Part shown: positions 1 to 64,000 of the stretch, piece by piece
How positions within the stretch are numbered: the stretch's first letter is position 1
Layout: every line of letters begins with the position of its first letter
IMG/VR virus record: IMGVR_UViG_3300031867_000002
Coordinates: 128,001-192,000 of that record
Strand: one strand, 5' to 3'
DNA from: a virus
Taxonomy: Duplodnaviria > Caudoviricetes
DNA: 64,000 nucleotides
Position numbers and translations under genes: made by a program
Notes under the pieces: generated by a model
The model's input: the letters and a program-made list of their open reading frames with translations, nothing else
Told to the model about the DNA's origin: nothing
Database searches by the model: none

Positions 1-326
1 GCGATGCCTTCATAAGGGTCATTGCAGATTCTTATAGTCAGAGTATTTTTTTCTCTGTCTATCTTTACATCTTCACATATGATTACTAATCCTCTATTCA
101 TCTCATGGAATAAAGGATTGAATTGAGATAATGATGTTTCGATAGCTTTAGTAACATCACTATCTACATGTGTCTTTCTAGGATTTACATCCTGCGGAAT
201 GTCCTTAGGTAAAGAGGACAAGTCGAAGTATGCACGTGTAGTTAACATACCACATTTTTCGATTACTGGAGCAATGCTGCTTTCTCCATCTTTTCCTAAC
301 ATAATGTCTTTGAATTCGATAATCAT
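1..326 (-). CDS. AIPR-family (ParB-like) protein, partial, runs off left end
   Basis: Not in ORF track. ATG at 326 after AAGGA gives MIIEFKDIML...DVNPRKTH...VTKAIETSL...PLFHEMNRGLVI...PYEGIA, matching the AIPR NxR / F...NxG / GIxDG pattern. Confidence 0.65.
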   Translation of the reverse strand, partial: MIIEFKDIMLGKDGESSIAPVIEKCGMLTTRAYFDLSSLPKDIPQDVNPRKTHVDSDVTKAIETSLSQFNPLFHEMNRGLVIICEDVKIDREKNTLTIRICNDPYEGI

Positions 327-403
327 ATTATCAATTCCTTTCTTAAAAATTTTTATAATGTAATAGTATTTCTACTATTCATATCAATATTATATAATCG
401 ATT

Positions 404-781
404 TTAATTATACTCATCTATTCTGCCAAAAAAGTAAAATGGTCCATTATCATAAATATCATTAGATTCTTTGGGTCTATTTTCTTTTGGTATAATAGCT
501 CTTAAACATCTATCTATTGTCTCTTCATCTGGCATTAAAAAGAACTTCTGGTTAGCAGCAGAAGCATATGCGTCTTGCCAAGTAATACCAGAATACATCA
601 CATCCTTATATCTAGGCGATGTTTTAAATAAAATTTCTTTCACAATATTTATTGCTGTTGGTCCTCCAGTTTCAAAAATACGTTTGTCTACTTTTGAAAC
701 TTTATCTACTATGTCTGCTATAGTAGCTATAAATGTTCCCTTTCTTTCAAAATAATTTTGATACTTGTCGATATAAATCAT
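404..781 (-). CDS. hypothetical protein
   Basis: 125-aa ORF with AAAGGAG RBS. Confidence 0.7.
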   Translation of the reverse strand: MIYIDKYQNYFERKGTFIATIADIVDKVSKVDKRIFETGGPTAINIVKEILFKTSPRYKDVMYSGITWQDAYASAANQKFFLMPDEETIDRCLRAIIPKENRPKESNDIYDNGPFYFFGRIDEYN

Positions 782-847
782 ACTATCGACTCCTTTCTAA
801 AATATATTTTTATACGGATTGCAATCCGTATTTACCATAATGTAGGT

Positions 848-876
848 GATAGTGTAGAAATTAATCTACACTATCA
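848..876 (-). terminator. terminator hairpin after nrdD
   Basis: gatagtgtaga...tctacactatc inverted repeat. Confidence 0.6.
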
Positions 877-892
877 TGATAATTATATATAA

Positions 893-1387
893 TTAATCAT
901 CAAATCTAGCACCATGCTTTACACGGTCTTTTTCTTCAGCTTTCTTTGCATCATTAAAAGTATCTAATGTGCCAGAAAGATATCCTGTTACACGTCTAAT
1001 TCTGTCAAACTTAATACCGTCTTCTTCTTTACGTCCACAATAAGGACAAGTATCGCCAATAACTCCAGTATATCCACATACAGGGTCTCTATCTACTGGA
1101 TGATTAATAGCACCATATCCTACGCCTTGGTCATGCATACATTTAACAATAGCTTCGATTGCCTTAACGTTAGACGCAGCATCGCCATCAATTTCAATAT
1201 ATGCGATATGACCTGCATTTGTAAGTTCATGGAAAGGCGCTTCTAGTCTAATCTTATCATATGCTGTAATATTATAATAAACTGGAATATGGTTACTATT
1301 AGTGAAATATTCTCTATCAGTAACACCTTCAATTACACCATACTTAGCTTTACACTTTCTTAATGCAGAACCACACAGACCTTCTGC
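893..1387 (-). CDS. nrdD: anaerobic ribonucleoside-triphosphate reductase, exon 2
   Basis: AEGL..., YFTNSNH, CGY/CPYCG Zn site, RIRRVTGYL glycyl-radical motif. Confidence 0.95.
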   Translation of the reverse strand, partial: AEGLCGSALRKCKAKYGVIEGVTDREYFTNSNHIPVYYNITAYDKIRLEAPFHELTNAGHIAYIEIDGDAASNVKAIEAIVKCMHDQGVGYGAINHPVDRDPVCGYTGVIGDTCPYCGRKEEDGIKFDRIRRVTGYLSGTLDTFNDAKKAEEKDRVKHGARFDD

Positions 1388-2553
1388 CAAAATTACACCC
1401 TAGCTTTCGCTATATTTTGTTAGTCATTTAAGACTGGGATTAGAGTACATCTACATCTTTTATTCTTTAAGAACATTCAGATGTTAGGCACTTCACATCA
1501 GGAATTTCACCTGAATGCTAACAACTTTTATAACTCGTATTCAGTTATTATTCGTTGATACTCGTTACACTTTCCTTTAATATCGTCATAATATATGAAT
1601 GTATTACATAATAATTCTATTGGAAATCCGTTATTTAAGATGCGTTTACTATGATTTGACTATCTTATTATTGTAGTTTTATCTACATTAAGAAGTCTTG
1701 AAGCTGATGATATAGAACCATATAAATGAAATACAGCATTAGAATCAATAAAAATCACTTTAATAGATTGAGAATCATTGAATGCTTTATCGTTTACACA
1801 TAATCCATTATCAAAGGCATGTTGCATATTTTCACTATCAGTACACCATTCTAGATTTGTATAGTGATTATTTAGTTTATTTCCATCAATATGATTTACA
1901 TATGGTTTGTTTAACGGATTATCTATAAAAGCTGATGCTACTAATCTATGAACTCTTACATTTCTTCTAACACCAAAATCATCAGTAATTCCTACTAAAT
2001 GATATCCAAAGTTAATAAAACCTGTTAACTTTTCAAGAAATCCTCTTTTAAACAAATATACATCACCATTATCTGATATATAATATGATGAGTAATTAGG
2101 AATCCGAACAATTCTACCGTTTGAAAAATTTTCAAGTTTTCTAGAATTATAGTATTCTAAATCATCTTCGTCATAGATTCTATTTCCATTAGAATCTCTA
2201 TTGGAACCAATCCCATGTACTTGATTGTGAATCCAATATACAGTCTTTTTACTTGTTAAACCAGTAATATTCATATATTCTTTACTATTCATATATAAAT
2301 CACTCCTTTATAAGAATTTATATATGAGTTAGTATGATATTAAAAGCTTAGCTCGGTATTTCCAGCTATCCATATTTCAGGACCTTAGGTTCTCTTAGGA
2401 GCGTATTCGTCTTTGGAGTATGATGGTATCGTCGACCATCAGTCTTATCTAGCTCTTACCGATAGCATAAAATCAATTGATTTTACACACCCTATATTTA
2501 TAGGTTCACCTACTTTTAACTGATATATTTCTATATCAGTGCCCACAGATTCT
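1388..2553 (-). mobile_element. group I self-splicing intron in nrdD
   Basis: Splicing after ...ACG CCT (ends in U) and after terminal G at 1388 restores ATP|AEG. P7 pairing GUAACGAGUA / GUACUCUA, P9-like UAGC-GAAA-GCUA, Q-like GGAAAUACCGAGCUAAGC. Confidence 0.92.
1660..2292 (-). CDS. intron-encoded HNH homing endonuclease (MerR-like HTH, NUMOD4-like, HNH, NUMOD1-like)
   Basis: VHRLVASAFI...VNHIDGNKLNNHYTNLEW motif, own AAGGAG RBS. Frame continues past TAG to 1528. Confidence 0.9.
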   Translation of the reverse strand: MNSKEYMNITGLTSKKTVYWIHNQVHGIGSNRDSNGNRIYDEDDLEYYNSRKLENFSNGRIVRIPNYSSYYISDNGDVYLFKRGFLEKLTGFINFGYHLVGITDDFGVRRNVRVHRLVASAFIDNPLNKPYVNHIDGNKLNNHYTNLEWCTDSENMQHAFDNGLCVNDKAFNDSQSIKVIFIDSNAVFHLYGSISSASRLLNVDKTTIIR

Positions 2554-4473
2554 AGGCGTAGCTAATACAGAGAAATTAAGATGAGTTTCAGAAGCTACCT
2601 TATCTGTATACTCTCTCATATGTTTTACAATAGCATATCCCTTATCCCAATACTCTTGTCCTTCACCGTGATGATGACCATAAAGTGCAACTAATGCTTC
2701 TGCGAGTCCAACAAAACCAATAGAAAGAGAACCATGTTTAAGTACTTCTCCAACTTCATCTTCTGGACCAAGTTTTTCAGAATCAAGCCATACACCTTGT
2801 CCCATAAGGAAAGGAAGATTCTTTACCTTAAGATGAGACTGAATTTCAAATCTCTCTAAGAGTTGCTTCTTTACAAGCTCTAAGTATTTATCAAGAAGCT
2901 CATAGAATTTCTTTTCGTCATGATTAGCTTCAATAGCAAGCATAGGAAGATTAATTGTGGTGAAAGAAAGATTACCTCTAGAATGAGAAATCTCTCTCGT
3001 TGGGTCATAGACATTTCCGATAACTCTTGTGCGGCAACCCATAGTAGCTACTTCAGTTTCAGGATGTCCTGGTTTGTAATACTGAAGATTGAAAGGAGAG
3101 TCGAGGAATAAATAATTAGGAAACAGACGCTTACCAGTAACTCTATAAGATAACTGAAGTAAATCATAGTTTGGGTCTTCTGGATTATAGTTTACTCCTT
3201 CTTTTACCTTAAAGATTACAATTGGGAAGATACAAGTTTCACCATGTCCTAATCCAGCTTCCATAGCAAGAAGAAGATTCTTAATAACCATACGTCCTGC
3301 ATTAGAAGTATCTGTACCTAAGTTGATTGACGAGAATGGAAGTTGACCCCCAGCTCTAGCGTGAAGCGTATTAAGATTGTGAACGAAGCCTTCCATAGCC
3401 TGATAACACTCATGTTCTAAGTCTTTTTTAGTCATATCAATTATCTTATATAATTGCTCATCAAGGCAATCTCCAGTCTTTTCTTTATTGAAATACTGAT
3501 AGTCTTTTTTATCACAAAGTACAGACTCTATCAATTCATCTTCTTCATCAAAGATATTACTTATTCTTACATATTTGTATTCGTCATTATCTGTAAGAGT
3601 GGTTATATTTTTATTTTTGTGTATGATAAGGGTAAAATCATCTTTATTTAAAAGTCCAAACTCGATAGCCTTTTCTACATTACGTTTCCAAGCTTTTCTA
3701 AATGACTTATAAATACCTTGTGTCATAGAATAATCAAAGTTGGGAATAGATTGCCCACCATGACAATCCCCCTGGTCCGACTGGATTGCAATGGCAGCTA
3801 ATGTAGTATAAGAACTAATTGACTGCGGTTCTCTTACAAAACCATGACCTGGATTAAATCCACCCTTAGCAAGTTTCTTAAAATCAATTTGACAACAAGT
3901 CACAGTGAGTTTATAAAAGTCAAGGTCATGAATATGAATATAACCATCGATATGTGCTTTAGCAATATCTTTACTCATCATATTATTTAGATAATAATTC
4001 TTTGATACGTTAGAACCAACCTGCAACATAGTACCCATAGCTGTATTGCCATCAATATTAGCATTCTCACGTTTAGCATCACAATCTTTAGAATCACTCA
4101 TAAGTACATCAGAGATTGTTTTAGAGATACTATCTCTTGTACTACGAATTTCATCTCTCTTTCTACGATATAAGATATATGCTTTAGCAGTATCAGAAAA
4201 GCCATTCTTAATGAGAGTGCGTTCTACGATATCTTGAATAACGTTAATATCAATACTCTTAATTGAGGATGGATAATCAGTCTGTTTATCAAAGATATCT
4301 TTAATCTGAACAACGACATCAGATGTAAGTCTTTCAAGAACAAGATTACTGAAATCTTTAAGTTCCTCCTGTGTATGAGAAGCAATTACTGCTTTATGAA
4401 TAGCTTCTCTGATTCTGTCTGGTACAAAAGGTTCGACAGTACCGTTTCTCTTAATAACCATATAATTTTCCAT
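2554..4473 (-). CDS. nrdD: anaerobic ribonucleoside-triphosphate reductase, exon 1 (with ATP cone)
   Basis: MENYMVIKRNG ATP cone after GGAGG RBS, HIHDLD, TCC, GGQS, MGCRT, RGNLSFTTINLP, ends ...SVLATP. Confidence 0.95.
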
Positions 4474-4474
4474 A

Positions 4475-4705
4475 TTAGTTTTCCTCCTTATCGATATACA
4501 AATCAATCCATGGACTAGACCATCCGTCATAAGTTCCATTTATCTCAGAAACTTTATAATTTTCATATTGTTTTAAGATTTCTTCTGTAGCTTTTGGGTA
4601 AATATTAAGATAATCTTCATGATTTGTACAAATACGTTCATTGTTTTCACAAAGTATAATACAATAATACCCTGTTAAACGTTTTAATACTTCTTTTAAC
4701 GTCAT
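4475..4705 (-). CDS. hypothetical protein
   Basis: RBS and ATGA coupling to the upstream gene. Confidence 0.65.
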   Translation of the reverse strand: MTLKEVLKRLTGYYCIILCENNERICTNHEDYLNIYPKATEEILKQYENYKVSEINGTYDGWSSPWIDLYIDKEEN

Positions 4706-5247
4706 ATATCATTTTCCTCCTTATAATATGACTTCAAATTCAAGAAGTCCTTTTCATTCATTCCGTATTTGTGAGCATCTTTCCATCCAACAAGACTCTT
4801 CTCGAATACATCTACTTTATAGAGACTAGATGTAAGTTTATCAAGGTCCATTGGTGAACCGAGTAAGAGATTCAAAGATTCATTATACTGAGCTTTATAT
4901 CTACAGTATATTATATAGTAATGCTCATATTCTGGGTCTATTACCATGAAAGAACCTTCTGTAGAGAAATGCTTGGGTGATATACAATCAACAACTACAT
5001 CCTCTATATTAGGAATGGCTTCTTGAAGTGTTCTCTTTACAATCTCTTCTTTGTTATCCCCTCTACGAATCTCCAAGAAGTTATGAGTAAAGTCATCATA
5101 TAATACTGGGTCCGATGCCCATTTACTATAATGACCATAGAACTCGTCAAAGAGATTCACTACATAACGACATTCCCTTCTTTCAAGTGCCTCTATCATT
5201 GTAGATAAAGGCACTGTTCCATTAGGGTTAAATGTAAATATTTCCAT
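4702..5247 (-). CDS. hypothetical protein
   Basis: 181-aa ORF, AAGGAG RBS. Confidence 0.7.
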   Translation of the reverse strand: MEIFTFNPNGTVPLSTMIEALERRECRYVVNLFDEFYGHYSKWASDPVLYDDFTHNFLEIRRGDNKEEIVKRTLQEAIPNIEDVVVDCISPKHFSTEGSFMVIDPEYEHYYIIYCRYKAQYNESLNLLLGSPMDLDKLTSSLYKVDVFEKSLVGWKDAHKYGMNEKDFLNLKSYYKEENDI

Positions 5248-5343
5248 ATCAATGCTCCTTTGTCATGATAAAATCATGACTCCTTTCTTATTTGGTTTAC
5301 TTCAATGTTATCTATTCGTTAAAACAAAAAATAAGGAAAAATA

Positions 5344-5380
5344 AATGTCAGCGTACCCATAGAGTACGCTGACGCATTTT
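5344..5380 (-). terminator. terminator hairpin
   Basis: aatgtcagcgtac...gtacgctgacgcatt with A/T flanks. Confidence 0.7.
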
Positions 5381-5403
5381 CTTGATAACTTATAATGCCT
5401 GTC

Positions 5404-5841
5404 TTAGACAGTATATTTTACAATTACTTCATCATCATTGATAGTAGTTTCAATCTTATTAATTATTGGATTAGTAGCAATAAGCTCTTCTAAAGTAATT
5501 ACATGTTTACTTGTAGAAGATACATCGAAGTAATTCGCACATGCAATTCCGTCTGATGTATATAATTCCCACTTTGTATCATCTGCTAAAGAAGCAATAA
5601 TTTCTTTAAATCTAGCTTTATACACAGGAGCATTAATAATTACATGAGTATATGAATCAATACCATCATATGCTCCAGAAATAGATACTACATCACTTTC
5701 ATCAATAATAGACATCTCATTATTAGATGGGGTTATATGAGTAGACGAATCTAATGTATTAATATATACATTCTTATCAGAGTCAATAACATATAACCCT
5801 ACATTTTTATCAATAATACTATGAAGTTCTTTAAATTTCAT
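5404..5841 (-). CDS. hypothetical protein
   Basis: Start MKFKEL after AAAGGTGG. ORF track start is 5853. Confidence 0.65.
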   Translation of the reverse strand: MKFKELHSIIDKNVGLYVIDSDKNVYINTLDSSTHITPSNNEMSIIDESDVVSISGAYDGIDSYTHVIINAPVYKARFKEIIASLADDTKWELYTSDGIACANYFDVSSTSKHVITLEELIATNPIINKIETTINDDEVIVKYTV

Positions 5842-5945
5842 AATATCAACCACCTTTCTATAATTACTATAAAGTTGATATAAACAAAAAATAAGCCAGC
5901 GTTTAACTGGCTTATTTTTATATTGTGCTTATACAGCAGAATGAT

Positions 5946-6395
5946 TTATTTTTCGATATGCTTCTGTTTTTCATACCATGCATCATTTGGAATAATCCAG
6001 AGTGCAGGCACTTCAAAATCTCCCATAGGGTCAGAACCAATAAAGGTGACTTTGGATTGCATAAGTTCTTCTGAAGTCACTGTAATACCATTGGGTGTCT
6101 TATATACATTTTCCTCTAAACTATACTCAAGATGAGCATAGTATGAGTCATCGCTTTTAACCATATCTTCATCATCAAGATATACGTTAAATCCATTGGG
6201 CATGAGCTTAAAGAGACCAAACTCCTTGAGTTCCTTGTAAGCCTTACCTGTGTTTTGAACATTCTTATTAATATAATCATGATATCTATCATGATTACAA
6301 GTTCCAACTTTTGGAATCATGCATGTTGAGCAATCTCTTGTTGTGTTAATACATACTTCATTTCCGTTTACCATAGTAATATTGTTGTCTTTCAT
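5946..6395 (-). CDS. hypothetical early protein (Cys-containing N-terminus)
   Basis: AGGAGG RBS, early-type promoter near 6451-6462. Confidence 0.7.
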   Translation of the reverse strand: MKDNNITMVNGNEVCINTTRDCSTCMIPKVGTCNHDRYHDYINKNVQNTGKAYKELKEFGLFKLMPNGFNVYLDDEDMVKSDDSYYAHLEYSLEENVYKTPNGITVTSEELMQSKVTFIGSDPMGDFEVPALWIIPNDAWYEKQKHIEK

Positions 6396-6473
6396 TATAA
6401 AGACCTCCTAAAATAAAATATTTGTGATAGGAACTGGTCCTATCACAAATATAGTATACAATTAATAAACAAA

Positions 6474-7253
6474 TTACACACAATACATTAATGGCTGATT
6501 TTTATTTGCGGCTCCAACATATGCTTCTTTAAGTTCTCCGATATAGTCTTCTCTTCTTCCAGCCCAGTTTTCAAGGAAAGATAATTTAAGGTCTACTCCA
6601 GCAAACACTGTTTCAAGTCCATCATAGTGTTGTAAGTATGCTACTAAGAAAGATGCTACATCTGTAGTAGCAAGATTCTCAAATACACCCATCATTGTAC
6701 CAGGTATAGTCATTAGATTAGCTGGATGACATACAAATACATCTAATGGAATACTACCAAGACCACCAGTAATATCACCATGAGTAACACTTTGTAAACG
6801 AATCATATTAGGCTCTTTAAAGTCAACAAAGATTGTATTATTAAAGATAGATGTCATATCGGCACGAGCCTGAAGCAGCATTACGTCATCCATACTATAG
6901 TTATTATATGCCGACATATAATCATAGTAACCTATCCCGCTTTGCTGAGCTAAACCACCATCTTCTTGACCATAAGTAGTCCAGTCTATATCTTTTACAC
7001 CTAAGATATCTTGACCACCAACTAATGCGTTATCAATTATGAAGTATCCATCTTTCTTCTTAGATTTATCATTAGTATCAATCTTAATTCTCACCATATG
7101 AGGAAAGTAACGACTGAATGTAAGTAATGTATCTGGAATAATAGTCTCTTCAACCCACTTATCTTTAGAAATATCGTCAGGAAGCATTAATGGCTTCGTA
7201 CCTAAACGACGTTCAATTTTATTAAGTAGGAGATTCATTTTATTAATAGGCAT
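6474..7253 (-). CDS. virion structural protein, possibly neck/head-completion
   Basis: 259 aa, late-type promoter 7272-7283. IERRLG...TLLTFSRYFP resembles myophage neck-protein N-termini. Confidence 0.45.
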   Translation of the reverse strand: MPINKMNLLLNKIERRLGTKPLMLPDDISKDKWVEETIIPDTLLTFSRYFPHMVRIKIDTNDKSKKKDGYFIIDNALVGGQDILGVKDIDWTTYGQEDGGLAQQSGIGYYDYMSAYNNYSMDDVMLLQARADMTSIFNNTIFVDFKEPNMIRLQSVTHGDITGGLGSIPLDVFVCHPANLMTIPGTMMGVFENLATTDVASFLVAYLQHYDGLETVFAGVDLKLSFLENWAGRREDYIGELKEAYVGAANKNQPLMYCV

Positions 7254-7307
7254 ACCAATCTCCTCCTTTCTTATCTAAATGTTTTCGTATATAAAAAACA
7301 AGGCGGC

Positions 7308-7871
7308 TTAAGAAGCAGCCTTGTTTACTTTATACACCTTAGAAGGTGTATTAATGGTGACAATATAATCACCTGTTTTAGATACTTCAAAAGATATGAA
7401 ATCTTTGAAGTATCTTTTCAAAGTATGTTTCAATCTTCTTTCTGGCTCTTTATCCATAGCTTTGTTATCAATGATTGACAGAGCCTGGTCAATCATGATA
7501 TCTTCGAAATCTTTTTGAGAGAAGTTATTATCAAGCTCTTCTTTTAAAAGATTTAATTTTATCTCCTCTTCTAACCTGAATAGATTTTCTTCAGGTTTGT
7601 ATTCATACCTCCTTACATTCAGAGGTTTGATAGAATAAAGACTAGCTTCTGTTGTAACATCAGCTTTGTCTTTGTAAAGATAAGTTGATAAAAACACCTC
7701 TCTTCTTGTTAATAGAAAATGAATAGCGGTGATTATATTATCAAAAATAGGAGATTTGTCTTCTCCATTTTCTTTATATATCACTTCAACTGCATCCATT
7801 TTAAAATTCTTGAGAGCATGAATTTCAAACTCGCTGCTCTCGATTGGGTTGTTTAAATTGTAATCTCTCAT
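7308..7871 (-). CDS. hypothetical early protein
   Basis: AAGGAGG RBS, TATATTAT upstream. Confidence 0.7.
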   Translation of the reverse strand: MRDYNLNNPIESSEFEIHALKNFKMDAVEVIYKENGEDKSPIFDNIITAIHFLLTRREVFLSTYLYKDKADVTTEASLYSIKPLNVRRYEYKPEENLFRLEEEIKLNLLKEELDNNFSQKDFEDIMIDQALSIIDNKAMDKEPERRLKHTLKRYFKDFISFEVSKTGDYIVTINTPSKVYKVNKAAS

Positions 7872-7926
7872 AATAAGAGACCTCCTTATTTTATATTCTA
7901 CTATAATAATATATAAACGAAAGAAA

Positions 7927-7950
7927 TCCAGGTGACATATGTCACCTGGA
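7927..7950. terminator. perfect 24-bp palindrome / terminator
   Basis: TCCAGGTGACATATGTCACCTGGA just after the 7957 gene. Confidence 0.7.
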
Positions 7951-7956
7951 GATATA

Positions 7957-8268
7957 TTATAGTATTTGCATAATAGTAATTAGTAACTTATTATAACCTT
8001 CTTGTATTGCAAACTCTAATCTATATGCTTTTCCATATAGATATACAATTTGATTATCTGGTAATGACCTGATAGTATCCATATCAGTGTCAGAAAGATT
8101 GCTAATATCATATACTACACAGGTACCGTCGACACAAGTTTTAATATCGAAACTCATATCTTTGAGTAATGAGTATGCAATCATATTTTGGTCAATATAG
8201 TTTATAACGTAATCGACAAGGTCAACACCAGATATTTGTTTAGTAAAATTTAGGATATCATTGTACAT
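7957..8268 (-). CDS. hypothetical protein in the baseplate operon
   Basis: Start overlaps the upstream stop (TAATG). Confidence 0.7.
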   Translation of the reverse strand: MYNDILNFTKQISGVDLVDYVINYIDQNMIAYSLLKDMSFDIKTCVDGTCVVYDISNLSDTDMDTIRSLPDNQIVYLYGKAYRLEFAIQEGYNKLLITIMQIL

Positions 8269-8503
8269 TATGGTATTAACCCTCCCTCTTCTAATACGTC
8301 TTCTACCGCATCAGCTTGAGCCTCTTTCTTACCTTCTTCACTTTGCATCTTCTCGAAGGCAATCATATATAAAACTTGAGACATAGCAACGGGCATCTCA
8401 TATAATTCCATAAGAGATACCCGTCCTTTATAGTAAGTACTCAATTGCTCAAGCTTTCTTATATCTTTTTCATAAGACCCAGCTGATGTCTGGTAAAAAG
8501 CAT
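8268..8503 (-). CDS. -1 frame extension of the 583-aa chaperone (gpGT/gp51-like)
   Basis: Open -1 frame YQTSAGSYEKDIRKLEQLSTYYKGRVSLMELYEMPV...EEGGLIP*, no clear RBS, stop overlaps the next ATG. Confidence 0.7.
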
Positions 8504-10210
8504 ATTATCGGGATTTACCTCAACCTCATCGATTTTCTTACCACATTTAGGACAACGACGTTCAGGATATACATAAGTAATATCTCTAATAAGATTGCCA
8601 TTATCGTCTAATTCACCAGCATCATATTTATCAGTTTCTACGGACAAAGCCTGGAGCTGGTCAGATGTTAGAGATTTGAGAATAGTAGCATATGTCTTAA
8701 CTCGACGTTTATAAGAAAGTGCTTTATCTGTTGCTACTGGTTTAGTATCAATAGGAATAAGTTGACGAGTATTATAATCAATTCTATATACAGAATCAAT
8801 ATAAGTCAACAGAAGAATTAGGTCTTCATACTTAGAAGAAAAGTTCTGGTCAACGAGAGTAGGTTCAATATAAGTATTATAAAGAGACGGAATCTTAAGA
8901 CCAAATACATAATCATCGGAAGCTTGATACAAGTCAATCTTATATTCAGAAGAGGTAGAATCTGTATTGCCTTGAGTAAGAATATTCATATATTCTTCCT
9001 TCTTCTTATCATCTGTGAATTTAAGCATAGAATGAACTGGTACATTTTCCATGAATACATTATTACATTTATCATCATTGCAATTGAATGTAACAATATT
9101 TGCTGTACCAAATGTAGCCTTATATGCAGTAAACATATAATCATCCATAACAGTATTAGGAGTAATCATAGCCCATGCTTCAAAGTTCTTAGGTTTATTA
9201 GCGTCAACAATATGCTCATAGATAAGCTTTAGTTTATTCTCAATGAACTTATTGTAGTTTGCATTACCACCACGAAGTCTCTGTGGGTCAAGAGACTGAA
9301 TTTCCATAGGTTTAAATGCAGACATTCTTACTGCACGCTTTTCAGACCACAGAACACCATCTGCACATTCAATAGCCTTAGTTTTAATCTCATTGATAAT
9401 CTTAGAAGCATTGATAGGCTTCTTAGAGATTGTGAAATTCTTAAGGTCAAGCTTATGAGCAACAGGATTAAAGTTATGGTTAATCTCCTGTCTGATATTC
9501 TGTTTAATAGCTTCCTGTTTTGCCTTAGTATCGTCCTCTTCATCAGATTCAGTTGTATCTTCAGAAGATTCATCCTCATCATCAAGGAACTTCATATCTT
9601 CATCATCAATACCATCAAAAAGATGGTCGTCTTCATCATCTGTATTATTAACAACATTAGGGTCGTCCACAGTATCATATACAGACGCATCCTGAACCAT
9701 AGAAATAGTTTCCTTCTTAGTACCAGCAACTGGAGCAGATACATCTACTTCCTGTTCTACCATAACTGGCTTAGTAATGGATATAGTTTCAGAAGGTGCT
9801 ACTACTTCTACAGGATTAGAATTATTGTACTTAAGTTGTACATCATCAAATGTGTTAACCTTAATTGTTTGAGCAGCAATTACATTAACATCATCGTCAT
9901 CATCAATATCAGCATCACCGTTTTCGATAGCCTGCTCAATTCTCTCTTCATTACCCTTTGCAATAATTTCAGCAGATTCATTAGCAAGTCTATTTACCGT
10001 AGAATCAATATTTTCAAATGCTGCATCAAGCATTGGGTTACCAGTACCTTTACCTACAACAGAACCGTCATCTCCAGGAAGTACTGCTTCAGCAAGATTA
10101 GCCTCTTTCACATTCTTAGTATTAAGCTTTGGTTTAACAGGCATACCAACTGGAGTAGCAGTTGGAATAGCACCATTAGAGAGCTCGGACAGTGTTACAT
10201 TATCAGACAT
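8459..10210 (-). CDS. baseplate hub / tail assembly chaperone (T4 gp26-like) with acidic N-terminus
   Basis: C-x4-C and CPKC Zn-type motifs, adjacent to the gp25-like gene, ends at a slippery run. Confidence 0.55.
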   Translation of the reverse strand: MSDNVTLSELSNGAIPTATPVGMPVKPKLNTKNVKEANLAEAVLPGDDGSVVGKGTGNPMLDAAFENIDSTVNRLANESAEIIAKGNEERIEQAIENGDADIDDDDDVNVIAAQTIKVNTFDDVQLKYNNSNPVEVVAPSETISITKPVMVEQEVDVSAPVAGTKKETISMVQDASVYDTVDDPNVVNNTDDEDDHLFDGIDDEDMKFLDDEDESSEDTTESDEEDDTKAKQEAIKQNIRQEINHNFNPVAHKLDLKNFTISKKPINASKIINEIKTKAIECADGVLWSEKRAVRMSAFKPMEIQSLDPQRLRGGNANYNKFIENKLKLIYEHIVDANKPKNFEAWAMITPNTVMDDYMFTAYKATFGTANIVTFNCNDDKCNNVFMENVPVHSMLKFTDDKKKEEYMNILTQGNTDSTSSEYKIDLYQASDDYVFGLKIPSLYNTYIEPTLVDQNFSSKYEDLILLLTYIDSVYRIDYNTRQLIPIDTKPVATDKALSYKRRVKTYATILKSLTSDQLQALSVETDKYDAGELDDNGNLIRDITYVYPERRCPKCGKKIDEVEVNPDNMLFTRHQLGLMKKI

Positions 10211-10227
10211 AGTTATTTCCTCCTTGA

Positions 10228-19436: not shown

Positions 19437-21242
19437 TTAGAACTCTGGATTAACAAACTTAACACTTTTATCTGGATGAATAGTAAGTTCATATAAGCAA
19501 AGAATATTTTCTTTTGAAATACCTCTTGTTGTAAAACCATTCATACCAAGAACTTGAATTTTTGCATTAGCTTGTTTCTCACATTCCTGATTAGCCTCAA
19601 TTGTGTATACTGGTTTAACAATTGCTGTATCACCGTCATAGTCCATACCCATAGCTTCAATAAGACCATTACTAATAGAAAGTGTATCTTCGAATACTGG
19701 AGATGTATTAGAGTTAATGTCAGTATCCTCAATAACAGGATACCATTTATATAATTTCATATTGTCTTCAAAATCAGATTGAATAACCATAGGCGCAGTT
19801 TTAACAGTAGACTTTATTCTAACTTTTGTAGGATACTGATTAAGATAGGAGTCAATTGGGAAACGAGTAATAAGACACATCTTATCTGATGTAACATCAC
19901 ATGCTGCCATATAGAATAAATCACACCATGTAATACGTCTATTTACTTTAAGAGTTTCTGAATAATCTTGTTTAGTCTCTTTATATTCTTCTGAATTATT
20001 AAGTTTATATCCAGTAAATCCCATCCAAAAATTTAAATTTTTCAAATCTTTAATTTCTTTACCAGAAATAGCTCCAACTATTTGATGATTCTTAGCACGT
20101 CTAGCAAACTCTTCTTTATCTACTGGAATTTCAATAGGAATAAAACGGTTGCTATAACCATGAATAAAACGTTCAATCTGTTTATCTATTTCTACATCAG
20201 AGAATGCAATCTGATAATCTACTAATGGCACCATGATAGATTCTTTTTCATTTATCATAATAGGATACTCTAGTTTACCAGCAAATCTATTCTCAAAGAA
20301 ACGTCTTAACCAGAATGATACAAATGGTTTAAAGCAACATAGTGCTGCAGCTAGTGGTAATGCACAGTGGTCCATGTCAATCATTAAATCATCTATATCT
20401 TCTCCACTTACATCGGGAGCAGACATTACCAAACGTGCACTATAATCTACTGTTTTATACATAGTACCACGTTTAATAAGACCCATTTTACCAGGTAAGT
20501 TAGCAGGTGTTTCTTTACCATTTATAGTAGTACCATTACCAAACCAATCAAAAATTTGTACTAAAATATTTTGTACTCTTGCTTTAGTAACGTCACTTAA
20601 TGTAAGTCCATATCCAGATGTTTCTTTAAGTGCTTTTGTAGCCATTATCAAACTACTATAGAGTTTGTTTATTTCTCCTACTCCAATACCAGCATCTCTA
20701 GTATCTACGTCTCTATAGTATGCTGGTATTACTACCCACTTATCTACCCACATCTTATTTTTTACTTTCTCAATAAAGTCAATTCTCTTATTTCTAGATG
20801 CAGAATCATTCTTCTTAAACTTAATCTTAGAGAAGTTTTTCTTTAACCAATCTATCCCAGTATCGCCATCATCACTTGGAACTAAATCACCTTTATCATC
20901 AATAATAAAATAATCTGTACCATTTACAATATCTGCAATCTTACCATTGAGTTTTAATAGTGTCTTATATACTAGTGGTTGTATAAATTGAGAACCTAAA
21001 TCTATATATGCATATATACCAGCACGTTCATTTTTTGTAATGCCAAATATTTCATTGCTTAATAATCCATCTTCTGTTGGTGTAGGACCATTAAAAAATA
21101 CTGGATTACTTACCTCTTTTAACAAGTTATTCTTAATAAACTTATCTATGTCTAATAACTCTGTTTTAAAGTGTTCAGTTGCAGCTTCAGTAAAATAATC
21201 AGTTTCATCCTTAGCAATATTAACAGCTTCATCTATAAGCAT
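19437..21242 (-). CDS. phage multisubunit RNA polymerase beta' N-terminal/catalytic subunit (probably virion RNAP)
   Basis: GLLSNEIFG, VIPAYYRD, KTVDYSARLV, TRFP, catalytic GMDYDGD. Start MLIDEA after AAGGAGG, late-type promoter. Confidence 0.9.
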   Translation of the reverse strand: MLIDEAVNIAKDETDYFTEAATEHFKTELLDIDKFIKNNLLKEVSNPVFFNGPTPTEDGLLSNEIFGITKNERAGIYAYIDLGSQFIQPLVYKTLLKLNGKIADIVNGTDYFIIDDKGDLVPSDDGDTGIDWLKKNFSKIKFKKNDSASRNKRIDFIEKVKNKMWVDKWVVIPAYYRDVDTRDAGIGVGEINKLYSSLIMATKALKETSGYGLTLSDVTKARVQNILVQIFDWFGNGTTINGKETPANLPGKMGLIKRGTMYKTVDYSARLVMSAPDVSGEDIDDLMIDMDHCALPLAAALCCFKPFVSFWLRRFFENRFAGKLEYPIMINEKESIMVPLVDYQIAFSDVEIDKQIERFIHGYSNRFIPIEIPVDKEEFARRAKNHQIVGAISGKEIKDLKNLNFWMGFTGYKLNNSEEYKETKQDYSETLKVNRRITWCDLFYMAACDVTSDKMCLITRFPIDSYLNQYPTKVRIKSTVKTAPMVIQSDFEDNMKLYKWYPVIEDTDINSNTSPVFEDTLSISNGLIEAMGMDYDGDTAIVKPVYTIEANQECEKQANAKIQVLGMNGFTTRGISKENILCLYELTIHPDKSVKFVNPEF

Positions 21243-21343
21243 TGTAATATACCTCCTTATTATCATATAATTATTATAAAGTTCCACCTATCCATTCTAA
21301 CAAAACATACATATAAAATTGATTATAAAGGAGGATATTCTAT

Positions 21344-21904
21344 ATGAAGAAGCCTGTTTATTACTATCAGAATGTACAGCATTTTGATGATTATAATTGT
21401 TGTCCTAGACCTTGTCCACCGCCTCATCCATGCCCTCCTCCTCACCATCATTGTCATCCACATTATCATGGCAAAGTTGGTATTGTAGGAAGAACAGTAT
21501 TATCTGTTCGCTATGTGGATTGTCATGGTCACGTACAGACATTTGATATTCATGAGAATGAAACTTATGAGATTAAAGCAGTTAGTCAGACTCGTGGAGT
21601 TTGTACTTTTGCTGCAAGAATCATTGATTTTGAATGCTCTAAGGGTATTGAAAAGCTCATTGATAAACCTCATATGATTGATGTAACTGCAATTATTGTA
21701 GATTACTCTGATGCATATGAAAGCAAGCTTCTTAGAATTGGTATTGAGAATATCATTTCTATTAAGCCAGTAAAGTGCTTTGATGGTATGATTCCTGATT
21801 TTGTACCTCAGTGTCCAGAACCAGTATCTCCACCTCATCATTGTGAATGTAGCCCATCTGGTTATGAAGAATATGTTATTAATGACCCGTTTGAGATGGG
21901 TTAA
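21344..21904 (+). CDS. Pro/Cys/His-rich late protein
   Basis: CCPRPCPPPHPCPPPHHHCHPH, AACA-N6-TA at 21304. Confidence 0.7.
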   Translation: MKKPVYYYQNVQHFDDYNCCPRPCPPPHPCPPPHHHCHPHYHGKVGIVGRTVLSVRYVDCHGHVQTFDIHENETYEIKAVSQTRGVCTFAARIIDFECSKGIEKLIDKPHMIDVTAIIVDYSDAYESKLLRIGIENIISIKPVKCFDGMIPDFVPQCPEPVSPPHHCECSPSGYEEYVINDPFEMG

Positions 21905-21939
21905 TCGTTCTCCAAATCTAAGAAAGGAGATGAATTGTA

Positions 21940-24813
21940 TTGAAGAGATATTCTAATCTCGATATGACAGGTAATCAGATTACTAGAGTCGTAATTGAAC
22001 TTGTATCTACATTACCTGTTACTGACCTTAATATTGGTAGAATTGTATATCTTACTACAGATGATAAATTCTACGGTTATACATCTAATGGTTGGAAAGA
22101 AGTAACTCCAGATATGTTTCCTGGATATGCATATCTTGACCCTGCAGACGATAATACTAAACAGATTACTAAGTGGTCTGAACCTGGTACTACACCAGAT
22201 GCAGAAGATGACGGAGCTAAAGCTGTAGATGAGCATTCTCATAAAGATGATTATGTAACTGCAGCACAAGTTGCTACTACACTTATAAATCTTCGTAGAT
22301 TTGATGACCCAAGTATTGATAATACTAAGAATCATTACGGTTATCCAGTATACGATGTTAATGGTCAGCTTACTTCTATTGATACTACAAAAATTGTTGC
22401 AGATTATCAGTGGAGTGATTTACTGAAAAACAGAATGATGATTCCTAGAATTGCAGCAAATGGTAGTGTCGTAGAAAGTCCATTCTTTGTAGATGGTGGA
22501 TGGTATAAACTTACTACTAGAGACCAGTGGGAAACTATGATTCCTACATCTGGATGTGTAATTGAGAATATTAAACACATGGCAGAATATATTCTCGGAG
22601 TAGCATATGCTAATTTAGGTAATGGTATCTTTGCTACTAATTCAAGCGGTGAAACTATTTGGATTAGTACAACTGCTGGTAGTGCAGAAGAAAAGCTTCT
22701 TAGTGTTACAAGTAATGGTGTACAAGTACAACTTAATGTAACAACTACTGTAGATAGTAATAGCACTGATACTCAAATTCCTACTGCAAAAGCTGTATAT
22801 GATGCATTATCTTCTAGTAGTGGCTTAGATGATGCAAAAATAAATGTAATAGACGATGAAATAACACTGCACACTTTTGATACATTATCTGATGCTAAAG
22901 ACTATATTGATTCTAATAATAAACCAAAAAGTGTTATTATAGGCTCTAATGCTGGTGTAACTAGTATTGGTGATGGTACATTTGAAATGTGTGAATCTCT
23001 TACATCTATTACTATACCTGATAGTGTAACTAGTATTGGTGATAATGCATTTAGAAATTGTACATCACTTACATCTATTACTATACCTGATAGTGTAACT
23101 AGTATTGGTAATAATACATTTGATGGTTGTACATCTCTTACATCTATTACTATACCCGATAATGTAACTAGTATTTGTAATAATACATTTAGAAATTGTA
23201 CATCACTTACATCTATTACTATACCCGATAGTGTAACTAGTATTGATAGCAGTGCATTTGATGGTTGTACATCTCTTATATCTATTACTATACCCGATAA
23301 TGTAACTAGTATTGGTAATAGTGTATTTAGTGGTTGTACATCTCTTACATCTATTAATATACCTAGTAGTGTAACTAGTATTGGTAATGATGCATTTAGC
23401 GGTTGTGATATACTTTTACTCGATAACTATAAGTCTAGAACAGGTTATCCTTGGGGTGCTACTGATATATTAATTCATAACGAAAACGTTACTACTACTA
23501 TTAACGAGAATAGTACAGATAGACAAGTGCCTACAGCTAATAGTGTATATAATTTTATTATAGAAAACATGTTTTCTATAAAATTTGATATGGAATATCT
23601 AAAAGAATATATAGAAAGAACAATTACATCTATTAATATATCTGATAGTGTAACTAGTATTGGTGATGGTGCATTTAGGTATTGTAAATCTCTTACATCT
23701 ATTAATATACCTGATAGTGTAACTAGTATTGGTAGAGATGCATTTCGTAATTGTACATCACTTACATCTATTACTATACCTGATAGCGTAACTATTATTG
23801 GTAGCGGTACATTTTATGGTTGTAAATCTCTTACATCTATTACTATACCTAGTAGTGTAACTAGTATTAGTAGCAGTGCATTTTCTAATTGTAAATCTCT
23901 TACATCTATTACTATACCTAGTAGTGTAACTAGTATTAGTAGCAGTGCATTTTCTAATTGTACATCTCTTACATCTATTACTATACCTGATAGCGTAACT
24001 AGTATTGGTAGAGGTGCATTTGATGGTTGTGAATCTCTTACATCTATTACTATACCTAGTAGTGTAACTAGTATTGATGATAGTGCATTTAGGTATTGCG
24101 AATCTCTTACATCTATTACTATACCTAGTAGTGTAACTAGTATTAGTAGCAGTGCATTTGAAAATTGTAAATCTCTTACATCTATTACTATACCTGATAG
24201 CGTAACTAAAATTGGTGATGCTGCATTTAGGTATTGTACATCACTTACATCTATTACTATACCTGATAGCGTAACTAAAATTGGTAGCGGTGCATTTGAA
24301 AATTGTACATCACTTACATCTATTAATATACCTGATAGTGTAATTAGAATTGGTAGCAGTGCATTTAGCGGTTGTAAATCTCTTACATCTATTACTATAC
24401 CTGATAGTGTAACTAGTATTGGTTATGATGCATTTAGGTATTGTACATCACTTACATCTATTACTATACCTGATAGTGTAACTATTATTGGTGATGATGC
24501 ATTTGCTAGTTGTACATCTCTTACATCTATTAGTATACCTAGTAGTGTAACTAGTATTGGTAGCGGTACATTTGCTAGTTGTACATCTCTTACATCTATT
24601 AATATACCTAGTAGTGTAACTAGTATTGGTAATGATGCATTTGCTAGTTGTACATCTCTTACATCTATTACTATACCTAGTAGTGTAACTAGAATTGGTA
24701 GATATGCATTTGGTAGTAGGTCTATTACATCTATTACAATAAATAAACCAGAAGGAAGTATATCTGGTGCTCCTTGGGGAGCAACAAACGCTACAGTTCA
24801 ATGGACTGGATAA
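21940..24813 (+). CDS. fibre/receptor-binding protein with two BspA-type (TpLRR) arrays
   Basis: Fibre-like N-terminus, two STDxQxPTAxxVY motifs, about 6-7 plus about 16 repeats of LTSITIPxSVTSIGxxAFxxC. Confidence 0.85.
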   Translation: MKRYSNLDMTGNQITRVVIELVSTLPVTDLNIGRIVYLTTDDKFYGYTSNGWKEVTPDMFPGYAYLDPADDNTKQITKWSEPGTTPDAEDDGAKAVDEHSHKDDYVTAAQVATTLINLRRFDDPSIDNTKNHYGYPVYDVNGQLTSIDTTKIVADYQWSDLLKNRMMIPRIAANGSVVESPFFVDGGWYKLTTRDQWETMIPTSGCVIENIKHMAEYILGVAYANLGNGIFATNSSGETIWISTTAGSAEEKLLSVTSNGVQVQLNVTTTVDSNSTDTQIPTAKAVYDALSSSSGLDDAKINVIDDEITLHTFDTLSDAKDYIDSNNKPKSVIIGSNAGVTSIGDGTFEMCESLTSITIPDSVTSIGDNAFRNCTSLTSITIPDSVTSIGNNTFDGCTSLTSITIPDNVTSICNNTFRNCTSLTSITIPDSVTSIDSSAFDGCTSLISITIPDNVTSIGNSVFSGCTSLTSINIPSSVTSIGNDAFSGCDILLLDNYKSRTGYPWGATDILIHNENVTTTINENSTDRQVPTANSVYNFIIENMFSIKFDMEYLKEYIERTITSINISDSVTSIGDGAFRYCKSLTSINIPDSVTSIGRDAFRNCTSLTSITIPDSVTIIGSGTFYGCKSLTSITIPSSVTSISSSAFSNCKSLTSITIPSSVTSISSSAFSNCTSLTSITIPDSVTSIGRGAFDGCESLTSITIPSSVTSIDDSAFRYCESLTSITIPSSVTSISSSAFENCKSLTSITIPDSVTKIGDAAFRYCTSLTSITIPDSVTKIGSGAFENCTSLTSINIPDSVIRIGSSAFSGCKSLTSITIPDSVTSIGYDAFRYCTSLTSITIPDSVTIIGDDAFASCTSLTSISIPSSVTSIGSGTFASCTSLTSINIPSSVTSIGNDAFASCTSLTSITIPSSVTRIGRYAFGSRSITSITINKPEGSISGAPWGATNATVQWTG
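22957..23406 (+). repeat. 69-bp tandem LRR repeats, block 1 (about 6-7 units)
   Basis: Near-identical cttacatctattactatacctgatagtgtaactagtattggt units. Confidence 0.9.
23623..24740 (+). repeat. 69-bp tandem LRR repeats, block 2 (about 16 units)
   Basis: Same unit as block 1. Confidence 0.9.
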
Positions 24814-24828
24814 AGGAGATGTTAGAAT

Positions 24829-25152
24829 ATGTTATTAGAAAGTATTATTTCTAGAAATGTGTCATCTATTACTATACCTAATGGTGTAACTAGTATTGGC
24901 GATTATGCGTTTTTTTATTGTATGTCTCTTACATCTATTACTATACCTAGTAGTGTAACTAGTATTGGTAGCGGTGCATTTACTGGTTGTACATCTCTTG
25001 CATCTATTACTATACCTAGTAGTGTAACTAGTATCGGTGAAGGTGCATTTGCTAGTAATTCTATTACATCTATTACAATAAATAAACCAGAAGGAAGTAT
25101 ATCTGGCGCTCCTTGGGGAGCAACAAACGCTACAGTAACTTGGACTGGATAA
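24829..25152 (+). CDS. stand-alone mini LRR protein (3 repeats + cap)
   Basis: Own AAGGAG RBS. Last 93 bp nearly identical to 24721-24813. Confidence 0.8.
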
Positions 25153-25168
25153 TAAAGGAGGATAATAT

Positions 25169-26503
25169 ATGAAAGTTTTGACTAATCTTGACCTTGTCAA
25201 AAATCAACTTCTGAATGGTGTTATTCAGAAAGTTGCTGCTGACCCTACAACTAAACTTGCTGCAGGTTGGATTATCTTTAACACAGAAGAAGCTAAACTG
25301 AAGTATTACAATGGTGAAGAGTGGGTTACTATTGGTTCTGGTGGTGGTAGTTCTGTAGATATTGCTACAGTAATCAACTCTACTTCTACTAATTCTAAAG
25401 CTGCTGGTGCTAAAGCAGTATATGATTTTGTAACAGAAAATCTTGCTGATATTCGTGCTGTAGCAAATGGCGATGTACTCATTGTTGATTCTACAACTGG
25501 TAATATTGTAGGCATTGATGTAGATACTGTTGTTACTGAAGACTCTGTAAATCTTATTACTTCTGGTGCTGTATTTACTGCACTTCAAGAGGCTGTATCT
25601 ACTGTAGATGCAATGAAGTTCAAGGGCACTCTTGCTGCTGATGGTACTATTACTTCTACAGATACAAGTATCAATAATAAGAAGCTTACAACACTTACTG
25701 ATATTAAGAATGGTTGGACATTCAAGGCTGCTGCTGCTATTGATGCAGATGTTCTTGATATTGATGATAAGCCTATTGAAGTAGGTGATATGGTAATCGC
25801 TTGTGGTAATATGGCTACGTATGATGCTACCAAGTTCTCTGTTATCCAGATGAATCTTGATGGTGTTGTAATTGGTCCTGCATCTTCTAACGATGATACT
25901 ATTGTAGTATTCAATGGTGTTACTGGTAAAGCAGTTAAGGCATCTACTGTTACTAAGACACAGCTTGAAGCACTGTTTACTAGTCTTATCTCTTTACAAG
26001 CTGCAGCAGATGCAACCGATGTAGTATTATCTTCTTCTAATGCAGGTGACCCAACTACAGTAAAGCCAGGTCAAACAATCCAGGCTACTCTTAAGTCTAC
26101 TGGCGTAACAGCAAATACTTATGGTGATAACTCTGGTATTGTAGGTTCTACTATTGATGATAAGGACAGTTTTACTATTCCTCAGTTTACTGTAGATGAA
26201 AAAGGTCGTATGACTGCTGCAGAAGATAAGGTTATTACACTTAACCTTGCTTCTAAAGGTAATATCTATCGTAAATCTAATCCTGCTCTTACTGCAGATG
26301 CAAACGATGATTGTTCTTGGGTAATCGATGATATTGCTCTCGAAGTAAATCAGTATCCATCGGTAAACCTGTATGAAGTAAATACTGGTGAGATGGTATT
26401 AGCAGATGTATCTGTTAACTTTACTAATGAAGAAATCACCATTAGCTTTAAGCAGACTGGTGATATTTCTTCTGGTAGATATGTAGCAGTAATTGTAGTA
26501 TAA
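25169..26503 (+). CDS. tail/head fibre protein
   Basis: N-terminus paralogous to the 21940 protein (NLDxxxNQ...GxIxY/F...W), AKAVYD, DAMKFKGT and TVDEKGR fibre motifs. Confidence 0.7.
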   Translation: MKVLTNLDLVKNQLLNGVIQKVAADPTTKLAAGWIIFNTEEAKLKYYNGEEWVTIGSGGGSSVDIATVINSTSTNSKAAGAKAVYDFVTENLADIRAVANGDVLIVDSTTGNIVGIDVDTVVTEDSVNLITSGAVFTALQEAVSTVDAMKFKGTLAADGTITSTDTSINNKKLTTLTDIKNGWTFKAAAAIDADVLDIDDKPIEVGDMVIACGNMATYDATKFSVIQMNLDGVVIGPASSNDDTIVVFNGVTGKAVKASTVTKTQLEALFTSLISLQAAADATDVVLSSSNAGDPTTVKPGQTIQATLKSTGVTANTYGDNSGIVGSTIDDKDSFTIPQFTVDEKGRMTAAEDKVITLNLASKGNIYRKSNPALTADANDDCSWVIDDIALEVNQYPSVNLYEVNTGEMVLADVSVNFTNEEITISFKQTGDISSGRYVAVIVV

Positions 26504-26521
26504 AAAGGAGAGTGAAGACAT

Positions 26522-27547
26522 ATGGCTAACGATTTCTATGATGAGTTTGAAAGTGTCTTCATTGATAACGATAAACCTGAATTGGTTCCTGGTTTGGACG
26601 AGGGTTGTTGTCATTGTCCACCACCAAAGCCTGCTCCAAATCCAAGAGAGTATTTCAGGAGGCCAGAAGTTATCAATAGACCTTACTCTGATAAACCTGC
26701 TCCTGGTCCATATAGACCAGATTATTATGTAGACAGTTATGGTGATGCACAACCTAATCCAGTACCAAATACTTATTTTGTTCCTGGACGTAAATGCCCA
26801 CCACCACCTAAGCCTTGTCCTCCCCCACCTCCACCACACGATAGATGTATTCATCCTATGCATTGGGAAGAGGACCATAGATATGTGACTAAGGGTGAAC
26901 TTAATCATATTCTTATGCATATCGCTGATGCAGATATCTTTAGAGATTTATCTGAAAATGGTACTACTGTATCTGTAGGTGGTATTAAGAAGGGTACTAA
27001 ATTCCGCAAGCTTACATTTGCTCAACTAATGTGCCTTATGTTATATCCTAAGGATGGAGTAGAAGAAGATGATTATGCTTGTGAAACTGCAGATGGTAAG
27101 ACTGTACTGAATTCTACTGTTAAATATCCTATTGGTGGATTCAAAGAAGGAGATTCTCTTAAAGGTATGACTATCTCTGAAATCTTTGAAACTCTGCTTT
27201 GTGGTAAGAATCCTTGGGGTACTTATATGTGGATTTCTGATGAGATTACTGTTAATGCAGCAGATACAACAATCGATGCAGAAGTGCTCATTCCTAAGCT
27301 TGTAGAAGATTACCATGAAAACCGTGTATTCGAATTGCACGTACTTGGTACATCTGAAGCAACTGAATCTAATTACAAGTATGACGAAATCATTGCTAAG
27401 AAGGATAGCACACAAAAAACAAATGTCACTACAGAAGGTGTTCCTAGTGATATTAAATGGAGCTACAATCCAGAAAGCAAGAAGATTACTCTTCATACAG
27501 ATACAGAAATCACAAGTGTTATTAAGGTAGTAATGGTAAGACGATAA
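26522..27547 (+). CDS. Pro/Cys-rich late protein with internal GGxKxG repeat
   Basis: CCHCPPP, CPPPPKPCPPPPPP, VGGIKKG / IGGFKEG duplicated unit. Confidence 0.7.
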   Translation: MANDFYDEFESVFIDNDKPELVPGLDEGCCHCPPPKPAPNPREYFRRPEVINRPYSDKPAPGPYRPDYYVDSYGDAQPNPVPNTYFVPGRKCPPPPKPCPPPPPPHDRCIHPMHWEEDHRYVTKGELNHILMHIADADIFRDLSENGTTVSVGGIKKGTKFRKLTFAQLMCLMLYPKDGVEEDDYACETADGKTVLNSTVKYPIGGFKEGDSLKGMTISEIFETLLCGKNPWGTYMWISDEITVNAADTTIDAEVLIPKLVEDYHENRVFELHVLGTSEATESNYKYDEIIAKKDSTQKTNVTTEGVPSDIKWSYNPESKKITLHTDTEITSVIKVVMVRR

Positions 27548-27596
27548 AAAAGAAGGCGGGATGTAGAGTCCCGCCTTCCTTCTTGATGCTGAAAGG

Positions 27597-27782
27597 TTAA
27601 TCCTCCTCTCCATACCTTTCAGCATCAGTCATGAGCATGAGGTCAATTTGCTCTTGTTCATAATCTTCTCTTTCTTTCCAATACTTAATCCACTTGTCCT
27701 TTGACCATGGGATTTCGTTATTGCCGAGGGCATCCTTCACGAAATCTTCATATGTCTCACCATAAATGTTAACGTATTCCAT
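27597..27782 (-). CDS. small hypothetical early protein
   Basis: MEYVNIYG after AAAGGAGGTG. Confidence 0.65.
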   Translation of the reverse strand: MEYVNIYGETYEDFVKDALGNNEIPWSKDKWIKYWKEREDYEQEQIDLMLMTDAERYGEED

Positions 27783-27783
27783 A

Positions 27784-28092
27784 TTATTCACCTCCTTTCA
27801 AAGCGGAAATTTTCATTATCCACTTATTTCCTTTCTTATTATATATATTTACATATACAACACCATTCTTCTCTAAATTTTCTCTCCCCTTTATTTCATT
27901 TTTATTTTCTCCGAAGAAAATAAGAATTGGTAAATTTGGATTTTCCGTGTAACCCATTACACAAAATCCCAATTCTTCCTTCTCCCCCCTTTCTAATGAT
28001 TCTTTAAACATAGCAGAATTAAACCTGCCAAGTTTAATAATTTTTTCATTGTTGTTCCCTGTTTTGATTTGATAAATTCTGCCATCTAACAT
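27784..28092 (-). CDS. hypothetical early protein
   Basis: GGAGG RBS, preceded by the repeated structured leader. Confidence 0.65.
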   Translation of the reverse strand: MLDGRIYQIKTGNNNEKIIKLGRFNSAMFKESLERGEKEELGFCVMGYTENPNLPILIFFGENKNEIKGRENLEKNGVVYVNIYNKKGNKWIMKISALKGGE

Positions 28093-28098
28093 GATATT

Positions 28099-28145
28099 CC
28101 TCCGAGAGGTCGTAGAGTCTTTATAACCGTTTTACAGTAACCTCT
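28099..28145 (-). promoter_or_regulatory. conserved structured leader, copy 1
   Basis: AGAGGUU-ACUGU(AAA)ACGGU-UAUAAAG...ACGACCUCU-CGGAGG. Second copy at 59232-59274. Confidence 0.75.
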
Positions 28146-28249
28146 TACACATTAATAATATATAAAAAAGAATGATAAGTTTAACAACCAACAATTTTTA
28201 TACCTTTAACATCCAAGTAATAAATTGATATAGATAGGAGGCGATATAC

Positions 28250-28972
28250 ATGGATACACCTAGCTTCATTAAAGTTAAAGGTGACTCTTATGTATTTGCT
28301 AATGATGGTTGCTTTAAATTCTATGTTCCTGAGAAGTTCTTTTCTAATAAACTTGCAGAGTTTATTGGTGAATGTATTGCTCTATTTGGAGTAATACCTT
28401 ATGCTCTCTTTGATAAGAATGATAAACCCATCGGAAAGCTGAGAAACTTTAAATTCCCTAATACATTTCTCACTAAACCAGATGAGATTGAAATTGCTAA
28501 GGGAATTGTATTAACTAAGAATAACAAACCTGAAGATTATCGTATTCTGAAATATTATAAAGAAGGAGTTATTGTTGTAAACTATAATATCTCTCAAGAT
28601 GCAGAGAATATTCAACATTGGTATTCTGCTCTTGATACTGGTGCTTTACCTAATAATATTCATTACGATGAACTTCAGAACTACTTCTTAAGAAATGCTC
28701 AAATTACTGGTAACGGATATGGCGTTTCATTACAACTTATCGGAGTTGTAATCGGAGAATTATGTCGCTGTAGTAAAGATATTGATACTCCATATAGACT
28801 AGGAAAAGACGAAGACCCAAACGCATATCAATGGATTGCTATCAAAGATGTACCTAGAGGAACATCGCCGTTTACAGCTATTCAAGCTGAACAATGGGAT
28901 TTAGCTGTTATTTCATCAATTACTAATGATAATAATAAAGACTCTCCTCTTGAGAAGATTATGATGGATTGA
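28250..28972 (+). CDS. RNA polymerase beta' extreme C-terminal fragment (probably virion RNAP)
   Basis: C-terminal ~85 aa align by eye to the end of the 53828 subunit (ELCR/NQIR, SPFTAIQAE/SITIAMQSE, SPLE/SPYD). Late promoter at 28208. Confidence 0.6.
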   Translation: MDTPSFIKVKGDSYVFANDGCFKFYVPEKFFSNKLAEFIGECIALFGVIPYALFDKNDKPIGKLRNFKFPNTFLTKPDEIEIAKGIVLTKNNKPEDYRILKYYKEGVIVVNYNISQDAENIQHWYSALDTGALPNNIHYDELQNYFLRNAQITGNGYGVSLQLIGVVIGELCRCSKDIDTPYRLGKDEDPNAYQWIAIKDVPRGTSPFTAIQAEQWDLAVISSITNDNNKDSPLEKIMMD

Positions 28973-29080
28973 GAGTCGCAGATTTTTAACATAAAGATAA
29001 ATGGTCTAGTAGCCTCACATACTACTGGCTTTACACACACATTAATATATATAAAATTTTTTGATAAAGGAGGATAAAAC

Positions 29081-32000
29081 ATGAGTAGATATCCTGGTAC
29101 ACAATTTAAAGTGTATGACAATTCTCAGGCTACTGCAATAGTGCCAATTACTAATGCTGGCCCTGCCGATTCTGTCACATATCTCAGTACCTTTGCTTCT
29201 GTTAAAGGTCCTGAAGGTATCACTTTATCTTACGGTAACAACTTCTACAATAGATATGGTACTCAAGACAAAGTAGACTTTAAGAAATATGGTCAACCAT
29301 TGTTCCAGACTTCTATGAACGTAAATAATGGTGCTAATATTCTTGCAAAGAGAGCTGTTCTCGATGACGCTACTCTCGGTAATGCAACTCTAGCAGTTGT
29401 TCTTACTAAATATAGAGATGTAATTGTAGAAACTGATAGCGTTGATAAAACTCGTATCAAATCTATAACTTATAATAATAATTCAGATTATAAATATTCT
29501 ATTGCGCCTTTAGTATTTAGTGTAGAAAATGCTAATAATTATGCATTTGCTAATGTTAAACTTGATGAGCATAAAGAAAGATATGATTTATACAAGAATT
29601 ATATTATCGATATAATTGCTAATGAAGATACACCAGATAATAGATTCTTATCTAAATTAATTGATGGTGGTTCTAAAGATATTCTTTCTGGATTTACTCA
29701 GTCTATATTCTATGATAATGAAGATAGAGTAATTAATATTTCATCTGAAGGTAAGAATCAAGTAAGACAAGTCGTAAATATTACAACTGGACTTACTAAT
29801 GGAGAAAAGAAAACGTTCTCTTCTACATTTGATGCTAAAGATGATATTATTAATGCAACAGCTGAAAATAATACTCCAATTGGTGGTACTCCAGTATATG
29901 ATACTACTAGAGTTTGGCAAAATCTTAATGGAGATAATACTGCTGATGAAGCTGGTTATACAATTGCTAAATATGTAGTGCATAGAACTGGTAAAGGAAC
30001 AGCAGAAAGCCCTTATCAGTATGAAGGATATTGGGAGATAGATAATGAAGATTGTATTAGAGATGATACTAAGGTTGTTCCATCTGCAAAGATTGAATAT
30101 AAAGATATTGCTACAAAAATAGATATTAAAAGATTTTTTACATCTATTACAGAACTTCAGGATATCGTCGATGCAGGTACCTGGAATACAGAAGAAGCAT
30201 ATGCTGCACAAAATCCTTCTAAGGGTACTGGTATTTACGAATATGCATTTATTCAAGGTTTAGTTACAACAGATAAAATACCTAACCCAGATTATAATTC
30301 AAGTGTTTCTGGTTCACAAGAATATATATATCCAATTAACGGTATTTATAGACTAGCTAAAGGAAAAGATATTATTAATACAGCTGGATATGAAAACACA
30401 AATAGACTTATCAATGATATGATGACAAAGAGAAGTGGTTACATCGTTTGTGAATGGATTTTCCCAATGTTCTCTATCTTTGATATAGGTCGTGGTGAAT
30501 CTATTAAATCTATCGGTATTGAATATGATGCTTCTACTTCTGTTACTCTTAAAAAGGCTATTTATAAACTTTGTGTTTATAACTATGATACATCTAAGAA
30601 GCTTGAACAGTTCCAGTTCTCTTTGAATCCTTATGAAAGAAATAATGGTAGTGGATATACATTTGATATCGAAAGTACTGTTAATTATAATTCCGAACAG
30701 ATTTTTGTTAAGACATATTATGAATCATATGATGCTTTGTTAGAAACATTACAGCTTATTCTTCAAAGTACAGATAATAATCTGATTGGAAATTATGATA
30801 TTCTGTTTGGTCATGCTCCTAACGGTAAATACAATGCATTTAGTTCTTATCAAGTATCTAATCTTCTTAAGAGAAATGCGTATATTTATGACTATGCACA
30901 TCTTGATGTATTTGATAATGATATCATTACTGTTAATGCATACTGTGACTGGGAAAACATGACTTCTACAGATGAAACTCTTCAAGTTAAAGGTTATTAC
31001 TATAACTGGATTAGAACAAATAAAAAGATTCTTGAAAGACTTGAATTTGGTTCCGATGGTTATAATATTGATAGAATCAATGAACAAGTAATGTTTAATA
31101 ATACTGTAGCTCCTGTTGTTCCAGTATTAGTTATTGATGAAAAATGGGAAAATTATCCTGATTCTTCAGATGGAAGCTACGGATATTCTATGGCTGAAAT
31201 CATGGAACTTACTGGTCATAAGAATGGTACTATCATTTCTTCTAATACATTAGACCTTAATGATTCACCTATTGTTCCAGAAAACTTTGTAGCAATTAAA
31301 ATTCCAATGATTGACTGTACTAAATATGAATATGATTCAGAGTATACTGGTGGTACAGGCGAAATAAAACATTGTAAACCAACCCTATCTAAAATTGTTC
31401 CAGACAAAAAAGCAATTCAAGCTACTAGATTCTTCTTCGCTTCAGAAGCTGATGGCGTAGATGGTAGCGCAAAGAAAGACGCTGCAAAAGCTTCAGCACA
31501 AAATTTTGCTATAAATAATAAGTCATGGGCTGTATATTGTGATGATATAGACCTGAATACAAAAACTTGGACAAATACTCAAGTATTGATTCCTTATACA
31601 GTTGAAAAGATTTATCAAAAGCATTATTACAGATTCTTTGCTGGTGAATTCGATAAAGATATCTTTAATCTTGACGTTTACTTCCCTAATGCTGTATTTG
31701 ATGCTAACTATGATAATGATGTTAAGCTTGCTATTCAAAGACTTGCTGCTTATCGTGGTGACTTTATGTGCTATATGGATATGGGTATTAATCGTATTAA
31801 GAGCTATGAAGATTGTGCAGAAGTTATTCCAGGTACAGAAACTGGTCTTGATTTGACAAGCGAAACATCTTCTTACGCATATGTAAGAGATATGCATGTT
31901 GCTGTAACCTGTCTCAATTATAAGATTAGAAATCCATATGATAACAGAATCATTCATGTTACTGGTACTTATGGTCTTTCTAACTTATACATCACTCATT

Positions 32001-32590
32001 ATAATAAGGGTATTGGAGATGTATTCGCTGGTGTTGCTAATGGTGTTACCATCAATAATATTATTGAAGGTACTGTTAACTATGTGCCAAAGATTTATCC
32101 AACAACTGAAATGACTTCTCTTAATAATATCGGTGGTGTATATCCATCTGATGATGCTACTATCATTAATGAAAAACAGCTTATGTGTGACCTTAGAGTT
32201 AACTATGGTTGTTATTATGATGATAGATTTTCTATTGAAACAGAGTATACTATGAATCCTACTGAGAGTGAATTCTCTTATTGGAATAACGTTTCTCTTG
32301 TTTGCTTAATGATGCAAGCTATTCGTAAAGCTTGTCCTGCAGCTAGATATCAATTTATTACAGCTGATGACCTCACTGTATATAAAGATGCTGTTGAAAC
32401 TGCTATCAAGCCTTGGAGAAATAGATTTGCTTCTGTTAAATTTAAATATGTACAAGATGATGCAGCACTTGAAAATAAGATTTTCTATGCAGCAATCGAA
32501 GTTGTATTCAGACCGTTTGCACAGGCTGAAATCTTCGAACTTACAGCATTGAATTATTCTACACTTTCTAGTGCAGTAACAAGTGTTTAA
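29081..32590 (+). CDS. contractile tail sheath protein
   Basis: YPGT...FASVKGPE...YG...YGQP N-terminus, sheath-like C-terminus, directly upstream of the tube gene. Confidence 0.85.
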   Translation: MSRYPGTQFKVYDNSQATAIVPITNAGPADSVTYLSTFASVKGPEGITLSYGNNFYNRYGTQDKVDFKKYGQPLFQTSMNVNNGANILAKRAVLDDATLGNATLAVVLTKYRDVIVETDSVDKTRIKSITYNNNSDYKYSIAPLVFSVENANNYAFANVKLDEHKERYDLYKNYIIDIIANEDTPDNRFLSKLIDGGSKDILSGFTQSIFYDNEDRVINISSEGKNQVRQVVNITTGLTNGEKKTFSSTFDAKDDIINATAENNTPIGGTPVYDTTRVWQNLNGDNTADEAGYTIAKYVVHRTGKGTAESPYQYEGYWEIDNEDCIRDDTKVVPSAKIEYKDIATKIDIKRFFTSITELQDIVDAGTWNTEEAYAAQNPSKGTGIYEYAFIQGLVTTDKIPNPDYNSSVSGSQEYIYPINGIYRLAKGKDIINTAGYENTNRLINDMMTKRSGYIVCEWIFPMFSIFDIGRGESIKSIGIEYDASTSVTLKKAIYKLCVYNYDTSKKLEQFQFSLNPYERNNGSGYTFDIESTVNYNSEQIFVKTYYESYDALLETLQLILQSTDNNLIGNYDILFGHAPNGKYNAFSSYQVSNLLKRNAYIYDYAHLDVFDNDIITVNAYCDWENMTSTDETLQVKGYYYNWIRTNKKILERLEFGSDGYNIDRINEQVMFNNTVAPVVPVLVIDEKWENYPDSSDGSYGYSMAEIMELTGHKNGTIISSNTLDLNDSPIVPENFVAIKIPMIDCTKYEYDSEYTGGTGEIKHCKPTLSKIVPDKKAIQATRFFFASEADGVDGSAKKDAAKASAQNFAINNKSWAVYCDDIDLNTKTWTNTQVLIPYTVEKIYQKHYYRFFAGEFDKDIFNLDVYFPNAVFDANYDNDVKLAIQRLAAYRGDFMCYMDMGINRIKSYEDCAEVIPGTETGLDLTSETSSYAYVRDMHVAVTCLNYKIRNPYDNRIIHVTGTYGLSNLYITHYNKGIGDVFAGVANGVTINNIIEGTVNYVPKIYPTTEMTSLNNIGGVYPSDDATIINEKQLMCDLRVNYGCYYDDRFSIETEYTMNPTESEFSYWNNVSLVCLMMQAIRKACPAARYQFITADDLTVYKDAVETAIKPWRNRFASVKFKYVQDDAALENKIFYAAIEVVFRPFAQAEIFELTALNYSTLSSAVTSV

Positions 32591-32606
32591 GAAAGGAGGA
32601 TAATTT

Positions 32607-33797
32607 ATGTCTAGACATGAGACTCAAACCACTGTCGCTACTAAAACTGGTGCGTTTAAAGGACTAAAGACTCCTCGTGAACTTCTTAACTATAATCTTA
32701 TGAGAGGTGTTACCGACTTTAGTAACCTTGAACAATGGGACCTCTACGAAAAAGGATATCCATTCCTTTGCGTAGTATCTATCCCTCAGTTCTTAAGAGA
32801 CTTGGCTGAGCAAGATTCTAATATTAGAGTTATTGTAAATAACTATGTTCATATCCTTGAGAATGACTTTAGAGGTCTCGATAACGTTGATAATATCACT
32901 GGTGAAGCTGCTGAAATTACTAACGGTATTCGTTCTATTAGTGTTATTAATAAGGTTATGAAACCTACAAACTCTAACTTTTCACTTAACTATTATGAAC
33001 GTTCTGGCTCTATCCTGACTAAAGCACATGAACTTTATCTTACAGGTATTAAAGACCCAGACACTCAAGTTAAGCATTATCATGGTCTTATTGATGCTTG
33101 GGTATATAATGGTATTGATACAGTTTCTGGTAAAGACCCTGGTCCTCATCAGGAATGCTTTTCCTTTATGTACTTCCTTACAGATAATACTATGACTAAG
33201 ATTGAGCGTGCATTCCTTATTGCAGCTTGTCAACCAACAACCGCAAACTATTCTGACCTTTATACTGGTAATAAAGGTGATATCCAGTTCGCAGAAATTG
33301 GTCTTGCATTTAATGGATTCTTCATTAATAACGACTATGTATATCAGAAGGCACAAGATATGCTTCTTGCTATGCGTAATCCTTCTAATATCACTAATAG
33401 TAGAGTTATTGTTGATAGCAACAACTTTAGATACAATGCTATTGCTCAAGCTGGTATTGCAGGTGGTACTACTAGAGGTATTGATGATAAATTTGCTACT
33501 CCAGAATACTGGTCTGAAGAAGCTGGTAGAATTGGTGTTGATAAGACATCTATCGATACTAAAGTTAATGCTGAAAATAGAGCTTACTATGGCTTTAGAA
33601 TTGGTGAAGAAAGCGGTACACTTACTGGTGACCAAACCTTTAAGTATGCTGATGCAGTTGCATCTAATAGTATAATTGGTGAGCACTTCATTAATACAGC
33701 TGATACTGCGCACAATACAAATGACCAATACGCTCAAAAGAAATTTAATCAAAAGATTACAGACCAGAATTATATTAGAAGCTACGCTGGAACGTAA
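32607..33797 (+). CDS. tail tube protein
   Basis: Follows sheath. YYERSG...IKDPDTQ motif, high-expression codon style. Confidence 0.7.
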   Translation: MSRHETQTTVATKTGAFKGLKTPRELLNYNLMRGVTDFSNLEQWDLYEKGYPFLCVVSIPQFLRDLAEQDSNIRVIVNNYVHILENDFRGLDNVDNITGEAAEITNGIRSISVINKVMKPTNSNFSLNYYERSGSILTKAHELYLTGIKDPDTQVKHYHGLIDAWVYNGIDTVSGKDPGPHQECFSFMYFLTDNTMTKIERAFLIAACQPTTANYSDLYTGNKGDIQFAEIGLAFNGFFINNDYVYQKAQDMLLAMRNPSNITNSRVIVDSNNFRYNAIAQAGIAGGTTRGIDDKFATPEYWSEEAGRIGVDKTSIDTKVNAENRAYYGFRIGEESGTLTGDQTFKYADAVASNSIIGEHFINTADTAHNTNDQYAQKKFNQKITDQNYIRSYAGT

Positions 33798-33810
33798 TAT
33801 AATAATAAAT

Positions 33811-33836
33811 TCCCCAGTGACATATGTCACTGGGGA
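33811..33836. terminator. bidirectional terminator, perfect 26-bp palindrome
   Basis: TCCCCAGTGACATATGTCACTGGGGA between convergent tube and portal genes. Confidence 0.8.
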
Positions 33837-33840
33837 TTTC

Positions 33841-36144
33841 TTATTCTTCACCTGTATCTTCATTATTTTCTGCAGCCATACGCTGTTTAGCTTTATGAGC
33901 AATTTCTTCCAACTCAGGAATATTAAGATAAGAACCAAGATTAAATTTGTTAATCTCACGAATAACTTCATTCTTAATTGGCTCTTCTTCATCTGGGTCA
34001 AGAATTAATTGTGCTACAGATTGAGAGTATTCATTTACGTTAGTCATCATCTGGTTTGTATTAGTAATATTTAAGAACATTGGTGGAGGTAATACTACAT
34101 TTAATGTAATATTATCATCAAACTCATTGTTATAAATATTATTTACAATACGTGTTATATTCTTCTGAAATTTACTTTGACGATTATATACTTTACGTAA
34201 GAACTTAGATGACGACATAGTTAGCTGGGATGCATAGTCTACAGAGTTACGCATTTGAATCATTTCCATAGGAACTTCGGTTGCATTTACTGCAGCTTCT
34301 TCTAACATTGTCATCAGTTCAGTCTGATATTCTACAGATTGTCCTTGCATTACTTCAAAATCAATTGGAGTGCCACCAGGACCTCTAGGAATAATATAAT
34401 CATTAAACATACCAGTTATATTAAGAATATGGTTGATATTCTCTATTTGACGAATACCAAAGTTACCTTTCTTAATCTGGTTAATGGTATTCAATAATGT
34501 CTTAGATATATTAGTGTCTACATTCTGATTTACATAGTATACTCTTTTATCTTGAGCACGTGTCATATTCCAGATAGTATGTGTGATATACATACTAGAG
34601 AATAATGTAGCTGGGAAAAGAGACTTATCTAAATCTGAGATACCTCTATGTGTATCTTTATTCATATTAAAATATACATGTTCCATATCTTCTGGTGGAA
34701 TAAATGTAACTCTAATCTTATTCATCTTAGAACTGTTATTATCCTGATTATATTTTAGAATAGTATAAATCTCTTGTCTTAAATCTTGGTTAGTATTAAT
34801 AAACTTAGCATCAATGAAGTTAGATATTTGATTAGATAGATAACGGATAATATTATTTTGTTTTTGACTTTGGTCCATCATACTATTTGTAGATAGAATA
34901 GAATTAGAACCTTTGAGAGACATTGTAGGGTCTTGCATTTTATCATAATCACCTACTGGATTATACGGACCCTCTACTTCAATATAATAATACCCAAAAC
35001 AGTATTCATCAATATAGATTGGAATAACATGTTTTCTTTCTAATACTCTAATAATAGTACCAGGTACATTAATATATTTATCATCTTTACCTTTCTTCTT
35101 TTTAGCTTTATTTTTATCAACAAGACCTTCCTGACCTCTATCATCAAAACCTTCAAATGATAAATCATCTTTAATTATTCTATCAAATTGTCCCTTTACA
35201 ACATCACGTACATTCTCAGCTGTTTCTAAAATCGTTGCTTCTGAGAAATTTGCACCTTCATAATTCAATGACATCTCGTTCAATGATTTAACTGCTTTTT
35301 CAAAACGCATAGTATTTTCTACAATTGAATTTATTGCTCCAGTACAACATTCTAATTGTATATTTCCCATACCAGCAGCTTCAAAATCTTTTTGTGTCAA
35401 TCCTTCTGGAAATGCGTCCATTCCAATATTACCAGATTCAGTCATGATTACTTGTTCTCTCATATTTAAATCTGCTCTAATATTATTCTTATTTCTTAAT
35501 AACCTTACTACAGCTTTCTTATATGGTACATTATATACAAATGCTTCTCCATACTTAGATGCTTTATCATAAATCTCATCTACTAAATCTTGAATTTTAT
35601 AAGTTTCTTTTATATACTTAATATGCTCATTATAAGTTTCTGTATCATTATTAATATTAGAAGATGTAATATTGATAAAATCTTTAGAGAAATGGTCTGC
35701 TGATAATACATTATCTTTTCTAGTATCTATCGCTTCTTGCAACTTAGGCATATACTTAAGGATTGTATCAATTTTATTATCATAGTCAAATACTGTAGTA
35801 GTATTATTAATAAATCCCATTAAACCAGATTCAATAACTTGATTATCATTAATGAGTTCTTCAAGTTTCTTAGCTTGTTCATCTCCAGAACCGCCTAACA
35901 TTGGAGCAGCCTGTATTCTAGAATATAGAGTAGACATAGTACCGTTACCAGTATTATTCATATTATTAGTAACGATATTATCTATAGATGTATCTAGTTT
36001 AGTTTTAATATTTTCTATATCTTGTTTATTGCTAGGTTGAGAATAGTATGTCTTTTGATATAAATAGTTTAAGTTATTCTGCACTGTATCAGTAAGCTTT
36101 TTAATAAGTCCATTAGATGAACGCTGTTTCTTATCTTTAGCCAA
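33841..36144 (-). CDS. portal protein
   Basis: RAQDKRVYYV, DYIIPRG...IDFEVMQG, ATEVP and LPPP motifs resemble T4 gp20-type portals. Confidence 0.75.
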   Translation of the reverse strand: MAKDKKQRSSNGLIKKLTDTVQNNLNYLYQKTYYSQPSNKQDIENIKTKLDTSIDNIVTNNMNNTGNGTMSTLYSRIQAAPMLGGSGDEQAKKLEELINDNQVIESGLMGFINNTTTVFDYDNKIDTILKYMPKLQEAIDTRKDNVLSADHFSKDFINITSSNINNDTETYNEHIKYIKETYKIQDLVDEIYDKASKYGEAFVYNVPYKKAVVRLLRNKNNIRADLNMREQVIMTESGNIGMDAFPEGLTQKDFEAAGMGNIQLECCTGAINSIVENTMRFEKAVKSLNEMSLNYEGANFSEATILETAENVRDVVKGQFDRIIKDDLSFEGFDDRGQEGLVDKNKAKKKKGKDDKYINVPGTIIRVLERKHVIPIYIDEYCFGYYYIEVEGPYNPVGDYDKMQDPTMSLKGSNSILSTNSMMDQSQKQNNIIRYLSNQISNFIDAKFINTNQDLRQEIYTILKYNQDNNSSKMNKIRVTFIPPEDMEHVYFNMNKDTHRGISDLDKSLFPATLFSSMYITHTIWNMTRAQDKRVYYVNQNVDTNISKTLLNTINQIKKGNFGIRQIENINHILNITGMFNDYIIPRGPGGTPIDFEVMQGQSVEYQTELMTMLEEAAVNATEVPMEMIQMRNSVDYASQLTMSSSKFLRKVYNRQSKFQKNITRIVNNIYNNEFDDNITLNVVLPPPMFLNITNTNQMMTNVNEYSQSVAQLILDPDEEEPIKNEVIREINKFNLGSYLNIPELEEIAHKAKQRMAAENNEDTGEE

Positions 36145-36223
36145 TTTGAATACCTCCTTTTATAATATTACTAAATTGTTGAAGAAGTAAAAGAAGAAGG
36201 GTCGGAACAAACCGACCCTTCAT

Positions 36224-36826
36224 TTATATCTTTAAGAATCTCATCATTGTCATAATATCGTTTGTTTTTTTATGTGTTGTAAATACTACGACAAAGTACT
36301 TACAGTTATCTCTTTCATATATAGACATGTCTATTGGAGTACTTTTACTTCCTGGCAACATACAAGGAGCTACATATATAATCTTGTCTTTATATACAAA
36401 TCTTCCAGCTCCTTCATCAGATTTTCTAAGAAGTATATTATTATAAAACATTTCGTCTGTATTGATATCATTTATTTTATCTATATTAGAAGCTAGAGTT
36501 ATATCATCCTTAAATGTTCCTAATTGATACATTGATTTGTCTAATAATATTTGTTTACAATAATACTGATAGGTATAACTACTACCATTTAATTGACCGA
36601 ACCATGTTTCAAATGCTGGAGTTGATTTGACAATACTATTTATACTATACATCTTGTTGAAATACTTATCTGATATAACTGGTAAGTTTATTACATTTAT
36701 AGCACACGAATTTACTGAGAAGATTATATCACCAAAGAAATTATCTCTGGTGATATATACATATTCTTCACTTGCAGTTGTTTTAAGGTCTTTTACATAC
36801 TGAGTAAACATATCTAAATTATTCAT
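36224..36826 (-). CDS. hypothetical protein co-transcribed with the PolB N-half
   Basis: 200 aa directly downstream of the polymerase. Confidence 0.7.
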   Translation of the reverse strand: MNNLDMFTQYVKDLKTTASEEYVYITRDNFFGDIIFSVNSCAINVINLPVISDKYFNKMYSINSIVKSTPAFETWFGQLNGSSYTYQYYCKQILLDKSMYQLGTFKDDITLASNIDKINDINTDEMFYNNILLRKSDEGAGRFVYKDKIIYVAPCMLPGSKSTPIDMSIYERDNCKYFVVVFTTHKKTNDIMTMMRFLKI

Positions 36827-36831
36827 AATTA

Positions 36832-38868
36832 TTATTCCTCCACTTGTCTAGGCTTACTATACAGATAACCGTCTTTGAGACTATTAAAGATTTCAGTAAA
36901 GTTATTAAAGTCTGTATTTTCAAATTCATATTTAGGTTGATTCATATAGCTCAAATTCTTACTTGCCATTGCGTGTACAATCTCTAAATCTCTTTCTGTA
37001 GAACATTTTACGAATACATTACGATTATCTTCTTCTGGCGTACCAGATACATCATCAAAATCATGATAAGTTAATAATCCATCAGGATATCTAACTCTTG
37101 TAAAGTATTCGATTACATCATCATATACGTCTTCATAACTTCCAAAATGGAACCAACGATGGAAAAATTCAATCCAGTTATGAGATTGTAAGTCATCCAT
37201 AAATTGTGCTTCTCTCTTCCATTTAATATCGTCTCTATGAAATCTATTTTCAAATTCGTATACTCTATCTGGTATATTAAGATGACCAATAAGAGTTGTA
37301 CGAGACATATTGAATTCAGATGTTATACTTGGATACAGAGCTTTATAATCAAAGTCATCTAAGTTATCATATATAGATACTGGACGACCATTAATTCTCA
37401 TCTTAGAATAATCACTATTGAGTTTAGGGTCTGCTACAAATGCACCAGGGAAAGATACCTTAGGAGTATTTGCATTTACATTATTACCTGTAATAAATCC
37501 ATTCTTATAATTAAAGATAGCTTGTCTATTCTTAAGATATACAGTTTGTCTATAAATCTTACTCCAACGTGTATTGTTAAGCAATACATTATTATATGCT
37601 GAATCAATATCTGCAGACTTAAATTCAATACAATACTGTACTATTGTGTCCATGATATTATAGAATACAAACGTCTTATAATCTTTATAAGGTAACTCAG
37701 CTAAGTTATGAGTAATATGACTATAATCAAGTTTTCTTACACCACATACCATTTGTCCGATAAAGTCTAATCTATATGATGGTAATGCTGCTCGACCTTT
37801 TCTTCTAGATGCGAAATGAATCATTTGGTCGAGATATACGGAATAAGAACTAATCTTTGCAAAGTCATTACGTTCTTCATAATTAAACTCATTTTTTTCA
37901 TCAATAAAGTACTTAACTTCTTTGAATCTGAAATCTGGACTGCACATAATCTCTTTTGGGTCACCACCAAGATTAATAATACGCTGAATGATATACGGAA
38001 TATCGAATGCCATATTCCAAGCTAATACAAAATCAGGTTTTAGATTATTGATATAATTAAACAAATGCTTAAGCATTATAAGTTCATCTTTCTCATCATA
38101 GAAATGGAACTGCACCGTCATTTGTTTTATTTTATATTTATCTGCATTTGCTAATCCACCAACTGCGTCGATTAAGAACTCTCTAAGGTCTCTTTCCATT
38201 GCTGAAGATTTAGACATCTTTTCAAATTCAGCAATCAATGGATTCTTATCATTTCTTAATAAGAATGAGTGAATAACTAATGACTGGTCATCAATAAATG
38301 ATACTGCATTTATAGGACACTCACCCATTTCTACAAAGTCACCTTTACAATTAATAGTATCAGCTTCGATATCCAAATAAGACTTAGATGTTTTCTTATA
38401 AGAATTCAAATAAGTGTGAGAAAACTGAAAACGAATATTATCTTCAATATCCATATCAGACATTAATACCGCAGGATGATAATTGCACAAACGTTTATTC
38501 GCTTCTCTATTACCGTTACGAATATTTTCCCAGAACTTATCAAGTTCTCCGATTCTCTCAGCAATATCTTTTTGAAGCTGATTATAAGGTACCATTATAC
38601 ATTTACAATCTTCTAACATAGCATACTCAAGATTATAATTTGGTATCATCAATCCATCCTTAAGCATATAATACTCGTACAACGGGTCTACAATAGTTTC
38701 TAGAAACTTTTCTCCATTTTCATTGTCTTTGATAATAAGGTCAATAACTCCAGGTTTCCATTTACCATTATTATCCTTATGTGGATAATGATAGATTGTG
38801 TTAAATAAGGCTAAATCCCAACCAGGTGGATAACGTCCGATTAATAAATTATTGTCGTATTCTTTCAT
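36832..38868 (-). CDS. family B DNA polymerase, N-terminal half (3'-5' exonuclease + motif A)
   Basis: LDIEAD, AWNMAFDIPY, YNIMD exonuclease motifs and DFDYKALYPS. Start uncertain (38868 or 38886). Confidence 0.9.
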   Translation of the reverse strand: MKEYDNNLLIGRYPPGWDLALFNTIYHYPHKDNNGKWKPGVIDLIIKDNENGEKFLETIVDPLYEYYMLKDGLMIPNYNLEYAMLEDCKCIMVPYNQLQKDIAERIGELDKFWENIRNGNREANKRLCNYHPAVLMSDMDIEDNIRFQFSHTYLNSYKKTSKSYLDIEADTINCKGDFVEMGECPINAVSFIDDQSLVIHSFLLRNDKNPLIAEFEKMSKSSAMERDLREFLIDAVGGLANADKYKIKQMTVQFHFYDEKDELIMLKHLFNYINNLKPDFVLAWNMAFDIPYIIQRIINLGGDPKEIMCSPDFRFKEVKYFIDEKNEFNYEERNDFAKISSYSVYLDQMIHFASRRKGRAALPSYRLDFIGQMVCGVRKLDYSHITHNLAELPYKDYKTFVFYNIMDTIVQYCIEFKSADIDSAYNNVLLNNTRWSKIYRQTVYLKNRQAIFNYKNGFITGNNVNANTPKVSFPGAFVADPKLNSDYSKMRINGRPVSIYDNLDDFDYKALYPSITSEFNMSRTTLIGHLNIPDRVYEFENRFHRDDIKWKREAQFMDDLQSHNWIEFFHRWFHFGSYEDVYDDVIEYFTRVRYPDGLLTYHDFDDVSGTPEEDNRNVFVKCSTERDLEIVHAMASKNLSYMNQPKYEFENTDFNNFTEIFNSLKDGYLYSKPRQVEE

Positions 38869-38944
38869 GATATATGATTCCTCCATTTCTCTCAGCGTAC
38901 GTAATACGTAACCTGAGTCATTTATATAATTGTTTCTCTTAGTA

Positions 38945-39078
38945 TAAAAAACAATATTAGTCCTCCATGGCCCCGATACCATGGAGGACTCATACAAGAG
39001 GAATAAAAACAATGCATCAAAGAGGAAATCATTCATGCCTTCAACCAAGATAGCTTTATGGAGGCCTAAATGCTATCT
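38945..39078 (-). ncRNA. candidate small RNA with anti-SD-like motifs
   Basis: AACA-N6-TA at 39079-39090, 5' hairpin with CCUCC loop, strong 3' hairpin at 38959-38990. Confidence 0.4.
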
Positions 39079-39156
39079 TACTTAAATGTTAACATACCCT
39101 ATTAACCATTTATGAGAAAAACATCTTTATAAAATGCTCAAAAGGAGGAATTAATC

Positions 39157-40107
39157 ATGCAAAACTTTTTAGATATGAATGTTTTAGCTAGAGGAGCTAA
39201 CATTCCGCCAGAAGATAATAATCAAAATGATATTGTTCCAGTTGTACAAAATAGTGTTGAACCAGTTAAAAGAAAAAGAGGAAGACCTAGAAAATCCGAA
39301 CAACAACAAAATACAGAAACTACTGTAGTTCAAAGAGGTTCTACTTCCTCATCTGGTCTACCATTATGCCAAACTAATGACCCGTATGAAGATACTTATG
39401 AAGAAACTAATGATATGCTCAGACTATCTATTGCTCAATTAGATATCTTGGCTGGAGATGTAAAGGGAGAAATTGATAATATCAGAGGTTCTAAAACTCT
39501 TAAAGGTAAATATAAGTATATCTCTGATTTATGTGCTACAGCAAGTTCTCTTGTATCTTCTAAGATTTCTGCTATTAAAGAAATTAATTCTGTTAAGACT
39601 AAATGTCATGAACTTGAAATTAGAAGAATTAAAGATATTAAGTCTGCTGCAGCAAATCAGCAAGACGATGATAAATATATTGCAGACCTATATAATGCAT
39701 ATATTAATACACCTATTGGAGCTGGTCAACATCCAGCACTTCAATATACATCTTCTAATGTAGCTGGTAATATGAGTGCATTAATTGGAGGAGTTAATGC
39801 TTCTCCTACAAATGAAGAGCAGAACTTTAATAATTTTATGAATAATCTTACTCCAGAACAAAACCGTATGATTCTAGGAGATAATCCTAATATTGAAACT
39901 GTAATTGTCTATGACCCTAATACTGGTGATAAAATGTTTGATGTGGTTGATACTAGTACGGGTACTCCAGTTCCTAACTATCCAAGACCAGATAGAGGAT
40001 TGCTTGATGATACTAGTATTGATTTTGCTACAGGTATTGCTTCTAATACTAATATAGGACAATCTTGGAAAGTAGTTGTATTAGGAGACATGATAAATCA
40101 CTTCTAA
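39157..40107 (+). CDS. AT-hook-containing protein
   Basis: KRKRGRPRK plus coiled coil. Confidence 0.65.
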   Translation: MQNFLDMNVLARGANIPPEDNNQNDIVPVVQNSVEPVKRKRGRPRKSEQQQNTETTVVQRGSTSSSGLPLCQTNDPYEDTYEETNDMLRLSIAQLDILAGDVKGEIDNIRGSKTLKGKYKYISDLCATASSLVSSKISAIKEINSVKTKCHELEIRRIKDIKSAAANQQDDDKYIADLYNAYINTPIGAGQHPALQYTSSNVAGNMSALIGGVNASPTNEEQNFNNFMNNLTPEQNRMILGDNPNIETVIVYDPNTGDKMFDVVDTSTGTPVPNYPRPDRGLLDDTSIDFATGIASNTNIGQSWKVVVLGDMINHF

Positions 40108-40169
40108 TTATATACTATATATGTGACTAGTAATAATAGTCAAATATAATTTTGAAAGGACGATTTATC

Positions 40170-40517
40170 ATGATGAATGGAATCGAAACATTAGCAAAGG
40201 ACTTCTTTAGCAACAGAAACGTATGTGAAGAACCTAAGAATCTTAATCTTGGAGACAGAGTATTTATTGTAGATACTAGTCTTATTGACCCAGAGACAGA
40301 TTTCTATGCGATTATCCCAGTAGTAGTTGTTGCTATAGATAATCGTGTAAGTAGAATTCCTGGAAGAATGTATTATTGGTTTAGAGCTGAAGGTTCTAAA
40401 TTAGATGAAAGACTGAATACACAGACAGAACTAGTTCAAGGAGGTACACTGCAATACTATAAGTATTTAGAGAATACATCTCCTTATATTCTTCTGTCTA
40501 ATCCTGCTGAAAAATGA
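40170..40517 (+). CDS. hypothetical early protein
   Basis: TATACTAT upstream, AAAGGA RBS, terminator at 40524-40553. Confidence 0.65.
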   Translation: MMNGIETLAKDFFSNRNVCEEPKNLNLGDRVFIVDTSLIDPETDFYAIIPVVVVAIDNRVSRIPGRMYYWFRAEGSKLDERLNTQTELVQGGTLQYYKYLENTSPYILLSNPAEK

Positions 40518-40570
40518 TATTAAAGAATGAGCCATAACAGGCTCATTCTTTTTTGTAAAGGAGGGATAGT

Positions 40571-41872
40571 ATGGCTTATAGAGAGATACATGTAGAAGAT
40601 GTAAGGAAAGAAATGCAACTTAATAAGAATATTACTGTTGCTCCTTTACATCAAAGCTATGCATTATGCATTGAATATATGAAACATTGGTTTTTACAAA
40701 AGTTTAAAGATGATTTTTTCTCTTGGGTTCATGTAGACGGTAGTCATGTATTTGGAGAACTATCTAAACTCGATAAACAGACTATTATGAATCATATGTC
40801 TGATGATAAAGCTATTTTAACAATGATTCCTACTATAGATGATGATTATAATAGAGATAGACTTGACCAAAACTTATTTGGTATAGACCAATTCATTAAT
40901 ACTACTAAAATAGACAAGGCTTTCTTTCAAGACCCAGTAAATCAACGTTATATCCTTATGAAAATGGATATGATGCTAATGAATTTCACTTATAGAGTAA
41001 AAGTACCGACTAGAGCTATACAATTAGACGTACAAAAATTTATGAAGCTTGCATTTAGAACAAATCTATCAGAAACTAACGATGTAGACCTAGATTATGT
41101 ATTACCATACCCAATGATGTTATTTATTGCTAAAGATTTAGGTTTTGAAATTAAAAATGATAGAATTGTAGAACCTATTAAGTTTCTTACCTATCTAAAT
41201 AGTCGTTCTTACATTCCAATCACATATAAACGCTCTAATGTAAATGCTAGAGAAGAATACTTTGTGAGAGTTGACCATATCCCAGTTCGTTTACTAATAA
41301 AAGACGTTACTAAGGATGATGGCAACAAATATGGACATATTGCAGATGATTTTAGTATAGAAATGCAGGTTGAAGTACGTTTTCCATCTATGCAACTATA
41401 TGTATACTTTACTAGAGAAGAACTTACTAAAATTACCTTTGGTGATGAAGTATATAACATTGATAATACACTTATGATGTCATTACATTATTATGATGAC
41501 CCACCTCCAATCAATACAAGAGGCTGGAAGCTAACTATTAATGCACAATGGGAAGAAGAGAAACCAGGTAGTATTGATATTGACTTAAATGAGCTATTTA
41601 AAGGAGAATTATCTCAAATATCTAATTATCTAGTAAGTAAGTTTATCTCTCCATCCGTATTTATAGATATACAGCTATATAGTGGAGGTATTAAACTAGA
41701 TACAGATATAAATTGGGATGATATGAAGTTACATGCAGATAATCCAACAGATAAACTCATTTCTACTATAGCAATTTATATTGACCTTGAATACTTAAAT
41801 AGTTTAAGAGTAGAAAGTTATGGTGACACATCTGATAAAGTTCTTCCCAGCTACCCAAACAGGCTGTATTAA
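40571..41872 (+). CDS. probable virion structural protein (tail completion-like?)
   Basis: 433 aa in the head/tail cluster. Function uncertain. Confidence 0.4.
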   Translation: MAYREIHVEDVRKEMQLNKNITVAPLHQSYALCIEYMKHWFLQKFKDDFFSWVHVDGSHVFGELSKLDKQTIMNHMSDDKAILTMIPTIDDDYNRDRLDQNLFGIDQFINTTKIDKAFFQDPVNQRYILMKMDMMLMNFTYRVKVPTRAIQLDVQKFMKLAFRTNLSETNDVDLDYVLPYPMMLFIAKDLGFEIKNDRIVEPIKFLTYLNSRSYIPITYKRSNVNAREEYFVRVDHIPVRLLIKDVTKDDGNKYGHIADDFSIEMQVEVRFPSMQLYVYFTREELTKITFGDEVYNIDNTLMMSLHYYDDPPPINTRGWKLTINAQWEEEKPGSIDIDLNELFKGELSQISNYLVSKFISPSVFIDIQLYSGGIKLDTDINWDDMKLHADNPTDKLISTIAIYIDLEYLNSLRVESYGDTSDKVLPSYPNRLY

Positions 41873-41914
41873 GAACTTTTATATAAAATCACTTGTAAAG
41901 GAGGTCAATATAAT

Positions 41915-44518
41915 ATGAATCTTACTCATAAGGATATTATTGCTCGTCAACGCAATTTAATTACAGATACTTATGTATGTAATGCTTATTGTAATATTCC
42001 TCATTTATATGAAACTCTAACAAATGAGAATTATTCATATAATAAAGCTAAGATGCTATTGGAAAACTGGCAAGCTTTAGATAATGATGAAGAAAAAGCA
42101 TTATATAAAGTATTGGAAGTATTTGGATTGATTGTTGATAATGATAATAGTTCTAATATTCAAAATGCAGCTAGTTTAATTGAAGGAAAGATTATTCCTA
42201 AACTACGTAATGCTAAACAGACAAGACAATTAAACAATTATAAACGAGGTTGGATTAAACATAGACATACAGCTATGCTTAATGATACTAAAGATAATGA
42301 AACTGCGGTTCAAAGAGCAAAATCAAATGGAGGATATTTAGGAAACTCTTTACATCCTCATAGAAAATATAAACGTGATATTTATGGGCGTAAAATGGGA
42401 GAAGCAAAAGGTAATTCTAGTGGTGGAGATGAAATGTCAGATTCTGGTGGAGATGACTTCGCAGCAGAAGAATGTTATAATAGATTTATCAAGGCTGCCT
42501 CTATAAATGAGCAATGTGATAGAGTTCTAAACAATCATGCTAAACTATCTAAACGATTTGATTTAGAATCTAAAGTTCGTAGATGTCCTTTAAATGAATT
42601 ATCATTGCAAAAATGTATATATGATATATGTACTCTTATAGAAAGCTATGATATACCGTTTGGAGTTAAGTATAACATTGCTTTAGAGAATATTATGTAT
42701 CTAATGGTTAAGAATTGTATTCCTATAAGTAATTCATTTATTCTTGAAACTGTAACTGATTATTTTTTGATGGAAGAATCTACAGATGCTAGATTACATG
42801 ATATGAAGTATATTCTCGAAAATGCTAAATTTTTTACAGAAGAAGATATCGAACCTGTATCTTATCTATTGGTAGATGAAGGTGCTATTATTGAAGCATT
42901 AGAAAATGATGATTTAGAATCTCTTGAAGAAAATAAGATTCATGATATGTTCTTAAAGTGGAAAGAAAAGAGAGTTAAGACTAATAAAGAAAAAGATGAA
43001 GTTGATAAAATGAAAATCAAAAAGATTATTCATGACTTCAAGAAAGAGCACAAAAAAGATATCAATAAGTTTAAAGATGCTATTAGTAGAATCTTTATAC
43101 AAAGACCAGAAGCTATTATTCAAGAACTTCCAGATATTATGCAATTCGTAAGACTAGGTGTTGTATTAGGAGCTACTGCTATAAATCCTGTATTAGGTGT
43201 TATTACTCTTATTACAGACCTATTCTTAAAGATGAAGATATCTAGAGAGCAAATGGCTAAGGTTGTTGAGCAATATGCTAAAGAAAGAGACAAGTATAAA
43301 AAACTTGCAGATGAAGCAGAAGATGAAAAGAAAAAAGAGAAGTATACTGCATTATATAAACAATATAAGAAAGATACAGATACACTTGAGATGAAAGAGA
43401 ATGACCTATATACAGACGCAGAAAATGATAAGCGTATGGAAGAGAAATGGGCTAAAGAAGCTGAAGCATCTATGGGTGATGATGACTTTAATTTCGATTT
43501 TGATATGGACTTTGATTTTGAAGAGTCTGTTAAATATGTAGGTATGTTAGCTACACTATATGAACAATTAGACTTTACTAAAACAGAATTAATGTCTACT
43601 ATAAATAATAATATTCATAGTATGTCTAATGAAGATATTTATAATATTACAGAAGCTGTTAAGTTATGTAATGAAGTATTTGATTGTCCTCGTTATATTA
43701 ATATACTTGAAGATGAATTGCTTCGTTCTAGACAATCTAATTCACATCTTATTGCTGTTCAAAGAGCTGATACTATTAAGACATGTATAAATGATATAGA
43801 AAAGATTAAATACGATAATCTATTAGAGGGTACTTATGTAAATAATGATAACACGATTCCTCCAGTAGATATTATGTATGAACAACTCAAATGTAAACAT
43901 GATATCATGAATGATACATTAGAACTTGTTACCAGATATAAGAATTCAGCTATTAATGAATCTAAAGAAGGTTCTGGTATGTCATTTACTAGTAAACTTA
44001 AGATTGCTTCTGAAAATTTAAGACGTTCTGCACTTCATCTTAAAGATAAAGATAAACAATTATCTATGAAGTTAGACAGTGAATTGAATCGTGTTATGAA
44101 ATCTGCTAAGAAAGCTATGATTAGTGATAGTAGAGAGAATATTATTAAAGGTTCATTCCTACCATCTGCATCTAAATGTATTCATATTGCTCTTGCGTCT
44201 GGTGCGGCATATCTAATTAACCCAGTACTAGCAGTAATAGGTCTTATTGGATTTATAGGTTGTTCTAAAACAATTAACGAAAAAGAACGTAATCTAATTC
44301 TTGATGATATTGATATTGAGATTAAGATGTGTGATAAGTATCTTAAGATTGCAGAAGATAAAGAGGATTTAACTGCAGTAAGAGAAATCATGAAAACTAA
44401 ACGTGACCTTGAAAGACAACGCTCTAGAATTCTTTATAATAAGAATTATATATTTAAGAATAAGAAACAATATGATATGCCTGATAAGATTGGTAAAAAG
44501 ATGAGCGATGATGATTAA
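41915..44518 (+). CDS. large internal head/ejection-type protein
   Basis: 867 aa, two hydrophobic INPVL segments, coiled coils, upstream of the capsid gene. Confidence 0.5.
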   Translation: MNLTHKDIIARQRNLITDTYVCNAYCNIPHLYETLTNENYSYNKAKMLLENWQALDNDEEKALYKVLEVFGLIVDNDNSSNIQNAASLIEGKIIPKLRNAKQTRQLNNYKRGWIKHRHTAMLNDTKDNETAVQRAKSNGGYLGNSLHPHRKYKRDIYGRKMGEAKGNSSGGDEMSDSGGDDFAAEECYNRFIKAASINEQCDRVLNNHAKLSKRFDLESKVRRCPLNELSLQKCIYDICTLIESYDIPFGVKYNIALENIMYLMVKNCIPISNSFILETVTDYFLMEESTDARLHDMKYILENAKFFTEEDIEPVSYLLVDEGAIIEALENDDLESLEENKIHDMFLKWKEKRVKTNKEKDEVDKMKIKKIIHDFKKEHKKDINKFKDAISRIFIQRPEAIIQELPDIMQFVRLGVVLGATAINPVLGVITLITDLFLKMKISREQMAKVVEQYAKERDKYKKLADEAEDEKKKEKYTALYKQYKKDTDTLEMKENDLYTDAENDKRMEEKWAKEAEASMGDDDFNFDFDMDFDFEESVKYVGMLATLYEQLDFTKTELMSTINNNIHSMSNEDIYNITEAVKLCNEVFDCPRYINILEDELLRSRQSNSHLIAVQRADTIKTCINDIEKIKYDNLLEGTYVNNDNTIPPVDIMYEQLKCKHDIMNDTLELVTRYKNSAINESKEGSGMSFTSKLKIASENLRRSALHLKDKDKQLSMKLDSELNRVMKSAKKAMISDSRENIIKGSFLPSASKCIHIALASGAAYLINPVLAVIGLIGFIGCSKTINEKERNLILDDIDIEIKMCDKYLKIAEDKEDLTAVREIMKTKRDLERQRSRILYNKNYIFKNKKQYDMPDKIGKKMSDDD

Positions 44519-44531
44519 TGGAGGTGACATT

Positions 44532-45569
44532 ATGGACTATGGAGATAAATTAAAAGATATATTACGTAGAGTAATAACTGAAGCTGATGAAGAAGATGAT
44601 GTAGGCGCTGGAGAATCTGATAACTTCATGGATGATGACTCTGGTGGCGATGACATGGGAGGAGACGAAGATGTAGGTGCTGGAGAATCTGATAACTTCA
44701 TGGATGATGACTCTGGTGGCGATGACATGGGAGGAGACGAAGATGTAGGTGCTGGAGAATCTGATAACTTCATGGATGACGACTCTGGTGGCGATGACAT
44801 GGGAGGAGACGAAGATGTAGGTGCTGGAGAATCTGATAACTTCATGGATGACGACTCTGGTGGCGATGACATGGGAGGAGACGACTCTGGCAGCGATGAC
44901 ATGGGAGAAGACGACATAGGAGAAGGTGAGTCAGATAACTTCATGGATGATGAAGGTGGAGGAGACGACTCTGGTGGAGAAGAAGGCGGAGATGAATCTA
45001 CTGAAGATACTGGTGAAGAAGGAGATGAATCTTCTGAAGAAGGTGGAGAAGAAGGAGAAGAGTATGACCTTAATAAGATAGAAGAAGAGCTATTCTCTTC
45101 ACTTACTCCAGAACAAATCGCTATTAAAAATCATGAACTAAAAAATCAGTTTATTGAAGTGTATTCTATTATTGGCTCTACATTGGTTCGTATTAATGAT
45201 ATTCCTAAATCAAATGACAATATTAATATCCTTAAATTTATAACAGAAAAATTATTAGAACTTAGAGAGATGATTGATTATAATATTACAGTAGCTTATT
45301 CTACTAGAACTTATATTGAAAACAATATTATCTATCAACAATGTATTGCTACTTTAAATGCTATTGCAGATATTATTGATAATATTCCTAATGTAAATGG
45401 TGGAGAAAGTAATGCTGAAGCTGAAGAAAATGGAGAAGAAGATTTAGGTGAACCAGTAGAACCTGATGAATCTGAAGAAACCAATACACTTGATGTATCG
45501 GATAGTAGTATGTCTGATTATCAAGAAGAATCAGTTAATTATAATAGCGATTATAATACCCTGTTTTAA
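44532..45569 (+). CDS. acidic repeat protein, scaffold-like
   Basis: Start MDYG after GGAGGTG, D/E/G-rich repeats, directly upstream of the capsid gene. Confidence 0.6.
   Translation: MDYGDKLKDILRRVITEADEEDDVGAGESDNFMDDDSGGDDMGGDEDVGAGESDNFMDDDSGGDDMGGDEDVGAGESDNFMDDDSGGDDMGGDEDVGAGESDNFMDDDSGGDDMGGDDSGSDDMGEDDIGEGESDNFMDDEGGGDDSGGEEGGDESTEDTGEEGDESSEEGGEEGEEYDLNKIEEELFSSLTPEQIAIKNHELKNQFIEVYSIIGSTLVRINDIPKSNDNINILKFITEKLLELREMIDYNITVAYSTRTYIENNIIYQQCIATLNAIADIIDNIPNVNGGESNAEAEENGEEDLGEPVEPDESEETNTLDVSDSSMSDYQEESVNYNSDYNTLF
44598..44952 (+). repeat. 72-bp tandem repeat (DVGAGESDNFMDDDSGGDDMGGDE) x4 plus a degenerate copy
   Basis: Near-identical units seen directly. Confidence 0.95.
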
Positions 45570-45588
45570 TTTCATCACGGATATTCAT

Positions 45589-45600
45589 AACAATATAATA
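45589..45600 (+). promoter_or_regulatory. late promoter AACA-N6-TA (representative copy, capsid gene)
   Basis: AACA ATATAA TA. Same motif at more than 15 other gene starts (see findings). Confidence 0.75.
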
Positions 45601-45706
45601 AAAATAGTAAGGTAATAATGTTGTATTACCTTTGACTATTACCAATAACAGCAATACCTATCTATATCAATTTATAAAAAATTCAAATAAAAAGGAGGAT
45701 ACTAAT

Positions 45707-47749
45707 ATGCCAGTAGTTGGTGAAACCCTCGTTCGCAAGCCTGGTTCAAATGGTTATTCCCATGACCCTATGGCTGGTATGGCGAAAGAGTTCCTGAACC
45801 TCTCCAATTCTATTTTGGAAGAAGGTAGACTTGACATTTATACTGAACCTTCTAAGGTTTTTAGAAGAGATATTACAGATTCCGCAATGAAGAGCTTCTT
45901 TATTGAAAATTCCGCAGACCCTAAGGGAATGACAGCAGAAGAATATGAAGACCACATTGCAATGATGGAACAGCTTTATGAAAATGATAAAAAAGCAGTT
46001 CTTGAACATTCTGGTATGGGTCAGTTTAACCCTGTAATTGGTATGACTTTCCCAATTCATAAGAATATCATGCTTAACAATATCTTTGATAAAGGTGCTA
46101 TTCCGAAGCTTGTTGCAACATCTCCTAATTTTACAGTATCAATGGAAACAAGATGGCTCATTGACCCTGAAACAAATGAGAAGATTGATATGTGGAGAGA
46201 ACAATATAAGATGACTGATGCAATCGAAAAGGCTGCACCTATGAAATCTCTTTATTTACCTCTTCCTGAAGCTGAGAATACTAACATTATCGAGACTCTA
46301 TTTGGTGTTCCTGCTGACCACAACACAAACCTTTCTATTGAGTCCTATATCTCTGGTCTCGTAGGTAGCAGAGTTGTATATCCTGGTCAGACAGTTAACC
46401 TGGTTGTTGAGCAGTCTGATGCATCTACCACACCCGCAACTGTTACATATGTAACCGTTAAGTATACTAATACTACTACTTCTGCTCACGTACTTCCTAC
46501 TCCTACTGGTGCTACTGCACCTGCTGACCTTGCAACTCAACTTCCTACTGTTGACGCTTCTGTAACTCAGACTGTTATCGGCACTGTATTTGACTGGAAG
46601 GGTAATTTCGTTCCTGCATATGGTACTTATGACCGTCAGATTTGTGAACAGTTCGCACTTCCTATGGTAACTTCTGTTGCTGCTGGTACTCTTGCTGATA
46701 CTTGGGCACTGACTGTTACTCTTGCAAACGGTTCTACTGTAGTTATCGACAATACTACTTCTGAAAATGCAATTCCTGGTCAGTACAGAACTGTTGGTTT
46801 CGTATCTGGTTTCTCTAAGGATAACAGATTTGGTCTTACAACTTCCAACACAAATGTACTAGGTGTTCTTCTTACATCTAGACTTGATACTTCTTCCGCT
46901 ATGCTCAAGACTCCTAGTGTTTCTTGGTCTATCAGAACAGACATTATTGAAATTCCTAATAGAATTCCGATTAATGTAACTATTTCTCCTGAAGAAGTTA
47001 AGGATATTGCAGCACTTTATCAGATTAACCAGCTTACTAAGGTTATGTCTCTGATGAAGATTTCTCTTGCTAACTATAAAGATGACCTGATTCGTAGATT
47101 CCTTGACGAATCCTTCCTCAATATGCCTGGTGATTGCAAGATTGCTAGACAGTTTGACTTTGCTCCATCTCAGAACTATGCACTCGACCCAATCGAGTGG
47201 AGATACAAGACATTTATGGATAGTCTTGATACTCATGCTACTCAGTTGCTGCACGTTCTGAATGACCCGAACGTTACATTCAATATCATTGGTCGTGATG
47301 ACCTGATTAGAAAGATTACTCCTACAGATTACACATATCAGTCTCCTTCTAGCATTGGTCCTGTAGAACTTGACTTTGTTAAGACTGTTGTTACATCTGA
47401 TAAGAGAACATATCAGTTCATTAGTTCTGATAAACTTCGTGATAGTAATAACCTGATGATTATTCTCTGTCCTAGAAACTCTGAACGTTTCATCTACAGA
47501 ATTTATGATTATCAAATGTATCTATCTAACGAAATCAGAAATATTACTAATCCAGCTCTTCCTGCAGTACATGCATTTGAAAGATGGATTGCTAAGGAAT
47601 ATCAGCCAGTTCAGGGACGTATCAGAATCCTGAATCCTACTGGTCTCCGCAACTATGGTACTGACTATAGCTATAACAATGACCCAACTGGTCGTGGTGA
47701 TGGTGTACGTAGTATCGGTAAGAATGATTTCGATATTGACGCTATCTAA
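45707..47749 (+). CDS. major capsid protein
   Basis: Start MPVVGE after AAAGGAGG, high-expression codon style, late promoter at 45589, own terminator. Confidence 0.8.
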   Translation: MPVVGETLVRKPGSNGYSHDPMAGMAKEFLNLSNSILEEGRLDIYTEPSKVFRRDITDSAMKSFFIENSADPKGMTAEEYEDHIAMMEQLYENDKKAVLEHSGMGQFNPVIGMTFPIHKNIMLNNIFDKGAIPKLVATSPNFTVSMETRWLIDPETNEKIDMWREQYKMTDAIEKAAPMKSLYLPLPEAENTNIIETLFGVPADHNTNLSIESYISGLVGSRVVYPGQTVNLVVEQSDASTTPATVTYVTVKYTNTTTSAHVLPTPTGATAPADLATQLPTVDASVTQTVIGTVFDWKGNFVPAYGTYDRQICEQFALPMVTSVAAGTLADTWALTVTLANGSTVVIDNTTSENAIPGQYRTVGFVSGFSKDNRFGLTTSNTNVLGVLLTSRLDTSSAMLKTPSVSWSIRTDIIEIPNRIPINVTISPEEVKDIAALYQINQLTKVMSLMKISLANYKDDLIRRFLDESFLNMPGDCKIARQFDFAPSQNYALDPIEWRYKTFMDSLDTHATQLLHVLNDPNVTFNIIGRDDLIRKITPTDYTYQSPSSIGPVELDFVKTVVTSDKRTYQFISSDKLRDSNNLMIILCPRNSERFIYRIYDYQMYLSNEIRNITNPALPAVHAFERWIAKEYQPVQGRIRILNPTGLRNYGTDYSYNNDPTGRGDGVRSIGKNDFDIDAI

Positions 47750-47781
47750 TGATTGATTAATTATATAACTTAAGGTCTTTC

Positions 47782-47816
47782 AACGCCTAGTGTCTTCTTA
47801 GGCACTAGGCGTTTTT
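47782..47816 (+). terminator. terminator after the capsid gene
   Basis: aacgcctagtg...cactaggcgtt plus T run. Confidence 0.8.
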
Positions 47817-47843
47817 GAAGTTAATGAAAGGAGGATATACCGT

Positions 47844-49052
47844 ATGATTCGTCAAATCAATTATGATTTTACTGGCATTGAATATGCTTGTGCTACTATC
47901 ATTGATTCAGATGGAAGAAAAGGCTTAGACCAATTAAAAAAAGAATTAAACAATTTCTTTAAAGACTCTAATTGTAAAGAGATTATCTTTACTCGTTCCG
48001 ATTCTTTATTCTTTGGTATGTGTGTATATCCACAAGTAGATAAAGAGATGGTTACAGCTATTCTTCAAGATGATAAGAAAGTTCGTTTTAACCAATATAC
48101 TATTGAAATTGATTCTAAGATTCTACATCCAGCTTTACAGATTACTCCTAGAGAATTTACAGCAATGATTCTACATGAGGTTGGTCATATTGTTAATGAC
48201 CCAGAACCAGTAGATGAAGTTAGAAAAGTTATTGCATTACAACTTACTAAGAATGGAGATAGTTTAAATATTCCTAAGACTGCACAATACTATACTATCA
48301 TTAGTTATGGTATTAAAGATACTGTACGTAAGATGACATCTATGTTTTTTGTATATAAAAATGGTGAAGTATTAGCAGATGAGTTTGTACACATGTGTGG
48401 TTATGGAGAAGATTTAAATTCTATCTTTGATAAGATTTGTAAATCTGGTATGAAGATTAATGATGGTAGTGTTAATAAACTTACATCATTAGCATGGTCG
48501 CTATCTGTATATAAAGAACTCAAGATAAAAAGGATTCCAGCGTTAAGACTTCTAAAGAAAATGAAAGGTATTTCTGGTTCTGAAGTTGAAAAACGTGAAA
48601 TGGAAATCATGATGAATGCTATTAGTACAATTGATGATGCTAATATAAACGAGTGTTGTGATTATACAAATAGAGAATTATACTATGTATTTAATGAAGC
48701 TAAAACAGAAGTAAAACAGAGTAAGTATGCAGAGCTAAGAAAACAGACTGCTATAAAAAATATACGCAAGTTTGAACAAGACTTATATGAATACAAAATG
48801 CGTATTCGTCATGTCGCAGACGAAGATGATGCATATTATCTAATGCGTATGATTAATACACGTATCTCTGTAATCGAAGACTTCTTAGACCATGAACGTT
48901 TAAGTGAACAAGAACATAAACGTTGGTGGGGATTATTAGAGAAATACTATTCTCTGAGAGAAGAACTTGCTAACGTAACTACATATCGTTATGATTATAG
49001 CGATAGTCTTATTGTAGTTAAGTATCCTGAGATTAAACCTGGACGTATGTAA
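47844..49052 (+). CDS. HExxH zinc metallopeptidase-like virion protein
   Basis: AMILHEVGH and EVLADEFVHMCGYG. Confidence 0.75.
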   Translation: MIRQINYDFTGIEYACATIIDSDGRKGLDQLKKELNNFFKDSNCKEIIFTRSDSLFFGMCVYPQVDKEMVTAILQDDKKVRFNQYTIEIDSKILHPALQITPREFTAMILHEVGHIVNDPEPVDEVRKVIALQLTKNGDSLNIPKTAQYYTIISYGIKDTVRKMTSMFFVYKNGEVLADEFVHMCGYGEDLNSIFDKICKSGMKINDGSVNKLTSLAWSLSVYKELKIKRIPALRLLKKMKGISGSEVEKREMEIMMNAISTIDDANINECCDYTNRELYYVFNEAKTEVKQSKYAELRKQTAIKNIRKFEQDLYEYKMRIRHVADEDDAYYLMRMINTRISVIEDFLDHERLSEQEHKRWWGLLEKYYSLREELANVTTYRYDYSDSLIVVKYPEIKPGRM

Positions 49053-49094
49053 TATAAAAAAGAACGGGACTATAAAAGTCCCGTTCTTATATTG

Positions 49095-49484
49095 TCAATT
49101 CTTCAACAAATGTTTAGTGGTAAAATTAGCTATAGGACCAAACATTGGAATCATTTCAAGGTTCTTTATCACTAGTGCTTCATTAGGATGCAATGCAAAC
49201 CAATTTTGCATTGCATCATTTATCACCTTATTAAATGATTTGAAGCTTTCTGATTCTCTGATATCTGCTGGAGGAGTATTTCCGCTAGCTATATCATTCA
49301 AAGCGCAAAACTCTCCAATAGCTATAACTAATTTAAAATCAAAGACTCCCATCCTAATCAAATTAGCAGTATAAACTGTCAATTCCTCTAAAATGTCGAA
49401 ATCAAAATGAGGGTCATAGGAATATTCCTTGACCACATAGTCATTGATTTCCTGAATCTTCTGATAAATGTTGTTGTTTTCCAT
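49095..49484 (-). CDS. hypothetical protein
   Basis: AAAGGAG RBS. Confidence 0.65.
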   Translation of the reverse strand: MENNNIYQKIQEINDYVVKEYSYDPHFDFDILEELTVYTANLIRMGVFDFKLVIAIGEFCALNDIASGNTPPADIRESESFKSFNKVINDAMQNWFALHPNEALVIKNLEMIPMFGPIANFTTKHLLKN

Positions 49485-49553
49485 AATAATTTCTCCTTTT
49501 CATTTTTCAAATTTAAAAGAACGGGTTAATAAATAACCAGTTCTTTGTTTACA

Positions 49554-49937
49554 TTATGTGCGTGGCGGAAACTGATAGTACTGCTGCTGAAATACAGTCT
49601 GATTCTGCATAGCATTCTGCCAAGCTGGAAGTGCTTGATTCAGAAAATCCCTAAGGTCTTCCAAATTCTGTACAGAAGAAGTGCCGTTAGTTGTAGTTGT
49701 AACCACATTATTAACGACATTGATAATCTCCTGAATATCATCATCACAAGAATCAGATTTTTCTGTAATAGCATTCCTAATTTTTTCAATCTGAACTTTA
49801 GCAGCATTTGCACTGATTGGATTACTTTCAAGTTCTTGAGGGAGATTATTAATATTCAATCCCTCACAATCCATATATGCAACAACTGTCGCAATAGCTC
49901 TCTGCATAGCCTCTGCTTTTTCAATTCTTGTACTCAT
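49554..49937 (-). CDS. hypothetical early protein
   Basis: AAGGAG RBS, early promoter near 50005-50016. Confidence 0.7.
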   Translation of the reverse strand: MSTRIEKAEAMQRAIATVVAYMDCEGLNINNLPQELESNPISANAAKVQIEKIRNAITEKSDSCDDDIQEIINVVNNVVTTTTNGTSSVQNLEDLRDFLNQALPAWQNAMQNQTVFQQQYYQFPPRT

Positions 49938-50023
49938 AAAACATTCTCCTTTTCATTATGAAATAAATTTTGGAGGCAGCTAATGCTACCTCCTCATACA
50001 CCTATATTATATACAAGTATAGT

Positions 50024-50383
50024 TTATTTTAATAAACCTAAAACATCATTAGGTTTATCATCTAATTTTGAATTAGGAATAACATAATCTTCGATAATTA
50101 TTGATAAGTCTACATTCATCAAATCATTTATAGTAATTGGCTCATTTTTAATCCTATCAATCTCTTCAACTACACTTCTATAATATAAATCAGGTACATC
50201 TGGATATTCTAAGTCAGGCTTCTTACAACGCAGATTCATTTTCTTTTTAGCACGTGCTTTGTAAACTTCATCGATATCAAGAAATTTATCTGTTTTGAAT
50301 ATATTCGGTGATGTATTTGACTGGATATGTTTAAGATAATTCTTATACCATAATTCAATCATTTCATATATCTTTATCATCTT
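50024..50383 (-). CDS. hypothetical protein
   Basis: Likely start MIKIYE. Confidence 0.55.
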   Translation of the reverse strand, partial: KMIKIYEMIELWYKNYLKHIQSNTSPNIFKTDKFLDIDEVYKARAKKKMNLRCKKPDLEYPDVPDLYYRSVVEEIDRIKNEPITINDLMNVDLSIIIEDYVIPNSKLDDKPNDVLGLLK

Positions 50384-50615
50384 TTTCATCCTCCTCATGC
50401 AATCCAATACTATCAAAGAAACTTTTACGACATCTATCATTAAAGTCCTTTACTGTACCACCTGAATACTCATATTTCCTCAAATCAAAATCATCATCAT
50501 GTTGTTTATCATGATTACGTTCTTCTTTATTATCTCTATATACTATAATACCAAGTATAATTACACATAATCCAAGTACTATAGCCGCTGAGCACCATAT
50601 ATCTATAAATTTCAT
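50364..50615 (-). CDS. small membrane protein
   Basis: One N-terminal transmembrane segment, ATGA coupling. Confidence 0.65.
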   Translation of the reverse strand: MKFIDIWCSAAIVLGLCVIILGIIVYRDNKEERNHDKQHDDDFDLRKYEYSGGTVKDFNDRCRKSFFDSIGLHEEDEKDDKDI

Positions 50616-51457
50616 TTATATCTCCTCCATATATCTTTTACACATTTATTCGTAAGCTTGACTCCATAATTATTTAGCACAAGAATATTATCCTGTAATC
50701 TAAATATATCAATATGCAACATAGAATAATTAGAAGATATTATATAACTCTCATCATCATAAATAGATTTAATATACTTCATAGATTCTAGTGCTTTACC
50801 TGTTATAAACTGACAAAAATTATACAACACAGTTCCAGATACATTATACATAGTAATATGTTTATATTCAGATTCTTTAATGTTTCTAGATGTAAAACCA
50901 TTACTTTCACATTGACTAAATGTCATATCAATTTGGAATCTATCATTTTTATATTTTTCATGATACGACATCATCTCATCTAAATCTTTGAATTGCTTGT
51001 AAACTTTACCTCCTTCAACATTAGAATCTATATAATAAGGATATACATTAACTGGTGTATAGTCATCTATTACTGTTCGTTCCGTAGCAATAATAGGTGG
51101 TAATTTACATTCAACATTTTTATATCCTCCATTTTTAATATATCTATCGATTCCTTTAATAGCATCGTCTACAGACAACTGGAGTTCTTCATCTGGATTC
51201 ATTGGCTTTGGTTCTAGACATATCTCTCTATCTCTAGAAGAAAAGAAATCTTGAAGGTCATTAAATGCTTCTTCAAAACTATGAATATTTAAATATCTAG
51301 ATTCTCTAAGTTTTTGAAGTAATATATCATAATTTATATCTTCAGAATCAGGATTTGTTTTACGTCTAGCATAATTCATAGTTTTGATATTTGCATCTAG
51401 CCATAGAATTAATTCAGCTATATCACAGTATCCATTAATTTGTTTTTCAATATACAT
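50612..51457 (-). CDS. hypothetical protein
   Basis: 281 aa, AAGGAGG RBS. Confidence 0.7.
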   Translation of the reverse strand: MYIEKQINGYCDIAELILWLDANIKTMNYARRKTNPDSEDINYDILLQKLRESRYLNIHSFEEAFNDLQDFFSSRDREICLEPKPMNPDEELQLSVDDAIKGIDRYIKNGGYKNVECKLPPIIATERTVIDDYTPVNVYPYYIDSNVEGGKVYKQFKDLDEMMSYHEKYKNDRFQIDMTFSQCESNGFTSRNIKESEYKHITMYNVSGTVLYNFCQFITGKALESMKYIKSIYDDESYIISSNYSMLHIDIFRLQDNILVLNNYGVKLTNKCVKDIWRRYK

Positions 51458-51469
51458 ATCGATTCCTCC

Positions 51470-52177
51470 TTAATCATCAAAGAATGCTGACTTGTTACTC
51501 TTATTAAACGTTCTACCGATACTACCTGATACAGTACTGTTATCTTTCAACGGTGCAGAATTAGCTTGGCCAGATGACGTAAAGTCTGTTCTATTAATAG
51601 GAGTATTCATCAACATCATAAACGATAATGATGTGTTTGCATAATTCAGCATATCAAAATTTTTTAGCACATAGTACATTCCTAGGAATGTACTATGTGA
51701 TATTTGAACTGGATTTGTAGTATTAAGATACAAGTCTATACATTTCATATCACCCATTTCTGTTTTTATTACACCTGGCATAAACTTAACTACTTTATCC
51801 ATTGGTAATCTCATATAAATGAATTCATCATAATTAACTACAGCAAGTGAATTATCCATGAAACCATATATTCCATAGTTATCACTTTCAATCCAGTTAA
51901 GTCTTATATGCTCAAAATATTTTAACAATTCAAACATGTGTTCAGGATAGATGTTAATTTTCTCTAATTTATCACGTCTATCCTCAAAGAACAGATAATA
52001 AGTTAATACACGCTTTATCATAGTATTACTTTCTGTCTTTCCATTTATCTTATACTCATTATAATTAGAGTAAGTTCTAGAACCATTATTATATGAAGCT
52101 GTTGTATGAAACATTAGTCTAACTTCATCAGATAACTGGTATACCATATCATTCATATAACAATAATCTGTTTGCAT
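51470..52177 (-). CDS. hypothetical protein, possibly ssDNA-binding/replication
   Basis: Next to the helicase, flexible tail ending AFFDD. Confidence 0.5.
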   Translation of the reverse strand: MQTDYCYMNDMVYQLSDEVRLMFHTTASYNNGSRTYSNYNEYKINGKTESNTMIKRVLTYYLFFEDRRDKLEKINIYPEHMFELLKYFEHIRLNWIESDNYGIYGFMDNSLAVVNYDEFIYMRLPMDKVVKFMPGVIKTEMGDMKCIDLYLNTTNPVQISHSTFLGMYYVLKNFDMLNYANTSLSFMMLMNTPINRTDFTSSGQANSAPLKDNSTVSGSIGRTFNKSNKSAFFDD

Positions 52178-52217
52178 CTATCTCACCACCTTTACTTAGT
52201 AGTTTTTCATTGTGTTA

Positions 52218-53777
52218 TTACCACCATTTTGAATTTGGAAGATTATCTAAATCTATTCTCTCAAAAGGCATACCTCCAAATTCTTCAAGACGTTTATACA
52301 TTATATTGAATGCAGTATTCTTTAACTGAGCTTGAGTAAATACTACATCTCTACAATCTAATGCATACTTTTCAAACATAGGATAGGACTGTTTATAATA
52401 GTTACTGATTACTCTAAGAGAAGTATCTACCACATCTATATAGTAACTATTATAAGCACGTGTTCTGCCAAATCTTTGTTTATTCTGTGGAGGGGATTTA
52501 GTAGGTTCTGCCATATTTACACATACCATTAAATCAGGTATATCTACAGCAGCACCAGCAGATTTAGAAGTGGTTAATATAAAAGTCTTATCTTTCGCAG
52601 CAGACTTATTCTCATTGATAGAAGTAAAAATACCTATATCATTTTGAATCTCAGAATAGTTATATAATAACCATTGATAAAAGAATACTATAGAATTATT
52701 TGTGGCAAAGAAGAACATCTTCTTTCCTGGAATATGATATATCATATCCATAACTATTCTAGCAATGAAATCGAAGTTTTCTTTCTGTACAACTATATCT
52801 GCATACGTTTGTTTATTAAACCCATATTTGTTTTGACACATATTAATCTCTTGAACCGTAAATCCGCTCTTATATCTAAGCGAAATATAATGAGTATGAG
52901 GGTCAGATTCTGGGTCAAACAAATCTAACATCGGAATATTCTTAAAATAAATTTGATAGATTCTATTCTCATTACTTTCTCCACGAACAGGAGTAGCAGT
53001 AAGATATAAAGTTCTATATATAGATGAAGCATAATCTATATGATATATATTATCAAAATTCAAATGTGCTTCATCTATAATCTTAAGACCTATACCAAGT
53101 TTTCTAAACAAATAATCTATAGAATCCCATCCGTGTTCGTTAGCATATGATAATAACGTAGCGTGAGTTACTGTATATAACTTATACTTATCATATACAA
53201 TATCATCTTTAGATAAAATATTATTGATGTCTGATGAACCTTCTATAGAATGAATCTCAGAAGATAACATGTTAGTGTGTTCAATAAAACGTGTTCTCCA
53301 TTGAGATAACCATTCATTAGAAGTAGTAATTATAATAGTCTTGACATTCAATAGCGCTGTATAGACAATTCCAAGATATGTCTTACCAGCACCAGTATCA
53401 AGAGCTAAAAACAATTGAGAGTATTTCTTTGTAAAGCTATAATTACCACTACCAGATAAGAAGTTTATAGCTTGAGATTGTTTATCATCTTTAGGAGGAT
53501 ACTTAATAAGAATTTGATTAAGGTTCTGTCTAGGCTTAATAAAAGAGTTATCGTAGAAAGCATTATAGCCCATCATTTTTTCTAGATAGGCTATATCTAA
53601 TCCTCTTGGAATAGTCAATGTTTTAGCTCTTCTATCATATAAAGCTGCAACTGTTTTATATGTGTGAGTCACTTTATCAAATACTTCAAAAGAACTATCT
53701 AATCCAGGACAGTCACCATATACATAATCATTGATAACGATTTTATTGTTATATACAACAATCTTTCTATTATCCAT
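52218..53777 (-). CDS. superfamily 2 DExH helicase (UvsW-like)
   Basis: LDTGAGKT, IIDEAH, LTATP, QRFGRTR. Confidence 0.9.
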   Translation of the reverse strand: MDNRKIVVYNNKIVINDYVYGDCPGLDSSFEVFDKVTHTYKTVAALYDRRAKTLTIPRGLDIAYLEKMMGYNAFYDNSFIKPRQNLNQILIKYPPKDDKQSQAINFLSGSGNYSFTKKYSQLFLALDTGAGKTYLGIVYTALLNVKTIIITTSNEWLSQWRTRFIEHTNMLSSEIHSIEGSSDINNILSKDDIVYDKYKLYTVTHATLLSYANEHGWDSIDYLFRKLGIGLKIIDEAHLNFDNIYHIDYASSIYRTLYLTATPVRGESNENRIYQIYFKNIPMLDLFDPESDPHTHYISLRYKSGFTVQEINMCQNKYGFNKQTYADIVVQKENFDFIARIVMDMIYHIPGKKMFFFATNNSIVFFYQWLLYNYSEIQNDIGIFTSINENKSAAKDKTFILTTSKSAGAAVDIPDLMVCVNMAEPTKSPPQNKQRFGRTRAYNSYYIDVVDTSLRVISNYYKQSYPMFEKYALDCRDVVFTQAQLKNTAFNIMYKRLEEFGGMPFERIDLDNLPNSKWW

Positions 53778-53827
53778 ATTATCACCTCACATAAAATTAG
53801 GAGCCCCACGTAGTAGGGCTCCATTGT

Positions 53828-56044
53828 TTAATCTCCCATATACTTAAATAAACCATCCATACTATCTTCAGAATTATTGACAACTGGTTCGTTATTAATA
53901 AACTTCTGAGGTTGTACCATATACATTAAGTCGTAAGGAGATGGCTTGTGTTTTCTGAAACTTAGAGGGCTATAAAGCATTCTAGCAATATTCTCGGATT
54001 GCATTGCAATCGTAATACTAGGATGTGTCATTACAGCTTTCTTAAGAGTAAGAATCTGATAATTAGTCTGATTAGGAACACTCCAATCAGGCATTTCAAT
54101 AATATCAGTCTTATCTCTAATCTGATTCATAATAATAATCTCTAAATGAACAGACATAATATGGTCTAATCCAATATTATTAAGTCTATCAGATAAAGCT
54201 TTAAGGAATGACTCAGCTGTATAAGAATCTGTATTAGCTTTAAGGTCAATAACTTTAATTACAGATTCAAGGCGTTCAGACATATCATCATTATGAATTC
54301 CTACATCGAATAACGGAGAATTATCATCTTCAAGTAATACAGATACAGGGATATCAATATCTTCATTATTATCTGCAAGATTCTTCAGTTCAATATAATC
54401 ATTAAGCCAATCTGTAAGATATAAGTTATCCATATTAGATGTCTTAATTGTTATAGTTTCATTAGAACCATGCTTTTGAAGATAGAATACATTGATATAA
54501 TTCATAGAATCTTCTATATTAAAGTCATCATTATCATCGTCATCGCCATCATCTAAAGATGCAATAACTTCTTCTTGAATATCTCCGTCTTTAATAATAA
54601 GATGCCATTTCTTGAAATCAGGAATATTAGGATTGATAAAGATAGTGCCTTCATCTATAATAATATACTTAGCAATTTCTTCTTCAGACATAATAGAAGT
54701 ATCAAAAGTTACACCATCAATCTTCGCCTCAAGAAGATGTTTAGCTGACAACATCATTTGAGTTAAGCGTTCTGTTAAGTTTGTAACGCTGTAAACACCA
54801 ATGTTAGTTGCTGGTACAATATTATAAAGTTCACCCATACATCTTCTACAGATACCTCTACCATTAGCTGCAGATAAACACTTAATTGGGGAACGTAGAT
54901 AAATTACTTTACCAATAAGGTCTTGATTTTCTTTTACTACTCTATATACATTACCAAGACGATGTTCAATTCCCATAGGGTCAATACGATACCATCTATC
55001 AGCAATTTTCTTAAGAGCAGTTTCATCTTCTACATAATATTCAAGAAAGTTACGAGTACCACAATCATATCCAGGGTCAATATTGTCTGAATAAGGTATT
55101 GTATACTTTCTTGTAGTAGCACAATTTAAAATCATAATTCTAGAGAAATGTCCTGAACGAGAAGTATTCTTCTTAGAAAGATTCTGTGCAATACGAGCAA
55201 TAAGAGATTCCAATATATGAAATGCTACATTATTTGCTCCTCCTGAGATATAAGATGTGTTTACAACATAAGGGAATACGCCGCCTTCACCATTAGGTTT
55301 AACTCCAATATTGATATACATCTCACGAGCCTGTTTAGGCTTAACACCTTCTTTAGCTCTAAATGCATCTGATAAGCAATGGTCTCTACCAATATATTGT
55401 TTAGCATTTACAATATAATCAATAAGACGATTCATATCATTAAGAGCTTCTTGATTCATTTGTTCTGGCGGAAATTGTGCATAGTAATTCTGATTATGTC
55501 TATCCATAATTTCTTTAAAACCAGGACAACTATAATACATAAGGATAAAGTCTTCCATATTGATACTATTATTAAAGTACCACGCAAATTTGTCTACAAA
55601 TTTCAAATCTCTTAAACTATCATAGATAGTTCGATTAAGATTATGAATAAGCATTCTATCTGCTGCATTATTAGAAGCTTGGTCTCTTACAGGCATAATA
55701 GCATATTTATCAATATAAGATTTGATATACGCATTTGTAATGCCTTTCTTGTTAAAGAACAAATGTTTAGGTTTAATTGTCTGATTAGTCTTTACAATAA
55801 AACCCCATACGATAATGTTAATAAGTGCATATGCTGGTGGAAGATTAACACTCATACCATTATCAAATATGAATGTTACCTTTGTTTTCTGGACTGTAGG
55901 ATTCTCAATATAATCCAGAAATACATCTTTCAAATCGTTTTGAAACTCATTAATAGTTTCTTGTGTGATATCTGCTGTTTTAATAACAACAGGTTGTCCA
56001 GTAATTAGTGGTGTAAAAACACCATAGTCATAAGTTGTAGTCAT
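53828..56044 (-). CDS. RNA polymerase beta' C-terminal subunit (probably non-virion RNAP)
   Basis: Bridge-helix-like KKNTSRSGHFSR, LRSPIKC...ICRRCMG Zn site, trigger-loop-like TQMMLSAKH, early promoter upstream. Confidence 0.88.
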   Translation of the reverse strand: MTTTYDYGVFTPLITGQPVVIKTADITQETINEFQNDLKDVFLDYIENPTVQKTKVTFIFDNGMSVNLPPAYALINIIVWGFIVKTNQTIKPKHLFFNKKGITNAYIKSYIDKYAIMPVRDQASNNAADRMLIHNLNRTIYDSLRDLKFVDKFAWYFNNSINMEDFILMYYSCPGFKEIMDRHNQNYYAQFPPEQMNQEALNDMNRLIDYIVNAKQYIGRDHCLSDAFRAKEGVKPKQAREMYINIGVKPNGEGGVFPYVVNTSYISGGANNVAFHILESLIARIAQNLSKKNTSRSGHFSRIMILNCATTRKYTIPYSDNIDPGYDCGTRNFLEYYVEDETALKKIADRWYRIDPMGIEHRLGNVYRVVKENQDLIGKVIYLRSPIKCLSAANGRGICRRCMGELYNIVPATNIGVYSVTNLTERLTQMMLSAKHLLEAKIDGVTFDTSIMSEEEIAKYIIIDEGTIFINPNIPDFKKWHLIIKDGDIQEEVIASLDDGDDDDNDDFNIEDSMNYINVFYLQKHGSNETITIKTSNMDNLYLTDWLNDYIELKNLADNNEDIDIPVSVLLEDDNSPLFDVGIHNDDMSERLESVIKVIDLKANTDSYTAESFLKALSDRLNNIGLDHIMSVHLEIIIMNQIRDKTDIIEMPDWSVPNQTNYQILTLKKAVMTHPSITIAMQSENIARMLYSPLSFRKHKPSPYDLMYMVQPQKFINNEPVVNNSEDSMDGLFKYMGD

Positions 56045-56235
56045 AGCTATACCTCCAATATATTGATTATTTGATAGTTTTTGACTATGTCATTCTCTAT
56101 CAATATAATAATATATCAATGAGAAAAAAGTTGCGGGTGAACTTAATCACCCGCATTTTGAGAAAGGAACCAATTATGATAGATAATATTATACCTAGTC
56201 ACGTCACCCTTTACATAACTATTATTCTTATGTTA

Positions 56236-56697
56236 TTAGTTTCTTGTCTTAGACATTTCTTTAGGCTGCATCTTTTTGACATTCTGATTACCTTTAATGC
56301 CTTGACCAGAAACATAAGCACGTTGTCCTTTACGAGCAGCCATCTGAGCTTTATTAGCATACTTCTTCTTAATAGCAGCAAGAAGCTTTCTTTCTACAAT
56401 ACGATTCTTAACAAGTTTCTTCCAAAGAGAATCGTTATTATCCTTAGCAAGCTGAAGTGCAGCCATACCAGTTCTACGAGTTAGGTCATCATTCTTATTA
56501 AGACGAACTAAAGTTTTTCTGCTAATCTTATTTGCTTCGAGAAGAACATCAGCTGTTTCAAGAAGTTCACGCTTGTCTTCATCAGAATCGGAATAGTGGT
56601 CATCATAGAAAAATGCTTCGAGAAGCTCATCCATATTAAGTTCCATTTCAACCTCACGTGCGGCATCAATGGTATTAGGATTTGTATAAAGTCCCAT
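56236..56697 (-). CDS. small basic late/head protein
   Basis: Acidic propeptide-like N-terminus with LLE-A sites, basic C-terminus, late promoter 56783-56794. Confidence 0.6.
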   Translation of the reverse strand: MGLYTNPNTIDAAREVEMELNMDELLEAFFYDDHYSDSDEDKRELLETADVLLEANKISRKTLVRLNKNDDLTRRTGMAALQLAKDNNDSLWKKLVKNRIVERKLLAAIKKKYANKAQMAARKGQRAYVSGQGIKGNQNVKKMQPKEMSKTRN

Positions 56698-56887
56698 GAG
56701 AATATCCTCCTTTTAAAATATAAAATATAATTGCAATTAGATTTTATTTGTATATGAGTAATCATACACTTAGGTCTTTCATTATATAATTGTTCTGTTT
56801 TTAAACTACGAATAACAAATTTATAATAGTCGACTATTAAACGTAATCATATGATAATGAGTAAGCTGATGAAAGGAAGTTATTATT

Positions 56888-58987
56888 ATGGCTGATATTA
56901 CACAAATGATTCAAAGTGAAACTTCTGATATTTATAGACAGGAAGTGCTTGAAGCTCTTAGATTAACTTTTCCAGGTTTATATGAACATGAACTTGTAGA
57001 AGCAATTAATTATTCTATTATGAAGCGAGGTAATGATACACCCGCTGTATTAGATAACAATTATACCAAAGCAAAAGAACAGACTACTTTATGGCAAGTA
57101 ACAGATTATATCATGAGTAGAGAGCCTATCATCACAGTAAGTGGTGTTATGTTTAAAAAGCATGGTTCTGTTCCTAACCCATTTGTAATGCTTATTCAGG
57201 AGTTTCTCAAACAAAGAGGATACTATAAAGACAAAATGTTTATGTATCCTAAGGGTAGTGAGAACTTCGAGAAATATAATATCTTACAATCATCAGAAAA
57301 GCAATCAGGTAATGCAATGTATGGTGCATCTGGTAATCATACTTCAATCTTCTATAATCTTTATGTTGCGCAGTCTATTACAATGCAAGGTAGAAGTTGT
57401 ATTGCTGCAGCAATTATGTTGTTTGAAGCTACAATGGCAAATAATGTTAAGTTCAGTAGTCTTAATGAAGTAATCACTTTTATCAATAACGTAAGAAGAG
57501 AACCTATGGGTATGTATCCAGACGACTTTATTATTGATAAAGATAAAGTACCAAATGTAGAAGAGGTATTCTTTAAGATTATTTATAGTAGTGGTTTCTA
57601 TTGGATTCCTACTGAAAAAGAAATGACTTTGATTTGGGATATCTTGAATCGTTGTACTCAGCATGAACTGAATAAGTTGTTCTATAAGAATAATCTGTTC
57701 TGGTTTGTAGATAATACAGTGGTTATAAATAAGATTATTCAGATTCTTTCTACACTTGATGTACCGTTTATTGACCCGAATAAACCACCTCAGGAAGTTA
57801 AGGATATGATGGATGAACTCTATCAGATGATTTATGAATGGGTATATTATGATAAACAGTATATGGATAGAATTGATAGAACAGAGAATATGTATCGTTG
57901 TGTATCTATGCTGACAGATACAGATAGCTGCTTTATTAGTTTTGATGGTTGGTATCGTTATATTCTCGATAAGACATTTAATATTCCTATGAAGATTAAA
58001 GAGATTGAGATTGATGAAAAGACCGCAGAAGTTAAACCAGCATTTGAAACAAGATACGATTATGACTTCTATAAAGATGAAGTTATTGAAATGCAGGATT
58101 ATGTACGTCCAGATGTAATTACACCTCAGGTAGGATTCCGTTGTTCTATTATTAATATCTTAGCTAGTATCATGGGAAAACTTGCTATTGATTATATGGG
58201 TAAGTATTCTGATAATAGTAATAGCACAACTTGTCATGATGGTTCTAAACGTAAGAGCTTCTTTATTCTTAAGAATGAATTCCAGCTTAAGCGTGCCTTG
58301 ATTACAGATGGAAAAAAGAATTATTGTGCATATCAAGAACGTCAAGAATCTAGTATTATTCCAAAAGAAAAAGCGCTTGCGATTACTGGTATGCCTATTA
58401 AGAAAGTTGGTGTTCCAGATAGTACTAAAGCAGCTCTTCAAAGAATTCTTATGGAAAATATTCTTGATAATCCAGGTCAGATTTCTCAAGTAGAGATTGT
58501 TAAACAACTTGCAATCCTTGAAAAACAAATTGTTCAAGCTATTCATGATGGTTCTAAAGAATACTTTAAACCAGAAAGAATCAAAGCTATAATGGCATAT
58601 GATAATCCTATGAGAGAATCTGGTATTAAAGCATCTGTAGTTTATAATGAACTTAAGGATGACAATGAAGAACCTATTGATTTAACAACAAGAAATAGCA
58701 TTCTTAATATTAAGATTGATATTAATAAAAAGAATGTAGAAACTCTTAAAGAAAAGTATCCTCATATATATGAGAAAGCTGTAGCACTTATGCAGAAAAA
58801 AGAATTTGTTAAGGGTATTACAGGTATTGCTATTCTTGAAGATAAAGTTGTTCCTGAGTGGGTTAAGGACTATATTGATTATACAACGATAGTAAACGAT
58901 AATCTTCATACGTTCCCATGTGAAGCTATAGGTATTGACAGAAGAGAAAAAGATGCTATTAACTATACTAACATTTTAAGATTATAA
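56888..58987 (+). CDS. family B DNA polymerase, C-terminal half (motifs B and C)
   Basis: EKQSGNAMYG, LTDTDS, KKNY. Confidence 0.9.
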   Translation: MADITQMIQSETSDIYRQEVLEALRLTFPGLYEHELVEAINYSIMKRGNDTPAVLDNNYTKAKEQTTLWQVTDYIMSREPIITVSGVMFKKHGSVPNPFVMLIQEFLKQRGYYKDKMFMYPKGSENFEKYNILQSSEKQSGNAMYGASGNHTSIFYNLYVAQSITMQGRSCIAAAIMLFEATMANNVKFSSLNEVITFINNVRREPMGMYPDDFIIDKDKVPNVEEVFFKIIYSSGFYWIPTEKEMTLIWDILNRCTQHELNKLFYKNNLFWFVDNTVVINKIIQILSTLDVPFIDPNKPPQEVKDMMDELYQMIYEWVYYDKQYMDRIDRTENMYRCVSMLTDTDSCFISFDGWYRYILDKTFNIPMKIKEIEIDEKTAEVKPAFETRYDYDFYKDEVIEMQDYVRPDVITPQVGFRCSIINILASIMGKLAIDYMGKYSDNSNSTTCHDGSKRKSFFILKNEFQLKRALITDGKKNYCAYQERQESSIIPKEKALAITGMPIKKVGVPDSTKAALQRILMENILDNPGQISQVEIVKQLAILEKQIVQAIHDGSKEYFKPERIKAIMAYDNPMRESGIKASVVYNELKDDNEEPIDLTTRNSILNIKIDINKKNVETLKEKYPHIYEKAVALMQKKEFVKGITGIAILEDKVVPEWVKDYIDYTTIVNDNLHTFPCEAIGIDRREKDAINYTNILRL

Positions 58988-59032
58988 AAAATAAACTAAA
59001 AATAAGGGCGCTCTCTGACAGCGCCCTTCTTT

Positions 59033-59224
59033 TTATTTGATATTGTACTTTTCTTTGAGTGTGGGAATTGCTTCCTCACATTCTTTCTTTGTTCCAGCAA
59101 AGACTATTTTCACATAATGATTTTCTTGCTGGGAATAAACAGTTGTTCCACAATCAGAAACCCCATAAGTAATTCTCAAGCTTCTAATTGTTCCGTACAG
59201 TGCAATATATACTCCATATAACAT
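59033..59224 (-). CDS. small hypothetical early protein
   Basis: GGAGG RBS, preceded by the repeated leader. Confidence 0.65.
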   Translation of the reverse strand: MLYGVYIALYGTIRSLRITYGVSDCGTTVYSQQENHYVKIVFAGTKKECEEAIPTLKEKYNIK

Positions 59225-59231
59225 AATATGT

Positions 59232-59274
59232 CCTCCAGAGGTCGTGGACTTTATAATCGTATACGATAACCTCT
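59232..59274 (-). promoter_or_regulatory. conserved structured leader, copy 2
   Basis: AGAGGUU-AUCGU(AU)ACGAU-UAUAAAGUCCACGACCUCU-GGAGG. Confidence 0.75.
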
Positions 59275-59375
59275 ATTCTACCTAAATAATATATAAGTAT
59301 CATAGTTAACTTTTACAATCACTACATTCTGACCAGCTCAACATATACATAATTAAGCTTGAAAGGAGGAATCGT

Positions 59376-62300
59376 ATGTCTATTAAAGTACAAAAGTATC
59401 TTGCTAACTTAGGCAAATCGGTTGCTTATACTACTGCAGATGTATTGTCTGAGAAGTTTACTTATGTAAATGACTTTAAGAATGAAAATCAAGAAGTCTT
59501 TAAAGAAGCATATCATTCTATTAAAGATTATAGAACTACATTTGCTAGAATTAAAAAGACTATTACTGATAATAAAGTAATGGATGCTGCTAGAGTTGGC
59601 TTTGATTCTATTGTGTATAGTGTTACTACTGGTGACTTCTATGCTAAGAATAAAGAGCAGGAAGTTATGAATAAATACGGCGGTAACATGATGCAAGGTA
59701 TGGACATCGATGATGATGACTTTGATTTCGGTAATGAAGATGTTACTGATGGTGATAAGGTTATTGCTACTGCTGTTAAAAAGAACAGTAAGTTACAAAC
59801 TGCTATTACTACAGAAGCTATCGTCAAAACTGGCAAAGCTCAAATGGATGTTTCTAAAGAGAATACAATGTTACTGTATACTCAAAATGAGCGTCTTATA
59901 AATAAACTTGATGGTGGATTGCAAAACATCACTGGTTTCTTAAAACAGAATGCAGAGCAGACTGCAAAAGTACAAAATCAGATGAATGAAAATCTCAACA
60001 AGTTTATGGCTAATGTAGATAATAACGTTGCTAAACTCACTAAGCAGATGGATGAGTTACTCGAAATGCAGCGTAATTTATATGCTAAACAAACTCAAGA
60101 CCAGAATCAAAAGAAAAAAATAGGTTATGATGATATCATCGGTAGAGGTGGTGTAATCAATCTTAAGGAATATGGTAAGTATATAGGAAGAAATGCTAGT
60201 AATGAATTAATGCAGGCTATCCCAGGTCTCAATATGTTACTCGGTGATGGAGGTATTGAAGGTTCTAACTTACTTGCTACAATGCTTGCTAACCCTGGTA
60301 GAGAATTATCTAAGGTTGTTGTTAATAAAGCACTAGGAAAGAGTTTTGACCAAGCATCAAAGGCTCTTAATAAAACTCTTGAAAATCTTGTTCCTTCTCT
60401 TATTGCTAAAGCTAATGCTGCAGCAAAGAAAGAAGATGCTGGTTTAGCTGGTCTATTAGGTAAGATTCTTGGAATTAAAACTGGTTCTAATGAATCTGTA
60501 GACCCTAATAAATATGTCAAAGGTGCTATTCCTTTTGATGGTATTACTAAAAAGGCTATTGTAGATGTAATCCCTTATTATCTTCGTAAAATGACATCTG
60601 CTATGACAGGTGGCGAAGAGATGACATTTGATTATGCTACAGGTAGATGGACTAGTATGAAGTCTGCTAAGAAAGCATATGATAATATTACTACATCTGC
60701 TCAACGTAACACTGAATCTCTCATTAAAGGTACTATTCAAGCTGGTACTGGTAGAAGTTTTGACTCTATGTATAAATCTAAAGATGAGTATGATAGAGCT
60801 AATACAGCAGTCCAATCTCTTGCTCTTAAACTTCAAGCCGCAGGTGATTTTGGTTCTCTTAGAGAATCTGATTTAACTTCTCCAGAAAAAGCTATCTACA
60901 CATCTATGAAGAAGATTTTCCAGCGTAGTGAACATTATCGTTATGAAAAAGATGATAATGGAAGACTTAAGATGAGAAGAGGATTCAATGGTCCAGATAT
61001 ATCTGCAATTGATGGACAACTACTTGAAATTCTCAGAAGTCAAAATAGTGCTATTAAGCAGCTTAATGAGCAAGGTGGTATTGCAATGCTCGCTGCTATG
61101 GAAGGTATTACTGGAGATGCTAAGTCATATCATGGTAAGAGTTATGTAGACGCTAAGGGTGATATGAATGAAAGACATATTCAAGAAATGCCTACTGCTC
61201 AGGTTCTTTTAAGAGCTAAAGATGAATATGGCGTTACACTATATCAATATCTTAGAAGTATGGGACATAGCCTTAATTATATTAAAAAATATTCCACTTA
61301 TTTACAAACATTACCTTTCATTAATAATGGATTAAATCCTAATCCTCCTGGTAGCGGTGGTGGTGGTAATCCTAGTGGTACACCACCAACATTAGATATG
61401 CCAACATCAAATGATGGCTTTGTTGATTATGGTAATAATGCAAAAGACGATAAATATGCATCTAGATATTATGAGCAGCTGGAAAGAAAAGCTAAAGACA
61501 AAGCTAAAGAAAGCTTTGAATCTAATATAAAAAGAGTAGAAGAACAGGCACGTAAAAAAGGTAAGTCTGTTAGTTTCGTAACTGATTCTTATAATTATCA
61601 ATCTGAAGGTGAACAGATTGGTATGTCTCGTCTAGTATCCGATTACTACGGTGAAGGTGGACAATATGAAACTGAGTTCAAACTGAATCAGCAGAAAGAG
61701 GATGATAAGAAAGAAAAAGAAAAGTGGAAGAAAATGGAAGAGCTTATTGGTAAAGAAAATACTGATAAGCTTAAAAAAGCCACCGATAAATATGATAAAG
61801 ATAAGGGCTTAATGGAGAACTTATCTAAAGCTACTGGCACTACAGAGAAACTTGCTATTGCAGCTAAATGGTTTACTCAAAAGACTAACTTTGCTGTTAT
61901 GGATAAAGTAACTGGCACCATTGTAAAGACAGATGCTTGGCTACGTAATCTTATTTATGGTGAAGATTTGAAAGCTGATGACCAGAAAAAGTCTCTCTGG
62001 CAATTAATGAAAGACCATACATCTGACTTCTTCAAAAATGTTCAGAAACAAATTGGAGAGCTTTTTAGTCCGATTAAGAAGTACTATGATGAGAAAATAA
62101 AGCCTCATGTAGACAAAGTTAAAAAGAAAATCTTTGGTGACGTAGACTCTGAAGGTAATATCTTAGAAGAGGGTGTACTCTCTCATTTTACATCTGGATT
62201 CCGTAAAGGTATGGCTAAAAATAGAGATGATGTACATGCTATGTGGAAGAAGGAAATTGAAGAAGCTAAGAGATTAGGAGATAAAATAACTAATTCGGAA

Positions 62301-64000
62301 TCGTCTTCTAATTCTAGTGATAGTTCATCTAGCTCATCTACTAATAAATCTAACATGTATAAAGGTGGATTAAACCGTGGAACAAAATTATCATCAGAAC
62401 AAATTGAAGCTAAAAAACAAGAATTACGTGATAAAATAAAAAGTAAGAATCATGCAAATGTAAATGATATTATGGAATCATATTATCAAGGAAGTAATTT
62501 ATTGAGTGGTAATGATACGCATAGTTTTAACCCATCTGATAATATAAGAACAAAAATACAAAATTTAAGAATTAGTACTATATCTCTTGAAACTGAAAAG
62601 AAAAACTTAAAAAAAGATATAAAGGAAATTGAATTTAGAGTTAGTACTTATAATCATTATAAAAATAATCCATCACTACAAGAATTATTAGATGAGTTAA
62701 CAACTAAAAAGAATAGACTTGTAGAAATAGATATAGAAATAAAGCACAACAGCAGTGCTATGAAAAAACTTAATTTAAAATTAAAAAAACTTCCTAATAT
62801 GGCAGCGGGTGGTGTTAATAGAACTGGTCGTCCATTCCAGTCTGTACTTTCTGCAGGTGAGTATCTTAATGGCTCTAAGATTGGTCAGACAGGTATCTAT
62901 ACTATTCCTAAGGGTGGTGTAGTTTATAACCCAGCTCCTGCATCTGTAAGAAATATTCAAGCTCGTAATGAAAAGGCTTTTGTTAGAGGTCTTAGATATA
63001 ATGCTGAAGCTAATGATGATTTAACACCTACAAATAAAAATAAGAAAAAAGAACTTACCGAAGAAGAGAAAATAGAACATCAAAAGTTAGATGCTGAAGC
63101 TAAAACAAGAATTGAACAGGTTGATATTAATAAACTTACTGATTGGTCAACTCTTGAAGATGATAAACAAAGAGCTGCTTTCTTAGGTAATATGGCATCT
63201 AGAGGTGCATTAGGTGGCGTAGCTGGCTTATTAGTTGGCGGTCCATTACTTGGTGCAGCAGTAGGCGCTGCTTCTACTTTAACCAAATCTACTGGTTCTT
63301 TTGCTAGCTTCTTATTTGGTGATGTAGAAAAGGATAAGAAAACTGGTGAAATCATTGTTGATTCTGATGGTAATCCTAAGAGAAAAGACACTGGTTTAAT
63401 TTCTAAAGAACTTCAAAAAGCTGCTCCTGATATGGCTAAGGGTGGTATGGCTGGTATGGCAGCTGGATTATTAACTCCTCTTGGTCCATTAGGTGGTTTA
63501 TTAATCGGTACAGGTTTAGGATTCGCAAAGAATTCTGAAATCTTCCAAGGCTCACTCTTTGGTGAGGGTGGTATATTCTCTGATGAGAATGTAGATAAAC
63601 TCAAGAAGGGTGCTAAGAATATGGGAATTGGTGCGGCTACAGCAGCATTATTCCTTCCTGGTCCATTTGGTCTTGTTGGTAGTGCACTTATTGGTGCTAC
63701 TGCGGGTTATGCTACTTCTACAGACAAATTCAAAGATTTCTTACTTGGCGAAGAAGGAGAAGATGGTAAACGTAGAGGTGGTGTTCGTGGAGCATTAACT
63801 GATAATGTAGTTAAACCATTAAAAGGTTTTGGACAAACAATCATAGAAAAAACTATGGATGAAATCTTTGGTAAGAAAAATGGTGAAGGAGAAGATGCTA
63901 AAAGAGAAGGAGGATTATTTGGAGCTATTAGAGAAAATGTAATAACTCCTATGACTTCTGGTGCTCAATCTATCTTTAAAGAAATCACTAACAGTGTTGT
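59376..64000 (+). CDS. giant tape-measure-like tail protein, partial, runs off right end
   Basis: Missing from the ORF track, consistent with no stop before the window end. ATG after AAAGGAGG, MSIKVQKYL..., coiled coils and GPLLGAAVG-type Gly/Ala hydrophobic repeats, late promoter at 59340. Confidence 0.75.
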   Translation, partial: MSIKVQKYLANLGKSVAYTTADVLSEKFTYVNDFKNENQEVFKEAYHSIKDYRTTFARIKKTITDNKVMDAARVGFDSIVYSVTTGDFYAKNKEQEVMNKYGGNMMQGMDIDDDDFDFGNEDVTDGDKVIATAVKKNSKLQTAITTEAIVKTGKAQMDVSKENTMLLYTQNERLINKLDGGLQNITGFLKQNAEQTAKVQNQMNENLNKFMANVDNNVAKLTKQMDELLEMQRNLYAKQTQDQNQKKKIGYDDIIGRGGVINLKEYGKYIGRNASNELMQAIPGLNMLLGDGGIEGSNLLATMLANPGRELSKVVVNKALGKSFDQASKALNKTLENLVPSLIAKANAAAKKEDAGLAGLLGKILGIKTGSNESVDPNKYVKGAIPFDGITKKAIVDVIPYYLRKMTSAMTGGEEMTFDYATGRWTSMKSAKKAYDNITTSAQRNTESLIKGTIQAGTGRSFDSMYKSKDEYDRANTAVQSLALKLQAAGDFGSLRESDLTSPEKAIYTSMKKIFQRSEHYRYEKDDNGRLKMRRGFNGPDISAIDGQLLEILRSQNSAIKQLNEQGGIAMLAAMEGITGDAKSYHGKSYVDAKGDMNERHIQEMPTAQVLLRAKDEYGVTLYQYLRSMGHSLNYIKKYSTYLQTLPFINNGLNPNPPGSGGGGNPSGTPPTLDMPTSNDGFVDYGNNAKDDKYASRYYEQLERKAKDKAKESFESNIKRVEEQARKKGKSVSFVTDSYNYQSEGEQIGMSRLVSDYYGEGGQYETEFKLNQQKEDDKKEKEKWKKMEELIGKENTDKLKKATDKYDKDKGLMENLSKATGTTEKLAIAAKWFTQKTNFAVMDKVTGTIVKTDAWLRNLIYGEDLKADDQKKSLWQLMKDHTSDFFKNVQKQIGELFSPIKKYYDEKIKPHVDKVKKKIFGDVDSEGNILEEGVLSHFTSGFRKGMAKNRDDVHAMWKKEIEEAKRLGDKITNSESSSNSSDSSSSSSTNKSNMYKGGLNRGTKLSSEQIEAKKQELRDKIKSKNHANVNDIMESYYQGSNLLSGNDTHSFNPSDNIRTKIQNLRISTISLETEKKNLKKDIKEIEFRVSTYNHYKNNPSLQELLDELTTKKNRLVEIDIEIKHNSSAMKKLNLKLKKLPNMAAGGVNRTGRPFQSVLSAGEYLNGSKIGQTGIYTIPKGGVVYNPAPASVRNIQARNEKAFVRGLRYNAEANDDLTPTNKNKKKELTEEEKIEHQKLDAEAKTRIEQVDINKLTDWSTLEDDKQRAAFLGNMASRGALGGVAGLLVGGPLLGAAVGAASTLTKSTGSFASFLFGDVEKDKKTGEIIVDSDGNPKRKDTGLISKELQKAAPDMAKGGMAGMAAGLLTPLGPLGGLLIGTGLGFAKNSEIFQGSLFGEGGIFSDENVDKLKKGAKNMGIGAATAALFLPGPFGLVGSALIGATAGYATSTDKFKDFLLGEEGEDGKRRGGVRGALTDNVVKPLKGFGQTIIEKTMDEIFGKKNGEGEDAKREGGLFGAIRENVITPMTSGAQSIFKEITNSV

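Follow-up and report, generated by a model that had tools for sequence, protein, structure and literature searches.

An AR9-type late promoter motif, AAC(A/T)-N6-TA, in an uncultured relative of phage AR9 whose DNA most likely contains thymine

About a third of the genes of an uncultured relative of the AR9/PBS1 group of phages, whose complete genome measures 224,632 bp (224.6 kb), are switched on via the motif AAC(A/T)-N6-TA by an RNA polymerase that the phage itself makes. Coordinates refer to the 64,000-nucleotide stretch of DNA that was analysed (the window) unless they are marked as genome coordinates. The identity of the motif as a late promoter of the AR9 type is well supported by motif statistics, motif conservation, homologies and gene content, and we place at roughly two in three the probability that this promoter is used by an AR9-type polymerase running, most likely, on thymine DNA. 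New here is that position 4 of the motif takes T as acceptably as A. If the thymine reading is true, a 'uracil-reading' promoter system would be working on ordinary thymine DNA.

The late promoters of AR9 and PBS1 have the consensus AACA-N6-T[A/G], with transcription starting at the terminal A/G, and the enzyme that reads them is the gp226-containing non-virion RNA polymerase (PMC5312081, PMC9209446). A preliminary description of the window had recognized the AR9 late consensus, and this identification is borne out: motif, spacing and position match, a gp226-like subunit and four core subunits are encoded, and AR9 itself yields the motif when put through the same test (AACA 20 sense versus 2 antisense in 50 kb). 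Across the whole phage genome, AACA-N6-TA lies at −62 to −12 of the start codon in the sense orientation in 42 genes and in the antisense orientation in 1; for AACT-N6-TA the counts are 29 and 1, where about 4 genes are expected from genome density for each form. Together, 71 genes in sense stand against 2 in antisense (binomial p 6e-19). All other single substitutions, as well as N5 and N7 spacings, remain near background genome-wide, and AACA-N6-TA ranks first among 4096 x 7 patterns of the form XXXX-Nn-YY. Within the window the motif precedes 18/57 genes in sense and 0/57 in antisense. The start codon follows the motif by a median of 25-28 nt, and one more A usually comes after the motif to give a TAA end. 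Terminators are in excess (23 versus 5.6) and frequently adjoin the motif; no such excess is seen for sigma-70-like sites (116 versus 118).

The bare AACA-N6-TA 12-mer shows no enrichment in the window, its 71 matches falling below shuffle expectation (82.8 +/- 8.7), as would suit matches arising by chance in AT-rich DNA. The enrichment is one of position and orientation upstream of genes, not of bulk. When the upstream segments were dinucleotide-shuffled (n=500), 14.9 +/- 3.9 genes had the motif, and at most 28, against 70 observed. Moreover, the motif is conserved across genomes: in 80 loci from relatives, sense and antisense counts are 232 and 15 for AACA and 118 and 39 for AACT. Among orthologues in the relative G002, both genes carry the motif in 53 cases, both lack it in 63 and 12 are discordant (Fisher p 1e-22); for G007 the corresponding numbers are 33, 35 and 17 (Fisher p 2e-8). 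In orthologous upstream regions the motif stays while the flanking sequence diverges. Strand bias, upstream shuffles and cross-genome conservation thus refute the chance reading, which retains a negligible probability.

All 16 AACA-N6-TA sites listed in the preliminary description (nine on the plus strand and seven on the minus strand) proved to be exact matches, and its five AACT variants are all present 15-29 nt upstream of the starts at 11811, 41915, 21242, 5841 and 52177. Four further sites can be added: AACT at 2319-2330 (−) and 56068-56079 (−), and AACA at 11744-11755 (−) and 32578-32589 (+). Late promoters of the AACA form precede virion protein genes at 7272-7283 (−; gene 6474-7253, phrog_18911, virion structural; retained in 11/17 orthologous upstream regions), at 16559-16570 (+; gene 16598-17788, phrog_3013) and at 28208-28219 (+; gene 28250-28972, phrog_2926, an AR9 gp125 homologue). 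The second of these comes directly after a terminator (16520-16545) and is retained in 42/60 orthologous upstream regions, including those of genes whose products are as little as 33% identical. The site at 10687-10698 (−) serves gene 10228-10662, which weakly resembles AR9 baseplate wedge gp232, and has AACA or AACT in 17/24 orthologous upstream regions; that at 17787-17798 (+) precedes gene 17822-18307 and is retained in 9/9. The portal gene (33841-36144; AR9 gp128 homology, E 1e-43) has its late promoter at 36169-36180 (−), and the major capsid gene (45707-47749) has one at 45589-45600 (+) with a 106-nt leader, both site and long leader being retained in G002 and G007.

The same form of the motif is found upstream of DNA polymerase genes and of several other genes. 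The DNA polymerase B gene (36832-38868) has a promoter at 38923-38934 (−) with a 54-nt leader and a second, tandem site at 39079-39090 (−); both are retained in G002 and G007, the latter as read by eye from reverse-complemented upstream sequences. A second DNA polymerase gene (56888-58987) lies behind 56814-56825 (+) and a 62-nt leader, with retention in G002. Retention in both G002 and G007 holds for 39120-39131 (+; gene 39157-40107), for 56783-56794 (−; 85-nt leader, gene 56236-56697) and, together with its long leader of 81 nt, for 28988-28999 (+; gene 29081-32590). The promoter at 59340-59351 (+) precedes a giant protein gene (5,647 aa) starting at 59376. The site at 21304-21315 (+; gene 21344-21904) is retained only in the two closest relatives. 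The site at 5298-5309 (−), 50 nt upstream of gene 4702-5247, has a terminator-like hairpin (5373-5347) directly upstream; the sole orthologue found (L004) lacks the motif, so conservation gives this site no support. Intragenic matches at 44466 (+), which is not conserved in a relative, and at 51530 (−) are probably due to chance.

AACT variants precede an HNH endonuclease gene (1660-2292; site 2319-2330, −), gene 5404-5841 (site 5865-5876, −, with a terminator-like hairpin at 5919-5887 directly upstream), gene 41915-44518 (site 41874-41885, +) and gene 51470-52177 (site 52193-52204, −, retained in G002). The variant at 11770-11781 (+), AACTTAACTATA, lies upstream of the operon for gp227-like and gp226-like proteins, and relatives preserve its N6 to an unusual degree. 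At 21272-21283 (−), upstream of an RNA polymerase beta'-like gene (19437-21242), the orthologous site of relatives is AACA, and the place of 56068-56079 (−), upstream of a non-virion RNA polymerase subunit gene (53828-56044), is occupied by AACT in G002 and by AACA in G007.

Such A to T switches at orthologous sites bear on whether AACA and AACT mark two distinct kinds of promoter (late and middle, for instance) that differ in strength, timing or reading factor. AR9 uses AACA nearly throughout (AACT 1 versus AACA 20 in 50 kb), base 4 is the same between orthologous promoters in 48/51 cases for G002 and 22/31 for G007 (p 0.02 versus random), and the bases after AACT are T-rich, giving AACTTt. 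AACT precedes 8 DNA/RNA-metabolism and 2 structural genes, compared with 8 and 12 for AACA, but this division by function is weak (one-sided p 0.045) and hinges on how the virion polymerase genes are classed. Against two classes, AACA and AACT sites do not differ in spacing, in their distance from the start codon or in the TAA end, with A at position 13 in 93% and 97%. A single motif with a permissive fourth position is the reading we adopt, and a division into two classes seems rather doubtful.

The enzyme expected to read such promoters is encoded by the phage. Gene 12647-14227 (+) specifies a 526 aa gp226-like promoter-specificity (sigma-like) subunit, which matches AR9 gp226 by blastp with 22% identity over 451 aa (E 3.5e-14); the family profile matches PDB 7S01_A with E 2.7e-25 over residues 8-460 of 464. 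Its AlphaFold model (pLDDT 83) has 7S01_A (E 5e-15) and 7UM0_A as top Foldseek matches and predicts a short helix at 248-255. Within it, W251 aligns with AR9 W208 of the 2.1bis helix, and this Trp is invariant in 64/65 sequences. Directly upstream is the gp227-like gene (11811-12590, +; blastp AR9 gp227 E 3e-23; phrog_20045), a gene order common to AR9, BpSp, phiR1-37 and Machias. All four split beta/beta' core subunits of the non-virion RNA polymerase are encoded in the genome. The product of 53828-56044 (−) is a core subunit (phmmer 7S00_D E 4.4e-22; phrog_3015) that we infer to be the beta' C-terminal subunit (AR9 gp154). Outside the window lie beta-N (genome 27495-29216; 7S00_c, E 3e-34), beta-C (genome 33234-35480; AR9 gp089, E 2.5e-87) and beta'-N (genome 82924-84570; 7S00_d, E 3e-38). 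The second beta'-like gene, 19437-21242 (−; phrog_2986, E 8e-85), matches the beta' genes of AR9-like phages by tblastn, and its product did not match the solved structure of the non-virion enzyme; it probably encodes a virion RNA polymerase subunit.

If it behaves like its AR9 counterpart, the gp226-like holoenzyme would recognize the template-strand complement of AACW at about −11 to −8, and transcription would begin at the terminal A of the motif. Leaders would then mostly measure 20-35 nt and contain the Shine-Dalgarno sequence. Some 70 transcription units are under the control of this promoter, among them those of virion genes such as portal and major capsid, of the endolysin and the DNA polymerases, and of dCTP deaminase and ThyX, which the phage itself encodes. 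The motif might alternatively be a −10-like element for a host sigma factor or an RNA-level leader signal, since its AT-rich 3' part (TAAWA) resembles a −10 box and every occurrence falls in the transcribed leader, close to the Shine-Dalgarno sequence. We regard this as very unlikely: there is no −35-like information upstream of AACA, full sigma-70-type sites are not enriched, most of the motif would be untranscribed if the AR9 start point holds, and the motif equals an experimentally mapped AR9 late promoter whose cognate factor is encoded here.

The early consensus of AR9 consists of an AT-rich TATATTAT core, N6 and then G at the start (PMC5312081). In the phage, TATATTAT-N6-G occurs at 34 sites, 25/34 of which fall within the intergenic 7.5% of the genome, and the consensus is TaTATATTATtAt.gTG. 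These would be the early promoters, read presumably by the injected virion RNA polymerase. Examples lie at 11724-11738 (−; gene 10750-11673), 28148-28162 (−; gene 27784-28092) and 56101-56115 (−), the last directly upstream of the AACT site of the non-virion polymerase subunit gene 53828-56044. The AACA site at 11744-11755 (−), 70 nt upstream of gene 10750-11673, adjoins the first of them, making a dual promoter possible there; AAC[AT] is retained at this site in close relatives. The gp226-like operon has the AACT-type motif only and no early motif.

The preliminary description had also suggested a uracil-DNA lineage, and here our results point the other way. ThyX is encoded (genome 10644-11807; 118 bits versus Pfam), within an operon behind an AACT-type promoter. 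Both ThyX (TIGR02170, 98.6 versus 87.9) and dCTP deaminase (TIGR02274, 107.8 versus 92.8) score above their NCBIfam equivalog cut-offs. The ThyX motifs GHESILEH, RHR..S.RY, R..LP and LR.D.HAQ.E are retained in relatives with ThyX proteins of no more than 41% identity. The phage ThyX carries an insertion of roughly 120 aa. Neither dCMP deaminase nor Ugi was found in the genome, which also encodes no dUTPase, UDG or thymidylate kinase. Among 42 large relatives, 36 have ThyX and 4 of the remaining 6 have ThyA; AR9, LPJP1, S6, phiR1-37 and BpSp have dCMP deaminase in 5/5 and ThyX, ThyA or dCTP deaminase in 0/5. The difference in thymidylate synthase (40/42 versus 0/5) gives Fisher p 1.4e-5, with the relatives not being phylogenetically independent.

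The polymerase itself offers a second line of evidence. V206 of AR9 is the valine by which the AR9 enzyme rejects thymine. Its position is taken by Ile249 in the gp226-like protein. Each of the four cultured uracil phages in the alignment (AR9, BpSp, phiR1-37 and Machias) has V in this column; the residues of the uncultured clade are I11, V10, G9, K7, T7, D4 and others, next to the invariant Trp. Even close relatives (61-90% identity) with the same promoters have I, K or T, and the V206-equivalent residue is not constrained in this clade.

Should the phage nonetheless have uracil DNA as in AR9, its polymerase would need template-strand deoxyuridine at −11/−10, and ThyX would have another role or be inactive during infection. 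Promoter and gp226-like factor are the same as those of AR9, and Ile, beta-branched like Val, could clash with the C5 methyl on AR9 geometry. Among 50,697 cultured phage records, the gp226-like protein matches only known or presumed uracil phages. AR9 gp212, gp218, gp227, gp242, gp260 and gp261, which are listed as exclusive to uracil-DNA phages (PMC10303552), all have matches here (E 4e-11 to 6e-32). A monofunctional dCTP deaminase would raise dUTP and, without a dUTPase, could keep it supplied. Set against these points are a ThyX above its equivalog cut-off, with catalytic motifs kept under divergence and a place in a promoter-bearing operon, the prevalence of thymidylate synthase in relatives, the missing dCMP deaminase and the variable V206 column; we therefore hold uracil DNA to be improbable. 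Because of ThyX and dCTP deaminase, the synthases of relatives and the unconstrained V206 column, the DNA of this phage most likely contains thymine, with dTMP made by the phage via these two enzymes. The preliminary description had left two branches, dU-DNA or the same motif read in thymine DNA; the second is favoured, and sequence alone proves neither.

Compared with AR9/PBS1, the tetranucleotide, the N6 spacing and the TA end are all the same, and the motif likewise precedes late (virion, lysis) genes and continuously needed ones. The five-subunit enzyme, known for AR9 from PDB 7S00, 7S01, 7UM0 and 7UM1, is homologous; the order gp227-like, gp226-like with a primase nearby is shared, as is the early motif. 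The differences from AR9 are that position 4 is T versus A in 29 versus 42 genes (1 versus 20 in 50 kb of AR9), that gp226 identity is only 22%, that Ile stands in place of Val206, at a position that is variable in the clade, and that the phage has ThyX and dCTP deaminase, lacks dCMP deaminase and Ugi, and probably has thymine DNA.

The uracil jumbo phages of Yersinia (phiR1-37), Staphylococcus (S6/Machias), Listeria (LPJP1) and Bacillus (BpSp) resemble the phage in the gp226-like and gp227-like pair and in split virion and non-virion RNA polymerases. They also share the six 'exclusive' proteins of PMC10303552. In contrast, their RNA polymerase beta' proteins are only about 27-33% identical to those of the phage, and those tested lack thymidylate synthase and have dCMP deaminase, the reverse of what is found here. 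Phage phiKZ differs in its late promoters, which are TATG at the start site and not AACA-N6-TA (PMC7598289), in a core assembly that requires gp68 and in the nucleus-like shell built by phiKZ phages. It resembles the phage in its homologous split non-virion RNA polymerase (PDB 8QUE, 7OGP), which acts on thymine DNA, and its fifth subunit, gp68, is structurally related to the gp226-like model (Foldseek E 4e-6).

All 16 exact AACA-N6-TA sites and all five AACT variants that the preliminary description had taken for AR9-type late promoters were recovered at their reported positions. That description had named a lack of enrichment over the AT-rich background as grounds for rejecting the idea. The motif is not enriched in bulk (71 copies in the window versus 82.8 ± 8.7 expected), a measure that, read literally, would dismiss it; what sets the motif apart is where, and in which orientation, it stands before genes. 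We called 192 genes with a simple open reading frame and Shine-Dalgarno caller and scored motif position relative to their start codons. Across the whole genome, the sense motif occurs between -62 and -12 of the start codon of 42 genes in its AACA form and of 29 in its AACT form, against one antisense case each and a genome-density expectation of approximately four genes each. Dinucleotide-preserving shuffles of the upstream segments gave 14.9 ± 3.9 genes, with a maximum of 28 in 500 shuffles, versus 70 observed. Every other one-base change to the six fixed bases, as well as N5 and N7 spacings, stays near background, and an unbiased comparison of all patterns of the form XXXX-Nn-YY (n = 3-9) placed AACA-N6-TA first. 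Extended, the consensus reads AAC(A/T)-N5-R-TAA; A follows TA at 93-97% of sites. The identical test on 50 kb of AR9, run as a positive control, returned 20 sense and two antisense AACA sites.

Intrinsic terminators are likewise enriched (23 versus 5.6) and often abut the motif on its upstream side, as at 16520-16545 before the site at 16559, while sigma-70-type sites show no enrichment (116 versus 118). The genes 3' of AAC(A/T) sites encode virion proteins, portal, capsid, head protease, endolysin, terminase, replication proteins and dCTP deaminase, and many others have no match in PHROG or Pfam. AACA-N6-T(A/G) accompanies 94 mapped late starts in AR9, its last base being the start point (PMC5312081). 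We consider it very probable that the phage polymerase uses the motif as its late promoter.

The motif is also retained among relatives. In 80 fetched IMG/VR loci, sense and antisense sites number 232 versus 15 for AACA and 118 versus 39 for AACT, and the motif is kept before orthologous genes amid diverging flanks, down to 33% protein identity. Orthologue pairs with one relative (G002) have the motif in both members in 53 cases, in neither in 63 and are discordant in 12 (Fisher p = 1e-22); for a second (G007), the corresponding numbers are 33, 35 and 17 (p = 2e-8). The sites with long leaders picked out at the outset (28988, 38923, 39079, 45589, 56783 and 56814) are all conserved, that at 39079 being judged from the reverse complement of the relatives' upstream sequences; the site at 45589 serves the major capsid gene, whose ATG is at 45707. 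Of two further sites, 44466 is not conserved in a relative and 51530 lies within a gene. The resulting promoter map is ready for use in annotating this widespread clade.

The genome encodes the machinery that would be expected to read such promoters. Positions 12647-14227 encode a protein of 526 amino acids that is homologous to gp226, which in AR9 serves as the sigma-like specificity subunit of the non-virion RNA polymerase (blastp E = 3.5e-14). A single-sequence phmmer search with this protein against the PDB returned nothing, and the match required a family profile, which aligned with 7S01_A over almost the full chain (E = 2.7e-25). Its AlphaFold model (pLDDT 83) has AR9 gp226 and then phiKZ gp68 as best Foldseek matches. 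A gp227 homologue (11811-12590) directly precedes the gene, the same order as in AR9, BpSp, phiR1-37 and Machias. All four non-virion core subunits are encoded, as judged by sequence matches: beta-N (genome 27495-29216; 7S00_c, E = 3e-34), beta-C (genome 33234-35480; AR9 gp089, E = 2.5e-87), beta'-N (genome 82924-84570; 7S00_d, E = 3e-38) and the fourth at window 53828-56044 (7S00_D, E = 4e-22). In AR9, gp226 and beta-N read the complementary template strand (PMC9209446); the pocket of AR9 beta-N (gp105) falls in a low-identity stretch of our alignment, where K375 is aligned to Lys and R363 to Asn. Outside the window, a 1,745-amino-acid RNA polymerase beta-like protein (genome 16734-21971, minus strand; phrog_3148, E = 3e-135) with an AACA site upstream greatly exceeds the other split subunits in size; it may be a fused virion polymerase subunit.

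The window spans positions 128001-192000 of a single virus record of 224,632 bp, which has direct terminal repeats, a G+C content of 31.7% and a completeness rating of 100%. Its gene set is that of a jumbo phage, including a split multisubunit RNA polymerase, an anaerobic ribonucleotide reductase, a split family-B DNA polymerase, portal and major capsid. The nearest cultured relatives are the AR9/PBS1 group, Staphylococcus S6-like phages, Listeria LPJP1 and Yersinia phiR1-37, to which the RNA polymerase beta' subunit is only 27-33% identical; megablast and blastn searches of the window genes against cultured phages gave no matches. The anaerobic ribonucleotide reductase NrdD (2536-4473) suggests an anaerobic habitat. 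Adjoining its gene is an HNH endonuclease gene (1660-2292, minus strand); this gene and a second one (genome 79571-80275) are each preceded by an AAC(A/T) site and may encode homing endonucleases. The family-B DNA polymerase is divided between two genes (36832-38868, minus; 56888-58987, plus) that face opposite ways and are separated by about 18 kb, both with AACA promoters, the former with a tandem pair (38923 and 39079); a partial polymerase gene is present in AR9 too. Other features are a 957-amino-acid protein of BspA-type leucine-rich repeats (21940-24813, plus strand; PF13306, 726 bits) and a single open reading frame of 5,647 amino acids, preceded by an AACA promoter, which runs from 59376 past the window end (genome 187376-204319).

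The preliminary description had raised the alternatives of uracil-containing DNA and of the same motif read in thymine DNA. The former found little support in nucleotide metabolism, since a thymidylate synthase, ThyX, is encoded outside the window (genome 10644-11807, minus strand; Pfam 118 bits; NCBIfam equivalog TIGR02170, 98.6 versus a cut-off of 87.9). Aligned to Thermotoga ThyX, it retains the RHR, Ser-x-Arg-Tyr, R..LP and LR.D.HAQ.E motifs, as do relatives whose ThyX is only 41% identical, and its gene comes after one with an AACT site. The protein has 387 amino acids, with an estimated insertion of about 120 that separates the RHR motif from the GHESILEH motif near the N terminus; ThyX-holding frames in relatives span 293-580 codons, compared with 217-270 amino acids in matched solved chains. 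ThyX is found in 36 of 42 large relatives, and ThyA in four of the six others. Of the gene absences proposed as a sign of uracil DNA, those of ThyA and both dUTPase families were borne out, and that of thymidylate synthase as such was not; searches of the genome for UDG, MazG and thymidylate kinase were also negative. The dCTP deaminase that had been anticipated is encoded at genome 6107-6658, passes the TIGR02274 equivalog cut-off and has an AACA site upstream. AR9, LPJP1, S6, phiR1-37 and BpSp lack ThyX, ThyA and dCTP deaminase, and all five have dCMP deaminase, which is absent from the genome studied here. No homologue of AR9 Ugi was found in the genome, but this carries no information because non-Bacillus uracil phages also lack Ugi (PMC10303552).

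Several observations nevertheless count toward uracil DNA in this phage. No dUTPase is encoded, each of the six proteins listed as confined to uracil-DNA phages has a homologue here, and among cultured phages the gp226-like factor has relatives in uracil phages only. We take both the factor and the six proteins to mark the lineage and not uracil. A further point concerns AR9 gp226 Val206, which lies 3.9 Å from C5 of the -10 uracil, is reported to be absolutely conserved among uracil-phage homologues, and when replaced by glycine abolishes the uracil preference (PMC9209446). Our alignment has Val at this column in AR9, BpSp, phiR1-37 and Machias; the protein encoded here has Ile249, which is beta-branched like Val. 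Across the uncultured clade, however, the column holds Ile (11), Val (10), Gly (9), Lys (7), Thr (7), Asp (4) and others beside an invariant Trp, and close relatives with the same promoters differ there (Ile, Lys or Thr). The residue shows no link to the presence or absence of ThyX, except in one record (G011, locus L025). This 200,990-base record, rated complete, is the sole complete relative with none of ThyX, ThyA and dCTP deaminase; it encodes dCMP deaminase, a feature of all five cultured uracil phages, and the V-I-W of its gp226-like protein is identical to that of AR9. Within the uncultured group, we regard this record as a candidate for a true uracil-DNA phage. For the phage studied here, given that the phage polymerase uses the motif as its late promoter, we think it likely that the DNA contains thymine.

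A second motif, TATATTAT-N6-G, agrees with the core of the early consensus in AR9, AAATATATATTAT-N6-G. Of its 34 copies in the genome, 25 fall within the 7.5% that is intergenic, and one lies upstream of the non-virion beta-C gene. An early-type promoter class, TGTAAAA-N14-17-TATATTAT-N6-G(TGATAG), occurs at 7913, 11738, 28162, 56115 and 59293 (-) and at about 20 more places genome-wide, and several early-type copies (genome 64758, 94147 and 208192) are followed by a shared leader, GTGAATAGTAGAGGTCAGACAATGC. Early-type and AACA motifs both lie upstream of a gene for a MYG1-family (UPF0160) protein (10750-11673, minus strand; 75 bits). No early-type motif in the operon's orientation precedes the gp227-like and gp226-like genes, whose sole motif is the AACT-type AACTTAACTATA (11770-11781, plus strand), with an N6 unusually conserved among relatives. 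AR9 gp226, in contrast, has early promoters (PMC5312081).

Another difference from AR9 concerns position 4 of the late promoter, which is A in AR9 and either A or T here, T being almost as frequent (29 versus 42 genes). AACA and AACT sites share the same spacing, end and distance to the start codon; orthologous sites switch between A and T in three of 51 cases in G002 and nine of 31 in G007, and AACT sites are weakly biased to DNA/RNA-metabolism genes (p = 0.045). This relaxation agrees with the AR9 structure, in which C5 of the -8 template base faces solvent and this base is the least constrained of the four (PMC9209446).

The AR9-type promoter system has been linked to uracil DNA as a means to avoid transcribing host DNA (Fraser 2022, PMC9209446; 2026 review, PMC13282480), and our literature search returned no report of a thymine-DNA phage with a gp226 homologue. 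Relatives of the gp226-like protein number 358 in a large protein collection, and IMG/VR has 132 loci. We propose, with a probability of roughly 0.6, that template-strand promoter reading of the gp226 type is not tied to uracil DNA, and that AR9-related jumbo phages of a large uncultured group, comprising no fewer than 358 protein clusters and 132 IMG/VR loci, read this late promoter in thymine DNA, accept either A or T at -8 and vary at the thymine-rejecting residue. Neither gp226 nor the promoter would then suffice as a sign of uracil DNA; a gene-content rule for uncultured jumbo phages would instead call it from the lack of thymidylate synthase together with the presence of dCMP deaminase. 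If thymine is indeed read, the promoter alone is a six-base specification and specificity must come from elsewhere, and many substitutions at the thymine-excluding residue have already been sampled in nature. Compared with these relatives, the uracil dependence of AR9 would be a derived specialisation, the uracil requirement having been added late to the system.

What the first reader, a model, noticed from the sequence alone, without database searches (positions are those of the whole stretch)
22957..25152. Modular BspA-LRR cassette array on a phage fibre: a possible RT-free diversifying receptor system
Seen: three modules, each made of n x 69-bp LRR units plus a PWGAT cap (n about 6-7, 16 and 3). 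Two are fused to a fibre N-terminus and one is free-standing. The framework is nearly identical at DNA level. Variation concentrates in two dipeptide slots (IGxxAFxxC), and identical variants recur in new combinations (agcagt, gatggt, aggtat, gaaaat, gctagt). The 93-bp C-cap is duplicated (24721-24813 vs 25060-25152). Inference: recombination or gene conversion shuffles slots and copy number to diversify a binding surface, conceptually like lamprey VLR assembly, with the mini gene as donor or accessory subunit.
Basis: partly seen in the sequence, partly recalled or inferred. Interest (0 to 1): 0.75.

Follow-up and report, generated by a model that had tools for sequence, protein, structure and literature searches.

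The report
Phage fibre built from LRR arrays
A giant rumen phage carries a probable host-recognition fibre whose outer part is two arrays of near-identical 69-base leucine-rich-repeat units, followed by a small free-standing copy of the same domain; the arrays change by ordinary recombination between repeats, and nothing points to a dedicated diversifying machine.

Summary
ORF 21940-24813 (957 aa) holds two BspA/TpLRR-type (Pfam LRR_5) arrays of 7 and 16 units of 69 bp. ORF 24829-25152 (107 aa) is a complete mini LRR domain with 3 units, and its C-cap matches the fibre's at 88 of 93 bases.

Variation sits in codons 8-9 and 12-13 of each unit. These are also the most variable positions in 121 bacterial and viral arrays of the same family, so the pattern is generic. 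What stands out is DNA-level uniformity: framework identity is 0.97, against a family median of about 0.80.

Sister phages fill the same slot with 1-3 LRR modules of 2-16 units, or with a tip diversified by a retroelement (DGR), or with a GDPD enzyme domain. A second assembly of essentially this phage lacks exactly four units, with the junction in a 59-nt exact repeat. This is either true copy-number variation or assembly collapse.

In all four genomes compared, the fibre's and the mini gene's 3' ends share private substitutions, which indicates gene conversion. The genome has no reverse transcriptase, invertase or integrase.

Verdict: a recombination-prone modular receptor-binding fibre, and a new member of a known kind. 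Programmed, VLR-like diversification is unsupported. This scan has noted similar LRR fibres in at least 80 other genomes.

The parts
21344..21904 (+). 186-aa Cys/His/Pro-rich protein. It is the first gene of the apparent fibre operon and is conserved (95-97% aa) in all relatives.
   Evidence: no Pfam or PHROG family
21940..24813 (+). Fibre gene 1 (957 aa, TTG start): N-terminal shaft, then two LRR modules.
   Evidence: LRR_5 E=2.7e-222; phrog_35892 and phrog_18805
21940..22734 (+). Long N-terminal module (aa 1-265). It is 86-95% identical to the N-termini of P0003, P0004 and P0005, which carry other distal domains.
22735..22806 (+). Junction ('collar') motif 1, NVTTTVDSNSTDTQIPTAKAVYDA. This is the point at which distal modules are exchanged.
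22837..22950 (+). N-cap of module 1 (KINVIDDEITLHTFDTL...SVIIGSN), shared with the short-N-terminus relatives.
22951..23433 (+). LRR module 1: 7 units of 69 bp.
23404..23484 (+). Internal cap of module 1, CDILLLDNYKSRTGYPWGATDILIHNE. It overlaps the last unit.
   Evidence: conserved in all relatives
23485..23556 (+). Junction motif 2, NVTTTINENSTDRQVPTANSVYNF.
   Evidence: In relatives, a DGR-diversified domain or a GDPD domain follows this motif instead.
23572..23643 (+). Helical N-cap of module 2 (FSIKFDMEYLKEYIERTITSINIS).
   Evidence: helices at residues 19-30 and 37-47 of the AF2 model
23644..24747 (+). LRR module 2: 16 units of 69 bp. Units 4-7 (23851-24126) are absent from the 865-aa variant.
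24745..24813 (+). C-cap [22 protein letters not shown] plus the stop codon.
24829..25152 (+). Mini LRR gene (107 aa): N-cap [17 protein letters not shown], 3 units and a C-cap. A Shine-Dalgarno AGGAGA lies 9 nt upstream.
   Evidence: AF2 pLDDT 87.5; orthologues in L016, L015 and L024
25169..26503 (+). Fibre gene 2 (444 aa). It has the same type of N-terminus and a junction-like motif at 25361-25429.
   Evidence: the N-terminal 61 aa are 49% identical to a gene annotated 'tail fiber protein' in Streptococcus phage Javan290
26522..27547 (+). 341-aa Pro/Cys-rich conserved protein, the last gene of the apparent operon.
27552..27578 (+). Strong terminator-like hairpin (11 pairs, 7 G-C) that closes the operon.

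Best explanation
This is the host-recognition fibre locus of an uncultivated 225-kb jumbo phage. The phage is related to the AR9/PBS1-like jumbo phages of Gram-positive bacteria.

Fibre 1 is modular: an N-terminal shaft, a conserved junction motif, LRR module 1 with an internal cap, a second junction motif, then a distal LRR module with a terminal cap. Each module is a BspA/TpLRR-type solenoid. Its structural residues form an almost invariant framework. The residues at positions 8-9 and 12-13 (and 15) of every 23-residue turn lie between the two short strands and line up into a long variable surface. That surface probably binds a host cell-surface ligand (inferred).

The 69-bp units are about 97% identical outside the slots. 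The array is therefore a substrate for ordinary homologous recombination:
- Unequal crossing-over changes unit number.
- Gene conversion homogenises the framework and moves slot variants between units.
- Whole modules are swapped at the junction motifs.
- Selection on binding keeps the slots different.

The mini gene is a separately translated paralogue of the whole distal module. It travels with that module and repeatedly exchanges its 3' end with the fibre gene. Its most likely role is an accessory LRR subunit of the fibre tip (inferred, weakly). It also acts as an incidental partner in gene conversion.

No dedicated diversifying enzyme takes part.
For: Family and fold:
- LRR_5 E=2.7e-222; PDB 4fs7 E=1.9e-75.
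- AF2 model pLDDT 85.3, with Foldseek 4fs7 E=1e-16.

Fibre and virion context:
- The N-terminus type is shared with an annotated tail fibre gene.
- Virion structural genes are adjacent.
- The operon ends at a terminator.
- Sister proteins carry typical receptor-binding or depolymerase tips after the same junction motif: a DGR-diversified C-terminus, GDPD, GDSL/SGNH, and a weak (sub-threshold, E about 0.009) metallophosphatase-like match.

Recombination:
- An exact 4-unit difference in an otherwise identical 865-aa variant, with the junction in a 59-nt exact repeat.
- 2-16 units and 1-3 modules among relatives.
- Private substitutions shared by the fibre's and the mini gene's 3' ends in 4 of 4 genomes.
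- Framework identity of 0.973, against medians of 0.79 and 0.81 in 78 bacterial and 43 viral arrays.
- Slots A and B are statistically unlinked.

Mini gene:
- It has a Shine-Dalgarno sequence, an intact ORF and a confident fold, and it is conserved only where the distal module is LRR.

No machinery in the whole genome:
- No RVT_1, resolvase or tyrosine recombinase, and no meaningful inverted repeats.
Against: - No experiment or virion proteomics shows that these proteins are in the tail or bind the host. The N-terminal domain hits no annotated Pfam, NCBIfam or PHROG family.
- The 4-unit difference may be a short-read assembly collapse. Arrays break other assemblies at this spot (L019; the SRR9036512 contigs).
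- The role of the mini protein is a guess.
- The spatial arrangement of the slots was inferred from secondary structure and the repeat pattern, not measured on coordinates.
Confidence: 0.7

Rival explanations
1. The locus is a recombination-based contingency locus. Unit gain, loss and shuffling, with conversion from the mini gene, would occur at high frequency within one phage population. Each burst would then contain many receptor-binding variants. This would be functionally equivalent to the DGR that sits in the same slot in sister phages, but without a reverse transcriptase.
For: - A near-identical genome differs by exactly 4 units.
- DNA-level uniformity is unusually high, in the top ~2% of 121 arrays, which maximises recombination.
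- The slots are unlinked although only 6 nt apart.
- The mini gene shows concerted evolution with the fibre.
- A DGR occupies the homologous slot in L017 and in P0008-P0011.
Against: - Only one variant pair is known, and it can be explained by assembly collapse.
- L016 and L025 are identical over 5943 nt including the arrays, though they may not be independent.
- The orthologous first and last units keep their slots partly conserved between relatives. This argues for turnover on an evolutionary time scale, not per generation.
- No dedicated enzyme is present.
Confidence: 0.15
2. The unit number and order in this record are assembly artefacts. The arrays are real, but the 16-unit module, or the 12-unit one in the other assembly, is a mis-assembly of short reads. 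In that case there is no true copy-number variation.
For: - Exact repeats of 74 and 59 nt lie inside module 2.
- Contigs of other assemblies end inside or at the arrays.
- The two assemblies differ precisely at the longest repeats.
Against: - Arrays with the same grammar but different content assemble in five or more independent relatives.
- Every unit in the record keeps the reading frame and the consensus.
- At most, this rival removes one line of evidence. It does not remove the feature.
Confidence: 0.1
3. The LRR proteins are not the receptor-binding tip. They would instead be decoration or adhesion fibres that bind something other than the host receptor, such as plant fibre, mucus or non-host surfaces, or the mini protein would be a secreted decoy.
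For: - There is no family-level link of the N-terminus to known tail fibres except one annotated Streptococcus phage gene.
- Goslar-type jumbo phages carry clouds of accessory filaments with LRR heads (10.64898/2026.04.21.720040).
- A second, non-LRR fibre gene follows directly.
Against: - The same position carries a DGR-diversified tip or a GDPD (teichoic-acid-type phosphodiesterase) domain in relatives. These are hallmarks of host-surface recognition.
- Turnover is fast relative to the flanks.
Confidence: 0.05

Closest known systems
BspA/TpLRR-type leucine-rich-repeat surface proteins (Pfam LRR_5, PF13306; solved examples 4fs7, 4gt6, 4h09, 6mlx TpLRR, 4cp6 PcpA)
   Same: The repeat is the same 23 residues, with the same consensus ([23 protein letters not shown]), the same variable positions and the same fold.
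   Different: Here the domain is on a phage fibre. Whole capped modules are duplicated in tandem, and the units are about 97% identical at DNA level against about 80% typically. A free-standing paralogue lies downstream.
DGR-diversified phage receptor-binding proteins (Bordetella phage BPP-1 Mtd type)
   Same: Both have a distal fibre tip under diversifying pressure. Sister phages (L017, P0008-P0011) carry a real DGR in exactly this slot. In the 120-nt repeat core of L017, all 13 differences between its template repeat (TR) and variable repeat (VR) are TR-A to VR-non-A, and there is an RVT_1 ORF.
   Different: The window and its whole genome have no reverse transcriptase and no TR/VR pair. Variation is by repeat recombination, not by adenine mutagenesis.
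Concerted evolution and ectopic gene conversion in tandem-repeat surface-protein genes, and mosaic module exchange in phage tail fibres
   Same: All three processes are seen here: unit gain and loss at exact repeats, homogenised frameworks, and paralogues sharing private substitutions. Modules are exchanged at conserved linker motifs.
   Different: None in principle. This is the mechanism proposed here.
Lamprey VLR assembly
   Same: Both use an LRR scaffold with capped ends and with variable surface positions.
   Different: There is no incomplete germline gene, no library of silent cassettes (one expressed paralogue only) and no evidence of a deaminase-driven copy-choice process. The variable positions are not on the concave sheet. 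The resemblance is only an analogy.
LRR/beta-helix heads on jumbo-phage accessory filaments (Goslar gp86, gp92, gp161; preprint 10.64898/2026.04.21.720040)
   Same: Both are jumbo-phage virion fibres predicted to end in LRR domains for host recognition.
   Different: The phage lineage differs (AR9-like of Gram-positives), the N-terminal module is not DUF7941, and the LRR type and array organisation differ.

Membership tests
Pfam LRR_5 / BspA-TpLRR leucine-rich repeats | Significant match to the family profile above the curated cut-off | tested here: met
   725.9 bits against a cut-off of 27.7 for the fibre; 92 bits for the mini gene
Pfam LRR_5 / BspA-TpLRR leucine-rich repeats | 23-residue repeat LxxIxIPxxVxxIGxxAFxxCxx that forms a solenoid like the solved members | tested here: met
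   Units in register; 4fs7 E=1.9e-75 by sequence and E=1e-16, TM 0.75 by fold
Diversity-generating retroelement (DGR) | A reverse transcriptase gene near the target | tested here: not met
   No RVT_1 match in the whole 224,632-bp genome. The sister locus L017 has one.
Diversity-generating retroelement (DGR) | A template/variable repeat pair that differs at template adenines | tested here: not met
   Differences between units are confined to whole codons of the slots and are not adenine-specific. L017 shows the true pattern, 13 of 13.
Site-specific inversion systems for fibre tips (Mu Gin / P1 Cin, Rci shufflon) | An invertase or tyrosine recombinase, with alternative segments in inverted orientation | tested here: not met
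   No PF00239 or PF00589 match in the genome. All modules are direct repeats, and only chance-level inverted repeats were found.
VLR-type somatic cassette assembly | An incomplete recipient gene plus a large library of non-expressed donor cassettes | tested here: not met
   The fibre ORF is complete. The only extra copy is one intact gene with its own Shine-Dalgarno sequence. Other LRR_5 hits in the genome are unrelated at DNA level.
VLR-type somatic cassette assembly | Different assembled genes in different individuals of one population | not testable with these tools
   No reads are available. The only hint is the 865-aa against 957-aa pair.
Phage tail fibre / receptor-binding protein | Presence in the virion tail and binding to the host surface | not testable with these tools
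   The evidence is contextual only: and the tips found in relatives.

The most novel reading that the evidence does not exclude
The array plus its mini gene is a retroelement-free hypervariation device. Recombination among deliberately uniform 69-bp units, with conversion from the expressed mini paralogue, would produce many unit numbers and slot combinations inside a single phage population. This would give the phage a standing repertoire of receptor-binding surfaces, interchangeable in evolution with the DGR found in the same slot of sister phages.
Probability: 0.15. Interest if true: 0.75.

Novelty: new member of a known kind. Interest (0 to 1): 0.42.

Why it matters
The locus is a clear natural example of how an uncultivated jumbo phage builds and remodels its host-recognition tip. 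A single fibre slot holds, in close relatives, LRR arrays of very different size, a DGR-diversified domain or a phosphodiesterase. That marks the tip as the host-range determinant of this rumen phage clade.

It also offers a direct comparison between retroelement-driven and recombination-driven variation of a binding surface. BspA-type LRR modules on phage fibres are common in gut and rumen viromes, but none has been studied experimentally. This locus is a simple test case: an amplicon of about 1.7 kb would show whether unit number varies within a population.

Tried and rejected
- A DGR in the window: rejected. There is no RT anywhere in the genome.
- An inversion shufflon: rejected.
- Stop-codon read-through fusing the mini gene to the fibre: the mini ORF is in frame with the fibre ORF here, but in a different frame in L016, so this is chance.
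- The whole array as an artefact: rejected, because relatives assemble arrays with the same grammar.
- 'Recurring hexamers prove cassette shuffling': weakened. Recurrence in slot A fits a small codon alphabet.
- 'The two slots are special to this phage': rejected. The same positions vary most in 121 other arrays.
- L025 against L016 as a test of array stability: 100% identical over 5943 nt, and probably the same data set, so uninformative.
- Megablast of the locus, and tblastn of the 1169-aa neighbouring protein, against 50,697 phage records: no match.
- Pfam and NCBIfam searches on the N-terminal module, on fibre 2 and on the flanking Pro/Cys-rich proteins: nothing.
- DNA of the ENA and Logan contigs could not be fetched because the files are too large. 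The variant is therefore known only as protein P0002.
- Literature searches for BspA-type LRR phage fibres found only passing annotations and the Goslar preprint.
Full report
**What is there**

The window is bases 128001-192000 of a 224,632-bp virus record with direct terminal repeats. G+C is about 32% and there are no tRNA genes in the window.

The record is a jumbo phage. It encodes split multisubunit RNA polymerase subunits (phrog_2986; phrog_25005). The beta' piece at 19437-21287 is closest, at 31-33% identity, to those of jumbo phages of Gram-positive bacteria: Listeria LPJP1, Staphylococcus S6 and DC4, and Bacillus BpSp and Goe21. This agrees with an earlier scan note that calls the clade AR9-related.

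The finding lies in a run of five plus-strand genes, 21344-27547, which ends at a strong hairpin terminator at 27552-27578. Genes for virion structural proteins lie next to it.

**Check of the observation**

- Tandem Repeats Finder gives a 69-bp period over 22955-24711 and 24863-25080, and a 339-bp period over 24524-25152.
- In register, ORF 21940-24813 (957 aa) holds module 1 (7 units, 22951-23433) and module 2 (16 units, 23644-24747). ORF 24829-25152 (107 aa) holds 3 units.
- The two terminal caps are identical at 88 of 93 bases.
- Pfam LRR_5, the BspA type, matches with E=2.7e-222 for the fibre and 3.6e-26 for the mini gene.
- The closest solved structure is 4fs7 (E=1.9e-75). An AlphaFold2 model of residues 515-957 (pLDDT 85.3) matches 4fs7 by fold (E=1e-16).

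Across 23 full units, codons 8, 9, 12 and 13 have 2.0-2.7 bits of entropy. Eleven codons never change residue and nearly always use the same codon. Nucleotide identity is 0.973 in the framework and 0.496 in the slots.

**Anatomy**

The fibre has a clear grammar:
- a long N-terminal module (aa 1-265);
- a junction motif, NVTTTVDSNSTDTQIPTAKAVYDA;
- an N-cap, module 1, and an internal cap, CDILLLDNYKSRTGYPWGAT;
- a second junction motif, NVTTTINENSTDRQVPTANSVYNF;
- a helical N-cap, module 2, and a terminal cap, [22 protein letters not shown].

The mini gene has its own AGGAGA Shine-Dalgarno sequence. It also has an N-cap ([17 protein letters not shown]) that resembles the N-cap of module 2, three units, and the terminal cap. 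It is therefore a paralogue of the whole distal module rather than a fragment. It folds confidently on its own (pLDDT 87.5).

In the model, each unit has two short strands, at positions 19-21 and 5-6. The slots lie in the 12-residue stretch between them, on either side of the buried Ala-Phe and Cys. That the slots form one exposed stripe along the solenoid is my inference. I had no coordinates to measure it.

**Is the slot pattern special?**

It is not. I extracted 1026 units from 78 bacterial arrays and 586 units from 43 viral arrays, all fetched by similarity to the mini gene.
- The consensus unit is [19 protein letters not shown].
- The most variable positions are again 8, 9, 12 and 13, at 2.9-3.6 bits.

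The two 'dipeptide slots' are thus the generic surface positions of this repeat family.

What is unusual is the uniformity at DNA level. The median framework identity within an array is 0.79 for bacteria and 0.81 for viruses. Only 2 of the 121 arrays reach 0.95. This array has 0.973, and its relatives have 0.89-0.95. The comparison set was chosen by similarity, so this is a rough baseline.

Among residues that are conserved, the fraction that also keep the same codon is 0.93 between units within the array. For flanking orthologous genes compared between sister phages it is 0.83-0.91. The units are therefore as young as, or younger than, the split between these phages, or they have been homogenised since then.

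**Shuffling**

The named hexamers recur. Two tests qualify what that means.
- Codons 8 and 9 are not linked to each other (p=0.15). They draw on a small alphabet (AGC, GAT, AAT, GGT, AGT), so recurrence in slot A is expected by chance.
- Codons 12 and 13 are strongly linked (z=5.8). Slot B therefore carries real dipeptide alleles: RY, AS, DG, SN, EN and RN.

Slot A and slot B are statistically independent in this array (p=0.70). They are weakly linked in 104 units pooled over relatives. This fits duplication followed by much recombination or patchy conversion. With 23 units the test has little power.

**Relatives**

Flanking genes found sister loci whose flanks are 93-96% identical at nucleotide level. 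The slot holds:

| Locus or protein | Content of the slot |
|---|---|
| L016 (a 223.5-kb sister phage) | 964-aa fibre with three LRR modules; mini gene with about six units |
| L015 | 620-aa fibre with two modules; mini gene with about eight units |
| L024 | Two modules, of about 13 and 6 units; mini gene with about eight units |
| P0007 | Three modules, the last with two units |
| L017, P0008-P0010 | One module, then a non-LRR C-terminal domain |
| P0011 | As L017, but the module has only two units |
| L026 | One module, then a GDPD domain (E=5.5e-22) |

In L017 that C-terminal domain is the target of a DGR. Its last ~120 bases are a variable repeat at 5204-5323, paired with a template repeat (TR) at 5467-5586. 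All 13 core differences are template-A to non-A. An RVT_1 ORF follows (E=1.2e-16).

The long N-terminal module of our fibre recurs, at 86-95% identity, in proteins that carry GDSL/SGNH-like domains or, on a weak sub-threshold match, a metallophosphatase-like domain after the same junction motif. The junction motifs are therefore the points of module exchange, and the distal position is a swappable tip.

The mini gene is present only where the distal module is an LRR with the KPEGS cap. It is absent from the DGR and GDPD versions.

**Copy-number variant**

An ENA assembly (ERZ27256863, contig of 224,370 bp) encodes the identical 186-aa, 107-aa and 444-aa proteins with the same gene spacing. Its fibre, however, has 865 aa.

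That protein (P0002) equals ours over a prefix of 648 residues and a suffix of 236 residues. It lacks exactly 92 residues, which is units 4-7 of module 2. The junction falls in a 59-nt exact repeat shared by units 4 and 8.

This is what unequal crossing-over would produce. It is also what an assembler would produce by collapsing a repeat. Other assemblies break at the array: L019 starts inside a cap, and the SRR9036512 contigs stop before the array and start after it. I could not fetch the DNA or the reads, so the question stays open.

**Gene conversion with the mini gene**

I aligned the last unit plus cap of the fibre gene and of the mini gene from four genomes. In each genome, both copies share private changes:
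- our phage: a 3-nt deletion that removes the Cys codon, TCTATT, ACA, and a synonymous AAC;
- L016: CCT and ATT, with the two copies identical from the ALTSITINK codons of the last unit to the stop (about 90 nt);
- L015: AAT;
- L024: TCT and a shared AC.

The first unit of the mini gene, in contrast, is orthologous across genomes. The mini gene is therefore old, and its 3' end has been homogenised against the fibre gene repeatedly. This is direct evidence of sequence exchange between the two genes. It shows homogenisation, not diversification as such.

**No machinery**

The whole genome has no match to RVT_1, resolvase/invertase or tyrosine recombinase. The positive controls worked. All copies are direct repeats, and only chance-level inverted repeats occur. 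The other LRR_5 hits in the genome, near base 75,000 of the record, are unrelated at DNA level and belong to a different gene pair.

**Conclusion**

The best reading (0.7) is a modular, recombination-prone receptor-binding fibre with an accessory LRR paralogue. It changes by unequal crossing-over, gene conversion and module exchange, under selection on the surface slots.

That idea is a system that diversifies within a population, with the mini gene as donor. One amplicon experiment would settle it.

LRR domains on jumbo-phage fibres have been predicted before (10.64898/2026.04.21.720040). LRR_5 proteins occur in 40 deposited phage records, where they are annotated as hypothetical. This scan has noted BspA-type LRR modules on phage fibres in at least 80 other genomes, including unit-level gene conversion. 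I therefore class this as a new member of a known kind. The alternation with a DGR in the same slot is its most interesting feature.

Noticed in passing
L017:3168-6937 (IMGVR_UViG_3300037249_000569), the slot homologous to window 21940-25152: A complete DGR sits in a sister phage. The variable repeat is at 5204-5323, at the end of a 721-aa fibre, and the template repeat (TR) is at 5467-5586. All 13 core differences are TR-A to non-A. An RVT_1 ORF lies at 6002-6937. P0008-P0011 show different variable-region sequences. The target domain hits no Pfam family.
   Followed up: partly
L026:3538-7776 (Ga0326512_10003404): In a more distant relative (75% identity), the fibre carries a GDPD phosphodiesterase domain after LRR module 1. 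An extra 518-aa fibre-like gene follows, homologous to the distal part of P0003, which gives only a weak metallophosphatase-like match. This hints at a teichoic-acid-bearing Gram-positive host.
   Followed up: partly
window 1-64000: The tetranucleotide GATC does not occur once in the 64-kb window.
   Followed up: partly
G000:C1:73512-78346 (outside the window; loci L013, L014): There are tandem pairs of paralogous genes, of 358+184 aa and 352+115 or more aa. The small partners carry repeated 'DGYP'/'QGYPSF' motifs, and one ends in a single LRR_5-like unit. This may be another set of binding proteins.
   Followed up: no
window 21344-21904 and 26522-27547: Two conserved proteins with Pro/Cys/His-rich stretches (CPPPHPCPPPHHHCHPHYH; CCHCPPPKPAPNP ... 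CPPPPKPCPPPPPPH) bracket the fibre genes. They match no known family. They could be metal-binding or fibre-anchoring parts.
   Followed up: no
L015:10562-11002 (IMGVR_UViG_3300031760_000032): In this relative, fibre gene 2 is reduced to 146 aa. The N-terminal ~60 residues are joined directly to the C-terminal ~80 residues, as an in-frame internal deletion.
   Followed up: no
L113 (IMGVR_UViG_3300021335_000009, 84 kb): An unrelated viral contig has an 11-unit LRR_5 array that is even more uniform at DNA level (framework identity 0.986). It is the only other such case among the 43 viral arrays sampled.
   Followed up: no
window 24811-24831: The mini ORF is in the same reading frame as the fibre ORF, separated by TAA and five codons. 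In sister phage L016 the frames differ, so a conserved read-through fusion is unlikely.
   Followed up: yes

What the first reader, a model, noticed from the sequence alone, without database searches (positions are those of the whole stretch)
28099..28165. Repeated covarying RNA leader in front of unrelated antisense early genes
Seen: two copies 31 kb apart (28099-28145 and 59232-59274). Each has an early promoter, an outer stem AGAGGUU/GACCUCU, an inner hairpin with compensatory changes (ACUGU/ACGGU vs AUCGU/ACGAU), a conserved unpaired UAUAAAG...AC, then GGAGG. Both head small unrelated genes inserted against the flanking late genes and closed by a terminator. Known analogy: promoter-early stem-loop (PeSL) modules of T4-like phages shuffle small genes. 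Inference: an expression/recombination cassette or a ligand- or protein-binding cis-regulatory RNA. I do not recognise the motif.
Basis: partly seen in the sequence, partly recalled or inferred. Interest (0 to 1): 0.75.

Follow-up and report, generated by a model that had tools for sequence, protein, structure and literature searches.

The report
Conserved folded leader on phage early mRNAs
A clade of uncultivated giant phages related to Bacillus phage AR9 places the same small folded RNA, not found in the Rfam library, at the start of two to four early messages per genome, each heading a different small gene; it is probably a portable element for message stability and translation control, but its function is untested.

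Summary
Both copies lie on the minus strand. A third copy lies elsewhere in the same 224.6-kb phage genome.

A covariance model found 28 copies (24 distinct) in at least eight related ~210-225 kb phage genomes, with 2-4 copies per complete genome.

- **Position:** every copy follows an AR9-type virion-RNA-polymerase early promoter (TATATATTAT-N6-G/A+1). The fold therefore starts 3-8 nt into the predicted transcript.
- **Structure:** a 7-bp outer stem (P1) encloses a 4-5 bp hairpin (P2) and a 12-14 nt bulge that begins UAUAAAG. P1 ends 0-5 nt before GGAGG.
- **Covariation:** 99% of cells are paired. Five of 11 pairs show compensatory changes. UAUAAAG is unchanged in 23 of 24 distinct copies.
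- **Known families:** no Rfam match.
- **Cargo:** the downstream genes fall into at least 14 unrelated families and differ between close relatives at the same site.

In this phage more than half of the predicted early transcripts begin with a 5'-proximal hairpin, so this leader is one conserved subclass of a wider habit.

Best reading: a cis-acting leader that protects the 5' end and leaves the ribosome-binding site open, with a conserved bulge that binds an unknown factor. The function is inferred, not shown.

The parts
28155..28164 (-). Copy 1 early-promoter core TATATATTAT. The predicted transcription start is G at 28148, six bases downstream.
   Evidence: Read. Matches the AR9 early consensus AAATATATATTAT-N6-G+1 (PMC5312081). 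Genome-wide promoter list.
28105..28145 (-). Copy 1 folded leader: P1 AGAGGUU/GACCUCU, P2 ACUGU-AAA-ACGGU, bulge UAUAAAG-ACUCUAC.
   Evidence: Covariance model hit of 71.6-78.5 bits.
28090..28103 (-). Copy 1 ribosome-binding site: GGAGG (28103-28099), a 6-nt spacer and AUG (28092-28090).
27597..28092 (-). Copy 1 cargo: a 102-aa ORF (27787-28092) and a 61-aa ORF (27600-27782). Neither has a family assignment.
   Evidence: An ortholog with a conserved C-terminus sits behind the same leader in G001.
27552..27578 (.). G+C-rich 11-bp hairpin that closes the copy 1 unit and the converging plus-strand gene.
59286..59295 (-). Copy 2 early-promoter core TATATATTAT. The predicted transcription start is A at 59279.
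59237..59274 (-). Copy 2 folded leader: P1 AGAGGUU/GACCUCU, P2 AUCG-UAUA-CGAU, bulge UAUAAAG-UCCAC.
   Evidence: Covariance model hit of 66-76 bits.
59222..59236 (-). Copy 2 ribosome-binding site: GGAGG (59236-59232) and AUG (59224-59222).
59033..59224 (-). Copy 2 cargo: a 63-aa ORF with no family assignment. This unit is absent or replaced at the same junction in close relatives.
59004..59028 (.). Bidirectional terminator shared by the DNA polymerase gene and the copy 2 unit.
28208..28219 (+). AR9-type late-promoter motif AACATCCAAGTA (AACA-N6-TA), in front of the divergent virion structural gene at 28250.
   Evidence: Read. Consensus from PMC5312081. Gene identity.
59340..59351 (+). AR9-type late-promoter motif AACATATACATA, in front of the divergent large gene at 59376.
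   Evidence: Read. Consensus from PMC5312081.

Best explanation
The element is a conserved cis-acting RNA domain at the 5' end of a subset of early mRNAs in a clade of AR9-related giant phages.

Shown by sequence:
- It sits directly behind the phage's virion-RNA-polymerase-type early promoter.
- It folds into a 7-bp clamp (P1) that starts 3-8 nt from the predicted 5' end. P1 is continuous on its 5' strand with a small hairpin (P2) that has an A-rich loop.
- A 12-14 nt bulge begins with the near-invariant UAUAAAG.
- The GGAGG ribosome-binding site lies 0-5 nt past the clamp, outside the consensus fold.
- Promoter and leader occur in front of unrelated cargo genes that come and go between relatives.

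Inferred:
- The clamp ties up all but 3-7 nt of the message's 5' end and so slows 5'-end-dependent decay. In a Gram-positive host that would mean RppH-type pyrophosphohydrolase and RNase J1.
- By pairing away the leader's C-rich segment, the clamp keeps it from pairing with the ribosome-binding site.
- The invariant bulge, the A-rich loop and the invariant AGG/CCU core of P1 form a recognition surface for a trans-acting factor, most likely a phage RNA-binding protein or nuclease. That factor would co-regulate stability or translation of the two to four messages per genome that carry the leader.
For: - **Not chance:** the pattern has 2 matches in the window and 0 in 100 shuffles, plus a third genomic copy.
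- **Spread:** covariance models find 28 copies (24 distinct) in G000, G001, G004 and G007-G011 plus fragments.
- **Covariation:** 99.2% of 260 cells are paired, against 27-52% when the partner columns are slid. Five of 11 pairs show compensatory changes: P1 position 2 is UA/GC/CG, P1 position 6 is AU/UA, and three P2 pairs carry up to five pair types. None of 500 shuffles reaches the observed covariation score.
- **Strand:** a U-G wobble closes P1 in 20 of 24 copies. On the opposite strand it would read as a C-A mismatch, so the fold belongs to the sense strand.
- **Conserved bulge:** UAUAAAG is unchanged in 23 of 24 distinct copies while the stems, the loop and the rest of the bulge vary.
- **Promoter:** every copy examined has the AR9-like early-promoter core upstream (consensus in PMC5312081). 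The phage has split RNA polymerase beta-like genes, and its DNA polymerase is closest to those of AR9/PBS1.
- **Wider habit:** 17 of 31 predicted early transcripts in this genome start with a hairpin within the first 5 nt, against 15% of 400 random windows (sequences).
- **5'-end decay:** B. subtilis RppH needs at least two unpaired 5' nucleotides and prefers three or more (PMC3997798).
- **Clamp and ribosome-binding site:** with the leader alone, the site is mostly unpaired in most copies. Removing the 5' arm drops its mean unpaired probability to about 0.29.
- **Portability:** cargo falls into at least 14 unrelated families among 24 copies.
- **Selection on the leader:** promoter plus leader stay 82-88% identical between G000 and G001 where the coding sequence behind them no longer aligns.
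Against: - No transcript, half-life or binding data exist for any of these uncultivated phages. The transcription start is inferred from AR9 only.
- The fold is not more stable than shuffled sequence (z from +0.2 to -1.6).
- Three to seven unpaired 5' nucleotides precede P1, more than the roughly 0-1 seen on the other early hairpins of this phage. Its protective effect may therefore be weaker.
- With 45 nt of coding sequence added, the natural leader does not expose the ribosome-binding site better than a shuffled leader.
- No candidate binding protein was found: RegA and CsrA families are absent.
- Many copies are orthologs or recent paralogs, so the cell counts overstate the number of independent events.
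- Copies within a genome share P1 sequence, which could reflect gene conversion rather than a shared factor.
Confidence: 0.5

Rival explanations
1. Riboswitch-like translational switch. P2 and the bulge bind a small molecule or ion. Binding stabilises P1, which holds the CCU-containing 3' arm away from the GGAGG site. Without the ligand, that arm pairs with the ribosome-binding site.
For: - The size and the conserved unpaired core resemble small aptamers.
- AGG and CCU in P1 are invariant while neighbouring pairs covary.
- In several copies the ensemble already pairs the 3' arm with GGAGG (probability 0.46-0.9).
- Removing the 5' arm lowers ribosome-binding-site accessibility in nearly all copies.
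Against: - Cargo genes are unrelated ORFans with no common pathway.
- Shuffling the segment between P2 and the ribosome-binding site sequesters the site almost as well (0.35 against 0.28, p=0.02), so the effect is mostly compositional.
- Three distinct copies have no spacer between P1 and GGAGG, which leaves no room for a proper alternative hairpin.
- No Rfam riboswitch matches.
Confidence: 0.1
2. A purely structural stabiliser or insulator with no trans-acting partner. UAUAAAG and the A-rich loop are conserved because they dock into the P1/P2 helices, for example by A-minor contacts with the invariant G-C pairs. The result would be a compact, nuclease-resistant 5' fold.
For: - 5'-proximal hairpins are the rule on this phage's predicted early messages.
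- The only invariant P1 pairs are the A-U and two G-C pairs at its core.
- The bulge leaves and re-enters the P1/P2 junction, which would allow it to dock on either helix. This follows from the topology.
Against: - Other early hairpins in the same genome do without such a bulge.
- No tertiary contact can be tested with these tools.
- No covariation links the bulge to the helices, because both are invariant.
Confidence: 0.22
3. A recombination end of mobile gene cassettes. The promoter and leader are kept alike by recombination or gene conversion because they serve as homology for shuffling ORFans, as T4 PeSLs do. On this view the RNA fold is incidental.
For: - The unit at the DNA polymerase junction is present in G000 and absent in G001. 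In G002 it is replaced by another gene behind the same promoter and the same first 8 transcript bases (GUAAGAGG). G003 and G004 differ again.
- At the G001 c5 site, homology with G000 ends at the transcription start.
- A whole unit is present in G001 and absent in G000.
- Copies within one genome share a P1 type.
Against: - Compensatory changes in five pairs, together with an invariant 7-mer across 24 distinct copies, are not expected from homology maintenance alone.
- The wobble pairs make the fold strand-specific.
- The one clean presence/absence case (G001 c6) has both boundaries outside the motif; at the G001 c5 site homology ends at the transcription start, the 5' edge of the model hit.
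- The promoter alone is shared by about 30 units with different leaders.
Confidence: 0.1
4. A DNA-level element, such as a hairpin or operator used by the virion RNA polymerase or by a repressor, rather than an RNA.
For: - The inverted repeats lie just downstream of a phage-specific promoter.
- TTATAA is palindromic.
Against: - The U-G wobble in 20 of 24 P1 helices would be a mismatch on one DNA strand.
- Two copies read CUAUAAAG, which breaks the palindrome.
- AR9 early promoters mostly lack downstream hairpins.
- Nearly half of this phage's own early promoters also lack them.
Confidence: 0.04

Closest known systems
PeSL (promoter-early stem-loop) cassettes of T4-type phages (PMC2839356)
   Same: - Conserved early promoter, stem-loop and Shine-Dalgarno blocks flank small ORFans.
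- Gene content at a given site differs between close relatives.
- Each unit brings its own promoter and terminator.
   Different: - The PeSL promoter is sigma-70-like and read by host polymerase. Here the promoter matches the AR9 virion-polymerase consensus.
- The PeSL stem-loop is a poly-G/poly-C terminator between or over the promoter boxes. Here the fold lies downstream of the start site in the 5' UTR, has a conserved bulge, and shows RNA-type covariation with wobble pairs.
- Mini-circles have not been tested here.
AR9/PBS1 early transcription units (virion RNA polymerase promoters, PMC5312081)
   Same: - Same promoter core (TATATATTAT-N6-G+1).
- Early genes set divergently against late genes that carry AACA-N6-TA promoters.
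- The phage has split RNA polymerase beta-like genes and its DNA polymerase is closest to AR9/PBS1.
   Different: - AR9 early leaders are short and mostly unstructured: 4 of 23 have a 5'-proximal hairpin.
- No equivalent conserved leader was seen among the 23 AR9 early leaders examined.
- DNA polymerase identity to AR9 is only about 26%.
5'-terminal stem-loop mRNA stabilisers (E. coli ompA and papA leaders; the ermC 5' stabiliser of B. subtilis; reviewed in PMC3997798)
   Same: - A helix close to the 5' end.
- A strong ribosome-binding site follows immediately.
   Different: - Those elements have no conserved bulge sequence and are not multi-copy families.
- The stabilising effect here is inferred only.
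Translational operators bound by phage proteins (T4 RegA and gp32, MS2 coat protein)
   Same: - A small RNA element next to the ribosome-binding site is shared by several messages, which allows co-regulation.
   Different: - No RegA-family gene is present.
- The element lies upstream of the ribosome-binding site and does not overlap it.
- No binding protein has been identified.
Small pseudoknot or hairpin riboswitches such as preQ1-I
   Same: - About 40 nt in size.
- An AGAGGUU...CCUCU helix followed by A-rich single strands close to a ribosome-binding site.
   Different: - No Rfam hit even at E<=10.
- There is no A-rich 3' tail after the helix.
- The cargo genes are unrelated to each other.

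Membership tests
T4-type PeSL | Sigma-70-type early promoter read by host RNA polymerase. | tested here: not met
   Every copy carries the AR9-type core T[AG]TATATTAT-N6-G/A (PMC5312081). The sigma-70 scan flagged a hexamer pair only at copy 2.
T4-type PeSL | The stem-loop acts as a terminator and sits between or over the promoter boxes. | tested here: not met
   The fold begins at +4 to +8, downstream of the predicted start. PeSL layout from PMC2839356.
T4-type PeSL | Flanks ORFans whose presence differs between close relatives. | tested here: met
T4-type PeSL | Recombination between elements yields mini-circles. | not testable with these tools
   This needs inverse PCR or long reads from infected cells.
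AR9-type virion-RNA-polymerase early promoter | Consensus AAATATATATTAT-N6-G+1. | tested here: met
   Copy 1 reads TTTTTTATATATTAT-TAATGT-G. Copy 2 reads CTTATATATTAT-TTAGGT-A.
AR9-type virion-RNA-polymerase early promoter | The phage encodes split multisubunit RNA polymerases. | tested here: met
   Two RNA polymerase beta-like genes lie in the window: phrog_2986 at 19440-21287 and phrog_3015 at 53831-56044.
AR9-type virion-RNA-polymerase early promoter | Early transcription that does not depend on protein synthesis, starting at the predicted G. | not testable with these tools
   The phage is uncultivated and no RNA data exist.
Any Rfam 15 family | Covariance-model score at or near the gathering threshold. 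| tested here: not met
   No hit at gathering thresholds over the whole window. No hit overlaps the three copies at E<=10.
Riboswitch | Mutually exclusive pairing that hides the ribosome-binding site. | tested here: inconclusive
   An alternative pairing of the 3' arm with GGAGG is predicted. It is barely better than shuffled controls and is sterically poor in the copies with no spacer.
Riboswitch | Association with functionally coherent genes. | tested here: not met
   There are at least 14 unrelated cargo families. Only one has a Pfam match, a MYG1-like exonuclease.
5'-terminal stem-loop mRNA stabiliser | A helix within a few nucleotides of the 5' end. | tested here: inconclusive
   P1 starts at +4 to +8 of a start site predicted by analogy with AR9. 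The real 5' end is unmapped.
5'-terminal stem-loop mRNA stabiliser | Lengthens mRNA half-life. | not testable with these tools
   This needs decay assays.
Integron attC-like folded recombination site | Cassette boundaries lie inside the folded site. | tested here: not met
   In the one clean indel (G001 c6), the boundaries lie upstream of the promoter and beside the terminator, outside the motif; at the G001 c5 site homology ends at the transcription start, not inside the fold.

The most novel reading that the evidence does not exclude
The leader is a dedicated regulatory RNA of giant-phage early messages. Either its conserved bulge and loop are read by a phage-encoded protein or nuclease that times the shut-off or activation of a small regulon of accessory early genes, or it forms a compact fold that blocks the host 5'-to-3' exonuclease in the way flavivirus exonuclease-resistant RNAs block Xrn1. 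In either case it would be the first defined post-transcriptional control element for virion-polymerase transcripts in the AR9/phiKZ-related phages.
Probability: 0.3. Interest if true: 0.75.

Novelty: new variant of a known kind. Interest (0 to 1): 0.55.

Why it matters
Giant phages with their own RNA polymerases run early gene expression without host transcription, but how their early messages are stabilised, translated and later silenced is largely unknown.

This leader is a well-supported structured RNA tied to that polymerase's promoter. It has compensatory changes across 24 distinct copies and an invariant 7-nt bulge. It is shared by unrelated, rapidly exchanged accessory genes.

That makes two questions testable:
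- Do these phages use a common post-transcriptional signal on early messages?
- Do new genes gain expression by landing behind a ready-made promoter-plus-leader module?

It may also be a compact, portable expression element for Gram-positive hosts.

Tried and rejected
- **Rfam:** gathering thresholds over the window and E<=10 on the three genomic copies. Nothing overlaps the motif.
- **Megablast against GenBank phages:** no near relative.
- **Fold stability:** not better than shuffles, so energy is not used as evidence.
- **More distant relatives:** G005 and G006 (65% DNA polymerase identity) give only about 16-18 bit hits with many broken pairs. These were rejected as members.
- **Looser pattern scans of IMG/VR:** After filtering with the model, they added only members of the same clade.
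- **Late promoter inside the leader:** AACW-N6-TA does not fit, and the AAC is not conserved between copies.
- **Pseudoknot between UAUAAAG and the spacer before AUG or the P2 loop:** the candidate partners are not conserved (read).
- **Leader as an insulator that improves ribosome-binding-site exposure in gene context:** natural and shuffled leaders perform alike.
- **Designed anti-Shine-Dalgarno in the 3' arm:** weak support only (0.28 against 0.35, p=0.02).
- **attC-like recombination site:** indel boundaries are outside the motif.
- **RegA and CsrA homologs as candidate binders:** none found. The RegA control search matched no control genome either, so that negative result is weak.
- **5' hairpins as a general AR9-group trait:** not so, since AR9 mostly lacks them.
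- **Literature search:** no description of this motif found.

Full report
**1. What is there**

Both reported copies lie on the minus strand. Read 5' to 3', each shows the same order of parts:
- an AT-rich promoter;
- AGAGGUU;
- a 4-5 bp hairpin;
- UAUAAAG plus 5-7 variable bases;
- GACCUCU;
- 0-1 nt, then GGAGG;
- 6-7 nt, then AUG.

The composite pattern occurs twice in the window and never in 100 dinucleotide-preserving shuffles. The window is bases 128001-192000 of a 224,632-bp IMG/VR phage genome with terminal repeats and 31.7% G+C. That genome holds a third copy at 42184-42221 on the plus strand.

The three cargo proteins (102, 63 and 144 aa) are unrelated to each other and have no family assignment. 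Each unit ends at a G+C-rich hairpin.

**2. What kind of phage and promoter**

The DNA polymerase next to copy 2 is most similar, at about 26% identity, to those of Bacillus phages AR9 and PBS1 and of the Staphylococcus and Listeria giant phages. The window also encodes two split RNA polymerase beta-like subunits and an anaerobic ribonucleotide reductase.

AR9 early promoters, read by the injected virion RNA polymerase, have the consensus AAATATATATTAT-N6-G+1. AR9 late promoters are AACA-N6-TA/G (PMC5312081).

All copies of the leader sit behind T[AG]TATATTAT-N6-G/A. The predicted starts are at window positions 28148 and 59279, and P1 begins at +4 to +8.

The divergent plus-strand neighbours carry AACA-N6-TA at 28208-28219 and 59340-59351. 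AR9 also places early promoters divergently against late virion genes, at g120/g121 and g152/g153.

**3. Is the structure real**

Energy alone does not say so: MFE z-scores run from +0.2 to -1.6. Comparative evidence does.

Covariance models built from 4 and then 10 copies found further copies as follows:

| Genome | Copies |
|---|---|
| G001 (93% DNA polymerase identity) | 3, plus 1 diverged copy |
| G004 (78% identity) | 4 |
| G007 | 4 |
| G008 | 3 |
| G009 | 2 |
| G010 | 2 |
| G011 (about half complete) | 3 |
| Fragments | several |

In the 28-hit alignment (24 distinct rows):
- 99.2% of cells form standard pairs, against 27-52% when partner columns are slid.
- Five of 11 pairs change on both sides.
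- None of 500 shuffles reaches the observed covariation score.

P1 exists in at least three sequence versions: AGAGGUU/GACCUCU, AUAGGAU/RUCCUAU and ACAGGUU/GACCUGU. P2 has at least eight versions. A U-G wobble closes P1 in 20 of 24 copies, so the fold belongs to the transcribed strand.

UAUAAAG is unchanged in 23 of 24 distinct copies, the P2 loop is always A-rich, and the AGG/CCU core of P1 never varies. One caveat applies: many rows are orthologs or recent paralogs, so independent events number perhaps ten, not thirty-two.

The more distant G005 and G006 have no convincing copy. No Rfam family matches, and I found no paper describing the motif.

**4. Context: a wider habit of this phage**

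I listed predicted early promoters across the genome and folded the first 40 nt of each transcript. In 17 of 31, a hairpin starts within the first 5 nt, often GAUAG...CUAUC. The figure for random windows is 15%, and the mean z-score is -2.1.

AR9 itself mostly lacks such hairpins: 4 of 23. The leader studied here is therefore one conserved subclass of a clade-specific habit of beginning early messages with a helix. A second three-copy leader family, with the loop GAGGUCAGACAA, exists at G000 64772, 94161 and 208206.

**5. Cargo and mobility**

Among 24 copies, the first downstream ORFs fall into at least 14 unrelated families. Only one has a Pfam match, a MYG1-like exonuclease.

At the DNA polymerase junction, the site of copy 2:
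- G001 has no unit at all.
- G002 has another gene behind the same promoter and the same first 8 transcript bases (GUAAGAGG), but a different leader.
- G003 and G004 differ again.

At the G001 c5 site, G000 keeps the promoter but has another leader and another gene. The G001 c6 unit is simply absent from G000, with boundaries upstream of the promoter and beside the terminator.

Where both genomes keep the leader, the promoter and leader remain 82-88% identical while the coding sequence behind them no longer aligns.

So cargo turnover is real, and the promoter region is a plausible crossover zone. The motif itself is not a recombination junction in the one clean indel examined. Its pattern of conservation points to selection on the RNA.

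**6. How it may work**

Shown:
- position behind the promoter;
- the fold;
- the invariant bulge;
- the ribosome-binding site lying outside the consensus fold.

Inferred:

(a) *Protection of the 5' end.* B. subtilis RppH needs at least two unpaired 5' nucleotides and prefers three or more (PMC3997798). The 3-7 free nucleotides here make this weaker than for the GAUAG-type hairpins.

(b) *Keeping the ribosome-binding site free.* P1 ties up the leader's C-rich segment. Removing the 5' arm drops predicted ribosome-binding-site accessibility to about 0.29. This effect is largely compositional and disappears once coding sequence is included, so I give it little weight.

(c) *A binding surface.* The invariant UAUAAAG, the A-rich loop and the AGG/CCU core form a surface for a shared trans-acting factor, or a tertiary dock. 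This is the only reading that explains sequence invariance beside covarying stems. No partner has been identified: RegA and CsrA are absent.

A metabolite riboswitch is unlikely because the cargo genes are unrelated and the expression platform is weak.

**7. Comparison and verdict**

The element works most like a 5' stabiliser plus an operator attached to a portable promoter. It resembles T4 PeSL cassettes only in its modular logic. It is a new RNA family within a known general kind. Its function needs bench work.

Noticed in passing
G000 genome-wide, e.g. G000:139724(-), 134444(-), 15822(-), 35532(-), 60516(-); window examples at 11724(-) and 6444(-): More than half of the predicted early transcripts begin with a hairpin at +1, often GAUAG...CUAUC and with unrelated inner sequence. 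AR9 early transcripts mostly lack this.
   Followed up: partly
G000:64772(+), 94161(+), 208206(+): A second multi-copy early leader family. It starts GAAUAGUAGAGGUCAGACAAUGCUAUUC and sits behind the same promoter type. It is distinct from the UAUAAAG leader.
   Followed up: no
window 28208-28219(+) and 59340-59351(+): AR9-type late-promoter motifs (AACA-N6-TA) lie in front of the divergent plus-strand genes. In AR9, recognition of this motif depends on uracil in the template strand, which raises the question of whether this phage also has modified DNA.
   Followed up: no
L019:5100-5560 (G002, DNA polymerase junction): A close relative has a different small gene at the copy 2 site. It keeps the same promoter and the same first 8 transcript bases (GUAAGAGG) but has no 3' arm, as if a crossover had occurred inside the promoter or the 5' arm.
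   Followed up: partly
L096:1043-1960 (G008): One leader copy heads a 306-aa MYG1-family (UPF0160) putative exonuclease. It is the only cargo gene with a Pfam match.
   Followed up: no
window 2539-4539(-): An NrdD-like anaerobic ribonucleotide reductase gene, which suggests an anaerobic host, probably a Gram-positive from gut or rumen.
   Followed up: no
window 19440-21287(-) and 53831-56044(-): Two split RNA polymerase beta-like subunit genes of the phiKZ/AR9 type.
   Followed up: no
L014:1501-1554(-) (G001:5770-5823): The positional ortholog of G000 copy 3 keeps the architecture (AGAGGU / AAGC-AAGA-GCUU / GCCUCU) but reads UUAAACG in place of UAUAAAG. It is the only diverged bulge seen and scores only 16-21 bits.
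   Followed up: partly
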